Source of the DNA: Mustelus asterias | Lineage: Eukaryota | Length of the DNA: 64,000 nucleotides | Direction: 5' to 3' | Assembly (NCBI RefSeq): GCF_964213995.1 | Contig: NW_027590479.1 | Location: 62,001 to 126,000, forward strand | In this document: positions 1 through 64,000 of the stretch, piece after piece | Position numbering within the stretch: the first letter of the stretch is position 1 | Layout: every line of letters begins with the position of its first letter | Program-made: the position numbers and the translations under genes | The notes under the pieces: model-generated | What the model was told of the DNA's origin: nothing | The model's database searches: none | Seen by the model: the letters and a program-made list of their open reading frames with translations, nothing else

Positions 1-1298
1 TTTAAAAAAGGATGTAGACTAAAAGCAGGAAACTTTAGACCAGTTAGTTCAACTTCTGGAGTAGGGAAATGCTTGATTCTATCATCAAGGAAGAAATCGC
101 GAGACATCTGGATATAAGTTGTCCCATTGGTAAGGCGCAGCATTGGTAAGGCTGCAGAAGATTCGGGTACACGGAGTTGGGGGTAAAGTGTTAGCGTGGA
201 TTGAGGATTGGCTTTCTCACAGGAAGCAGCGTTGGAATAATTGGGTGCTTTTCTGGATGGCAGTTGGTGACTCGTGGCATGCCGCAGGGATCGGTGCTGG
301 GGCCTCAACTGTTTACCAAATACATAGATGATCTGGAGGAGGGGACCGAGTGTAGGGTAACAAAGTTTGCGGATGATACAAAGATGAGTGGGAAAGTGAA
401 TTGCGTGGAGGATGCGGAAAGCCTGCAGAGAGATTTGGATAGGCTAAGTGAGTGGGCAAGGATCTGGCAGATGGAGTATAACGTTGACAAGTGTGAGGTT
501 ATCCACTTTGGAAGGGATAGTAGTAAAATGGACTATTATTTAAATGGTGAAAAATTACAACATGGTACTGTGCAGAGGGACCTGGGGGTTCTTGTGCATG
601 AATCACAAAAACTCAGTTTGCAGGTGCAGCAGGTGATCAAGAAGGCAAATGGAATGTTGGCCTTTATCACGAGAGGGATGGAGTATAAAAGCAGGGAGGT
701 CTTGCTGCAATTGTACAGGGTACTGGTGAGGCCGCACCTTGAGTACTGTGTGCAATTTTGGTCCCCTTATTTGCGGAAGGACGTATTGGCCTTGGAGGGA
801 GTACAGAGAAGGTTCACCAGGTTGATACCGGAGATGAGGGGGTTAGCTTATGAGGAGAGATTCAGTAGTTGGGCCTGTACTCGTTTGAGTTTAGAAGGCT
901 GAGGGGAGATCTTATAGAGACACATAAGATAATGAAGGGGCTCGACAGGGTAGAGGCAGAGAGATCCTTTCCACGTGGAAGGGAAACAAGAACTAGAGGA
1001 CACAGCCTGAAAATAAGGGAGAGGCAGTTTAGAACAGAGTTGAGGAGGAACGTCTTCTCTCAGAGGGTAGTGAATCTCTGGAATTCTCTGCCCATTGAAG
1101 CAGTGGAGGCTTCCTCGTTAAATATGTTTAAGTCACAGGTAGATAGATCTCTGATCTCAATAAGGGAATTATGGGTATGGGGAGCGGGCGGGTAAGTGGA
1201 ACTAAAGCACTATCAGATCAGCCATGATCTTATTGAATGGCGGGGCAGGCTCGAGGGGCTAGATGGCCTACTCCTGCTCCTATTTCTTATGTTCTTAT
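1..1298 (+). mobile_element. CR1-clade LINE, 3' part (RT domain + 3' UTR), frameshifted
   Basis: ORFs 201-902 and 869-1195 contain PQGSVLGP, KFADDTK, RPHLEYCVQFWSP and SQRVVNLWNSLP; element ends in a TTCTTATGTTCTTATG tail at ~1283-1298. Confidence 0.93.
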
Positions 1299-1299
1299 G

Positions 1300-1670
1300 A
1301 TCTCGCATGGCTTCATGAAGGGAAGGTCATGTGTGCCTAATTTGGTGGAATTCTTTGAGAACATTACATGTGCAGTGGGCATTGGGAAACCTGTTGATGT
1401 GGTGGATCTAGATTTCCAGAAGGCATTTGACAAGGTGCCGCACCTAAGACTGCTGCATAAGATAAAGGCGCACGGTGTTACGGGTAATGTATTAGCATGG
1501 ATGGAGGATTGATTAACTAACAGAAAGCAAAGAGTGGGGGTAAGTGAGTGTTTTTTCGGTTGACGATCAGTGACTAGAAATGTGCCTCAGGGATCAGTGT
1601 TGGGACCGCAATTGTTTATGATTTACATAGATGATTTGGAGTTGGGGACCAAGTGTAGTGTGACAAACTT
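1300..1670 (+). mobile_element. CR1-clade LINE internal RT fragment
   Basis: HGFMKGRSC..DFQKAFDKVPH in ORF 1237-1512; PQGSVLGP-coding DNA at ~1585. Confidence 0.85.
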
Positions 1671-1712
1671 CCAATAATTCCAACTGATGGTTATCGTTAA
1701 TGTCATTAAATA

Positions 1713-2390
1713 TGTCTCTCTCTGTCTCTTTCTGTCTTTATGTGCATCCCTCTCTCTGTATCTCTCTCTCTCTCTGCCTGTTTCTCTGTCTCTTACCGTC
1801 TCTCTGCATCTCCCTCATTCACCTTCTATCTACACTCTTCCTCTGTGTCTCCTTCCCCTTCTCAGTCTCTCTCTCTCCTTTTCCCTCTCCTTCTCTGTTC
1901 CCCTTTGCTTATTTCTCTGTCTATCTCTCTCTCTGCATCGCTCTGTCCTTTGCTCTTGCTGTGTCCATTCTACTTATTCAGTCTCACTGTTTAAAATTCG
2001 CTGACGCTCTCTGTCTCTGTATCTGTTTCTCTCTGCCTCCCTTTCTGTCTCCCTTTCTATCTTAGTCTCGCTCTCTGATTACATCCTCCCATCTGTCTCC
2101 CCCTGTCTCCCTTTCTCATTCCCTGTCCATCGCCCTCCCCACTTCCCCCAATCTCTATCCCTGTTTTTCTCGCTCTGTGAGAGTCCCTATCGGTCTCTGT
2201 CCTTTCTCTCTGTCTCTCTCCCTCTCTCACTGTCTCTGTTTCTATCCCTGAACCTGTTAGAAACTCTTTCAAAATTTGTCACACTCCATTATTTGTGCCC
2301 TTCCCTCTCTCTGCCTCTCTATCACTCTCACTGTTGCTCTCACTGCCCCCTCTCTCTCTCTCTATCTGTCACTCTTTCTGTCTCTGTGAG
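1713..2390. repeat. (CT/CTGT)n pyrimidine-rich low-complexity tract
   Basis: Degenerate TC/TCTG repeats; these produce the spurious Ser/Leu-rich ORFs. Confidence 0.9.
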
Positions 2391-2458
2391 GCTGTTTGTT
2401 ATGTGTAGTTTGAATGTCCAATAGGAAGAGTCAGGGGTCTTGTGGTTGTAGTTTCCTC

Positions 2459-5400
2459 TCAGGGTTTAATGAGTCGAAGAATTGCAGTAAGGGGAGCTTT
2501 CAGCAGATTTTTCAGCTGCTGCCTGAAGTGAGTCTGTGTCACAGCATAAATGGCAGTGTTTGTGCAGCAACTCAGGAGTTGCAGCATGAAGCCCAAATCC
2601 ATAACAAAGTAATCTAACCACACTAACCGGAAGCCCAAATTATACATCTGACCCCATATTGAAAAGACCATTAATGTTGACCATAAGAGGATGAAATTGG
2701 CTGAGATAACAAACAGTAAAATGATGGATTTCCTTCGACTCTCCATCTCTAGGTCTCTGGGAGTCTCCCCACTGCTGTGAGCCCGGAGTCTCCTGCGGGC
2801 TCTGCTGCTCACTAAAATGTGTCTGACGGTGAAAGCATTGAGCAGCAGAATCAGGGCGAATGGGACAGTCGGGGTTAGAATGTGGTGGAGGATCTCGATT
2901 GTTACCCAGACCGGAGATTCCACAACATCCATTGTGAAGCCACAAAACGAGGGGTTGTTCATCAGCCAATATCCATTTAATAACTTAAAATACCAGAAGA
3001 TGTTCTTTAAACAGCTCAGCACCGTCACTGTTCCCAGAACCACAGCCGACGATTTCTCACTGCAATATTTACTTTTCAGCTTGGGGCAGCAAATGGCCAC
3101 AAATCGATCAAAGGTGAAAGTGACGGTGAACCAGACAGAACAGTCAGTGGCTGCATACACCAAGACGGCGTGGATATTACACACGGGGAGCGAGTACAGG
3201 AAAGAAAACTGTTCCCAATAAACAATGGGAATGTGTCTCAATATCAGGTCGAGGATAACGACCAGCAGATCCCCCACTGACATGGCCACCAGGTAACGAG
3301 TGACACATTTGGACAGACCACAGTTTCTGCTCATCAGTGTCACAATTGTGATTATGTTCACTGTCAGGAAGGAAAATAAAGAATGAAATTAGATATGATT
3401 CAGGGGAAGAAATTACAATTCAGACTGAGGACGGGTGAAAATAGAAATAATGTGCACAGACACAGAATAATTAAATCTATGCTTTTAGAAAATCCAGCAC
3501 GTCTTTTGCAGCCTGTGAGAGGAAAGTGGAGTACCTGGAGGCAACCCCCACAGACACGGGGAGAAGGTCCAAACTCCACACAGACAGTGACTCACGCCTG
3601 GAATTGAACCCAGGTCCCTGATGCTGATAGTCAGCAGTGCTAACCACTGTGTCACCATTCTGCTCCATGGTAGCGACACAATGGTATACACTTGAGTGAG
3701 AGTTTTCCGGGGAGTCCACAACATTGACCCTCACTCAGCTACGGGTGAATAGCCCCTCTACCTTGTGGGGGATTTGGAGGGTAAGAAGGCTGAGGGAGTA
3801 AACCCTGTCAGAAAAGCCGGAGTGGAGTACTGTAGGTGGTTATCTGTCGTCTCTCAGACAGCTTACTGACAACCCCTGCAGCAGAGCTGGTACCAAACAG
3901 TACTGGCTTCACCCTTGCCTCTGGACAATACTAAAAGTTGGCAGAGGGAGATCCTGATGCCTCAACAGTTCCGACTCTATTATACTTACACAGGACTGTA
4001 CCCTGGAGAGGAGACCACAGCATTGTGGCCACCGGTAGCACAACACAGGAAGAAACAGTAATCTCACACTCGATTGGCACAGAACACAACTACCAGGGTT
4101 TGCTTTCAACAGTGGGAGAAAACTTCAGGGTTCAGTGAATAGCTACTGTCTCGAGTGCCCAGTGCGTTTGCTGCTCTCCCACTATGGCCTACTGGACCAC
4201 TGAAGCTTAGTGAGTCCTCTCTCAGCAGGAAAGTTGCTAATCTATGCACGAAGTAAGAAAAACTCAAACCAAGGCCGGGACCAAAGAAAAGCCAAGCGGT
4301 CTGCCTTAATGACTATCGTCCGGTGACTCGAACATTCAATATTATGAAATGCATCAAAGATTAGTCATGGCATAAATCAAATCCAGCCCCCCAGATTGTC
4401 TGGATCCACTACAGTTCACCTACCGCCACAACGTCCACAGACGCCATCTCCCTCACCCTACAGTGAACCCTGGAACACAGACTCGTGTTTATCGACTTCA
4501 GCTCATAATAAGAACATAAGAAATAGGAGCAGGAGTAGGCCATCTAGCCCCTCGAGCCTGCCCCGCCATTCAATAAGATCATGGCTGATCTGACGTGGAT
4601 CAGTACCACTTACCCGCCTGATCCCCATAACCCTTAATTCCCTTACCGCTCAGGAATCCATCCATCCGCGCTTTAAACATATTCAGCGAGGTAGCCTCCA
4701 CCACCTCAGTGGGCAGAGAATTCCAGAGATTCACCACCCTCTGGGAGAAGAAGTTCCTCCTCAACTCTGTCTTAAACCGACCCCCCTTTATTTTGGGGCT
4801 GTGTCCTCTAGTTTTAACTTCCTTACTAAGTGGAAAGAATCTCTCCGCCTCCACCCTATCCAGCCCCCGCATTATCTTATAAGTCTCCATCAGATCCCCC
4901 CTCATCCTTCTAAACTCCAACGAGTACAAACCCAATCTCCTCAGCCTCTCCTCATAATCCAAACCCCTCATCTCCGGTATCAACCTGGTGAACCTTCTCT
5001 GCACTCCCTCCAATGCCAATATATCCTTCCTCATATAAGGGGACCAATACTGCACACAGTATTCCAGCTGCGGCCTCACCAATGCCCTGTACAGGTGCAT
5101 CAAGACATCCCTGCTTTTATATTCTATCCCCCTCGCAATATAGGCCAACATCCCATTTGCCTTCTTGATCACCTGTTGTACCTGCAGACTGGGCTTTTGC
5201 GTCTCATGCACAAGGACCCCCAGGTCCCTTTGCACGGTAGCATGTTTTAATTTGTTTCCATTGAGATAGTAATCCCATTTGTTATTATTTCCTCCAAAGT
5301 GTATAACCTCGCATTTCTCAACGTTATACTCCATTTGCCATATCCTCGCCCACTCACTCAGCCTGTCCAAATCTCTCTGCAGATCTTCTCCGTCCTCCAC

Positions 5401-8400
5401 ACGATTCACTTTTCCACTTATCTTTGTGTCGTCTGCAAACTTCGTTACCCTACACTCCGTCCCCTCCTCCAGATCATCTATATAAATGGTAAAAAGTTGC
5501 GGCCCGAGTACCGATCCCTGCGGCACGCCACTAGTTACCTTCCTCCAACCGGAAAAACACCCATTTATTCCGACTCTTTGCTTCCTGTCGGATAGCCAGT
5601 CCCCAATCCACTTTAACACACTACCCCCAACTCCGTGTGCCCTAATCTTCTTCAGCAGCCTTTTATGGGGCACCTTATCAAACGCCTTTTGGAAATCCAA
5701 AAACACCGCATCCACCGGTTCTCCTCCATCAACCGCCCTAGTCACATCTTCATAAAAATCCAACATGTTCGTCAAGCACGACTTTCCCCTCATGAATCCA
5801 TGCTGCGTCTGATTGATCGAACCATTTCTATCCAGATGCCCTGCTATCTCCTCCTTAATAATGGATTCCAGCATTTTCCCTACTACAGACGTTAAGCTGA
5901 CCGGCCTATAGTTACCCGCCTTTTGTCTCCTTCCTTTTTTAAACAGCGGCGTAACATTAGCCGTTTTCCAATCAACCGGCACTACCCCAGAATGCAACGA
6001 GTTTTGATAAATAATCACTAACGCATCCACTATTACCTCTGACATTTCTTTCAATACCCTGGGATGCATTCCATCCGGACCCGGGGACTTGTCCACCTTC
6101 AGTCCCATTAGTGTACCCAGCACTGCCTCTCTGGTAACATTAATCGTATTAAGTATTTCTCCTGCTGCCAACCCTTTATCGTTAATATCATTAGTCTACC
6201 CAGCACTGCCTCTCTGGTAACATTAATCGTATTAAGTATTTCTCCTGCTGCCAACCCTCATCCTTTATCATCATTATTCCTGCGAAACCCATGTCCAAAT
6301 TCCGTGTCCTGGGGTTCGGCTCCTGCCTCTGCAATTTGATCCGGAACTTCCTGATACGCAGAAAGCAATAAATAAGGAAAGTCAACAACACCTCCTCCGC
6401 AATCATCCTCAACAGCGGTGCCCCACAAGGCCGTGCCCTCAGCTCCTTACTATACTCCTTATACGCCGATGACTGTGTGGCCAAATTCCCCATCAACTCG
6501 ATTTCCAAGTTTGCTGATGACACCAGTGGGTCAGATCTCAAACAACAATGAGATCGAGGACAGGGAAGAGCTAGATAATCTGGTGAACTGGGGCGACCAC
6601 AATAATCTCTTCCTGAATGCCAACAAAGCAAAGGAGATAGTCATCGACTTCAGGAAGCAGAGTGGAGTACATGCCCCTGTCTAAACATTGGGGTGAAGTT
6701 CAAATGGTCGAGAGCATCAAGTTTTTATGGGTCCAGATCACCAACAACCTGTCCTGGTCCCTCCATGACGATCCAGATAGTCTGGGGGCCGCAGCTCTTC
6801 GCGAGCAGCCCCTGACCGGAGAGAGGGCCCCCGCTTCCCCATATCCCAGACCAATCATCCACCCTTCCCCCACACCAATTACATGCAGAGAGGCAGCGAG
6901 AACCCCCTCCCTACCCCACTGTGCATGCAGAGAGGCAGCGAGATTTTCCTCCCTAACCCACTGTGCATTCACAGAGGCAGTGAGATCCCCCTCCCTATCC
7001 CACTGTGCATGCAGACGCAGCGACACCCCCTTCCTACCCCACTGTGCAGCAGAGAGGCAGCGAAGCTTCCCTCCATAACCCACTGTGCATTCACAGAGGC
7101 AGCGAGAACCCCCGTCCTACCCCACTGTGTATGCAGAGAGGCAGCCAGACCCTCCCCCTACCCCACTTTGCATGCAGAGAGGCAGCGAGACCCCCTCCCT
7201 AACCCACTGTGCATGCAGAGAGGCAGCGTGGAACCCTCCCTGCCCCACTGTGCACGCACAGAGGCAGCGAGACCCCCTCCCTACCCCACTGTGCATGCAG
7301 AGAGGCAGCGAGACCCCCTCCCTAACCCACTGTGCATGCAGATAGGCAGCGATGCACCCTCCCTGCCCCACCGTGCATGCAGAGAGGCAGCGAGACCCCC
7401 TCACTACCCCATTGTGCATGCAGAGAGGCGGCGATGCACCCTCCCTGCCCCACCGTGCATGCAGAGAGGCAGCGAGACCCCCTTGCTACACCACTGTGCA
7501 TGCAGAGAGGCAGCGAGACCCCCTCCCTACACCACTGTGCATGCAGAGAGGCAGAGGGACACCCTCCCTACGCAACTGTGCATGTAGAGAGGAAGCACGC
7601 CCACCCTCCCTACCTCACTGTGCATGCAGAGAGGCTAAGGGTCACCCTCCCTAACCCACTGTGCATGCGGAGAGGCAGCGAGACCCCATCCCTGCCTCAC
7701 CGATCGTGTGCAGAGTGGCTGGAGGACCCGCTACACTCACCAATCTCGTGCAGAGCAGCAGTGGGGGTGCGCTCCCTACTCCACCAATCACATGCAGCGT
7801 GGCATTGGGCCACTCAACTGAATGGATCAGCCCGCTCCCCAAGGGCCCATCTGCCTTCAGGACCTGCCCCTTCAACTCCCACCCCTGCAGGTCCAGCCCC
7901 TGCAGGTCCCGCTCCTGCACGCCATGGCCCACAGGCGCCGCTATCTTCAGGCTCCGCTCTGTAGACCCTGCCACCTCAGGCACCACCCCCTGGTACTGCC
8001 CGGTGGGCATTGCCCAAGGGGAACCTTCCTTTGCCCTCGACCTTGCCCGGTGTCCTCAATGGCCTTCGCTTCTACCGGTGAGGCCATCACAACTCGTCCT
8101 CATACATGTGGCCAGCTCTTTCCCTCACTGGACACAGCCTCTCCCGGTGAGGCTGCAAAGGTAAGCGTGCCCGGACGATTACATCCCAGGCTCGCTAATT
8201 TTAATTAAATTTGTTATAAAATAAATTTCAATAATTTACTCAGCCTCTTGCCAGAAATGGGCAGGAGACTCAATCCGCCCCATTTCCGTTGCGGGTGAAG
8301 GTTGCAAGAGGCGAGAAATGGGGCGTGGACCTGAGTTCTCGGCTGTTACGCCATCCATGGGCAGGCAGTAGTTGTTATCCTGCCCCCTACCGTGTGTGTG

Positions 8401-9610
8401 TTGCGTGTGTCTATATTGTCTTTACCAGTATGCATGTGTGTTTGTGTGTGAGCAACAGAGTACCTGACGAGTATTCCAAAGTGTGCGTTATTCTGGAGTG
8501 TTACAGCAATTTTGGATCTTGAATTTGTGTGTGTGCGAGTAAGTGTCTAATCTGATTGCTTCTATCAGTAAATGTCTGTATTAATATATGTGCGTTTGAG
8601 TGTGTCTGTGTGTTTGTGTTCCTGTGACTCTAGGAGAGTTTGTGATGGTACAAGGGATAGCGTTGCTGCCTCATAGCACTAGGGGCCCTGGATCAATTCC
8701 AGTCTTGGCTGCTGTCTGTGCAGAGTCTGCACATTCTCCCTGTGTCTGCGTGAGTTTCCTCCAGGTGCTCCGGTTTCCTCCCACTCTCTGAAAGTTGTGC
8801 TGGTTAGGTGCATTGGCCATGCTAAATTCTCCCTCAGTGTACCTGAACAGGTGCTGGAGTGTGGCGACTCGGGGATTTTTATAGTAACTTCATTGCAATG
8901 TTAATGTTCGCATACTTGTGACACTGACGCATAAATTTAAAATTTTATGAAATATGTTCTCTCTCTGTGGGATCCTGCTGTGCATATATGACCAATAAAA
9001 TTGATTCTGTGGCGTGGTGATTTGGTGGGTGAACTGGTGTTATATGCAGAGGGTAAAAATGATTCTGTCTCAATCTTTTACTCACGATGGAATAACGTTT
9101 GAGGTCACATGTCTATGGAAAGTCACAGCACACAGAAGACATCCTAGCCCATAGGCCCTCAGACAGTGGCTGAAAGAATTAATAACCGGAGACTGAGATT
9201 CACCAGAAACAAGAGCAGCAAGCCGAGTACAGTAAATGTCAAGGAAATCAATACAGTTGAACAGCCTTTCTAGAATTAGGAGCTGGACACAGGGGACGGG
9301 AGTTTACAGCCTCAATCTTCCCAAAGCTGCAAAATCCCACCCGTGTTCAACAGACCTTCCCATGCTCCGCCCCTCGCCTGCTCCGATTCCCGTGGCGGTC
9401 GGGCCGGTACAATTCCAGCCAGGACTTACCCGGAACACCAACAATCGCCAGGAGGGGATAGTAAATGCACTGAATCGCCTTCAGTAGATATTCAATCCGA
9501 TGAGCTGATGTTACCCACGAATAATCTGCAGTAAACCAAGAAATCCAATAGAATAAACTCCTGTCCTTGGTTGGAACATTCCAATCCATTGTTCCCAGAT
9601 TCTGATCCAT
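2459..9610 (-). CDS. GPR139-like class A GPCR #1; exon 1 9610-9430, exon 2 3360-2459; 360 aa
   Basis: Exon 1 ends ...IYYPLLAIVGVP with GTAAGT donor at 9429; TTCCTGACAG acceptor at 3361; phase-1 join gives GVP-V-NIITI; seven hydrophobic segments, DRFVAICC, TM3 and ECL2 Cys, TM7 CCTNTAIY; open frame to stop at 2459. Confidence 0.9.
3495..3660 (-). mobile_element. tRNA-derived V-SINE/HE1-like SINE, degenerate
   Basis: Head ACAGTGGTTAGCACTG..GGGTTCAATTCC and core TCTGTGTGGAGTTTGGACCTTCTCCCCGTGTCT on the minus strand. Confidence 0.8.
4275..6775 (+). mobile_element. Rex1/Babar-like LINE remnant (4275-4505 and ~6265-6775) split by a CR1 insertion
   Basis: LNDYRPV-, LDPLQF.YR- and FIDFSS-like coding before the insert; IIP.., GAPQG..LS.LLY, KFADDT and KEIVIDFRK after it. 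Confidence 0.72.
4505..6262 (-). mobile_element. Young 5'-truncated CR1 LINE with uninterrupted 523-aa RT ORF (4600-6171)
   Basis: KSPGPDG, NYRPVSLTS, DFQKAFDKVPH, PQGSVLGP and KFADDTK with no stops or frameshifts; TTCTTATG tail at ~4505-4520. Confidence 0.95.
6881..7710. repeat. GC-rich minisatellite, ~41-42 bp unit, ~20 copies
   Basis: Unit ~CCCCACTGTGCATGCAGAGAGGCAGCGAGACCCCCTCCCTA; successive copies 41 bp apart (e.g. 7203, 7244, 7285). Confidence 0.93.
8640..8940 (+). mobile_element. V-SINE-type SINE (second tail family)
   Basis: Core GCACATTCTCCCTGTGTCTGCGTGAGTTTCCTCCAGGTGCTCCGG; tail AACTTCATTGCA.TGTTAATG shared with copies at 39.0, 50.8 and 52.4 kb. Confidence 0.8.
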
Positions 9611-9694
9611 TGTTGGAACATTTCAATCCATTGTTCCCAGATTCTGATCCATTGTTGAAACATTCCAATCCATTGTTCCCCGGATTCTGATCTC
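9569..9694 (-). repeat. 21-bp tandem repeat spanning the GPCR #1 start, each unit starting with ATG
   Basis: ATGs at 9673, 9652, 9631, 9610 and 9589; units encode MDWNVST / MDQNLGT / MD*NVPT / MDQNLGT / MDWNVPT. Confidence 0.9.
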
Positions 9695-10054
9695 TCCTCT
9701 CCCTCCCTCTCTCTCCACAGCCGCTGATCTCTGTTAGTGTCGGAGTTGTCGCTCCCGCTGCCTCAATGGGACAACACATTGAACGGAACCCCTTATTAAT
9801 AGAAGAGGGGAATCCCTCCAGACACACTAATCGGATCCATGGAGACTCACATCAATTACAGTCACTAAACAAACAGCTTCACTTAACCCCCTTCAATCCA
9901 ACACTTTTTATACCCAAAGTAGAACATTTACAGCCGAGATGGGATGTTCCTGGTCAGGGAGTTATGGAAAGTTGGAAATAATGGAGGGTCGGACCGTAAA
10001 TCCTTCAGTATTCATTCTATGTAACAGAGCTCCCTCTGCTAGTGTTCATTTTGA

Positions 10055-10805
10055 GATGACTAGGATATAAAAGCAGGGGTATACTGTTGAGTTTTTATAA
10101 GACTCTGTTCAGACCACATTCAGAATATTGTCAGCAATTTTAGGCCCCGTATCCGAGGACGGATGTGTTGGATTTGGAGAGGGTCCAGAAGAGGTTCAGA
10201 AGAATGATCCGGGGAATGAAAGACTTAACGCATGAGGAGCGTCTGAGGACTTTGGGTCTATACTCGATGGAGTTTGGAAGGATGAGGAGGGGGATACCAT
10301 TGAAACTTACAGAATAATGAAAGGCCTGGATAGAGTATACTTGGGGCTGATATTTCATTAGTAGGAGAGGCACAACCTCAGAGGAAACGGATGACCCTTT
10401 GGAACTGGGATGTGGACCTGCCGGCATTGGACTGGGGTGGGCACAGTAAGAAGTCTCACAGCACCAGTTGTCCACTCACCTGATGAAGGAGCAGCGTTCC
10501 GAAAGCTCGTGGGACTTTAACCTGCTGTTGTGAGACTTCTTACTTTCGAAATTTGACGAGGAGGAATTTCTTCAGCCAGAGGCTGGCGAATCTGTGGAAT
10601 TAATTGTCACACAAGGCTGTGGAGGCCAGGTCATTGAGTGTATTTAAGAAAGAGATATCTAGGTTCTTAACTGGTAAAGTGCTCTAGGGTTATGGGGAAA
10701 AAGCGGGAGAATGGGTTTGAGAAACTTATCAGCCAGAATTGAATAGTGGAACAGGCTCAATGGGCCTAATGGCCTAATTCTGTTCCTATATTTTATTGTC
10801 TTATA
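10055..10805 (+). mobile_element. Degenerate CR1 3' fragment
   Basis: Similarity to RPHLEYC..LERVQRRF.. coding and to the 3' UTR of the copy at 1-1298; many stops. Confidence 0.75.
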
Positions 10806-10969
10806 GGTATCATGGATGTGGCTTTTAGATGAGGTTAAAGTTAATCAGGGTTGATATAGTCTGCTAAATCCAGGCTGTAGCCGATCTTATATACAGCTTA
10901 TGTCCAGAACAACCTTAGTAAGGGACTTCACACAGATCAATCTCTCAGTGTTATGTGCAGTACAATCTG

Positions 10970-13483
10970 AGCAAGAGGAACAGATTGGGAAGCAGATCCT
11001 GGAGAGATGTGATAATAACAGAGTGGTCGTGATGGGAGATTTTAATTTCCCAAATATCGATTGGAATATCCCTAGGGTAAGGGGTTTATATGGGGAGCAG
11101 TTTGTTAGGTGTGTTCAGGGGGGCTTCCTGACAGAGTATGTGGATAAGCCTACAAGAGGAGAGCCTGTACCTGATTTGGTATTAGGGAATGAACCTGGGC
11201 AGGTGTCAGATCTCTCAGTGGGAGAGCACTTTGGGGATAGTGATCATAACTCAATCTCCTTTACATTAGCATTGCAGAGAGATAGGATCAGTCAAGCTAG
11301 GAAAGTGTTTATTTGGAGTTAGGGTAATTATGAGGCTATTAGGCAGGAAATTAGAGGCATCAATTGGAAGGAGGTTTTCTCAGGGAAATGTACAGAAGAA
11401 ATGTGGCAAGGAAAATGTGTCTGGAGCTCTGCACAGCAACGTACGAATGAGACAGGGGAGTTATGGTAGGTCACAGGAACCATGGTGCACGAAAGCTGTA
11501 ACGAATTTAGCCAAGAAGAAAAGAAAAGCCTACAAAAGGTTCAGGGAGCTAGGTAATGTTATAAATCTAGAAGAGTATACGACTAGTAGGAAGGAACTTA
11601 GGAGGGAAATTCGAAGAGCAAGAAGGGGTCATGAGAAGGCCTTGCTGGGCAGGATAAAGGAAAACCCCAAGGCATTCTACAAGTATGTTAAGAGCAAGAG
11701 GATAAGATGTGAAGGAGTAGGACCTATCAAATGTGACGGTGGGAAAGTCTGTTTAGAACCGATAGAAATGGCAGAGGTACTCAATGAATATTTTGCTTCA
11801 GTATTCACAGTGGAAAAGGATCTTGGTAGTTGCAGTGCAGACTTCCTGTGGACTGAGAATATTGAGCATGTGGACATTAGGAAAGAGGATGTGTTGGAGC
11901 GTTTGGAAAGCATCAAGGTAGATAAATCGCCGGGACCGGATGGGGTGTACCCCAGGTTACTATGGGAGGCGAGGGAAGAGATTGCTGAGCCTCTGGCGAT
12001 GATCTTTGCGTCATCAATGGAGACGGGAGAGGTTCTGGAGGATTGGAGGATTGCGGATGTGGTTCCGTTATTGAAGAAAGTGAGAAGCGATAGCGCAGGA
12101 AATTATAGACCGGTGAGTCTAACCTCAGTGGTTGGTAAGTTGATGGAGAAGATCCTGAGAGGCAGGATTTATGAACATCTGGAGAGGAATAGTATGATCA
12201 GAAATAGCCAGCACGGCTTTGTCCAGGGCAGATCATGCCTTACGAGCCTAATTGAATTTTTTGAAGATGTAACTAGACACATAGACGATGGAAGAGCGGT
12301 AGACGTAGATTATATGGATTTCAGCAAGGCGTTTGATAAGGTGCCCCATGAAAGGCTCATTGAGAAAGTGAAGGGGCATGGGATACAAGGGGACATGCTT
12401 TGTGGATTCAGAACTGGCTTCCCCACAAAAGGCAAAGAGTGGTTGTAGATGGGTCTTTTTCAGCATGGAGGTCAGTCACCAGTGGAGTGCCCCAGGGATC
12501 TGTTCTGGGACTCTTGCTCTTTGTGATTTTTATAAATGACCGAGATGAGGAAGTGGAAGGATGGGTTGGCAGGTTTGCTGATGACACAAAGGTTGGTGGT
12601 GTTGTGGATAGTGTAGAGGGATGTCAGCAGTTGCAACGAGACATAGATAAGATGCAAGACACGGCGGAGAAGTGGCAGATGGACTTCAACACAGATAAGT
12701 GTGTGGTGGTTCATTTTGGCAGGTCGAATAGGATGAACGAATGTAATATTGAGGGTAAGACGCTTGGCAGTGTGGAAGATCAGAAGGATCTTGGGGCCCG
12801 GGTTCATAGGACGCTCAAAGCAGCGTCTCAGATAGGGGCTATGGTTCAGAAGGCGCATGGAATACTGGCCTTCATCAATAGAGGAACTGAGTTTAGAAAT
12901 CGGGAGATATTGCTGCAGCTGTATAGGACCCTGGTAAGACCCCACCTGGAGTACTGTGCCCAGTTCTGGTCGCCTCATTACAGAAAGGATGTGGAAGCCA
13001 TAGAAAGGGTGCAGAGGAGATTTACAAGGATGTTGCCTGGATTAGGTGGCACGCCTTATGAGGATAGCTTGAGAGAGCGAGGTCTTTTCTCCTTGGAGAG
13101 GCGAAGGATGAGGGGTGATCTGATAGAGGTGTATGAGATGTTGAGGGGTATTGATAGAGTGGATTCTCAGAGGCTTTCACCCAGGTCTGTAATGGTTGCC
13201 ACAAGAGGTCACAGCTTTAGGGTGCTGGGGAGTAGGTACAGAGGAGATGTTAGGGGTACGTTTTTCACTCAGAGGGTGGTGGGTGCGTGGAATCGGCTGC
13301 CGGAAGTGGTGGTGGAGGCGGATTCGATAGGGTCTTTTAAGAGACTTTTGGATAAGCCCATGGAAGTTAGGAAGATATAGGGTTATAGGTAAGCCTAGTA
13401 GGTAGGGACATGTTCGGCGCAACTTGTGGGCCGAAGGGCCTGTTTGTGCTGTAGCTTTTCTATGTTCTGTGTTCTATGTTCTA
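10970..13483 (+). mobile_element. CR1 LINE ORF2 (endonuclease C-terminal half + RT), frameshifted
   Basis: GDFNFPNIDW, DLVLGNE and GDSDHN (APE endonuclease); RT motifs in ORFs 11330-12448 and 12400-13380; TTCTATGTTCT tail. Confidence 0.95.
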
Positions 13484-13749
13484 AGTAATGAGTACAATTG
13501 GTTGAGATTATTCGAAGGAAGATGAGAATGATGCATTAATGAGTCAGCAGAAATCATTGCACTCTTAGAAATTTGCCAGACGAACACTTTTACATTTTGA
13601 AGATCAAGCTAAGTTGAGAAGTCAGGTTGAAAGAGACGGTTTTCTTCTTGAATTAAGTAACGTGGGCTCACATTCGAACCATTGGACCCTGCAGCAACAC
13701 AGCGCGGTTGAACATTGCCGACAGGCCGATGAGCAGCAGGGTGCTGTCA

Positions 13750-13822
13750 GTTTCTGTAGTGTAGTGGTTATTACATTCGCCTCACACGCGGAAAGACCCC
13801 GGTTTGAAACAGGGCGCAAGCA
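13750..13822 (+). tRNA. tRNA-Val(CAC), probable pseudogene
   Basis: GTTTCTGTAGTGTAGTGGTTATTACATTCGCCTCACACGCGG..CCCCGGTTTGAAACAGGGCGCAAGCA; T-loop TTTG, acceptor and T-stem mismatches; TTTT follows. Confidence 0.85.
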
Positions 13823-14944
13823 CTTTTGGATCCTTCTCGTTAAGCTTGGGCGAAGTCTGCATGATTTAATAAAGATTTGACAAGGAGTCAACTGGACTCG
13901 AAACGTCAGCTCTTTTGTCTCCTTACAGATGCTGCCAGACCTGCTGAGACTTTCCAGCATTTTCTCTTTTGGTTTCTGCATGATTCAACATTCAGCGAAC
14001 CTCGAGGTTACACCAACTCAAATGCATTTAGGAAAATCAGATCTTACATCAACTCAAATGCTTTGAGGAAAATCAGAAATGCTGTATTTTAGGACGCTAT
14101 GACAGCAAATAAATGTTTGTATGGTTTGCATACATATTCGCTCCTCGTTCAGCCCACAACAGAATTTAATGGGTTTATGGATGCAGACTAACATATCTAA
14201 TCACCATCTGAAACATGTCTGAAAGTATTGCCTCCTCATGAAGGCAAACGGAAGTGAAGCTGCAATTGAATTAGAGGTAATGGCGCACATTTTTTCGAAG
14301 CATCATTTTAAAAATTGTTCTTCATGATAAAGAAATAGGAAACAAACACTCAGGCAGATGAGGAAATCGCGAATCAGTGCGGACCTGCTGGACTTCCTAC
14401 AGATGAACGAGATTTAAATGCCACAAGGTTTTACACACAGAATAAAGAAGGGTCAAGTATAAATAACAGATCATTCTTAAATCTCTTCCCTTGGAAGATA
14501 TGTGATTTTTAAAAAAAGTATGGTCATTCTCCAATAAGTACCATAGGATGTGTATTACCCAGTGAATAGATTTATTTTGATGGTCAGTCATGTTTGCAAT
14601 TCAATATTTTATATTTCAGAGATACTCAATTCAGAATGCGGACATCTGGTTAAATAAATGTACTGATATTAAATGTTGAATAACGAACCAATACTGGATA
14701 TAAACGGTTGAAATTATTGGACGGAAGATGAGAATGATGCATTAATGATTGAGCAGAAATCATTGCTCCCTTAGACATTTGCCGGACGATCGCTTTTTAA
14801 CTTTGAAGTACAAGATAAGTTGAGATATCAGGTTCAAAGTAACGGATGTGTTCTTGTATTGAGTGACATGGGCCCTCAATCTCACCATTAGAACCTGCAG
14901 CAACACTGTGGAGTTGAACATTGTAGTCAAGCCGATTGGCGGCG

Positions 14945-15017
14945 CTATGCGGTCACTTGGTTATCACATTCACCTCATACGCAGGCGGTTCCTGGTTCCT
15001 GACCAGGAAGGAACATT
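14945..15017 (+). pseudogene. tRNA-Val relic in duplicated block
   Basis: TGGTTATCACATTCACCTCATACGC..CCTGGTTCC; same position within the 14705-15165 copy of block 13500-14090. Confidence 0.65.
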
Positions 15018-15457
15018 CATTTAGGTTTCCCATGTAGGGTGAGAGAAATATGTTTGATTTCAGTTTGTTGGTAAACATTATCTGAATCTCGATGTTGCAG
15101 CCATATTATCTTTGCTCTGACTCCGGCCTCACATGCTTTCTCCAAAATCAGAAATGCTGAATTTGATGACGCACATTATACAAAATTGTGTAAATTCTCT
15201 CAGACATTCTGGATTATGAACAAAACGTAATTGAGATTAACATTTACTTAATGTCTTAAACTTACTTGATGAAAATCTTTGAGTAGAATTTAACTTAAAA
15301 TAGTCAGTTTCTGTTGAAAAGCCATTAGCTAACATCAATTTCTCCAGAGAAGCGGACTAAAGTTCGCCAGCATCTGTCTGAAGAGATCGAAAGTTAATGC
15401 AGACATTTTTTATCCAAAGTAATATGGAATTGGTAAACCTATTTTAAAGTTTCACGC

Positions 15458-15530
15458 CGAACCAGCCAGGAGTTGAACTTAGAGCCTTCTGATATGCAGG
15501 GAGAGCCGTTACCCATTACGCCACTGGCCC
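15458..15530 (-). pseudogene. tRNA-Arg(ACG)-derived pseudogene
   Basis: GGGCCAGTGGCGTAATGGGTAACG..ATCAGAAG..GTTCAACTCCTGGCTGGTTCG; anticodon arm destroyed. Confidence 0.75.
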
Positions 15531-15959
15531 ACACCCAACCTTGTGGAAGATGTTACATATTGGTCCAACGTTTCGAAATCAGGCAGAATTTTTAAAAAAT
15601 TCTGCGTTCACTTGTGAGGAAAAGTTTCATCATTCAGAGTGTCTTTATTCATTTACAATCATCCCTAATTGCCCTTGAATTGAATTGCTGAGTTAACCTG
15701 CCGTGTTGGAATTCAAACTGCTGTCTAAATACAATAAGGCTATCCAACTACTCACCGTTCCCCTCAGTGAATCAACGATCGAATATTACTTGAACATAAT
15801 ATTTTACACACATGTGCCATTAGCTCTTACATATGCCTCAACATGTATCCAGAACAAAGAAATAGAAGTGTTGTAAATTCTCTGCACACTGAGCAGGAAA
15901 AGAACTGCTCTTATTTTGACTCAGCAAACATATTATCAGTTCGTGCAGTGTCTTCGTGA

Positions 15960-16355
15960 GCAGGTCAGAGGCTGGGAATCCTGCAGCGAGTAACTCACCT
16001 GACTCCCCAAAACCTGTCCGCCATCTACAAGGCATAAGTCGGGTGTCAGTGGATACTCCCCACTTATCTGGATGATGCAGGAACTCACCAAATACACTCG
16101 AGACAGCTGTTTTCAAATCCAAAACCGCAACCACCTGTAGGTTCCCCTCAAGGCAATCAATGACCTTGACTTGGAAATATAATGACCAGGAAAAACAACC
16201 CGTACCCCTTCACGAACAGCATTATGGATGTACCTGCACCAATACACTGCACTGCTCAAGAAGGCAGCTCGCCACCACCTTCTCAAGGGTAATTAGTGAT
16301 GGGTAATAAATGCAGGCCCAGCCAGTGACACCCACATCTCGTTAATGAATAAAAG
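15960..16355 (+). mobile_element. Old LINE (CR1/L2-clade) 3' fragment
   Basis: Degenerate YKAQVRSVMEYSPLAW-like coding plus AAGAAGGCAGCTCGCCACCACCTTCTCAAGGG 3' motif. Confidence 0.6.
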
Positions 16356-17246
16356 AAAAAGAACGGGCAATCATGGGATCCCTTGAACAGATGAAGGGTG
16401 ACAAACTGAATGTCCGCTGCCAAGTCAATCCTTTTGAAAATGTTTTTTCTCGTGAGCGTGTTGTGCTGATGGATTCCCTGCAGTTTGTGCTCAGGATTTC
16501 AAACCAGACCACATATTAACCAATCCCGCTGTCTGCACCTGAAAGAAATGCACAAAACCTGCGGATTAGTCAATAAACATCAAACAGCTCGGCCGGCATG
16601 TGAAGTCTAGACTTCTCGCATACTTTGATTTCAAAGACCAAGAGCAAGAATCGTTCCGCTCGACCAATGACTCTACACTTGCAGTCCTTTCACCAAAGTC
16701 TCACTCATTTGTTTGCATCCAAAGCAGCTTATAAATCTCTTTAAAAGCCAAAATTGTTGAAAGCACTCAGCAGAGAAACATAGAATCCCGACAGTGCTGA
16801 AAGAGACCATTCGACCCATCGCGTCTGCACCGACCACAATCCCACCCAAGGCCCTATCCCCATCACCCTATGCATTTACCCTAGCAGGCCCCCCACCCGC
16901 CCCCACGCCCCCGCCCCCCCGCCCCCCCACCCCCCCGCCCCTCCCCCGCCCCCCCCCCCGCCCCTCCCCCGCCCCCCCCCAATCAACTCAACAGGAAAAT
17001 CCGAGCTGCAATAAAAAGCATTTGCTGACAGACGGCGCCAAATTCAAGTCCCAGCGTCACAAATGTTAACATGTCTGGATGGCTTGTGATGTCACAATAG
17101 ACTGACCAACCACCCCTCCCCACTCCACCCAGACGCGCACACATACACGCACTCACTCACTGGAATCAGCCGGACAGAGCCCGGGTTCCCTCTCTCCTCA
17201 ATCGCTGACTCATTCCGTTCGCATTCACCGAGAGAGATGGGCTGCG

Positions 17247-17778
17247 ATGCTTTTGGTCATACTGGCGGCGCTCTCGCACAGTCAGCACTGGATGATGTTC
17301 ATCAAACCGGATAAATATATTGATGGCAACTTGATTAACAATCTAAAATATCCATGCGATGCGCAGAATGGAGGTTCCACAAACTATCGCAGATACAAAC
17401 ACATTTACGTTAACACTTGATATTTCATTCTTCTGCCTTTCCAGACGGGCTGTGCGTAGATCCAGTAACTCAGTCACCGGTGACAATAACCGCATCGGAA
17501 AGGGGCTTTGGCGCAGTTACATTGTAATTAGAGAGAAAAGGATATGCACAGCATGCAATGGTATCAGCAGAAACCGGCACAGCCACCGACATGGATTATT
17601 TCCAAAATATTAACAATGAAGGAAGATAAAGTTTCAGGACGATATCTGGCGATAGCTAACAAGTCTAATCAGAACGGTTACCTTAATATCAGCCACCTTC
17701 AGTGTGGGGGACGGGGCTGTCAATTACTGTGCAATTAGGCACAACGTTAGATTACAGTTAAAACCCCGTACAAAGACC
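17247..17778 (+). pseudogene. TCR alpha/delta-type V pseudogene #1 (leader 17247-17280, V exon 17445-17739, 23-RSS 17740-17778)
   Basis: Leader MLLVILAALSH + GT donor; TTCCAG acceptor; DPVTQSP..LHCN*..MQWYQQKPAQPP..NYCAIR with two frameshifts and a stop; CACAACG-23 bp-ACAAAGACC. Confidence 0.85.
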
Positions 17779-18239
17779 TCAGCCATTTTCTACAGGTCCA
17801 TTAAGTTTGCTTCTGCGAGAATGGTTTGTCCCCGGGTTCACGAAGGCAGTCAGATCTATTTATCGGGCATTTTGTCCTGATTGAGATCGGCAAAGAAGCA
17901 GTTTGGGAAATCCCCATGCTGCGATTTACATAGTAAGCACGAACCAGGAATATCATCAGCAGGGTGAACTCAGGTGAAAATATGGCAGGAAATTACAGGC
18001 TGTTCTTTCAGAATTGCTAGCTCAAATACCACGACCCCCCCCCCCCCCCCAGACACCGAATCTCCGGTACACTTGGAGTATGCTAAATACTAATTGGATA
18101 AAAATCTTAAGTGCTTAACAAATGAGATGTAGAATAACTGCCACATAGACTCACCAAACAACACGACTATTATTATAAATCCGGGACACAGATGCCTACC
18201 CATCAGCACGAAGATAGTCGATTCTCACAGCTGACATTG

Positions 18240-19040
18240 GTGTATTGTGTGGTGGTGAGCTGCCTTCTTGAAGCGCTGCCCGAGATGCAGGTACACCCAC
18301 GTGCTGTTAGTGAGGGAGTTCCAGGGTGTTGACCCAGTGAGCGTGAAGGAATAGCGATATATTTCCAAGTAAGGATGTGGAATAACTTGGAAGGGAACCT
18401 CGAGGTTGTCGTGTTCCCATTTGTCTGCTGCCCTTGTCCTTCGTGTGTTTGGATTTTGCGATCTAAAAAAAACCTTGGTGAGTTGCTGCAGTGTATCCTG
18501 TAGATGGTGCACACGGCTGCCACTGTTCGTCTGTGGTGGCAGGAATGGATGTTTATGGAATGGGTAGCAATCAAGCGGGCTGCTTTGTCATGTATCTTGT
18601 CGACCTTATTGAGTTTCGTTGGAGCTACATTCATCCAAGCAAGCAGAGAGTATTCCATCACACTCCTGACTTGTACCTTATAGATGCTGGACAGGCTTTG
18701 GGGAGTCACGAGGCGTGTTACTCGCCGCAGGATTCATTAGATCTGCTCTGGTAGCCACTGTATTAATATTCCTGGGTCCAGTTCAATTTTCGGTCAACTC
18801 CCAGGATGTAGATGAGGGTGGGGGTGGGGAAGGGGGTGTGTGTGGGGGCGGGGGGGGGGTGGAGGTGGGGGAGGTGGGGAGGCGGGAGCAGGGGGGAGGA
18901 TTCAGCGATGGCAATGCCATTGAACATCAAGGAACGTTGGTTAGATCCTCTCTTTTAAGAGATGATCATGGTCTGGAACTTGTGCGACGTGAATGTTGCT
19001 TGTTTATCAGATCAAACCTGAATATTGTTTAGGTCTTGCG
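18240..19040 (-). mobile_element. Old LINE (CR1/L2-clade) RT/3' fragment
   Basis: ORF 18203-18709: IYKVQVRSVMEYSLLAW..HHRRTVAAVCTIY. Confidence 0.7.
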
Positions 19041-19073
19041 GTATTTGGGCATAGACCAAATGTCTGATTCGAG

Positions 19074-19366
19074 ACATAGAAACATAGAAAAAGGAGCAGG
19101 AGGAGGCCATTCGGACCTTTCAGCCTGCTCCGCCTTTCATTACGATCATGGCTGATCGTCCAACTCAATAGCCTAATCCTGCTTTACCCCCACAACTTTT
19201 GATCTCATTTGCCCAAAGTGCTATTTCTAGCCGCCTCTTGAATGCATTCAATGTTTTGCCATCAACTACTTACTGTGGTAATGAATTTCACAGGCTCGCC
19301 ACTCTTTGGGTGAAGAAATGTCTCCTCACCTCCGTCCTAAATGGTCTACCCCGATTCCTCAGACTG
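19074..19366 (-). mobile_element. CR1 3' end fragment
   Basis: CATAGAAACATAGAAA tail; FFTQRVASL.NSLP-like coding on the minus strand. Confidence 0.75.
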
Positions 19367-19624
19367 TAAGACAATGCAGTATCATCCTTAAATTAAAGAA
19401 TGCGGATGATTTTCTCATCACAAAACCCACTCTCACTGAGTGACTGCTTCTGCAATCGGATAAGTTATGCCCTGACTGTCAATATGTCTGAGCAAAGCCG
19501 CTGTCAGGAATTGCAAAGCCCTGACAACCGCGCTCACATACTCCATTTCCTGTTCTCGTTCTGACATGTCTTGCCTGCAGTGTGCTGTTTATTTGATCGC
19601 TACGGCAACTGTAAACAGGGGTGA

Positions 19625-20121
19625 GGTTTTTGTACAGTGACTGCCGTCTTTCCTCTCAGTGTGGGCTCTATCGCACAGTAATATAAAGCGGTATCCGTGC
19701 TCTCCGTGTTTTCAATTATCAACTGGCTCGATTTGTCCGCAGTGGAAAGTTCCAATTCGAATCGGTCCTTTCTCTCTTTGCTATCCGAGAATCTACGTAT
19801 CATCCACTGCAGACCTTGACCGGGTTTTTGTCTGTACCGATACATTCTGTAAATGCTGGACATATCATAGCTGCAGTTTAGCCGCACCGAATCCCCGCTC
19901 TGGGCTGTTCTGGCTATGGGAGTTTGTGAAACTTAGTCCGAACGACACCGATCTATAAAAAAAAACATTTAGTCAATTAGGCACTGGAGCAAAATGTATT
20001 TAAATAGCAGTCTCGACACGTTATAGAGTAAATTTCTTGCACTTAGAACCATAATAAAATGGAACAGACTCATTTGCACCGTGTAATACAATAAAAATGT
20101 CAATCGGAAAATGGAGCACAT
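19625..20121 (-). pseudogene. TCR alpha/delta-type V pseudogene #2 (V exon 19952-19664; 23-RSS 19663-19625; putative leader from 20121)
   Basis: T-rich TATAG acceptor; RCRSD*VSQTP..SVRLNCSY..MYRYRQKPGQGLQW..DTALYYCAIE; in-frame TAA and conserved Trp changed to Arg; CACACTG-23 bp-ACAAAAACC; leader donor not canonical. Confidence 0.9.
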
Positions 20122-21184
20122 CTCACAGCAGAAAGGCACGAAGCGAATCAACAACTTCAATATTCCCCTAATGTAAGATGCACCAGAGAAACCTTCAGAC
20201 ACTGGGGTTTCCTGCAATCTGATTGGCTGGAATCAGACTCTGTTCTTCCGATGTAAGGATGTGTTTGTTGATCCACTGCTGCTTCTCTTCCGGGTCACGT
20301 GTGAACAAGTCAATTGTTTATAAACCAGGACCCTGTTTTACTGCAGTTATTTTAGTTGATAAAAGTGTTTAAAGCTTAACTGTTCAACAATGAAGGCATT
20401 GATTTCAAATTGAGGTAATTATTCATGCGAATTCCACCCAAGTTGCAGTTCAAGTGATCGTTTTAAATACAAGCAGCTCCTCACGCTGCTCAGGTCTGGC
20501 TCCGTTATCCTCGGAAACTCTACATTGGGATCTCAATTGAAGCATCAACGATTTCGTTGATGTCCTGTACCGTTCTGGTTATTTTCTTTTCTATGCTCAT
20601 CATCCTCACACTGACAAGAGGAATATCCTGATTTTATTTATAACGTCTCATTTTATAATTTCCCCGTGCTTTCCGAAAGGGAAGAATTCGGAAATGTAAT
20701 GTCGAATATTTACAACCTACAAACAGCAATAGCAACATTAGCAAGGCGTAGGAATATATTGCGTAAAATATAAACATCCTATTTGTGCTAATAATAATTT
20801 GTTTCCATAGTTACTCATTTATTATTTTTTATTTAATAAAGTTACTGAACACTTTTGTGAGTCTGGAGCTCTTTCCAACATTGAACCCAAACAATCTCTC
20901 ACTGCCCTCTGGTGGCGCCGACATTAGAAGTAAGTTACAGCGTCCAAGTATTTTCACCTCCGGGAATCAAGATTGTTTTGAACAATGACCGATCCTAAAC
21001 TCTGCAACAGTTTTTAAATGTTTTCTCTTTGCATTTTTAAATTGGAAACTTGTGGTGACGAATCTGTTTTCTCATGGGTTAATCGTCTTCACAATTATTA
21101 ATTGCTTCATATTTTATCCCACTGCCTCGTCTTTCCTTGTCCATCTTCCCCTTTGCCATTTAAACTTTCTTACCTTCCACTGAA

Positions 21185-21410
21185 TTTACACATTCTCCCC
21201 GTGTCTGCGTGGGTTTCCTCCAGTTGTTCTGGTTTTCTCCCACAGTCCAAGGATGTGCAAGTTAGGTTGATTGGCCATGATAAATTGGTTCTTATTTCGG
21301 GCGATCAGCAGGGTACAAATGTGGGGTTACGGGAATAGGGTGGGATTGTTATCAGTGCAGGCTCGATGGGTCGAATGGCCTCCTACTGTGCTGTAGGGAT
21401 TTTATGATTC
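21185..21410 (+). mobile_element. V-SINE/HE1-like SINE, 5'-truncated
   Basis: CACATTCTCCCCGTGTCTGCGTGGGTTTCC core and TATGATTCTA tail. Confidence 0.75.
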
Positions 21411-21774
21411 TAAATGTAATCAATGCTTCGCTCTTCACAGATGCAGTCAGATTGAATGAATGTTCCAGAATTTCCAGATGTTCTTATTACAGGCATCAAG
21501 CATTTGCAGCATGATGTCTTTGGTTAACTGGTGTGTTCTCAGAATGGGGAAATTATTTGCAAAGAAAATTGAGATCTCCCTCTAAGCTGAATCCCGATGG
21601 GTAAAATCAGAATGATAATAAGATCATCATTAGCCTACAATGAAAAGTGATTCACTCGGTCATCACACTTATTGATACAATAGCCGTGTCACACTGGAGA
21701 GCGACAATTAAATGCATCATGGTGGAGAATGGATTCACACCTCGGCCGGATGTGATGCAGTACACGGGATTTCA

Positions 21775-22135
21775 TGAAATCATAGAATCATACAGCGAAA
21801 AAGAGGAATTTCGGCCCATCGAGTCCGCACCAACACATTAGTAACACCCGCAATCCCACCCAATCCCATTTACCAGCACTTGGCCCATAGCCCTGAAAGT
21901 CATGACGTGCCAAGTGCTCATCCAGATTGTTTTTAAAGGATATGAGGCAACCCGCATCTACCACCCTCAGAGGCAGCACATTCCAGACCGTCAACACCGT
22001 CTGGGTGAAAAAGGTTTTCCTCACAATCCCTTAAACCTCCTGCCCCTCATCTTGAACCTATGTACCTTGTCGATTGTCCCTTCAAATAAGGAGAACAGTT
22101 GCACCTTATCCACTGTGTCCATGCCCCTCATAACC
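21775..22135 (-). mobile_element. CR1 3' end fragment
   Basis: ORF 21788-22024 RKTFFTQTVLTVWNVLP; CATAGAATCATA tail. Confidence 0.75.
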
Positions 22136-22876
22136 ATAAGGGTCATAGCGAGAGAAGACAGGAATGAACGTTTCCCGTTGGCCTCTTTTAAGGTCAAACC
22201 GAATAAACAAACTCAATTTAAGTCAGGACAAAGTAAAAGGGGCAGCTCCCCAAAAGTGTGTGGGGGGAGGGGGGGGGGGGGGGGAGGAACAGCCCGAACA
22301 AAAATCAAAGTACAAAGGAAACTTGAAAACATCAAATTAAAGCGTTTCCCGTTGGCAGAAGGATCAATAGCTCGGATTAAAGATTTCAGGTAAGGAGGCT
22401 TAGTGGGGGTGTGAGCAAAACTCGTTACACCCCGGAGGTGGTGGGAAACTGGAACTCACTGCTGAATGGGTGGTGGAGGCAGAGACCCACTTAACTTTGA
22501 GGAAGTATTTAGATGTGTACCTGTGATGTCAAGGCATGCAAGGCTATGGGCCCAGAGCTGAACAAAATGGGAGTATAATAAGGAAGTGGTTGCTTGAGCG
22601 ATGCAGACGCGTTGGGGCAAAGGGCCGTTTCTGTGCTGTAGCCCTGTGACTCTATGACTGGGTACTTGCCCCTGTGAAACATGACTATTTCTGCTGACAT
22701 CTCCCAATACGGCTTGAGATGCACTAATTTGATGTAGATTTAGGGACATTGTCATGTGAGTTTTTCACATATCAATGGTAGCCGCATAATGACACATTGT
22801 TGTCGCACTTCATGTTGCTGCCGCATTGAATGAAATATGTCAAATGCAATGAGTGACCATTTGCAGCGGACGGCCA

Positions 22877-22948
22877 CGTTCGGCATTCTAATGATGAGCA
22901 GGGTGGACTCTGCATCCAGCGATCGGAGTTCAAATCTCGGCAGGACTT
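22877..22948 (+). pseudogene. tRNA-Gln(CTG) pseudogene
   Basis: TGGACTCTGCATCCAGCGATCGGAGTTCAAATCTCGG; 5' half degenerate. Confidence 0.75.
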
Positions 22949-23627
22949 TGATTTTCTTTGCCAAAGCAAATGACTGATTTGCTGCAGGAAATTTTGTTTA
23001 AATTTCACAGAAAGTGTTCCTTTAAACATTGAGAAAATTTCAGCATGTTCCACCGCACTGACATTGCAGCGATTGACTCGCCTGGCGTCACCGCATCAGC
23101 CCCAGAGTGCGATTGCTAAAGAACACAAATCGCTGAGAGGCGGAGAAACCACCTATCGGTGTCATTCACTCGTTCCCAATTTATACAAGAGGTGGGAGAG
23201 GAATAGTGGTTCCTCTCAGATTCGAGGTGCAGAGTACTAACCGTTACTCCATGAAAGTGAAGCGGACCGAGCCATAGCTAAGGCACGAGGCCTTTCTCCG
23301 AAAACGTGCACACACGTACACAAACACACGCACACACACGCACGCACGCGCAAACGCACACGCACACGCACACACACTCACATTTGCTCAAAGATTGCCA
23401 GACTCCAGTCGAATGATTGTTCTTTTCTGACACCAACTGCTTCTTTCTTTCATCAGAGGAATGAAAGAGCAGCGAAAGGATGAAAAAAACACACTGATGT
23501 GCAGGCATCTGGCGCCAGAGACTCAGCAATGTGCATTGTAATAACAGTTGAACTGGCTGACAAATTGTCCTCTCCGTCCGTACTTTGTAAGCAATTTAAA
23601 TGAATGTCAGTCAGCAAAGAAAAAATG

Positions 23628-23698
23628 AGGTTCTGCCGAGATTTGAACTCGGATCGCTGGATTCGTTATCAGTGAATTCACTATTACACCACAGACCC
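23628..23698 (-). pseudogene. tRNA-Gln pseudogene
   Basis: Minus strand has AATCCAGCGATCCGAGTTCAAATCTCGGCAGAACCT; anticodon arm degenerate. Confidence 0.75.
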
Positions 23699-23789
23699 CA
23701 GAACACATGAACAAGCGGCAAATGATCACTCAAAGCATTTGACCTTTTTCATTCAACGTGGCAGCAACAGCAGTGCTAAAACAGTGTGT

Positions 23790-24265
23790 CGTCATACGCC
23801 ACTATTGATGGGATCAAAGGAAATTTGTCAAATTGGATGCAGAATTGTCTGAGTGGCACGGAGCAGACGGTGAATTTCGAGGGCAGTTTTTCAAACTGGA
23901 AGCCTATGTCCACTGAGGTCCCGAAGTGATCAGCGTTGGTGTTCTTGCATCCCTGGTTTGCATGATTGATTTCGATTTGAATGTTGGAGGCTTGAGCAGT
24001 AATTTTGCGGATGATATAAACATTGGAGAGGTGGTGAATAGGGACAAGGATAGCCTTCTTTCACAGATGGATATTGACAGGGTGGTCAGCTGGGCTGATC
24101 AATGGCAAATGGAATTCGATCCGGATGTGAGGTGATGCGGTTGGGCAGAACGAACAATGCAAGCGAATGCATGATGAAGGCAGGACCCTGGGAATCGCCG
24201 AGGGACATTGGTGTGCATGTACTGCGGTCCCTAAATGTAGCAGGACAGGTGAAGAAAGCGGATAA
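23790..24265 (+). mobile_element. Degenerate CR1 RT fragment inside the tRNA array
   Basis: NFADDINIG..WADQWQMEFDP in ORF 23926-24135. Confidence 0.7.
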
Positions 24266-36119: not shown

Positions 36120-38148
36120 ATGCGGTCCCTCCACCCTGGAAGCATTGAATGAATCTGTACCAGAGGTCACCATTGCAGATGTCAGAGCAACTTTCTGAAA
36201 GGTCAACCCACGGAAAGCAACAGGCCCGGATGGGGTACACGGACGAGCACTCAGATTCAGCACGGATCAGGTGCTGAGGGGATTCGCAGACATATTCAAT
36301 CTCTCTTTACAATAATTTGGGGTCCCTATCGACCGTCATCCCAGTACCAAAGAAAAGCCAAGCAGCGTGCCTCAATGAATACCATCCGGTGGCTCTGACA
36401 TCCATCATTCCGAAGTGCTCTGAAAGGCTACTAAAAGAACAAAGAACAATACAGCACAGGAACGGCCCTTCGGCCCTCCAAGCCCGCGCCGCTCCCTGGT
36501 CCAAACTAGACCATTCTTTTGTATCCCTCCATTCCCACTCTGTTCATGTGGCTATCTAGATAAGTCTTAAACGTTCCCAGTGTGCCCGCCTCCACCACCT
36601 TGCCTGGCAGCGCATTCCAGGTGCCCACCACACTCTGTGTAAAATATGTCCTTCTGATATCCGTGTTAAACCTCCCCCCCCACTCCCCCTCCCCCCTCAC
36701 CATGAACCTATCACCCCTCGTGAACGTCACCACCGACCTGGGAAAAAGTTTCCCACAGTTCACCCTATCTATGTCTTTCATAATTTTATACACCTCTATT
36801 AGGTCTCCCCTCATCCTCCGTCTTTCCACACGTGGCACGAATCAATTGCAGTGTCCAGGACTGCCTGGATCCACTGCATTTCGCTACCGCCGCGACAGGT
36901 CCACAGCAGGCGCCATCTCACTGGCCCTACACTCAACCCTGGAAAGCTATATGACAAAGACACTTATTTCAGGCTCCTATTGATTGACTACAGCTCAGCA
37001 TTCAACATCATTATTCCTACGAACTTCATCTCCAAATTCCGTGGCCTGGGGCCTGACCCCTCCCTTGCGACTGAATCCTGAACTTCCTAACCCGCAGACC
37101 ACAATCAGTAAAGATTGGCAACAACACCTCCTCCACGGTCGTCCTCAACATCGGTGCCTCACAAACCTGAGTGCTCTGTCCTCAGCCCCTTACTCTACTC
37201 CTTGTGCACCTGTGTGGCTAAATTCCCCTCCAACTCGATTTTGAAGTTTTGAAGCATCACTGTAGTGGTTCGGAACACAAACAATGGCGAGGCGGAGCAC
37301 AGGCAAGAGATAGAGAATCTGGCGAACGTTTGCGGCGACAATAATCTCTCCCTCAATGTCAACAAAACAAAAGAGATTGTCATCGACTTCAGGAAGCATG
37401 GTGGAGAACATACCCTTGTCTAATTCAATTGGCGATGAAGTAGAAATGGTCGAGAGCTTCATGTTTTTTGATGTCCAGATCACCAAAAACCTGTCCTCGC
37501 GTACCCTCCACCCAGTCCCGCCGCCCCCCCCCCCCCCTCCCCCCCGCCCCCTGCCCTCCACTCCCAATACCGACATCTGGTTAAAAAAGCCCACAAACGC
37601 CTGTAAATTCTCAGAAATCGAAGGAAATTTGGCATGTCCGCTACGACTCTCACCCATTTTTACAGATGCACCATAAAAAACATTATTTCTGATTGTACCA
37701 TAGCTTGCTATGGTTCCTGCTTTGTCTAAGACCGCAAGAAACTACAAAGCCCACTCCATCACGCTAACCAGCCTCCCACCCATTGACACTGTTGACACTT
37801 CCCGCTACCTCGGCAAAGCAGTCAGCATAATTAATGACCCCATGCACCCCAGAAATGATCTCTTCCCCCTTCTTCAGTCGGGAAAAATATTCAAATGTCT
37901 GAGGACACGTACCAAACGATTCAAGAACAGCTTCTTCCCTGCTGCTATCAGACTTTTCAATGGACCAATCTCGCACTAAGTTGATCCTTCTCTACACCCT
38001 AGCTATGATTGTAACACTGCATTCTGTACTCTCATTTCTTTCTCTATGAACAGTATTCCTTGTCTATATAGCGCATAACAAATACTACTTTTCCACTGTA
38101 TGCCAATACATGTGACAATAATAAATCAAATCAAATCAAATCAAATCA
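36120..38148 (+). mobile_element. Rex1/Babar-like LINE remnant interrupted by CR1
   Basis: [64 protein letters not shown]; (ATCAA)n tail at ~38125. Confidence 0.8.
36433..36829 (-). mobile_element. CR1 3' fragment nested in the Rex1-like element
   Basis: ERRRMRGDLIEVYKIM..YFTQSVVGTWNALP; AAAGAACAAAGAAC tail. Confidence 0.85.
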
Positions 38149-38771
38149 AGCACCCACAGAAACATAGTGAATGTTGAGAAGTTCTTTGTTTTAACACAGC
38201 GTGTCACTGAATGGGACTCTGAATGACGGTAACTGGCAACATCCCATAATAGTCTGATTAAGTCAGAATGTCAATCACCAGTCTCGCTCAGAATGAGGAG
38301 AAAGTGAAGCTCCCCTCTCTATTCCCCTTCCCCACCATTGACAGTCCTGGCCTCTGCAGCAAATTCCCGTCTGCAAATAAAACCCTGATTGATCCATCTT
38401 CATTATTACGAACAAAAGCCTGTTTGCAGCTGAAGCTCTGATATTGTGTGATTATATTTTTTTCTAACCAAATGCCATGTTTTACCAATTTATTAATAAT
38501 GCGTGTTAGTTAATTGACTGTTCTTTTGTTCACAGCCGTTCAGTGTGACGATCAAAGCTCCCATCCTGAGCAGATGCTGTCTCGGGAAAGGGAATCGCTT
38601 GAACTGAACTGTCGGGTCCCCGATGGTTCTGGTATCTGTTGGGTGAATGTTTGATCCGATGTTATTCTGGTTTCCTCTCGCTGTATTTGAACAGCTGACA
38701 GCGCCGTTGTTCATTGTGACTGCCTGCCCGCGATTCTAAACAACCCGCAGCAGACAGGAGCACCTATCTAG

Positions 38772-39540
38772 AGTTTTCCTACGGCTGTGGGAATGTTTTC
38801 TATCACTGTGAGACTGAAAGCGCAGTAATACGCAGCAGAGTCAGTCCACTACAGACCCAATGTATTTAAACTAGTCACTTTTTTCCCACTCTGGAGTTGC
38901 TGCAAAATCTGCTTTATCCTCAGTATCCCAGGAGCTTTTACTCACGATAAATTCCGTTTGTAGATCTGGGAGCTGTCGATACCAATCTAAATAAAGTTTA
39001 GATTCATTTATTTGTCAGAAGTAATGTTTGCATTAACACTGAAATGAAGTTACTGTGGAATCCCCTCGGTCGCCACACTCCGGCGGCTGTTCGGGTCAAT
39101 GCACCTAACCAGGACGTCTTTCAGAATGTGGGAGGAAACCACAGCACGCAGATGAAACCCACGCAGACACGGGGAGAACGTGCAAACTCCACACAGACAG
39201 TGACCCAAGCCAGGAATCAAACCCGCGTCCCTGGTCCTGTGAAGCACTGTGCTACCCTGCCGCCAGTGCCAGCAATAATAGTTGCTGGCTGTGGCATCAA
39301 AGGTGCAGGTCATTGTCACCGCTTCTCCTTGTGCCTTAACATCTGAGGAGCGTCGCTGAGTCACAGAATCTTAGTTAGATCTGGAGAGAGAAGAAATATA
39401 ATCACATCTGAACAGTTCAGGCTATAGGGTGCTAAGATTTGAACCGTGCTTGATAAATGCGAGAAAAGATTAAATGTATTTAATCTCCAAGCACCTGCTC
39501 GGAATGATCCGCACACAACCCAGATGCTGAGCAGCCGCAT
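38772..39540 (-). pseudogene. TCR delta/alpha-type V pseudogene #3 (leader 39540-39495; V 39380-38811 split by a SINE; 23-RSS 38810-38772)
   Basis: 46-nt leader MRLLSIWVVCGSFRA + GT; TCTCTCCAG acceptor; DSVTQ..GEAVTMTCTFDA..NYY[SINE]LDWYRQLP..DKADFA..DSAAYYCAFS; CACAGTG-23 bp-AGGAAAACT; frameshifts and stops. Confidence 0.9.
38993..39272 (-). mobile_element. V-SINE inserted in V pseudogene #3
   Basis: GGCAGGGTAGCACAGTG head, V-SINE core and tail matching 8640-8940. Confidence 0.88.
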
Positions 39541-40334
39541 TGTCGCTTTCCTCTGTGTAAAAGTGAGTTGGGTATTTGACGGTATCTGTTCTACATCCCA
39601 CTCCCAATAATCTGTTGTTGCCTCAAAATGTCTTCACCTCACTTCTTGTATCGCTGGGGACGCTGTGAACCCAGTGGATGGTGAGCTGGTGATTCGCAAA
39701 TGGAATCACCCCGAGCTGGGTGACTCATTCTCAGATTTTGGTTCCAGAATTCACGAGCAGAGTGAGTGTCACTGTCTGGATATACTGACCCCGGATATCG
39801 ATCTTTTGGTTTTATTCCATTCGTACTTTCGAATTCCCATTGTCTCATTTGCAGGTAACGGCGACTCCCACTCAGGGGTTTTGTTTTTCTTCACACTTTC
39901 AAAGGATTTCACAATCGCGGCCGATGCTATTATGTGTCGTTCATCCCTAATAGACCCAAGGGATTTGGTTGACATTTTGCTGGTGCTCGTGCTGAAGGCT
40001 CCCAACATAAAAGCTGCTCATTCATTATTAGAGCTACCCAAAGCTAACATAAAGTATATGAAGGACGAGGGCGCCAAGGGTGTTTTGAAAGGAACAATGC
40101 GGTCCAGTTAAAAAGAAATGGCAACAGTTATTCAGTAAAATGAGGCGTTACTGACCAATTTATGCAGTCTGGGATGCGTCGAGCAGCAGATGGGGTTAGA
40201 CAAAATGTGGTGTGTCGTTCAGGACAAAAATAAATAAAACATCTTGTTAACGTTCATGTTAGCTTAAACGTTCATCATCGATTTCAAAATAGAACACAGT
40301 ATACATGTGAAATACTTCATTCATTGCTCTTCCT

Positions 40335-41020
40335 GCCAGATGTGGGGGTTCAGGGAGCATTCTAGTGGCCCTGACGGCTATGTCTGCGGTAAGTTTGACT
40401 AGCTACAGCTCCTCACACACAGCATGGTTCGGTTGGAGCAGCAGCTGGACACACTACGGAGCATCCAGGGAGTATAAAGCATGATGGACACTGGCTTCAA
40501 AGAAGTAGTCACAACACTGATCCAGATAGGTCGATGGATGACCTCCAGGAGAGGCAGGCAGGAAATGCAAGAGTCTCCTGTAGCTATTCCCCTCCCATAC
40601 ATATATACCTTTATAGATTTTGTTGGAGGTTGGGGGCAGATAGACTCTCAGGAGGAAATACCAGCAACAACCAAGCCTGTGGCAACACAACGGGTTCTGC
40701 TGGAGAGCAAGGTCGGGCTAGGTCTTAGCGAGTGATAGTAGAAGGATTCTCGATAGTCAGGGACAGAGAATGACGTTTCTGAGGCAGCGAACGACACTCC
40801 CGGATGCAGTGTACAAGGATCCATGGCTGTCTCTGAGCAGGTACAGGGCATATGAAACGGGAGGGTAAACAGACAGATATCATTGCCCACATTGGCGCTA
40901 ACGACATAAACATGAAGAGGGAGGAGTCCTGCAAAGACGTTTCTGGGAGTTAGGTAGGAATCTACAAAGCAGGACCACGAGGATAGTAATCTCAGGATTG
41001 CTGCCAGTGCCACGTGCTAT
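40335..41020 (+). mobile_element. CR1 ORF1 remnant (coiled coil + SGNH-esterase-like)
   Basis: LQLL..RLEQQLDTLRSI-, GDSIVR- and HIGANDI-like coding, degenerate. Confidence 0.6.
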
Positions 41021-41029
41021 TGAGGCTTG

Positions 41030-42015
41030 TCACTGGGATGTCTTCTGTTGTTTGCAGTGTATATAAATGATCTGAAGGAAAATGTGGGTGGTCTGATTAG
41101 TAAGTTTGCAGATGAAACGAAGGTTGGTGGAGTTACTGGTAGTGCTGGGGATTGTCAGAGGATACAGCAGGATCCAGTTAGACTGGAAACTTGGGCACAG
41201 AAATGCCAGATGGAGGTAAATCGGGACAAATGCGAGGTAATGCATTTTGGAGGATCAGATTTAGGTGTGAGTTACACTGTAAATGGCAGAACCCTTCGGC
41301 ACATGAACATACAGAGAGATCTGGGCATGTGGGTACACATCCACCAAAAAGAGGCAACACAGGTGACCAAGGTGATAAAGAAGGAATATGGCATCCTTAC
41401 ATTCATCGGCCGGGACATTGAGTAAAATAGTTGGAAAGTCATGTTGCAACTATATAAAACGTTTGTTCTGACGCATTTAGAGTATTGTGTGCAGTTTCCG
41501 TTGCCACAGTACCAGAATGACGTGGAATCTTTGGCGAGAGTGCAAAGAAAGTTCACCAGGACGTTGCCTGGTCTCGAGGGTGTTGGCTGTGAGGAGAGTT
41601 TGAATAATCTAGGATTATTTTCACCAGAAGGACGGAGGCTGAGGGAACTGAGAAGACCAGAGGTCTGCAAAATTACGAGAGGCATAGACAGGATGGATAG
41701 TCAAAGGCTTTTTCCCAGGGCGCAAGTGTCATTTACAAGGGGGGCAGTGGTTCAAGGTGAGAGGGGAAAATTTTAAGGGAAATGTATAGGAGAAGTATTT
41801 CACACAGAGAGTGGAGGGTGCCTGCAACGCTCTGCCAGAGAAGGTTGTGGAAGAAGAGACATAAACAACTTTTAAGAGGCATCTGGATGGGTGCATGAAA
41901 AGGGAGGGATCTAGATCGAATAAGCATAGGAGGTTTTTTTAGTTAGGGCATTATGATGGACATGGACCTGGCGGACCGAAGGGCCTGTTTTTGTGCTGTA
42001 CTTTTCCTTGTTCAA
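41030..42015 (+). mobile_element. Degenerate CR1 RT/3' fragment
   Basis: YINDL..SKFADETK; LEYCVQF; 3' UTR GAAGGGCCTGT..TGTGCTGTA. Confidence 0.85.
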
Positions 42016-42891
42016 TGTTTTTTGTACTAAATCAATTAAATAAAGGAAATAACTGAAACGCAAAAGGACAAAAGAGTTTCTAACATGACAGAGACAGGAG
42101 GAGCTGGTTTTGTGTTCGAGTTCAGGCTTGAATTTAGCATTTACCATTAGTGCGTCTAATTAATGTTGATGCCAATTGTTGCGGGCTTTGATATCAGTCT
42201 TTTAATTGATCACAACTTTACCCTTTGAGTCAGCCAGAAAAGTAAGAGTTTTCTTTAAAAGATTTTAATATAAGCTTTAGCAACGACCCTGGGAAACTAC
42301 AGTTCATATCCCTGGTTAGAAAGTTAGCCAGAGATATTTCATGATACAAAGGCAACTAAAGTTTTCAAAATCGATGACAAGTAATTAGCATAAACCAATC
42401 ACAATCACTTTATGCTTACTTCATTATAACATCCAATCATCAAGAAAACTTAAGAGTACAACTCGCTTTTGTATCTGTGAATCACTCCCATTTTCCAGTA
42501 GTAGATGTCTAATTCATGTGCTTTGCCAGTCTGATGGCCTTGGTGCCTCTCTATGAAGCTGTTATAAGAAGACTTTTGTTTTTCTTCCTTTGTGAATTTT
42601 AAACTTGTGTGACTATTAACTATTTTACCAACGCATGGTTTTGAGGGAGGGGGACAATGGAATTTGCAGCCAGCACTTTTGCTCATAAAAATAATAGAAT
42701 CACCCACCTTGCCACCCACCGGCAAGAAACCAGGAGTTAATTTGTTTGTTAACCGAAGTGTGAGTAATGTGCATTGTTATAATGTAATTGATCCTCTGGA
42801 GACAATCACACAGGATAAATGAGATGCCCTTGGAGCGTGTGACATAGCTAAGGTGAACGGGTTGGAGAGTTTTCTCCCTTTGTGAAAAACG

Positions 42892-45800
42892 ATGCATGGA
42901 CCAGCGAATGGCCCTTTCTATGCCGTTTACTATCCCGTTCTCGCTGCAGTTGGCATTCCAGGTAATTTTTTAATTCCAAAAAGAACTTTGTTTTTGTTCG
43001 CGATGATTATATTGGTTGCATTGTGATGTCTCGACAGAATAGAATGGAGTGAATATTAATCATTCATGTAACTTCTCATGTTCAATAACACTTGTTCTTG
43101 TTAGAAATATCGAAATGATTTGGAGGAAAATTTAACTGGTTTGATTCGTAAGTTTGCAGGCGACACAAAGATTGGTGGAATTGTGGATAGGGATGATGAC
43201 TGTCAGAGGATGCATCAGGATATAGATTTGTTGGAGACCTGGGCAGAGAGATGGTAGATGGAGTTCATAGAACATAGAACAGTACAGCACAGAACAGGCC
43301 CTTCGGCCCAAGATCAAGCTATCCCACTCCCTATCATCCTGGTGTGCTCCATGTGCCTATCCAATAACCGCTTAAATGTTCCTAAAGTGTCTGACTCCAC
43401 TATCACTGCAGGCAGTCCATTCCACACCCCAACCACTCTCCGCGTAAAGAACCTACCTCTGATATCCTTCCTGTATCTCCCACCACGAACCCTATAGTTA
43501 TGCCCCCTTGTAATAGCTCCATCCACCCGAGGAAATAGACTTTGAACGTTCACTCTATCTATCCCCTTCATCATTTTATAAACCTCTATTAAGTCTCCCC
43601 TCAGCCCCCTCCGCTCCAGAGAGAACAGCCCGAGCTCCCTCAACCTTTCCTCATAAGACCTACCCTCCAAACCAGGCAGCATTCTGGTAAATCTCCTCTG
43701 CACTCTTTCCAGCGCTTCCACATCCTTCTTATAGTGAGGTGACCAGAACTGCCCAAAATATTCCAAATGTGGTCTCACCAAGGTCCTGTACAGTTGCAGC
43801 ATAACCCCATGGCTCTTAAACTCCAACCCCCTGTTAATAAAAGCTAACACACTATAGGCCTTCTTCACAGCTCTATCCACTTGAGTGGCAACCTTTAGAG
43901 ATCTGGGGATATGAACTCCAAGATCTCTCTGTTCCTCCACACTCTTCGGAACCCTACCTTTGACCCTGTAATCCACATTTAAATTAGTCCTACCAAAATG
44001 AATCACCTCACATTTATCAGGGTTAAACTCCGGAGAAATGTGAGGTAATGCAGAAAGTTCAATCCGGAGAAATGTGAGGTAATGCATTTTGGAAGGTCTG
44101 ATAAAGTTGGGAAATATACAGTAAATGGCTGATCCCTTAAGAGTATTGATAGGCAGAGTAATCTGGGTATACAGCTACGCAGGTCACTGAAAGTGGCAAC
44201 GCAGGTGGAGAAGGTAGTCAAGATGGCATATGGCATGCTTGCTTTCATCAGCCAGGGCATTCAGTTGAAAAATTGGCAAGTCATATTGCAGTCTTATTGA
44301 ATCTTAGTTAGGCCGCACTTGGGAAATAATGTTCAATTCTGTTCGCCACACTACCAGAAGGATGTGGAGTCATTGGAGAGGGTACAGAAAAGACTTTCGA
44401 AAATGTTGCCTGGAAGGAAGGGCATTAGCTATGAGGAGAGGTTGGAGAAACTTGGTTTGTTCTCACTGCAACGACGGAGGCTGAGGGGCGACCTGATAGT
44501 CGTCTAAAGGATTATGAGGGTCATGGACAGAGTAGATAATCAGAAGGTTCTTCCCAGGGCACAAGAGTCAATTACTAGGAGGCATAGGTTTACGGTGTGA
44601 AGGGCAAATATTAAAGGACATTTACGAGGCAAATTCTCTACACAGAGAGTGGTGGGTGCCTGGAACTCGCTGCCAGGTGAGGTAGTGGAAACAGGTGCAA
44701 CCGTGACTTTTAAGTGGCGTCTTGACAAGTACATGAATAGGATGGGAATAGAGGGATAATGTTCCCAGATTGGTCGGGTATTTTTTTCAGTTCAGTCGGG
44801 CAGCATGGCCGGTGCAGGCTTTTAGGGCCGCAGTGCCTGCTCTTGTCCTGTAATTTTCTTTGTTCTTTGTTATTTGTTCTTAAAACGTGAAACCTTCTGG
44901 TGTAGATCTTCTGTTAAATATGAGGTTTGTGGGCTTCAATTCAAACGATAATGCCCTGACCAGGATCCGAAAAGAAAGGCCTAATGTTTGGAATCAGATT
45001 TTCAACATTTTTAACCCTCCCTTACAGCCAATTTGATGGCTATCGTGATCCTATCCAGAGGACGGTGTGGACTGTCCCAGTGCATCACCTACTACCTGGT
45101 GGCAATCGCGGTGACTGATTTCCTGGTTATGATTTCTGCTGTCATCCTCAACCGGATTGGTGGCATTTACTTTCGATATAGTGTCCTCTCCACCACCCCC
45201 GGGTGCACGGTCAGCAGCGTCCTGGTATATACCACCCGTGATGGGTCCGTCTGGCTGACTGTAGCCTTCACCATCGACCGTTTTGTGGCCATCTGCTGCC
45301 AGAGCCTGAAGACCAGATACTGCACCGAGAAAACAGCATTGCTGGTTATCGGAATAGTCTGTGCACTGAGCTGTGTCAAAAACATCCCTTTCTTCTTCAC
45401 CTATCAGCCCTTGTATATCCTAGACGGGGTGCCTTGGTTCTGTGATATCAAGTCCACCTTCTACACGTTAACCATCTGGCAGGCCTATCTCTGGCTAGAC
45501 CGCATATTAACACCATTGTTTCCATTCTTCCTGATCCTGCTGCTCAACGCTCTGACTGTGAGGCACATCTTAGCAGCCAGCAGGGCCCGCAGGAGACTCC
45601 GGGGTTCCGAGAGTCGGGGAGACATGGAGATGGAAAACCGCAAGCGGTCTATTGTCCTGCTTTTCGCCATCTCCCTCAGCTTCCTCCTCCTGTGGGTCAT
45701 ATATGTCGGTCATTTCCTCTACGTACAGATTTCGGGTGAGCCATACTTCACCGGCCTGGATTTCAATGACCCGCAGTACATCCTTCAGGAGACGACCAAC

Positions 45801-45929
45801 ATGCTGCAACTACTTAGCTCCTGTACTAACATCTTCATTTACGCAGTGATTCAGACCAGATTCAGGGAAGAGATCAAGAACCTGTTGATGTCTCCGTTCG
45901 CCACCCTCAAAGGTTTTCTGAAACGGTGA
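42892..45929 (+). CDS. GPR139-like class A GPCR #2; exon 1 42892-42961, exon 2 45028-45929; 323 aa
   Basis: MHGPANGPFYAVYYPVLAAVGIP + GTAAT donor at 42962; CCCTTACAG acceptor at 45027; phase-1 join GIP-A-NLMAI; DRFVAICC, TM3 and ECL2 Cys, SCTNIFIY; open frame; AATAAA at 46045. Confidence 0.92.
43110..44880 (+). mobile_element. Degenerate CR1 (host) in the GPCR #2 intron
   Basis: RT-like coding at 43110-43266, resuming at ~44031-44880; TTCTTTG tail. Confidence 0.82.
43266..44030 (-). mobile_element. Younger CR1 3' fragment nested antisense in the host CR1
   Basis: Open ORF 43314-44087 (EFNPDKCEVIHFG..VWNGLP); CATAGAACATAGAAC tail. Confidence 0.92.
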
Positions 45930-46329
45930 AAGACTATAGAAACGTTTGCTTTTCTCAGTTAAAGCCTCATTACACATTACCTGCCACCATTGTCTGCCTT
46001 CCATCCTAATGTCTCAGTACATGCCACTTTATGTCCGTCAGCTGAATAAAAAAGTCAATGTTTGGGACCCACTTCGAAAACCTAAGGACTATAATGCCGG
46101 CTAAGAGTTCTCTGTCACCAGAACTGAAGCAGTGCTGCATTGTTGGCGGTTTCTTGTTTGTTGGTCTGATACATAACCCATGCAATGCGCCTGCAATCTG
46201 AGTGAAATTCCAGTGACCTCAGGGTCATTTTGCCAAAGAAGAATGTCAGGAATTTATCCCAGAGCCTTGGGTTAATATTTATGCTTAATTGGCACCCCTG
46301 AACCAATCCCCTGCCCATCAATCTAACTC

Positions 46330-46484
46330 GTTGCAGAGTAAAGCAAAACAGATATCGTGGCTGGAATTTCGAAATGTGAGAGTTGAAGACACCGTTTCCT
46401 ATTACGGTGAAGCTCCGTACTGGTATGATGACTGGTCTGGGACTCACAATGGAAGCAACCTGAACAGATATCTGTGCAAAATTA
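46330..46484 (+). pseudogene. 3' fragment of a NAR-TCR/IgNAR-like V segment with RSS
   Basis: SKAKQISWLEFRNVRVEDTVSYYGEAPYWYDDWSG (YYC>YYG), then CACAATG at 46445, a 23-24 bp spacer and (T)GCAAAATTA; 5' two-thirds and leader not recognisable. Confidence 0.6.
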
Positions 46485-47732
46485 CAATATAAATTGTCTG
46501 GAAATGGAGAGTGAAGTGCCGTCTTAATGTTATTATCGTTTTAATCAGCTTTAATTTAATTGTAATTTTCACAATTCAGTTATAATTGCTGGAATATAAT
46601 GATAAATATCTGTTTTTTAACCAGTAATCCGTTTATGTCGTTCATTGGAAGGGAACACCCGCAATCACTGTTACCATAAAGACATTGGTTACAGAGACTC
46701 CATTGAGATTCCCCTAAGATGTTAGCAACCAGTGAACCAACACTGAACTCATGCTGGAATGTTAATAACAGTTACTGAACAATCCATTGAACTAGTGAAA
46801 GAATCAACTGTCCCTTTAAATCGCCTTGATCAACATTTCAAACAGTGCACCCCACCCGAAACCTGCTCGCCCTCTCCCCCCGCCCCCCACCGCCCCAACC
46901 ACCCCCCCCCTCCCCCCCCACTCCCACCCCGCCTCGTCCCTCTCGCTATCTTATAGATCTTTTATCCATGAGGCCTTGAATCCCTTCAACTGCACCATCC
47001 AACAATTCCAGTTAATCTTCTTGCTGCATTCTTCCTAAAGCTTTGTTTCACTGTCCTGTTTCGACGACAAATATTTATCCGCCGTAAGATTCCGTTCCAG
47101 GATTAAATTATCTCAAACCAATTAAACAACGGGAGCTATTGAAGCATTTGATCGAGTCAAAGCTTTCTTAAGGTGTTGAATATCATCCGAATTCCGATGT
47201 TACAGTCAGATCATATTTGTTCTGACCACGGTCTGAAATGTCTTTTAAAAAATCTTAAAAATCCACTGCGGAAACTGGAAGTCTGAAATAAAGACTGAAA
47301 ATGCTGGGCTGTACCAGTCGTACTGACAGCATCTGTGGAGAGAGAAAAAGAGTTAATATTTCGAGTCCTGTGGACTGATGGCTGCAACGGATACAATGGC
47401 CGATTGGCTGAAAGGCCTCTTTCCGTGCTGCAAAATCCTGTGCCTTTTATGATCCTATTTCGGAACTGCCCACCAGTTTATATTATGGAGGCCATTGTCT
47501 CTGTGTACATTAGAATCGATCTTGTCTTTGTTACAATTCGTACAGAACCTCTCTGTTTATATTACAAAAAAAACACACACTCTTAATACGCTTGACCCTC
47601 TTTCAGTATCTACTGAACTGGACCCAGTCTTCCTTCATATCAGTGCAGGTGATGTGTCAATAATTGGTGTACTAGGCCTTTTCTTTGTATTATTAAATTG
47701 TATTATTAAATTATTAAATTGTATTATTAAAA

Positions 47733-48140
47733 CTGCGTGGGTTTCCTCCGGGTGCTCTGGTTTCCTCCCACAGTCCAAAGATGTGCGGGTTAGGTTGATT
47801 GGCCATGCTAAAATTGTCCCTTAGTGTCCTGGGATGCGTGGACTAGCGGGTAAAATATGTAGGGATATGGGGGTGGGATTGTTGTCGGTGCAGACTCGAT
47901 GGGCCGAATGGCCTCTTTCTGTACTGTAGGGTTTCTATGATTTCTATGATTTCTATGATCATGTTAGGTGTATTAGCCATGCTAAATTGCCCCTTACTGT
48001 CGAAAGATGTGTAGGTTATATGGATTCGCTATATTAAATGCGCGTGGTTTAAGGGATATGACAAAGACGAGGGCCTAGGTGGAATGCAGAAGCATTGGGT
48101 CAGATGGTCCCTTTCTGCACTGTAGAGTTATATGGTTCTA
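47733..48140 (+). mobile_element. Two truncated HE1/V-SINE 3' parts
   Basis: V-SINE core at 47733 and (TTTCTATGA)3 tail, followed by a second degenerate tail. Confidence 0.8.
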
Positions 48141-50767
48141 TGTCCATGAAATATTTCATCATTTCCCACGTCAGATATTTGAGCGCTTACTTATTTTTCA
48201 ATAACCCTCAATGGAGAAAATGACCTTTGTTGTAGCAATTTCCATTCAGTTGTCCCAGTGATAGCCTTCAATCCATTTCTGCCTTCTGTGAGTGTACAAA
48301 AACTCCAATCACTCCATGCATTTGAATTGAAGATTATTTAAAAATGTAATTATTTATTGATAACCGTTCTGTTGTGCGTTGTTGCTTTTGGAGTGATTTC
48401 AGATAGTCTATTTCGTTCCCAGCATCGACTCTCATGTCTTTCGAGCTCAGTTGGAAAATTGATTAAATCACGTCGTGAATGAGGAGCGGATTACTGACAA
48501 ATGATTAACTCAACCTCTCACAGAAAGGCCTCACACAAAATTCGAACGCGCAAATGATGGCAAAAACGTTCCTGGGCTGTACTTGACAGGAGATAAAGAC
48601 TCTCGGAATTCTCAGACTTCTTATTGCTATTGATGCAAAGGATGGAAACCTTTGCTTCTCGCCAGAGAATGTGCAATATTTCTGTTTCTACAAATTTGAA
48701 CGTTACCTTTCCAAATCACACAGTAATCGCCCGAAATATTTTAGACTGATTGAACTCCCTGCAGATTGTACAATCTAGAAAAATTGATTTTAAAAATGAA
48801 TGAGGATTACATGTAGCATAAAGAGAGACCAGACCTTGTGTAATGTACAAAGTAGTAGGGGCTGGTGTATATGGGCTGCAGAGATTCAAGGCGGCAGCTC
48901 ATCACCACTTTATATGGGTCAATAAGAGCAGGCAACCAATTCTGACCTAACCAGCGACGTCCACATGCTATAAATTATGAATAAAGACAGATATGCCAGT
49001 GCAATGGTAACATAAACTCTTCATGGGAGTAATATAAACCAATATTTGGGCTGCATGGAATAAGAGAGACTGGACCTGCTATAACTTTAGAATAAACAGA
49101 AAAGTTATTTGTGTGATCAGTAAAGAAAAGTACTTTGTCTAATAATAACTAGGAGGAGTCAAATGTACCAAACCAGAGATAGGTCCTTATTCTGAATTGA
49201 TTGTGAAACTGTTTGCAGAAGTAATCGTAGAAAGTTAGAGTGCTAGAATTTGAATAACCGGCTCAAGTCTATCAATAACAGAGACTGTCGGGTCTGTGGA
49301 CAGACTTGACGCTGATATAAGGAAACAGTGATTCTTATGGCCTTAACGCAGGTTTCTGTGTCATTGTGAGTGACATAGCGATTTGTGTGGTAAATACGGA
49401 GAGAAATGTCACGCCAAACGCAGGAGTGACTAACTCCAATCTGACTGAGGGTTAATATTCCCAGAGATTTTTGATATCTGAGGCGACAATGCTGCATCTG
49501 TCAGAGGAACAGAAAATCACCTGTTCCTTCTCATTCTTACCAATAGTTCCCCACTTACACAGACAGACAAATGTCCGATCCGGCATCTTGCAGAAAACAA
49601 GGTTTAAATCTTCAGCTTAGCACATGCGATGACTAAAATTTGAAATTTCAAAACCTCATCGGAGGAAAAACTGTGCATCAAATATGAAGGGTAATTGTGC
49701 TTTTCCTAAACAACTTATATCGTGTGTTATTCTGTTGAAAGCGATGATTTGTAAAGTGTAATGAATATCGGAATTGTTCCTGGCAATTATCAACACACTC
49801 AAGTTCTGTTAAAAGACAGGATTGGCACAAGACGACAGCTATATAAATATTCTCTTCTATTAAGTCTCAGTAAAGGACGGAGATGGATAGAGAAAGGATG
49901 TTAAAATAATGGAAGGTAACTTATGCTATCATTTCCCGGCTTCAGAGAACAGAGGGAGCTCAGTGACTGATCCACTGACCATTCACTTATCTCCTGCAAT
50001 GGAAGCGCTAAATAGATCATAACAGCCTCATTTGTAATTGTCACAGCAAGGTGACTACTGTGACTCTGCCCTAACGCTGTGGACAGATATCGGCTGTCTT
50101 GACAGGTCTTCTCATCAGATTGTGGCCCCTGGATTTATTTTCTGCTCAGAACTGAGATGTGCGGTTTGGAACCGGCAGCAGAGAAACACCAAGTTGTTCA
50201 AAACAGCCGGAGTCAGTTTGATGTTATCTCCATGAACAGTCTCCCTGCCTGTGAAGGTGAACTCACTCTGAGAGCACCAAGAAAAAACAGAGAGATTACT
50301 GCCGCTCTCAGCATTACATTTACACCCATTCCAATTTTAAAGAATAAAACCAATGACAATATTTGGGTTTTAACACATTAACTGAAGGGGACTTGGAGAA
50401 AAAAAAGGAAAATTCAAGTAATAATTTTGCTCACAGAGTTATTCTAGAACAGAAAAATGTAGATGTGTTAGGTGTTGTGTGGGGGTAAGTGAGGGGACAG
50501 GTAATGCGAGTGAAATAGTCTGTTTCTCTCACTGAATTTCCTCTGATGAGAATTTTGTGATTCATCTTTTCAGTTAGAAGGTACCTGAAGCAAAAACTTA
50601 AGCATTGTTTACTACTAGCTGCCAGGTCCGGCAGGTACCTGTTTTTGTCAGTTGATGGACTGAGAGAGAGGGAGAAGAGAGGTTATCTGATTTAGGTACA
50701 GTCTGAGACAGAGAGAGGAGAATACAAGCACAGTCAGTCATTTGAAAGATGCATTGCCTTATCAGCG

Positions 50768-51040
50768 GAAGGCACAGTGGTTCGCACTGCTGCCTCAAAG
50801 TGCCAGGGACCCGGATTTGATTCCTGTCTTGGGTCACTGTCTGTGTGGAGTTCGCACATTCTCCGCGTGTCTGCATGGGTTTCCTCCGGGTACTCCGGTT
50901 TCCTCCCAGAATCTGAAAGACGTGCTGGTTAGGCACATTGGTCCGAACAGGCGCCGGAGTTTGGCGAATACGGCAATTTCACAGTAACTTCATTGCAGTG
51001 CTAATGCAAGCCTTACTTGTGAATAATAAAAATAAAATAA
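50768..51040 (+). mobile_element. V-SINE
   Basis: GGCACAGTGGTTCGCACTGCTGCCTCA head, core and A-rich tail. Confidence 0.85.
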
Positions 51041-51701
51041 ACATCTCTTTTAGGAGCGTCCAGGGCAATTCATTACCTTTAGGTATTGACTGAGGCATAG
51101 GATCCATAAGTGAATACTCAATAAATTATCATAACATGCTTAAAGACAATTACAGTTAATTGCAGCTCACTTTTGTAAACAATGAAAAAATATATGTTTC
51201 AGATGCAACCACATCCACACTAACACATACAAGTGCACTCACAGGGGTGGTATGGTTACAAAATGGCTAACACTGCTCTCTTACGACTAACCCAGGTTCA
51301 ATGTTGGCCTTGGGGGTCTGTCTGTGTGAGGTTGCACGTTCTGCCTCTTGGGTTTCTTTCTCGGTGCTTCGTTTCCTCCCACAGCCCAAAGATGTGCATC
51401 TTCGGTGGATTGGTCATGCTAAATTAACCTTTAGTGTCTATTTGCATTGCAACATTGAGACGTTTATTCAGTTCCTAAGTCTCTTTTGAATCAGATCATG
51501 TTACAAGATTCACCCCAAGCTTCCAAACAAATATTACACACAATACGAGAGTGATTAGATATCGTGCACAACAGCTAATAGTCATTAAGAAGACGAAACG
51601 TATTTTTCCAACCAAAGGCGATTGACAGCTTTCACCCATACGCATATATAATATTTTTAAAAAGTTAATATCCATCAAGTCAACTAGTTCTCTTTCTCTC
51701 C

Positions 51702-51742
<41 letters not shown>

Positions 51743-52417
51743 ACACTAACTATCAAATGCATTTTGTAGAGAAGTAATAACTGAGACAGTCTCCGTTTTA
51801 TTATTAGAACCCAATGTAATACAAATCGAGTCACACGTCCGTTTAATAGTGAATTAAATAGAGCCGAACACCATAATAACCGAGAAGGAGCCTAATGGAA
51901 CATAATGGACACTTTATGCAGATAAACAACACTGGAGAAATGAAAACTCGTAGTTTATCTCGCGGCATTTCCACGTGTATTAATAAATGAAACTGCATAG
52001 AATGTAATGTGAATAGATACAATGTCTGTGACAATAATCTCTCAGAAGGAGTCAAATGTAGTATATAAAGAGGCATGGCCTAGTGCATGACTGGATGCGA
52101 CTCCACCTAAAGTAATCAGTGTCTAACGTAGCAATAACCGAGAAAGGATTAATTGGGGCACAAATAGAAGCAAGGCACTGTGCATTAATAAACTAAACTT
52201 CAGATCGCGTTATGAACATACGTACAGTGTTGGAAGAAAGATAAAATGAAACATGTCTAGTCCAGTCATAACTGAAACAATTCATATGCAATAAAACGAT
52301 TGCATGGTTAAATGCAGTAATAATTGAAGTATTCAAACTCAATAATTGAGTGTAATCAAACTAAACTCAATGTGCAATGAAATATAAACGCACACATGGC
52401 CGCACTATAGCAAGTGT

Positions 52418-52700
52418 GGGGCGGCATAGTGGTACAGTGGTTAGCACGGCTGCCTCACAGCGCCAGCGACCTGGTTTCGTTTCCTGGCTTAGGTTTTCCC
52501 TCTGTCTCTGTCTATATTGATTTGCCTCCGGGTGCTCCGGCTTCCTCCCACAGTCCAAAATATGTGCTGGTTCTGTGCATTTTCCATGCTAACCTCTCCC
52601 GCAGTGTACCCGAACAAGTGCCAGAGAGTGGCGACTGGGGGATTTTCACAATAACTCAATTGCAGTGTTAATGTAAGCCTACTTGAGACTCTAATAAATA
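52418..52700 (+). mobile_element. V-SINE
   Basis: GGGCGGCATAGTGGTACAGTGGTTAGCAC head, core and tail. Confidence 0.8.
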
Positions 52701-53104
52701 AGTAAAAACGTAAAAAAAGTTCAGTTGTAGGTTCCACGGAATCATAGCCTAGTTCAGTAAAAACAGTATAAGATCTGATGTTACGAAACCTGAGAGGATC
52801 AATTGCCGTGGTGACAGAGAAAGACTTGGTACAGTAATACCGCTCCAATAATACTCAAAGATTGCTGAGTGTTTCTGGCATGTTTTTTTTTCAGATCCCA
52901 TGCATCTGCAGTATCATGTTTTTGCGCAACCAGACATTGGATGACTAAAAGGATGGTCAATAAAGGGACAGTTTTATGGATTGAGTTAAATGAGGATAGT
53001 GAGATAAAGAGATGTAGTGAGGGAATAATAGAGTTTAAGGGCTAGATAGGTGAAGGCATCACAAACTGAACGAGATGAGCGCTTTCTGATTGTATGGACA
53101 TTTA

Positions 53105-53420
53105 TCCTATCGTTCCCGCAGGACTCATCCAGCCAATTGGAGAGAATCCCATTACACTCCTGACTTGTAACTTGTGGATGTTGGACAGGTTTTGGGGAGT
53201 CAAGAAGTGAGTTATTCGCCACAGGATGCTTATCAGGTGTTTTGATAATCTAGCGGAACAATAATCTGGCAATCCAGCATCCAGGGACTGCTCAGTGGTA
53301 TTCGCCAACGTGTTTAAAATGGGCGATTCAGCGTTGGTAATGCCATTGAATGTCAAGGGGCAATTATAAGAAATTTTCATGTTGGAGATGTCGTTGCATG
53401 TCACTTGTGTGGCGCAAAAC
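53105..53420 (-). mobile_element. Old LINE (CR1/L2-clade) fragment
   Basis: LTPQNLSNIHKLQVRSVMGFSP in ORF 53102-53404. Confidence 0.6.
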
Positions 53421-53558
53421 GGTATTAATAATCATCAATTCAGAAAGAGAGAAAGTTAAATTGACCAATGCCGATAAATTCAATAGATTACTGTACTTTA
53501 GATTACGATAGCATACTAGATGCTATAACTACCATAATTTACAAAAATAAATCATTGT

Positions 53559-53651
53559 TTTCACTAATTATCATCAGTTCACAAACATGAATAATTATTT
53601 CACCAATTACCATCAATTCACAAAGATAAATAATTATTTCACCAATTATTT
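53559..53651. repeat. ~39-bp AT-rich tandem repeat (~2.3 copies)
   Basis: TTTCAC(T/C)AATTA(T/C)CATCA(G/A)TTCACAAA..AATAATTA repeated. Confidence 0.7.
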
Positions 53652-54799
53652 TCAGAATTTTATTATATACGAAATGCAGTGGTTTATTTAATGCAATTTT
53701 TTGACATTGAAATGCATTGAGATCACTTTGGCATTTCTGTCACCAAGGAATTAATTCTGTCCCAGATCTCAGTGAGAAATGGAATTAATTCAGACCGAGG
53801 ACAATGAGCAGCTACTCGGCAGCCTCTGCGCTTTATTGGCAAGTAATCCCCTCACCATCAGACAGAAACTCCTGATATATAACTGGAGTGTGTGATCAGT
53901 TTGAAAGTGACAGGATGAATGGAAAAAAAAAACCTGTACATTAGACGAGGTTGTTGACTCTTAAAATCCCGACTAATTATTAAACTATTTGGGAATGTTT
54001 CTGTTGCCACTGAGGATATGCTCAATGATTTGTTGCACATGAAAGGACCACAAGTTCGAAATATATGCCCTCCTTAACCTAATCATTTTCCCTTATTTTT
54101 ATCTTGGAAATGAATATTTTCACTATCAGTAAAGAACCATCAGTCCCGCCGAAAAATCTCCTCCGTCTCTTAATGAATGCTAGCTCCCGGTAATCTAGGG
54201 ATGGATTTCACCCAGAAAATCTGGATGAGTGGAAGGTATTAAACAGACACAAATAAAATAAAGCAGCTGCTTCAACTTATGAAGTAGTCAAGTACAAATA
54301 TGGGAATGTAGAACACCAGCTTTCAGGGACATCTACTGACGCATCCATCAATTAATTCACTGATTTCTCAATTCAAGTTTTCAGGCACCCAACTTTCATT
54401 CATTCCTGCATCAACGCAATCATCCGTTTATTTTTTGGGCTGATGGTGGCGTAATATTCATGCCATTAGACGTAATCCAGAGGCTCAGATCAATGATGTG
54501 GGGATAGGGGTTTACAGTGGCAGCTGGTGAGATTGAAATGAAACAATCTGGAAGATGTACCGATGGTGACCAGGGAATCCTCTCTCATTCTCCAATGTAG
54601 AAAATCCGCCATCCCTACCTGCTCTCACCAGGATGTGACTCCAGACGGACCACAATATGGCTGAACCTTCATTGTCTTATGAGATGCCGTAGCAAAGCGC
54701 TCAATTCATGAACAGTTAGGGGCGGGAAAGGAATATTGGTCTTGACAGTGATCCCGCAGCCCATGAAAACAAAGGGAGAAAAAAAATATGCATGTTTAC

Positions 54800-56250
54800 G
54801 CATTACTACAGCTATAGAAAACCTTGTGCAGGCCGTACTTGCAGTACTGCCTGGAGTTCTGGTCACCACACTACTAGAAGGACGTGGAAGCTTTGGAGAG
54901 AGTGCAATGAAGTTTCATCACGATGTTGCCTGGTCTCGAGGGTGTTGCCTATGAGCAGAGGTTGAATAAACTAGGATTGTTTCCGAGGAAAATGCAACTG
55001 GTTTGATCAGTAAGTTTGCTGATGACACAAAGGTTGGTGGATTTGCAGATCGTGATTAGGACGTTGAGAGGATACAGCAGGACATAAATCTGTTGGAGAC
55101 TTAGGCGGAGAGATGCAAGATAGAGTTTACTCCGGACAAATATGAGGTAATGCGTCAAGAAGGCATACAGCATGCTTACCTTCCTCGGTCGGGGCATTGA
55201 GTTTAAAAATTGGCAAGTCATGTATAAAAAAATCCAAGTTTATAATAACCTGTGCTCATAGCCAACACCATCGAGACCAGGCATGTTGCAGCTTTATAGA
55301 ACCTTAGTTAGGCTGGATTTGGAATACAGTGTTCAATACTGGTCACCACACTACCAGAAGGATGTGGAGGCTTTGGACAGAGTACAGAACAGATTTAACA
55401 GGATGTTGCATGGAATGGAGGGCATTAGCGATGCTGAAAGTTTGGAGAAACTTGGTTTGTTCTCACTGGAACGACGGAGGTTGAAGGGCGATCTCATAGA
55501 TGTCTACCAGATTACGAGGGGCGTGGACAGAGTGGATAGTCAGAAACTTTTTCGCAGGGTGGAAGAGTCAGTCACTGGGGGGCATCGGTTTGACGTGCGA
55601 GGGGCAAGGTTTAAAGGCGCTGGACCAGGCAAGTTTTTTACACAGAGCGTGGTGGGTGCCTGGAACTCGCTGGTAGGGGAGGTCGTGGAAGCAGAGACGA
55701 CAGGGGCGCCTTGACAAATGCATGAAGAGGATGGGAATAGAAAGATACGATCCCCAGAAGGGGGGGTTTAAGTTCAGTCTGGCAGCATGATCGGTGCAGG
55801 CTTTTTAGACAATAATTGTTCTTTGTTCTTTGTTTTCACTGGAAAGACGGAGGCTGAGGGGAGACCTGATAGTGGTCTAGAAAATTTTGAGAGACAGACA
55901 TGATGGATAGTCAGAGGCTGTTTCGAAGGCGGTAGTGTCAATTACAAGGGGGGACAGGCTCAAGGTGTAAGGGTGAAAATTTATGGGAGGTATGTGCGGA
56001 AAGTTTTTCAGGCAGAAAGTGCTGGGTGCCTGGAACCCGCTACCAGAGCAGGTGGTGGAAGCAGGCACATTCGCATCATTTAAGAGGTAACTGCGTGGGT
56101 ACATGAATATGGAGGAAATAGAGGGGTACAGACCAAGTAAGGGCAGAAAGTTTCTTCTTTAGTTTTGTTGGGACATTATAATCGGCACAGGCTTGGAGGG
56201 CCAAAAGGCCTGCTCCTGTACTGTAATTTTCTTTATTCTTTGTTCTTTTT
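54800..56250 (+). mobile_element. Cluster of degenerate CR1 fragments
   Basis: LQLYRTLVRLDLEYSVQYWSPHY..AWNSL (55283-55714) plus flanking fragments with TTCTTTG tails. Confidence 0.85.
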
Positions 56251-57124
56251 CTTTAACATCAGTCCTCTCTTTGAGTCATCTCTCACAGTCTACCTGCATT
56301 TCTTTTCAACCAACCATCGCAATGTCCTGATGTGTTGGTGAGATCACCATTGTTGCTAACAATGTGCCAGAGAACCTGGTTAACTTTCCTTTCCTGAGAA
56401 ATGGGAACAGTTCAAACACGTTTACAACTTGATAAAAGTAAATTGCCTCCAGTCTTGTTGCCAGGTAGATTTGTTTATGAATATTCCTCATTGACACTGT
56501 TAAGAATTTGACATTTGTACCCAACATTCTCTGCCTGAAAAACTTCCCCCACACATCTCCCTTAGAGTTTACAGACAAGCGGTCAGTACTGAGGAAACAA
56601 ATCTTTGATTTGCAAGTATAAACACCACCAGATGTTTCCTGTAATTAACTTTGGGCGTTTGGCAACCGGCTGGATTGCTGCTAAATGCTGTGTGGGGCAG
56701 ATTAGCGTGAATCCTTATGGAACAAAATGAGATTTAGCCTTTTAGACAATAAATGTTTCATTCCAACAAGAAATGCACATTTTAAATGGTACCCATTCTA
56801 AGCAAATGTTTTAAATGAATACCCTCATCATTATGTGGTTAAATTGTATCAGAAAATAATAAATTGACCAGATGCTATTTTGTTCGTTTAACTTCTCGTA
56901 GGTGTCATTCCAATAATTAAAGCCTATTTGTGAACGACTTAATAAAATGCGACACAGAACTGTTTCCAATTTTGCAGTCTGCTGAGATCAGTGTAATGGC
57001 AACACAATCAATAAAATGATAAGCAAATCATGAATTTGCCTTGAACAGAAGTGATCCCGAGAATATTGCCAGAGATTTGCAACTCATTTAAACGGCAGAA
57101 TCTCTTACAGCAATCAATGAAACG

Positions 57125-57435
57125 TTGCAGTGCAGAAGAAGGCCATTCGGCCCTTCAGGTCTACACAGACAACAATCCCACCCAGGCCCTATCCCATATA
57201 TTTACCCTGTCACTCCCTCTAACTTAAGCATGCCAGGATACTAAGTGGTAATTGAGCATGGCCAATCAACATAACCCGCACATCTTTGCACTGTGGGAGG
57301 AAACCGGACCACCTGGAGGAAACCCAGGCAAACATGGGGAGAATTCGCAAATTCCACAATGCAGTGAAAAGAGCTGGGAATTGTATCCCGATCCTTGGAG
57401 CAGTGCTAACTGTGGTACTATGTCACCGTGCTGCC
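57125..57435 (-). mobile_element. Degenerate HE1/V-SINE
   Basis: CCGCACATCTTTGCACTGTGGGAGGAAACCGG core; head at ~57430. Confidence 0.72.
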
Positions 57436-58366
57436 CTTATAACTAAATAGCACCGTGTTCTATTGTGCAGTATAATCTGATTTCGATTATTTAACAGTCC
57501 TGATCATAGCTGCCAATGAGTGGAGAAGCGGTCAGGCTTGGTTCAATGGAAGATAAACATTTATTCTTGTGATATTGTGTAATAGGCCACAAAGTCCTTA
57601 TATCCTGTGTTCCCAATACCAGTGAATGTTAGACAGCCGGTGGCCAATTAAATGAGCAGCAATAATTTGGATGCTGAAGGACAACTTTACTTGTCACCCT
57701 GTCCGTTCTGATTTTCTGTCAAAAGCCCATGCCAATTTTATGTTTCTCTCTCAACTCACTGCGTAATTATCATGTAAGGGATTTTCTTTACCGCTAATTT
57801 TAATGAGATTGTTATGCGCTCAGAAGCATTTTGAAAAATGTTAGGAGACTCCCGATAATGTGAACAGTTTTTTGTTATTTCGAAAACCAAATTGTATCGT
57901 GATAGCCATTCACAACGTAAGTATCATAATTTGGCTCATCCCTCGCAATTAGTTACAGAAATCGATAACAATTCATCTAATAAATGATGCTTTATTATTT
58001 GAATGAGATTGAGACCCTGCATTGTTGCAAAATAGACTGATTGTCTCTTTATTCTCTGTAAACGTAATTTAGTTTAGTTTTATCTGCTTGCTAAAGGGTG
58101 TGGAAATTAAATAATTACATTTACAATAGAATCAGCGTTTTTAATGCAGAGACGATGAACTGCAAAATCTCCATTAGAAATGAGACATTACAATGAATCT
58201 ATTCAGTCAAACCAATTTTCCGATACCAATAAAAGGTCAATTTTAATAACAATGCATTGTAAATGTCAGAGTCCATTCTGTTAGGCGCATGGAAGATGGG
58301 ACGTGGATCCAATCGCCGCTTCCACCAGGGAATCAAAAGGCTGGAAAGCCGCGCCCTTCAGCCGGG

Positions 58367-58374
58367 TATTTAAA
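58367..58374 (+). promoter_or_regulatory. TATA-like box of the IgH V promoter
   Basis: TATTTAAA ~90-100 bp upstream of the leader ATG. Confidence 0.45.
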
Positions 58375-58465
58375 TGCCACTCACTGGGACCGGAATACAA
58401 CAGTCCGGGAGCTGGTGTGTTCACTGAGTTCCTGACACAACCATTTCCCCCAAATGACCAGAAGG

Positions 58466-58954
58466 ATGAGGTCGACGATTTCTCTCAGTTTGTTGCTGAC
58501 TTTCTTATCCGGTGAGCAGATTTATTGTCCAAGCCTCTCACTGTTACTGTCTCATTGTTATTTTATCTATGGAATGTTGCAGAGTCAGCAATCATTTCAC
58601 CAGGATTAATCCTCTTGTTTTTTGATATATTTGTACAGGTGTCCAGTCGGAGATTATGTTAGCTCAGCCAAAAGCAGAGCCCGGGCATCCCGGAGGCTCC
58701 GTGAGACTGACCAGCAAAACCTACGGGTTCAATCTCGGTAGCGCTCACATGCACTGGATCCGACAGGTTCCCGGAGAGGCGCCGGAGTGGTTGGTTTACG
58801 ACCAAACTTCATCAAGCAACCTGTACGCCCCAGGGATTCAGAATCGATTTACTCCCTCCAAAGACACTTCAACCAACATCTTCTCTTTGGCCGTAACTGA
58901 CCTGAAGACCCAAGACACCGCCATCTATTACTGTGCAGTAGACCATGGGGGTAT
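58466..58954 (+). CDS. IGHV: Immunoglobulin heavy-chain (IgM-type) V segment, apparently germline-joined to D (leader 58466-58511; exon 58639-58954)
   Basis: [15 protein letters not shown] + GTGAG donor; TACAG acceptor; [50 protein letters not shown]; open frame; first Cys replaced by Ser (AGC 58713-58715). Confidence 0.92.
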
Positions 58955-58982
58955 CACAGCATTAACTGCCAACACAAAAGTC
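58955..58982 (+). other. 12-bp-spacer recombination signal sequence
   Basis: CACAGCA-TTAACTGCCAAC-ACAAAAGTC. Confidence 0.88.
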
Positions 58983-59309
58983 CCCTCAGCGCGTATTAAG
59001 TGAGGCTAGGTCAGTGTCGCTTTTACAGTCCAACTCTATTTACAGTGAAGTACTGTTTATGTTCAACTCTGTTCAAATAACACAGTTTAACATGGGAGAT
59101 CTGTGATAACCATTCAATTATCAGTCGGTATTTTCAATAACATGTTCATGTGACACTCTGTGAAATAGAAAAGATTCCGATCATTTATGGAGAGCGAATG
59201 GTACTAAAAATACAATTATAATTTCATGAAAATTCATTGTGAATTTACTTTGCCGCAAGATTATGAATATTTTTTTAAAAGGTGGTTTATGTCGTTTTTG
59301 TGCAGATCC

Positions 59310-59396
59310 GGTTATTGAATCACCCAGCCCAGGGGGTGTAACACAGTGATCCTATGGACGACTGGGGACAAGGGACCATGTTGACGGTGACTGCAG
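59310..59396 (+). other. IGHJ: IgH J segment (59349-59396) with 23-bp RSS (59310-59348)
   Basis: GGTTATTGA-23 bp-CACAGTG, then PMDDWGQGTMLTVTA and phase-1 GTATGA donor at 59397. Confidence 0.92.
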
Positions 59397-60219
59397 GTAT
59401 GAACCATAGATTTATTTGCTAAATATTATATTTGAGTCATTGTTTTACATATTTTTTCTTTATTTCTCAAATCTTCCGATCACTGAATTGTGACTTGGTG
59501 AATCCACTACTGAGATTTAATTGCGAGATTTCGTAGAACCATAGAACCATAGAAAATTACAGCTCAGAAACAGGCCTTTTGGCCCCTCTTGTCTGTGCCG
59601 AACCATTTTTTGCTTAGTCCCACTGACCTATAGAACCAAACCAAATCATGTGATTTATTGTAAAGGAGGTACAGAATTACTCTGTCTCTTGACAAAAGGT
59701 GCTACTGAGGGATTCAGGTTCAAGTTGTTGTGATTTTTATATTTATTTGCTGAGGATACTGCATGGCCATCTGCCCAGCCGTTTGGCGAATTTACAATGA
59801 TTAATCTCGATGGTATTTAATGGTTGTGGGTTGTACCATCTAATACACAAGGGTTTGAAATATAACCCAAGATTAACAAAAAAAGTTAAGGTTTTTACAT
59901 TAATTTATTGAACATGTTCCTCTTACTCACAATGCTAATGCTTTTATTCGATATTGCTGTTTACTTCAACGATTCATTGACTTGGTGACGGGCAGATGTG
60001 TTGCGTTCTCGATTGAGATTCTCTTTGCAAATTTACATTTGATTCTGTTGAAAGTGTTTGTAGCTGAAGTGCTTGAGCAGTTTCTCCAGAAAATTGGCTT
60101 CAGCCTCCCAGTGATGTGCTTTGATGTTTCTTTTTCTGCTGAGGGGATTGTGAGTCTGGATTATTTTGAATAAGTCAAATTTGTGAAATGCTATTGCCTT
60201 TCTGCATTGTTTCCATATT

Positions 60220-60760
60220 AGAACATGGAAAAACTCCAGCACAAACAGGCCCTTCGGCCCACAAGTTGTGCCGAACACATCCCTACCTTCTAGACCTACC
60301 TATAACCCTCTATCCTATTAAGCTCCATGTACTCATCCAGGAGTCTCTTAAAAGACCCTATTGAGTTCGCCTCCACCACCACTGACGGGAGCCGATTCCA
60401 CTCGCCCACCAGCCTCTGTGTGAAAGACTTCCCCCTAACATCTCCCCTGTACCTACCCCCCAGCACCTTAAACCTGTGTCCTCTCGTAGCAGACATTTCC
60501 ACCCTGGGAAAAAGCCTCCGAGAGTCCACCCGATCTATGCCTCTCGACATCTTATACACCTCTATTAGGTCTCCTCTCATCCTTCGTCTCTCCAAGGAGA
60601 AAAGACCGAGCTCCCTCAGCCTACCCTCATAAGGCATGCCACTCAATCCAGGCAACATCCTTGTAAATCTCCTCTGCACCCGTTCAATCTTTTCCACATC
60701 CTTCCTATAGTGAGGCGACCAGAACTGAGCACAGTACTCCAAGTGGGGTCTGACGAGGGT
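60220..60760 (-). mobile_element. Young CR1 3' fragment
   Basis: LVRPHLEYCAQFWSPHY..EWNRLPSVVVEA; near-identical to the 28400-29650 subfamily. Confidence 0.92.
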
Positions 60761-61684
60761 GTTTGCATTGTTTAAACACGGGAGCATTGAGCGGTTATAC
60801 GCTTTGATGCTGAATACAAATAATATTCGCGCTTGCAACTGCTTGACACATGATTGTAGGCAGAAGAAAATACTTTAAGTACATTTTAAAATTTTTTTAG
60901 GTGATAACTGCAAATTAAACTGTGCCACGGTATCCGAGCAGAGATTGTTAGAGCAATCATTGCAAAGCATTTCTGCATTGTTTAATTTCGGTGACATCTG
61001 ATGTCTGCAGTTTTTACCATCTACTGAAAATATTAAGTGTTTAAATATGTTTGAACTATATTTGAAAAACGACCCAAAATGAACAGCACGTGGTAAATCT
61101 TCAATGTTACTCCGTTGGACATATTCGACCTTCTCACAATGCTGTTGCTGTTACTCCAGATTTATGTTTAGTTTGATAATTCATCGATCTGAAGATGAAT
61201 CGTTTTGCTTAGTTTGACATGTGGATGTTGTTGAAATATTACTTATTCTGTTGAATGTAAGAACTGAGCTGCTTCTCCATGAACCGAGTTTCAGTCCCTC
61301 AGTGATGTGATTTGTTGATTTTTCGCCTGAGGAGGTGATGTGTCCGGGTGACTTTGAATGTGTCCAATTTGTGAAATGGTTTGGCGTTTCTGAATTGCGC
61401 CCGCCGCGTTGTTCAAACTCACTGACACTGAGCGGTTCCAATTTTCTACCTGAATGCAGTCTGAGTATTTGAATCTACTTGAAGTACAATTATAGGCAAA
61501 TACAGGCTGGTTTCCGAAATGAAGAATAGAATTCAAGATGTGACAGAGCAATTTTTTGTCCTATTAACTTATAACAGATTAACCTAAATCGCCACAGTGA
61601 AGGGATTGTTCATATGAATGTATTTGTTTTGCAGGGAAGTTCCGACTCCATACCATTAGAGATTGAAAAGTAAAAGCTTGAAGT

Positions 61685-62145
61685 TATGGACTTTGGGACA
61701 AGGTCTCACATGGCAGGCTAGTCTGGAAAGTTAGGACCCATGGGATCCAGGGCGAGCTAGCTAATTGAATTCAAAATTGGCTCCATAGTAGGAAGCAGAG
61801 GGTGATGGTTGATGGTTGTTTCTCGGACTGGAGGCCTGTGACGAATGGTGTGCCTCAGGGGTCGGTGTTTGGACTCTTGTTATTCGTTATTTATAGAAAT
61901 GATTCAGATGTGGATGTACAAGACATCTTTCGTAAGTTTGTGGATGATACCAAATTAGAAGATATCACTGATAGCGAAGAAGGTTATAAAAAATATAGGG
62001 GGATCTTGATCAGTCAGGGAAGTGCGCCGAGGATTGGCAAATGGATTTCAATACAGATGAGCATAAGGTGTTGCATTTTGGAAAGGCAAAGCAGGGAAGG
62101 ACTAATACATTGCAAGGTAGGGCTCTCGTGAGTGTTGAGGAGACA
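61685..62145 (+). mobile_element. Degenerate CR1 RT fragment
   Basis: GCFSDWRPVTNGVPQGSV..KFVDDTK. Confidence 0.8.
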
Positions 62146-64000
62146 TCCTAACTCACCGTCAGACTCCCTCACCCTCACTCTCACTCACCCTCACTCATGC
62201 ACTCTCACTCACGCATGCTCACTCACTCACCTTCCCTTGAGCAACTCCACACACGCAACTCTCTCATCGTCATTCACCCAACCTAACGCACCCACACTCA
62301 CACACCCTCATTAACTCAGCCTCACTCACCCATCCTCATTCACTCACCCTCACACTCACCCTCATTCAGCCACCACCACTCATCCACCCTCAATCACTCA
62401 CCTTCACTTACTCACCCTCACCCACCGTCACTCAACATCATTCGTGCACTCTCACTCATGTATACTCACTCACATCCACTTACTCACCCTCACTCGCTCA
62501 ACCTTACTCATATCACTCACTCACCTTCGCGTAACCACCCTCACTCACTCACTCATGCACCCTCACACACGGACCCTCACTCTCCCACTCTCGCTCACCC
62601 ACCCTCACTCAGTCACTCAAACACCCTCATTCACTCACCCTCACACACTGTAACTGACCCACTCTCACTCGCACCGTAGCTCACCCACCCTCATCCACCC
62701 TCACACATTCACCCTCATTTAATCCCTTCACTCAGCCACCATCACTCATCCATCCTCACTCATTCACATTCACTCACTAACCTTCACATGTTCAGCTTTA
62801 CTCACACATGCTCACTTGCTCACACTCACTCGCCCACCCACACTCACACATTCGTTCACTCACCTGCCCTCGCTCACTCACCCATTCTCAGGTCACCGTC
62901 AGACTCCCTCACCCTCACTCATGCACCCTCACTCACGCATGCTCATTCACTCACCTTCACTTGCTCAACTTCGTGCACTCAACTTTACTCTCTCATCTTC
63001 ATTCACCCAACCTAACGCTCCCACAATCACACACCCTCACACACTCAGCCTCACTCACCCATCCTCACTCACTCATAGAAATCATAGAAATTATAGAAAC
63101 CCTACAGTACAGAAAGAGCCCATTCGGTCCATCGAGTCTGCACCGACCACAATCCCACCCAGGCCCTACCCCCATATCCCAACATATTTACCCACTAATC
63201 CCTCTAACCTACACATCTCAGGACAGTAAGGGCAATTTTTAGCATGGCCAATCAATCTAACCCGCACATCTTTGGACTGTGGGAGGAAAACAGAGCACCC
63301 GGAGGAAACCCACGCAGACACGAGGAGAATGTACAAATTCCACACAGGCAGTGATCCAAGCCGGGAATCGAACCCAGGTCCCTGGAGCTGTGAAGCAGCG
63401 GCGCTAACCACCGTGCTACCGTGCCGCCCCTCCACGCTCATCCTCACTCATTCATCCTCACTCACTCACCGTCGCCCATCCTCTCTCATCCGCCCTCAAT
63501 CAATCATCCTCACTCACACCTTAACTCACCCCACCTCATTCACCCATCCTCACTGGCTCAAACTTTCACACATGCACCTTCACTCTCTCACCCTCTTGCG
63601 CCTCTTCACTAACTCACCCCTTTCAATTACTCACCCTCACTCACCCTTTCTCACTCTCTCACCCACTCTCACTTGCTTTCAATGAATCCATCCCCAACCG
63701 CACTCATACTTACTGACACAATATCATTCACTCACCCTCAGCCACTCACCCTCAGTCATCCACCATTATTCAATCCACATTAATCATACTCCCTAATTTA
63801 CACACAGTCCCTCAGTCATCACCAACACCCTCACACTCTCACCATTATTTCCCCGCCTTCAATCCCGCATCCTTGCTTGTTCAGCATCATCCTTCCACCC
63901 TCAGTGACTCACCATCACCCACCCACATTCACTCAGCTACAATCACTCACTCACCATCAGTCATTCACTCACTGATATTCACTCACTTACTCATTCACTC
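62145..64000. repeat. (TCAC/CACCCT)n low-complexity satellite-like tract
   Basis: Degenerate TCAC repeats running to the window end; ~62150-62345 is repeated at ~62893-63073. Confidence 0.9.
63073..63430 (-). mobile_element. Full-length HE1/V-SINE
   Basis: GGGCGGCACGGTAGCACGGTGGTTAGC head, B box, core and (TTTCTATGA/TAA)n tail. Confidence 0.92.

Follow-up and report, generated by a model that had tools for sequence, protein, structure and literature searches.

The window, the whole 64,000-nucleotide stretch of Mustelus asterias contig NW_027590479.1 that was analysed, contains two receptor genes, gene A on the minus strand and gene B on the plus strand, with the following features:

2459..3360, minus strand: gene A exon 2, 902 nt, from N1.50 in TM1 to the stop, no interruption
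9430..9673, minus strand: gene A coding exon 1, first ATG at 9673, phase-1 GT donor after 9430
9570..9692, minus strand: 21-nt tandem repeat in the gene A N-terminus, 7-residue units, most ATG-initial
9793..9875, minus strand: gene A promoter module, with putative forkhead-type (9875-9867), homeodomain-like (9859-9852), EBF-like (9822-9811) and TATA (9801-9793) blocks
42743..42820, plus strand: gene B promoter module, with putative forkhead-type (42743-42750), TAATTG (42785-42790), EBF-like (42793-42802) and TATA-like (42814-42820) blocks
42892..42961, plus strand: gene B coding exon 1, comprising 23 codons and one further base, followed by a GT donor
45028..45929, plus strand: gene B exon 2, 902 nt, no interruption

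Both genes encode class A receptors, with Pfam 7tm_1 above its cut-off as the sole Pfam match, and contain the class landmarks N1.50, D2.50, DRx, P5.50 and Y7.53. They share the structure given in a preliminary description of the locus: a phase-1 intron, bounded by a GT donor and an AG acceptor, interrupts TM1 directly behind G-x-P, and the coding part of exon 2 measures 902 nt. The conserved intracellular and divergent extracellular segments quoted there match the sequence as given. The exon-2 proteins are 47.5% identical. Structure modelling produced seven helices (pLDDT 89), the predicted fold of gene B being 7TM with a beta-hairpin in ECL2; the best structural matches of the model are peptide receptors, in a search that is not discriminating, with many peptide receptors at similar scores and GPR139 at rank 20. 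The CWxP and NPxxY prolines (P6.50 and P7.50) are missing from both genes, as had been described, but loss of the NPxxY proline is not a special or distinguishing feature, since it is common to true GPR139 and GPR142, which have F at 7.50.

Gene B is intact and encodes a full protein of 323 aa. The claim that both genes are fully intact, with open frames and splice sites, holds for gene B and for exon 2 of gene A, but is rejected for exon 1 of gene A. There the first ATG (9673), downstream of the TATA box and likely start site, is in frame with exon 1, and is followed 16 codons later by an in-frame TGA (9625-9623), the open frame beginning only at ATG 9610 or 9589. Among 20 sister copies fetched, a donor match was found in 14 and none in 6, and all 14 with a donor are open from the first ATG. 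Because the stop is absent from these 14 copies, gene A, which would be a young copy, is probably weakened by it. The number of repeat units differs among copies of the A clade.

The neighbourhood had been portrayed as a graveyard of decayed genes, which holds only in part. Of three V segments, two are broken, but the third, at 19.6-19.9 kb, keeps an open exon together with a 23-spacer signal close to canonical, and the tRNA-Glu(TTC) gene at 32632-32705 folds completely; a relaxed tRNA scan with introns returned only noise. The window together with its flanks contains a dozen V segments, which belong to the T-cell-receptor and IgH types. Two V-domain queries found none in 21 A-clade 10-kb regions, and the presence of V segments may therefore be a local feature. 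Over 47 kb, the window is ~98% identical to a block on C71, V segments and tRNA copies included.

Gene A and gene B are almost certainly members of a class A receptor family of sharks and skates that is represented here by about 2,000 loci in the one genome. Exact motif matches number 1,500, 2,019 and 2,129, against 0, 2 and 2 for the reversed-pattern controls, which bears out the expanded family proposed earlier as opposed to one or two copies. The motif loci are clustered, on many large contigs, and exon 2 is unbroken in 28 of 40 motif-picked loci and broken in the other 12; this is a large clustered family with birth-and-death turnover. Relatives are present in sharks and skates, with no chimaera among the 240 matches listed. 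The A clade has at least 838 recent copies, but 766 of the 838 matches come from contigs numbered C27 or higher, many of them small, so uncollapsed haplotypes may inflate the counts. In this genome a burst of at least 131 copies reaches 85% or more, against at most 78% for other sharks among the matches listed, and 128 of these 131 top matches are without a stop. Gene B has six copies at 99-100%.

In the tree, the family forms one clade (support 100/100), with values of 98/95 for its grouping with two single-copy orphans and 97/90 for amphioxus. The two genes had been described as GPR139-like; GPR139 and GPR142 are the closest named human receptors, but the nearest relatives of the two genes are GPR210-type orphans. 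The accompanying claim that neither gene is the GPR139 orthologue is upheld by separate single loci for true GPR139 (C23:73.89 Mb) and true GPR142 (C12:98.99 Mb), both 26-28% identical to the gene A and gene B proteins, and by an AU test that rejects the family joining GPR139/142 (p 0.007). The GPR210-type orphans are sister and not orthologous to the family: the tree places them as the sister group, and each orphan is present in this genome in its own right. These orphans, comprising a coelacanth P0365 group (fishes, amphibians, reptiles, sharks) and a reedfish P0321 group, have one locus each in this genome and 23-36% identity to the family. Like the family, they have C3.25, a short N-terminus and an intron at this same position. 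Rinne et al. 2019 (PMC6504862) reported GPR210A, GPR210B and a third set, from coelacanth, gar and fishes, as orphans adjacent to GPR139, in a text that does not mention sharks.

The phase-1 acceptor before N1.50 lies at the identical position in GPR139, GPR142, both orphans and the family. GPR139 and GPR142 (PDB 7VUG, 9M42; PMC7318219) further resemble the family in having two coding exons, a TM1 phase-1 intron and no P7.50, but are single-copy and strongly conserved, with P6.50 present and C3.25 absent, whereas the family has C3.25 and mostly lacks P6.50, which just 5 of 34 members possess. Their amino-acid pocket (E3.32, F3.33, H5.43, W6.48, R6.51, N7.38) is not conserved in the family: gene A keeps H and W, gene B keeps W and N, and E3.32 and R6.51 occur in 0 and 2 of 34 members. 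GPR139/142 cluster with the protostome MIP/sex-peptide/FMRFamide receptor group (PMC11004728). Weak Srw matches in 16-42% of members, with weak Srx matches in some members or clusters, recall this group and the nematode Srw chemoreceptors, but theirs is an independent expansion, and the gene A and gene B proteins match only 7tm_1. Protein-atlas searches yielded nothing beyond the automatic name and these weak Srw/Srx shares.

A conserved signalling face and a variable ligand face, as the preliminary description proposed, are found in the A clade and in the C15 cluster, with outer-loop piN/piS of 1.62 [1.02-2.75] and 1.63 [1.11-2.63] against inner-face values of 0.33 and 0.50 (49 and 42 sequences). 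The gene B lineage is instead conserved throughout (piN/piS 0.29, purifying, no diversifying selection seen), with 81-83% identity across shark orders among the matches listed, and gene B may be a conserved, old-type detector. Evolution is not neutral, an outcome in line with the earlier proposal. The codon model gave 2dlnL of 665 (A clade) and 303 (C15), in a test inflated by sequence exchange, and assigned ~8% of A-clade codons to omega classes 6-14. By hand tally, P(omega>1) exceeds 0.95 at 30/124 outer versus 10/175 inner sites in the A clade, and at 28/114 versus 5/175 in C15. Among 34 members, pocket positions 3.32, 3.33, 5.42, 6.51 and 7.39 carry 8-13 residues each, and 5.50 and 7.53 are invariant. 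The four-gamete test detected a local compatibility excess in C15 (0/200 permutations), and none in A (25/200) or B (56/200).

Divergent clades share a position-locked module of putative forkhead, homeodomain-like, EBF-like and TATA sites, the factor names being consensus labels. Three position-locked blocks lie above all control sets and are kept across clades whose upstream DNA otherwise mostly fails to align. The motif TGTTTGTT is present in 8 of 21 clade representatives and in 20 of 2,007 control windows, and TAATKR in 13 of 21 against 23% of controls; the homeodomain and forkhead blocks are enriched. The EBF-like block is position-locked, but the generic EBF pattern is not enriched (3/21 versus 7%, p 0.18), and neither are octamer, Ets or Runx motifs in family promoters. 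EBF and forkhead factors are active in lymphocytes too. Mouse odorant-receptor promoters contain homeodomain and O/E sites, usually without a TATA box, and their enhancers contain Foxj2 sites (PMC5318403). The family module, in contrast, includes TATA boxes. The idea that it is a clear copy of the odorant-receptor promoter code was rejected.

The likeliest role appears to be chemosensory, a reading with about an even chance of being correct, its main rival being an immune sentinel function. Many receptors with a common signalling face and differing outer pockets would differ in the external chemicals or peptides that they detect. The family may descend from a single orphan receptor that acquired a compact promoter for one cell type and multiplied through tandem and segmental duplication with sequence exchange, while selection would have diversified the ligand face and held DRF, W6.48, NxxIY and the G-protein face fixed. 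Like the odorant receptor, V1R/ORA, TAAR and V2R repertoires, the family comprises hundreds to thousands of clustered compact genes, ~30% broken, with a variable pocket and homeodomain and EBF-like promoter blocks; unlike them, it has no sequence membership in those families (only 7tm_1 in Pfam), a coding intron, and a TATA-containing, forkhead-led promoter. Despite a large olfactory organ, the catshark has only 34 V2R genes and 4-9 genes in each other olfactory family (PMC10116579). In a catshark brain-plus-olfactory library, no GPCR ranks among the top 50 genes, a weak observation for a repertoire spread over many genes. Among 22 sequencing runs considered (18 guessed to be RNA, none recorded as RNA), contigs of seven were compared with the genes; the family-like ones cover exon 2 and are mostly <95% alike, their unlabelled tissue making them evidence in neither direction. 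Two contigs from run X3 end at the acceptor (3360), some from runs X1, X2, X4 and X8 extend into the intron, one X8 contig proceeds into unrelated sequence, and no exon 1-exon 2 joint was seen in the contigs of the seven runs, which is likewise not evidence either way.

Rather less probably, the family would be an innate-immune or barrier sentinel repertoire, MRGPR- or formyl-peptide-receptor-like, that senses microbial or parasite peptides on leukocytes, mast-like cells or nociceptors. The MRGPR and formyl-peptide receptors of rodents arose by lineage-specific expansion within class A, have outer loops under selection and lie at the sensory/immune border, but belong to another class A branch and to far smaller families. 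An immune arms race would also fit the strong selection and the T-cell-receptor-type V neighbours, given the A-clade codons at omega 6-14, the 838 or more recent copies and the dozen V segments, and the peptide-receptor structural matches and ECL2 hairpin point the same way. Cartilaginous fishes are moreover described as without MAS1 relatives (PMC8455134). Against this stand the A-clade regions in which no V segment was found, the unenriched octamer, Ets and Runx motifs, and the purifying selection and cross-order identity of the gene B lineage.

It is improbable, though in keeping with the species-level A-clade burst, that the young clades act in reproduction or in the recognition of individuals, through pheromone, gamete or genital-tract signals, and change fast under sexual selection. 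The wider group has peptide receptors as its protostome relatives, e.g. the MIP/sex-peptide receptor (PMC11004728), but this proposal would leave the old conserved clades unexplained, and coincides with the chemosensory one if the receptors sit in the nose. More improbable still, the copies are segmental-duplication passengers in repeat-rich regions, most without a distinct role. The C71 block, the near-identical gene B copies, the 12 broken loci and the gene A stop suit this account, yet at the level of the whole family it is by now refuted in large part by inner-face piN/piS of 0.22-0.50 with loops above 1, the scarcity of stops among top A-clade matches, and the promoter blocks conserved amid mostly unalignable upstream DNA. 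That gene A or gene B is a GPR139/GPR142 orthologue, acting as a brain or gut aromatic amino-acid sensor, is suggested by database names and the acceptor position, but is refuted with virtual certainty by the separate true loci, the low identity, the AU test and the failure to retain E3.32, H3.37 and R6.51.

The chemosensory reading has a stronger form, offered tentatively and as doubtful: sharks and rays may possess a fifth vertebrate olfactory-type family, of at least 1,000 genes derived from the GPR139/GPR210 branch, that replaces the missing odorant receptors, each sensory cell expressing a single member under a forkhead-homeodomain-EBF-TATA promoter. If true, this would overturn the view that sharks and rays smell with ~50 receptors. 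No account of the family was found in the literature searched, which took in 12 of 24 whale-shark supplement files and both files of PMC11406177, and a bioRxiv tandem-gene table could list it. It has seemingly been overlooked, concealed by the automatic name 'probable GPR139', and the 'GPR139' labels of sharks in databases are mostly wrong. Cartilaginous fishes have been described as GPCR-poor (PMC8455134), which ~1,000-1,500 intact receptors contradict outright, and as relying for olfaction on a single small family (PMC10116579, PMC11979771), a view that the present family makes directly testable with existing RNA-seq. In nose, skin or leukocytes alike, it would rank among the largest vertebrate receptor repertoires, and would be the first from this class A branch.

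The window (C447:62001-126000, C447 being contig NW_027590479.1) comes from a 3.68-Gb genome and carries two class A receptor genes, gene A (minus strand, 2459-9673) and gene B (plus strand, 42892-45929), with the following elements:

3360-2459, minus strand, gene A exon 2 (902 nt, AG acceptor)
9801-9793, minus strand, gene A TATA box
45028-45929, plus strand, gene B exon 2 (902 nt, AG acceptor)

In both genes exon 1 ends at a GT donor and the phase-1 intron follows G-x-P, confirming the shared splice structure and 902-nt exon 2 of the preliminary description; both match Pfam 7tm_1 above the cut-off, and they are 47.5% identical. Gene B is intact (323 aa). Its exon 2 is 100% identical to a database protein named ‘putative G-protein coupled receptor 139 [Mustelus asterias]’, and a model built from a 102-sequence alignment predicts seven helices, helix 8 and an ECL2 beta-hairpin (pLDDT 89). 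Gene A, also described as intact, is only partly so: from the first ATG (9673) beyond the likely start site the frame hits a TGA at 9625-9623, within a 21-nt repeat, with open frames from 9610 or 9589. Because exon 1 is open from the first ATG in 14/14 A-clade copies with a donor match (20 regions fetched), and from the corresponding ATG in a near-twin on contig C770, gene A is probably a copy that has been weakened or has recently died, barring rescue by re-initiation or an error at that base. The gene A intron contains a 41-nt tandem array (~20 units, 6882-7700) and a LINE reverse-transcriptase fragment of 531 open codons (4603-6195, minus strand), LINE fragments being most of the window's long open frames.

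Positions 9605-56441 are ~98% identical to a block on contig C71 (8.25-8.30 Mb), whose partner of gene A differs by 43 amino acids and 15 silent codons. The likeness ends at the gene A exon 1 repeat, and exon 2 of gene A matches its partner at only 85.6%, which suggests that exchange may have occurred at the repeat. Gene B exists in six copies, at 99-100% identity.

Protein searches of the genome with genes B and A gave 5,830 and 5,943 first-look candidates, 131 being scored in each; gene B matches ranged from 100% down to 56% identity, and gene A matches were all at least 85% identical (128/131 without a stop). Exact matching of degenerate TM3-motif patterns gave 1,500, 2,019 and 2,129 occurrences genome-wide versus 0, 2 and 2 for reversed patterns, bearing out the proposed expansion. 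The pattern of the A clade, a subset of the family, marked 838 loci (72 on C5-C25 and 766 on C27 and later contigs, tallied from the listing), and a comparison of 50 A-clade exons at the DNA level found 49 to be distinct. Among 40 loci spread across the first listed motif matches, on contigs C3-C16 only, exon 2 was unbroken in 28 (one without the expected acceptor) and broken in 12, which suggests some 1,500 intact family genes, or closer to 1,000 should the small contigs contain uncollapsed haplotypes. Public protein searches returned 1,571 and 2,205 matches, the named proteins among the 120 listed per search being all from shark or skate. The database search for gene A turned up no cluster more than 85% identical, which makes the A clade look under-annotated.

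The GPR139 motif was found once in the genome, in a frame that is GPR139, and a search with this protein recovered GPR142 at 57%, followed by the family at 26-33%. Closer relatives, sought in 50%-clustered proteins and rescored with a family profile, were amphioxus genes and two orphan receptors, one from reedfish and one from coelacanth, the latter having orthologues in fishes, amphibians, reptiles and sharks. Each orphan type is represented in this genome by a single locus:

C25:56.72 Mb (L172), GPR210-type orphan, single copy
C5:28.70 Mb (L091), GPR210-type orphan, single copy

Relatives of the former, which is sometimes named after TMEM183A, range from sharks to turtles and snakes, with no bird or mammal among 120 listed matches. 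As candidate matches, both fit the GPR210A/B sets named in the accessible text of Rinne et al. 2019 (PMC6504862). In a tree of 41 rows chosen from 99 (LG+C20), the family was monophyletic (100/100), joining the two orphans (98/95) and then amphioxus (97/90), with GPR139/142 a separate group (100/100); a constraint joining the family with GPR139/142 was rejected (p-AU 0.007, a test made once the tree was known). The genes are thus not GPR139 orthologues, in agreement with the preliminary description, the true GPR139 lying elsewhere, and the family is mislabelled as GPR139. The acceptor position before N1.50 is common to the family, the orphans, GPR139 and GPR142. In 34 family members, C3.25, W6.48 and N7.49 are each kept in 33 and Y7.53 in all. 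The GPR139 amino-acid pocket, as far as detailed in the accessible text of PMC7318219, is not kept, and positions 3.32, 3.33, 5.42, 6.51 and 7.39 carry 8-13 different residues. The reported loss of the NPxxY proline (P7.50) holds for A and B but fails as a contrast with GPR139, which lacks it as well as the family.

Selection was compared between outer and inner faces in the A clade, the B lineage and a young cluster:

C15:80.4-84.4 Mb (L064-L090, L180-L199), C15 young cluster, dense

Tree-free, uncorrected piN/piS (bootstrap over codons in brackets) was 1.62 (1.02-2.75) for loops and 0.33 (0.18-0.60) for the inner face in the A clade (49 sequences), and 1.63 (1.11-2.63) and 0.50 (0.29-0.81) in the C15 cluster (42 sequences), ECL3 alone not exceeding 1 in either. 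The predicted pattern of conserved inner and variable outer faces is therefore seen in these two sets but not in the B lineage (27 sequences; loops 0.35, whole 0.29). A codon mixture model with omega >1 gave 2dlnL of 665 (A clade) and 303 (C15), with 30/40 and 28/33 selected sites on the outer half by hand tally. High four-gamete incompatibility, with a local excess in C15, points to sequence exchange, which inflates the codon-model test. As the two sets had also been picked for being top matches of gene A and GPR139, it is the tree-free piN/piS that carries the selection claim. The most variable sites of gene A ECL2 alternate (129, 131, 133, 135), like one strand face. In the C15 cluster, DRM replaces DRF, ECL2 is shortened, its cysteine is substituted in some copies, and the loops are mosaic.

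Exon 1 could be located in 31 of the 38 family regions retrieved, and 34 upstream sequences were anchored on a TATA-like box chosen by distance to the ATG, 21 serving as clade representatives. These share position-locked blocks ATnTGTTTGTT near -75, GTAAYTAA near -56 and TCnnTGGAGATT near -21 (log-likelihoods 64, 59 and 87 versus control maxima of 39-43, from 8 control sets per block run with fewer starts). TGTTTGTT occurred in 8/21 representatives versus 20/2,007 control windows, and TAATKR in 13/21 versus 23% of controls; a generic EBF pattern (3/21 versus 7%) and octamer, Ets, Runx and E-box sites were not enriched in the 21 promoters. Factor names for the blocks, including EBF-like, are consensus labels that we assume for predicted sites. 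Block sharing is explained by common descent, but retention between clades ~50% identical in protein implies constraint on these islands. Mouse odorant-receptor promoters carry homeodomain and O/E sites, mostly without a TATA box, and the enhancers carry Foxj2 sites, according to the accessible text of PMC5318403; the likeness to the family promoter is partial only.

The window also contains three V segments and six tRNA calls, including:

19603-19932, minus strand, T-cell-receptor alpha/delta-type V segment, open exon
38800-39370, minus strand, V pseudogene, broken by a SINE and stops
58626-59000, plus strand, IgH-like V pseudogene, without the first cysteine, degenerate signal
32632-32705, minus strand, tRNA-Glu(TTC), folds fully

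The decay ascribed to these surroundings applies to two V segments and five tRNAs (Val, Gln, Asn and two unassigned copies, all degenerate), but not to tRNA-Glu(TTC) or the open V segment, which has Y where W is usual, a near-canonical heptamer-23-nonamer signal and a 94% copy within the C71 block. The flanks hold about nine further V segments (C447:30288-35466 and 145695-168836; L095, L101-L103) of T-cell-receptor type, several alpha/delta-like and one presumably resembling NAR-TCR V; the 107 kb read contained no other member of the family. Odorant receptors sit at the mammalian TRA/TRD locus, of which this mixture of V segments and receptor block, on an unplaced contig, is reminiscent.

The family is not described in the literature searched, in keeping with an uncharacterised repertoire, though supplements and subscription journals could still mention it, and the accessible text of the catshark, whale shark and Squalomix genome papers does not. 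Cartilaginous fishes are said, in accessible parts of the sources, to have a paucity of GPCRs (PMC8455134) and a small olfactory repertoire led by V2R (PMC10116579, PMC11979771). The family is real, very large, apparently undescribed and under mixed selection. Judged from sequence, use as immune sentinels is the main rival reading, though a rather unlikely one, and a chemosensory use, at about even chances, would be the likeliest.

Follow-up and report, generated by a model that had tools for sequence, protein, structure and literature searches.

Segments and putative passenger genes in the window

The window analyzed here, a 64,000-nt stretch of Mustelus asterias DNA on a 313-kb contig (C447), is a decayed copy of a block which is found five times in the assembly and likely belongs to the mixed antibody/TCR region of this shark. 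It contains the following features:

2459–9500 (upper end approximate), minus strand: second two-exon GPCR gene, same family as the GPCR at 42892
17247–17778, plus strand: V1, TCR alpha/delta V pseudogene (leader at 17247, 23-RSS at 17740–17778)
19625–20121, minus strand: V2, TCR alpha/delta-type V pseudogene (good 23-RSS at 19663–19625)
24326–24396 (plus), 25489–25562 (plus), 27096–27169 (minus), 32632–32705 (minus) and 34061–34134 (minus): five degenerate tRNA copies (ARAGORN)
38772–39540, minus strand: V3, TCR alpha/delta V pseudogene (23-RSS at 38810–38772)
42892–45929, plus strand: intact two-exon class A GPCR gene, GPR139-like, 323 aa (exons 42892–42961 and 45028–45929)
46337–46472, plus strand: 3' remnant of a germline V-D join of the NAR-TCR type (decayed 12-RSS at 46445–46472)
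58466–58982, plus strand: IgM VH pseudogene with a germline join to D2 (leader 58466–58511, 12-RSS 58955–58982)
59310–59396, plus strand: JH with 23-RSS and splice donor

The original prediction had listed three TCR-type V pseudogenes of distinct families in mixed orientation, all with 23-RSS, a NAR-like V fragment and an IgH VD-J without any TCR D, J or C. All of these segments are present, and no TCR D, J or C was found in the window or its 313-kb contig. The antigen-receptor segments of the window are all dead (5/5).

A split leader, V exon and 23-RSS architecture is common to all three TCR alpha/delta V segments. With a matrix built from 23 RSS, all belonging to open-frame V exons of the fetched loci, exactly three 23-RSS with a score of at least 16 were detected on both strands of the 64 kb, namely those of V1, V2 and V3. 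The V exon of V1 carries two 1-nt insertions and a stop, shares 85% nucleotide identity with an open-frame paralogue on C315 and is followed by an RSS at the 17th percentile. In a V tree of 55 rows, which holds no verified TCR-gamma V, V1 falls into a starred clade with a V from the TCR-alpha contig C546 (support 100/98). V2 (Pfam V-set, 54 bits; 84% nucleotide identity to an open paralogue; RSS at the 70th percentile) shows a stop immediately 5' of FR1 and an exchange of the conserved Trp for Arg. The tree places V2 only outside the starred Ig/beta-like clade, so that its alpha/delta assignment is putative, and a homologue search scored neither of two candidates. V1 and V2 form a convergent doublet which recurs in V arrays, for example on C315, C986 and C1506. 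V3 is interrupted by a 277-nt repeat (38986–39262) with 48 matches on the contig, has in addition a frameshift and a stop, and clusters in the tree with the sawshark V that model P0026 splices to C-delta (94/88, not starred). Identity is 34% between V1 and the family of V2, and 29% between V3 and the family of V1.

The NAR fragment matches a NAR-TCR cassette on the same contig (blastn 76% over 85 nt; tblastn E 1e-4) and combines a NAR-type V with a D-J intron of the NAR-TCR instead of the IgNAR type. DNA alignment scores reach 106–145 against three NAR-TCR cassettes, compared with 26–34 against IgNAR/NAR-like loci and shuffle maxima of 33–39, which rules out an IgNAR origin. Its V-D junction is identical in all five block copies. 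In NAR-TCR as described in PMC5931798, PMC6795676 and PMC12227049, a NAR V-D-J precedes a supporting V-delta that has no leader, and both are used with C-delta. The window differs in holding a V-D remnant only; a J of its own, a supporting V-delta and the 5' part of the V were not found in the window. Elsewhere in this genome, four modules (C119, C96, C436, C850) have the cassette hard-wired to its own D-J-C.

The VD-J in the window forms the 5' part of a decayed IgM cluster and contains no TCR-delta-type VH. The VH, in which the first Cys is replaced by Ser, lies in the IgM V clade (99/92), apart from the TRD-embedded VH clade. It keeps the D2 3' RSS and flank as in a split IgM cluster on C71, and the VH-D2 junction is the same in C160 and C770. 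Decayed C-mu1–4 exons follow at C447:127,687–131,147, i.e. 1.7–5.1 kb beyond the window end, with 70–87% amino acid identity to an intact cluster; C-mu4 has a stop and has lost a Cys. The proposed role as an embedded V for use with TCR-delta was therefore dropped, and a TAILV identity is likewise ruled out by the IgM clade together with the own JH and C-mu1–4. Germline-joined IgM VD-J clusters, as described in PMC5192425 and PMC2193156, are alike in the fusion of V to D with the D 3' 12-RSS kept, the 23-RSS JH, the downstream C-mu and the few bases added at the joins; the cluster at the window differs in being dead.

GPCRs and tRNAs had also been listed between the segments, and this holds for one intact GPCR and five tRNA copies; the other GPCR lies outside the segment range and the tRNAs are degenerate. 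The spliced frame of the GPCR between the segments is open (7tm_1, 80 bits; best PDB match GPR139, E 2e-11). It belongs to a large local family, with all 130 scored candidates matching at E<=1e-30, and a literature search at title/abstract level found no report of a GPR139-like expansion. The GPCR upstream of V1 (7tm_1, 68 bits; exon-1 motif at 9463) shares 46% amino acid identity with it. Four of the five tRNA copies reach the Rfam RF00005 gathering score (37–50 bits), the anticodon loop is broken in two, and no further copies were found elsewhere on the 313-kb contig.

It had been suggested that, in a live locus, RAG could delete or invert the GPCR in lymphocytes with a functional effect. 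The gene does lie between the 23-RSS of V2 and V3 and two 12-RSS, in an orientation which permits deletion and is formally 12/23-compatible, and the RSS of V2 is good. However, both 12-RSS are weak (6.6 and 13.6 versus 16.9–22.5 for the 3' RSS of intact D), corresponding to the 0th and 1st percentile of 72 J-alpha RSS. Moreover, GPCR-deleting joins would yield non-productive products, and five other copies of the GPCR exon at 99–100% identity exist among the 130 scored paralogues. Such a somatic effect is thus extremely improbable.

Block copies and their place in the receptor complex

The block is collinear in all four other places examined (C160, C770, C88 and C71 at 8.25 Mb), covering 36,405–39,388 of 42,150 nt at 96–99.7% identity; a chimeric assembly of the window is thereby ruled out. 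Two of these four copies are without VH-J and have kept C-mu. The 98% copy is located at 8.25–8.33 Mb of C71, a 20.4-Mb scaffold with TCR-delta C at 7.14, 11.04 and 12.27 Mb and TCR-alpha C at 18.42 Mb. On the same scaffold, IgNAR-type V were observed at 0.74 and 1.00 Mb.

The original prediction had read the stretch as either an edge of a hybrid locus or an orphon region. Duplicated pieces of a hybrid TCR alpha/delta–IgH region are indeed what it contains, but given the copy on C71, ‘edge’ and ‘orphon’ are both poor fits. A true orphon, cut off from TCR D-J-C and closed to RAG, would agree with the missing TCR D, J and C in 313 kb, the five dead segments and the unplaced contig. It is nevertheless very unlikely: on C71, 1.1 Mb separate the 98% copy from a C-delta, the V joined to D-delta on C401 has a 99.8% identical counterpart 42 kb past the window copy on C160, and the window is flanked by open-frame TCR V whose RSS are good. 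Of note, C447 is an unplaced contig, and its tie to the receptor complex rests on paralogy.

The mosaic layout as such is already known. The elasmobranch AgRC of PMC12227049 likewise interleaves IgM clusters with TCR alpha/delta V and NAR-TCR cassettes in either orientation and includes many pseudogenes; in the great white shark (Table S1), IgM, TCR V and NAR-TCR are interleaved across about 9 Mb, and one row is marked as a germline-joined NARTCR V. Ig–TCR linkage was also reported in PMC3964593. The same interleaving of IgM clusters with TCR alpha/delta V and NAR-TCR segments is present here, and linkage to constant genes on one scaffold is seen for the 98% copy on C71, with none on the unplaced C447. 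GPCR and tRNA passengers are missing from the AgRC tables because these tables cover antigen-receptor and marker genes only. The same source describes TCR alpha/delta as a translocon in elasmobranchs, with TCR-delta and TCR-alpha C as neighbours in catshark and stingray. Its tables give at most one TCR-delta and at most one TCR-alpha C per species, in contrast to 19 and two here.

TCR-delta constant genes and their copy number

Among 40 candidates in the assembly, 19 matched C-delta, all of them open and with splice sites; a TM exon was detected within the fetched 9 kb in 17/19, and 14 distinct peptides are encoded. Exon 1 carries the signature CLxxxFxP, known for C-delta (PMC10322711), and not CLxTD(x)F in all 19. 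A catshark homologue (P0023, 5.2-Mb contig) fits the row labelled IgWVTCRD in Table S1 of PMC12227049, and two sevengill C-delta models (P0025 and P0027) sit on contigs of equal length. Two C-alpha-type exons form a separate family; they were located via the J pattern, as Pfam PF09291 did not find shark C-alpha (0/17), and a PDB search gave no separation of C-alpha from C-delta. The two TCR-alpha J-C loci are on C71 and C546. No C-delta was found in the 110 gap-free kb before the C71 J-alpha array, and on C546 this check is limited by a 200-N gap 9 kb before the first J.

Upstream of C-delta, D with 12/23 RSS and a few 12-RSS J are present, with J within about 25 kb in at least 18/19 genes and a same-strand NAR-TCR V within 60 kb in 15/19. 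Of 16 J1 loci, 12 have an intact D-delta and four a joined one. Based on local alignments (a large insertion made the MAFFT matrix read low), the C-delta genes form 16 groups at 99.5% and six at 98% identity. With 19 end modules instead of the usual one, the receptor is likely built of many small clusters, like shark antibodies.

However, 16 of the 19 C-delta genes lie, as does the window, on unplaced contigs, and the count could also reflect assembly redundancy. According to this explanation, the window is ordinary debris, most C-delta copies are haplotigs or stem from rearranged-lymphocyte reads, and one to three TRD loci exist. Several D-J pairs are in fact 100% identical, and the D-J sides of C401 and C850 match the unrearranged module at C71:12.25 Mb at 99.9%. 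On C401, a contig which begins 0.85 kb from the join, the V side matches C160 at 99.8%. Read depth points the same way in part. Contig depth, which is no copy number, was 90–170 for C-delta contigs versus 28–32 for single-copy RAG1 in run X1 (maybe the assembly's own sample) and 26–42 versus 7.5–7.7 in run X4 from a related organism with about 92% similarity; in the raw-read control (X21), 9/30 RAG1 bins were covered, too few to be usable. These ratios of 3–6x are far below 16–19x, so allelic or redundant contigs inflate the C-delta count. At the same time, they suggest several C-delta copies per genome, and depth is raised in the second organism too. Furthermore, three copies share one scaffold (C71) at 2.6–3.7% distance (96.3–97.4% identity), two alleles could not account for the six classes at 98% and the 14 distinct peptides, and among the 16 loci no D-J partner is above 96.5% for C138 or above 98.1% for C71:11.02. 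Redundancy as the main explanation is therefore unlikely, although clearly less so than the orphon reading.

Altogether, we favor, with a probability of roughly 78%, that the window is a decayed copy of a receptor region which was shuffled by segmental duplication and in which the TCR-delta D-J-C module has multiplied (19 assembled, likely 5–10 per haploid genome) in small clusters among IgM clusters. V doublets, tRNA copies, GPCRs, NAR-TCR cassettes and IgM clusters would have been copied along as passengers of this duplication, and RAG activity in germ cells may have pre-joined some V-D pairs, including the VH of the window, the NAR remnant and some D-delta. The segments of the window would then have died through point mutation and repeat insertion. 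Intact neighbours likely join the nearest D-delta/J-delta/C-delta module by the ordinary 12/23 rule, and the window's own V segments could give non-productive joins only. A title/abstract search found no report of multiple shark TRDC; Criscitiello 2006, Deiss 2019, Ott 2021 or their supplements may mention extra copies.

RAG-type joins at D-delta and known systems

RAG-type joins to D-delta were observed in seven modules, among them those on C138, C401 and C850 and at C71:11.02 Mb. The known IgM VD-J clusters differ in this respect: elsewhere in this genome, the same type of join ties TCR V, and once an IgM D, to D-delta. In the latter case (C138), an open IgM leader-VH-D1 is fused at its coding end to D-delta–J-delta–C-delta. 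In four NAR-TCR modules the supporting V is V-D joined only, and none is fully joined (VJ) there. One V-delta/D-delta junction is common to three copies that are 95–98% alike and is therefore older than their duplication. We give about even odds to a scenario in which TCR-delta changed from one translocon into many working mini-clusters, rewired by RAG in germ cells, with V-delta–D-delta fusions giving compact, TCR-mu-like NAR-TCR and C138 representing an inherited Ig/TCR hybrid at birth.

If true, a multi-cluster TCR-delta would contradict the rule of clustered Ig genes and translocon-type TCR genes in sharks, and it would raise the question of how one T cell keeps to one delta chain. Furthermore, an Ig cluster permanently linked to D-delta by RAG in the germline would show, in a living species, how VH-delta, TAILV and TCR-mu-type genes can originate. 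TCR-mu of marsupials and monotremes, a three-domain receptor derived from TCR-delta, resembles the shark modules in that outer V-D-J, supporting V and C recur together as clusters, as described in PMC7615758. Judged against that description, it differs in that the supporting V of the shark has either no join or a V-D join only, so that J-delta is still needed, that most shark modules also have TCR V and VH segments, and that the origin is independent. By analogy, the shark modules would work like TCR-mu clusters without being members of them. Newts, galliform birds, flounder, carp and alligator (PMC12698447) also have additional or separate TRD/TRA loci, similar in that TRD lies apart from TRA or TRA is duplicated, but the examples given there comprise two loci, compared with six or more classes here.

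Segments of the window and copies of the block

The window spans positions 62,001-126,000 of contig C447, which is unplaced, gap-free and 313 kb long in a genome of 3.68 Gb. We could confirm the predicted mosaic of TCR V, NAR-TCR-like V and IgH VD-J segments and identified its segments, RSS, GPCR and tRNA copies; the nearest named proteins are Mustelus asterias models, possibly derived from the same assembly and therefore not independent evidence.

17247-17778, + strand: V1, TCR alpha/delta-type V pseudogene; two 1-nt insertions and a stop; 23-RSS
20121-19625, - strand: V2, TCR alpha/delta-type V pseudogene; stop ahead of FR1, Trp to Arg; 23-RSS
39540-38772, - strand: V3, TCR alpha/delta-type V pseudogene; interrupted by a 277-nt repeat, frameshift; 23-RSS
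46337-46472: NAR-like piece, terminal part of a D-fused NAR-TCR V; decayed 12-RSS
IgH piece: IgM V fused to D2, then JH

The 23-RSS of V1, V2 and V3 are the only ones in the window scoring at least 16. Among the segments there is a single intact GPR139-like GPCR, together with five tRNA copies, all degenerate; interspersed repeats account for at least 11,183 of the 42,150 nt of the block (17247-59396), and four decayed C-mu exons follow the IgM V-D2/JH 1.7 kb beyond the window end. An IgNAR origin of the NAR-like piece was rejected, as it aligns with NAR-TCR cassettes and not with IgNAR loci. A 41-bp minisatellite of about 20 copies occupies 6882-7700.

In a 55-row V tree, which excluded the 30-aa NAR fragment, V1 clustered with a V from a TCR-alpha contig (100/98), and the partner of V3 was a sawshark V that is spliced to C-delta (94/88). 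V2 formed a family of its own, apart from the clade of Ig and beta-like V.

The identical segment order was found on C160, C770, C88 and C71 (8.25-8.33 Mb), at 96-99.7% and covering 36,405-39,388 of the 42,150 nt, and this collinearity rules out a chimeric or artefactual assembly. The C71 and C88 copies lack VH-J and retain C-mu. Some of the copies may be alleles, but indels distinguish them and their junctions are the same. C447 also contains internal segmental duplications (423-36,462 versus 183,395-280,045, 91-99%), including a two-V block.

The original prediction further proposed somatic deletion or inversion of the GPCR. Pairing across it could involve the 23-RSS of V2 or of V3 and the 12-RSS at 46445 or 58955; these 12-RSS score 6.6 and 13.6 versus 16.9-22.5 for intact D signals. 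Such RAG joins would be non-productive, and the GPCR exon has at least five further copies at 99-100% identity (130 scored). We rate somatic GPCR loss in lymphocytes as possible and unimportant. Members of the GPR139-like family lie mainly on C71, the antigen-receptor scaffold, and on its satellite contigs (130 scored of 5,854 first-look candidates).

C-delta and C-alpha genes

The search for the constant regions missing from the window led to a predicted cluster-like TCR-delta. Of 40 candidates, 19, spread over 17 contigs, matched a C-delta query; every one of them is open and has splice sites and the delta signature given in PMC10322711, and a TM exon lies within 9 kb in 17/19. The genes encode 14 distinct peptides and fall into 16 groups when cut at 99.5%, into 13 at 99% and into six at 98% (local alignment, about 7 kb), the three C71 copies being mutually 96.3-97.4% alike. 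In the two long modules that were annotated in full, the order is NAR V-D-J, supporting V-delta, TCR V, two VH, D, 4-6 J and C-delta, as is also seen in the basking shark model P0024. A NAR-TCR V lies within 60 kb upstream of at least 15/19 C-delta genes (150 of 841 NAR candidates scored); the four without one are joined modules or one 34-kb contig.

Long-contig depth, which is not equal to copy number, was 90-170 for one C-delta gene versus 28-32 for RAG1 in run X1, which is from the same organism and possibly the assembly's own sample, and 26-42 versus 7.5-7.7 in run X4 from a related organism. C-delta depth is 3-6-fold that of RAG1 in both; this supports several C-delta copies per genome and suggests that the count of 19 is too high.

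C-alpha gave two matches among 55 candidates, mutually 74% identical:

C546:138,289-242,098: TCR-alpha J-C locus, 139 J segments
C71:18,370,833-18,431,904: TCR-alpha J-C locus, 34 J segments

No C-delta was found across 110 gap-free kb ahead of the C71 J-alpha array, the nearest being 6.1 Mb off; the sequence before the C546 array contains a gap. The mosaic itself stands, and the reading of the window as an edge or orphon of a TCR alpha/delta-IgH hybrid locus is, as a whole, supported in part only.

Several further loci were observed. C973:96,616 carries a J-delta1 with intact D and no C-delta match on its contig, a possible 20th module. C447:164,700-173,700 (L011-L012) holds a convergent NAR-TCR cassette pair, both V-D joined, with tandem 61-bp repeats of 23-RSS behind the supporting V-delta and NAR V with at least 12 copies at 98-100% among the matches listed. 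A divergent NAR-like V at C71:2,929,530-2,929,781 (L183) groups with IgNAR V, and no consensus RSS was found within 5 kb of it. Two distinct C-delta models of Heptranchias perlo (P0025 and P0027) come from contigs of equal length, and one of them includes a NAR-TCR cassette. Additional C-delta genes may be more widespread among sharks.

RAG-type joins at D-delta

At the J-delta1 site of the modules, D is intact in 12/16 loci and joined in four:

C71:11.02 Mb: TCR V to D-delta
C850: supporting V-delta to D-delta
C401: supporting V-delta to D-delta; possible P base
C138:215,914-218,936 (L210): IgM leader-VH-23RSS-intron-12RSS-D1 to D-delta-23RSS-J-delta

In the C138 locus, the Ig side has an open frame and is 91% identical to an IgM cluster, the TCR side is 96% identical to TRD modules, and the switch falls at the D coding end; an open C-delta follows 20 kb downstream. 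The closest unjoined partners of C138 and C71:11.02 Mb reach 96.5% and 98.1%, and this lack of a close partner favours a germline origin of both joins. C401 and C850 have partners at 99.9%, and their joins may represent somatic reads or recent alleles. One further V-delta/D-delta junction is common to C119, C96 and C436, from which we infer that it is inherited, since these copies are 95-98% alike. As the C401 V is 99.8% identical to a V lying 42 kb past the window's copy on C160, DNA from this neighbourhood has probably come together with D-delta on at least one occasion.

Relation to known shark loci

In the part of the literature that was searched, nothing on multiple shark TRDC was found, and the TRD/TRA duplications listed in the discussion of PMC12698447 are two-locus cases only. 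PMC7615758 describes TCR-mu, for the year 2023, as the sole TCR whose V is joined in the germline, whereas one NARTCR is labelled joined in Table S1 of PMC12227049. The window mosaic is an ordinary, already known layout, because published shark loci show the same features: IgH clusters with TCR alpha/delta V exons lying between them (PMC12227049), VD-J clusters (PMC5192425), and germline joins with P bases and low TdT activity (PMC2193156). The great white shark AgRC, with alternating IgM, TCR V and NAR-TCR rows across about 9 Mb (PMC12227049 Table S1), is interleaved like the window. Beside this known mosaic, the cluster-like TCR-delta predicted from the genes may be the new element.

Follow-up and report, generated by a model that had tools for sequence, protein, structure and literature searches.

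The window analysed here is a 64 kb stretch of DNA (G000:C447:62001-126000) within a 3.68 Gb assembly, and its last few kilobases carry the 5′ part of an immunoglobulin heavy chain (IgH) cluster. The exons that lie past the window are numbered by continuing the window numbering along the same contig, C447 (Table 1). The cluster has the architecture of an IgM unit: leader, VH, (D) and JH come first, and the constant part, which spans 6.3-13 kb past JH, consists of four C1-set exons, a secretory tail and a transmembrane (TM) exon. The VH exon is a Pfam V-set domain (E = 5e-12) that can be aligned with antibody VH domains, and in a structure comparison the Cmu4 tail half has mostly Ig mu chains among its top matches. 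The initial annotation had asked whether this VH is served by Cmu or by a TCR delta constant region; by genomic layout it is Cmu, beginning 6.3 kb downstream.

Table 1. Features of the IgM-type cluster, in window numbering continued along contig C447
Feature	Position	Strand	Remarks
IgH leader exon	58466-58511	+	intact, GT donor, in-frame splice to V
VH exon to Cys104	58639-58934	+	AG acceptor, open frame, Cys104 at 58932-58934
V end / D coding joint	58935-58954	+	20 nt
12-spacer RSS	58955-58982	+	3′ signal of D2
D2-J spacer	58983-59309	+	no D segment; 72-75% identity to paralogue D2-J spacers
JH 23-spacer RSS	59310-59348	-	nonamer 59310-59318, 23-nt spacer, heptamer 59342-59348
JH coding segment PMDDWGQGTMLTVTA	59349-59396	+	WGQG, GT donor
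J-Cmu intron	59397-64000	+	runs on beyond the window end
Cmu1	65712-66008	+	C1-set
Cmu2	66210-66524	+	C1-set
Cmu3	67134-67442	+	C1-set
Cmu4 + secretory tail	68759-69150	+	C1-set; Cys to Tyr at 68842, TAG at 68920
TM exon, 3′-truncated	near 72680	+	

The V-to-JH stretch has the structure that the initial annotation had read from it. V continues past YYCA into a joint made up of the V end, untemplated or unassignable bases and a D2-like G-rich 3′ end, and this joint is followed directly by a recombination signal sequence (RSS) with a 12-nt spacer, composed of the heptamer CACAGCA (58955-58961) and the nonamer ACAAAAGTC (58974-58982). The 12-spacer RSS pattern has one match in the 64 kb window where 0.01 is expected, and one in 100 shuffles reached one match. 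The 23-RSS of JH has the heptamer CACTGTG and the nonamer TCAATAACC, with one and two mismatches to the consensus, respectively. A motif search of the stretch between V and JH found no RSS-flanked D segment, confirming that no separate D precedes this JH. The 12-RSS behind the D sequence faces the 23-RSS of JH, and the single 12/23-compatible join that had been predicted to remain is borne out.

The identity of the 12-RSS emerges from a comparison with paralogous clusters. A genome search with the V-JH stretch gave 49 matches, the best 30 of which were compared; it is important to point out that this ranking favours loci with the query's own layout. Among these best 30 of 49, 14 loci have the unjoined layout V(23)-(12)D1(22/23)-(12)D2(12)-(23)J, matching, with a D1 spacer of 22 or 23 nt, the unrearranged shark layout given as known in the initial annotation; in one V is unjoined and followed by a single D with a 12-RSS on either side (V-DD-J type), two are VD1-D2-J, and in 13 V sits directly on the D2-J spacer, as it does here (VD-J). 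Over the 393 nt from the heptamer of the 12-RSS to the J heptamer, identity to the D2-J spacer is 72.0-74.6% in all 14 unjoined clusters (best 30 of 49), while the V-D1 and D1-D2 spacers of the paralogues reach 51-54%, the background of global alignment. The 12-RSS is therefore D2's own 3′ signal, and V's own RSS is gone together with all DNA up to D2. The heptamer variant CACAGCA is likewise that of the D2 3′ RSS in unjoined clusters. The locus thus has the full set of VD-J features: V lacks a 23-RSS and abuts D sequence, the D 3′ 12-RSS and the D-J spacer, and J keeps its 23-RSS. Other partly joined IgM layouts (V-DD-J type and VD1-D2-J) were seen at L024 (contig C91), L129 (C71 near 4.98 Mb), L028 and L029.

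The 13 joined loci among the best 30 of 49 carry eight distinct junction strings, which would correspond to about seven independent VD-J joins; this count is based on distinct junctions. In a tree of 30 V rows most of the branching is unresolved, with 10 of 18 inner branches open, and the tree does not settle how many origins there were. A search with the D2-end pattern found no unjoined parent of the subfamily to which this locus belongs (five of five matches are joined), nor is there one among its three closest Cmu relatives, in all of which V-D-J is deleted; trimming and N addition are therefore not exactly readable. A protein homologue search with V, confined to near lengths, gave no candidate. 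The want of an unjoined parent, and of a junction that can be parsed base by base, leaves some room for a deletion that did not involve RAG, or for a V that natively carries a 12-RSS, but the whole idea is barely credible. The missing stretch reaches from the V coding end to a D2-like coding end whose RSS is preserved, as in a coding joint, and the same geometry recurs in the approximately seven independent junctions. A native 12-RSS, which the initial annotation had itself set against its reading, is rejected, since native V segments carry a 23-RSS, as seen in 15 of 15 unjoined paralogues among the best 30 of 49 matches.

How many D segments took part is a separate matter. V, D1 and D2 had been proposed to be fused and inherited as one; the V-to-D join stands and is very likely germline, but D1 cannot be demonstrated in it, as the best D1 match is no better than in shuffled sequence. 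Within the 20-nt junction the longest D1 match is 6 nt (p = 0.12, shuffles), and once the D2-like end is set aside it is 5 nt (p = 0.16), three of them belonging to the Ala codon of V. By contrast, D1 matches of 9-11 nt are seen in five other junction groups (p up to 0.0014), and L004/L005 again show none. The alignment with unjoined clusters that had been suggested for parsing V, N and D hence succeeds for the spacer, which is that of D2-J, and leaves D1 indiscernible at these p values. Because a direct V(23)-to-D2(12) join obeys the 12/23 rule, VD2-J and VDD-J are both compatible with the locus, and V-D2 would fit the junction as well as V-D1-D2.

The same junction is present on contigs C447, C160 and C770, with a single nucleotide difference that falls in a V codon. 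C160 is 99.9% identical to C447 over 30 kb and represents an allele or a very recent copy; C770 differs from C447 at 36 positions in 935 nt (96% identity), and its flanking blocks are 94-98% identical. Contigs from public sequencing runs bridge the junction without any difference, over 700 nt in run X1 (58861-59560) and over 372 nt in run X3, which is another sample; they contain no separate D segments, whose presence in germline reads had been named as fatal to a germline join. A contig of run X2 has two letters in the C770 state, run X4 has no coverage at the junction, and the matches listed for the run contigs include no alternative joint. Run depth does not equal the share of cells, and the four runs belong to one study that may include the assembled animal, thus giving weak independent support.

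Somatic VDD-J intermediates are frequent in nurse shark thymocytes, as described in the part of PMC2435157 available to us; their layout is identical to that of the present locus, but their junctions are unique to each clone, whereas the junction here is common to diverged genomic duplicates. This frequency would speak for the alternative kept by the initial annotation, a rearrangement captured from lymphocyte DNA. Such a capture is now most improbable, the duplicate with its 4% difference nearly excluding it and run contigs from two samples carrying the junction as well. One somatic event cannot put the same junction into two diverged loci, and somatic capture is rejected on this ground; since somatic clones each have their own junction, one junction in two diverged loci also means that the join predates the duplication. 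Judged by sequence, the join is very likely inherited.

The cluster falls short of a functional IgM gene, which has both V cysteines, open Cmu1-4 exons and an intact TM exon. Cys23 of V is replaced by Ser (AGC, 58713-58715), a residue found in two of 30 V segments compared, both of them from this locus; Cmu4 has lost a cysteine and gained a stop, and the TM exon has no 3′ end. These lesions had gone unmentioned in the initial annotation, and its picture of a receptor with a mostly fixed CDR3 is not supported, because lesions in V, Cmu4 and TM disable the cluster, which is likely a pseudogene.

The lesions can be followed through a subfamily of at least six assembly copies, located on C447, C160, C770, C444, C71 (near 8.30 Mb) and C88. 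The Cmu4 Cys-to-Tyr change and the TAG occur together in five of the five copies that retain Cmu4, and in none of four more distant clusters checked. A Cmu1 tree of eight rows places C770, C444, C71 and C88 (support 87/87) apart from C447 and C160. Both the join and the stop occur on either side of this first split of the family, and the ancestor of all six copies therefore probably had them already, although gene conversion is possible. Decay appears to have continued in the copies: C770 is without Cmu2-4 and the Cmu1 acceptor, and most of V, D and J is missing from C444, C71 (near 8.30 Mb) and C88. Among copies dN/dS is 1.14-1.21 on Cmu2-4, resting on small counts (12-15 nonsynonymous and 3-4 synonymous changes), and the V exons show seven nonsynonymous to one synonymous change, again a small count; between intact clusters the ratio is 0.47-0.48. 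Unlike Cmu2-4, Cmu1 compared with that of C770 gives a dN/dS of 0.31, also from small counts. On the whole, the copies seem to have diverged neutrally. Both the join and the Cmu4 stop appear older than duplications that are ~2% diverged at silent sites, which makes them a dated marker, and this marker fits germline joins as neutral accidents rather than as selected fixed specificities.

It might still be argued that the join is germline and that the unit works. It could encode a shortened chain, with V-Cmu1-3 alone or with Cmu3 spliced onto the TM exon, or it could supply its V to another cluster through gene conversion or class switching. Leader, V frame and JH are open, the frames and splice sites of Cmu1-3 are intact in the C447 copy, and Cys23 is kept in the C770 copy. 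However, C447 lacks Cys23, C770 lacks Cmu2-4 and the Cmu1 acceptor, and V-D-J is lost in three more copies, to which the neutral-looking changes have to be added. Likewise, expression of the joined H genes of the horn shark was not detected by Lee et al., so far as the accessible text of PMC2193156 states. We therefore consider a working unit very unlikely.

The most convincing explanation, and in our view a very probable one, is that of a cartilaginous-fish IgM cluster in which VH is fused to D2 and V, Cmu4 and TM are broken, with a join that likely goes back to RAG activity in a germ cell and was passed on, and a gene that is likely a pseudogene. In this scheme RAG would have cut the V(23) and D(12) signals in a germ cell with deletion of the intervening DNA, as the geometry and the available part of PMC2193156 suggest. 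V would have been joined to D2 either directly or via D1, with D1 trimmed away, and the resulting deletional coding joint would have been passed on. The loss of the Cmu4 cysteine and the gain of the stop would have come later, followed by duplication of the block into the at least six assembly copies, each decaying further. In a lymphocyte, joining of the 12-RSS to JH by RAG is probably still feasible; no normal IgM would be expected from this, because the joined product would be without the V disulfide and would meet a stop in Cmu4.

The Ig VH sits here among TCR alpha/delta-type and NAR-type V exons. The flanking V exons, which we take to be TCR alpha/delta-like from their motifs, in many cases contain stops or frame breaks, and one of them is recognized as Pfam V-set. 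Three such exons with 23-RSSs lie in mixed orientation at 17445-17779 (+), 19603-19932 (-) and 38780-39370 (-), the first and the last having frame breaks or stops. A pair of TCR-like V exons on C447 recurs ~156 kb apart, at about -31700/-26800 and 124450/129360, which suggests a large tandem duplication. Two single-exon ORFs at 2462-3388 (-) and 45015-45926 (+) have a seven-helix GPCR look, by eye only.

Approximately 44-44.7 kb downstream of the cluster follow a NAR-type V (best matches VNAR), a 23-RSS J and then another V. The NAR-type V (L034 ~8940-9650, window numbering 102940-103650) has a long fixed end and a 12-RSS, or a decayed form of it, facing the 23-RSS J. This layout is shared by 27 of 30 loci compared (L068-L097), with an unjoined V(22)-D(12)-J(23) arrangement in three of 30; these loci look like an amplified family of pre-joined NAR-TCR VD segments. 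Past the V that follows the cassette, three 23-RSSs stand in tandem ~61 nt apart (window numbering 106026-106148, L034-L043).

Such neighbours raise the question of whether the VD with its 12-RSS could serve T cells, by joining the 23-RSS NAR-TCR J, which lies ~44.7 kb downstream in the same orientation, and riding on a supporting V-delta. The TCR alpha/delta-like V exons around the cluster would suit such a use, and shark TCR delta employs IgM and IgW V exons (PMC5931798; PMC12227049, as far as available). On the other hand, the cluster's own JH is only 390 nt away, and joining is intra-cluster as a rule according to the accessible part of Hinds-Frey et al. (PMC2191167), with one inter-locus case among 58 thymic VDD-J joins in that of PMC2435157. 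Cys23 is lost, and no TCR J or C turned up when C447:12001-312993 was scanned for motifs. Nor is the neighbourhood special, since other contigs, for example C71, also have IgM clusters interleaved with NAR-type cassettes; linkage of IgH clusters with TCR alpha/delta, and TCR-type V segments between clusters, are described in the available text of PMC12227049. Use of this VD by T cells is accordingly very unlikely. The same doubt applies in equal measure to a recycling of the pre-joined VH family for T cells via the neighbouring NAR-TCR 23-RSS J, for which the C770 copy, with Cmu lost and Cys23 kept, would be the best candidate. If true, the product would be a TCR delta chain with two V domains, in which an antibody VH and its half-fixed CDR3 sit above a supporting V-delta, and hence a shark counterpart of TCR mu.

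TAILV and other TCR delta-associated VH segments have no JH-Cmu of their own and rearrange to TCR delta D-J, the TCR delta D carrying a 12-RSS. Identity with this class is rejected, as the present VH has its own JH, Cmu1-4 and a 12-RSS; under the 12/23 rule, this 12-RSS would make it unable to join a TCR delta D.

The germline-joined reading places the locus in familiar company. Partly germline-joined IgH clusters were reportedly already the subject of a 1988 paper by Kokubu. Some clusters of cartilaginous fishes are joined in the germline partly (VD-J, VD-DJ) or fully through germ-cell RAG (PMC4279169, PMC5192425), and Lee et al. distinguish rearranged, partly rearranged and unrearranged H clusters (PMC2193156); the accessible parts of all three agree with what the initial annotation had stated of such clusters and their origin. 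As in the partly joined VD-J, VD-DJ and VDD-J clusters of horn shark and skates, V and D are fused genomically, the D 3′ 12-RSS and the 23-RSS of JH are kept, the cluster has its own Cmu, and unjoined clusters exist alongside. So far as these sources reach there is no difference of kind, and the unlike details are a pseudogene family of at least six copies and a setting amid TCR V and NAR-type V exons. The nurse shark IgM1gj is likewise a germline-joined IgM-type heavy chain, but in the available account (PMC4279169) it is fully VDJ-joined, has no Cmu2 and is expressed in neonates, whereas the present cluster is broken; identity with IgM1gj is rejected, as J is unjoined and Cmu2 present. A literature search brought up no account of this very cluster, although one may exist. 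The cluster is an instance of a known shark antibody-gene habit and not a new system, and partial joins are locally common.

On its own, then, this is one more partly joined IgM cluster, broken and of little weight. The genome around it is well suited to studying RAG activity in germ cells, with about seven seemingly independent VD-J joins (best 30 of 49 loci), VD1-D2-J and V-DD-J layouts, joined NAR-type cassettes and one cluster that exists in a VDD-J as well as a VDDJ form. In this last case one V-D1-D2 junction occurs as VDD-J in L010 and L011 (C270 and C128) and within a fully joined VDDJ in L127 (C71 near 7,317,100). The VDDJ is out of frame, both its flanks are 99.6-99.8% identical to the VDD-J copies, and the D2-J spacer of ~390 nt present in L010 and L011 is cleanly deleted; from its sequence, it may represent either a second, recent join in the germline or a captured somatic rearrangement.
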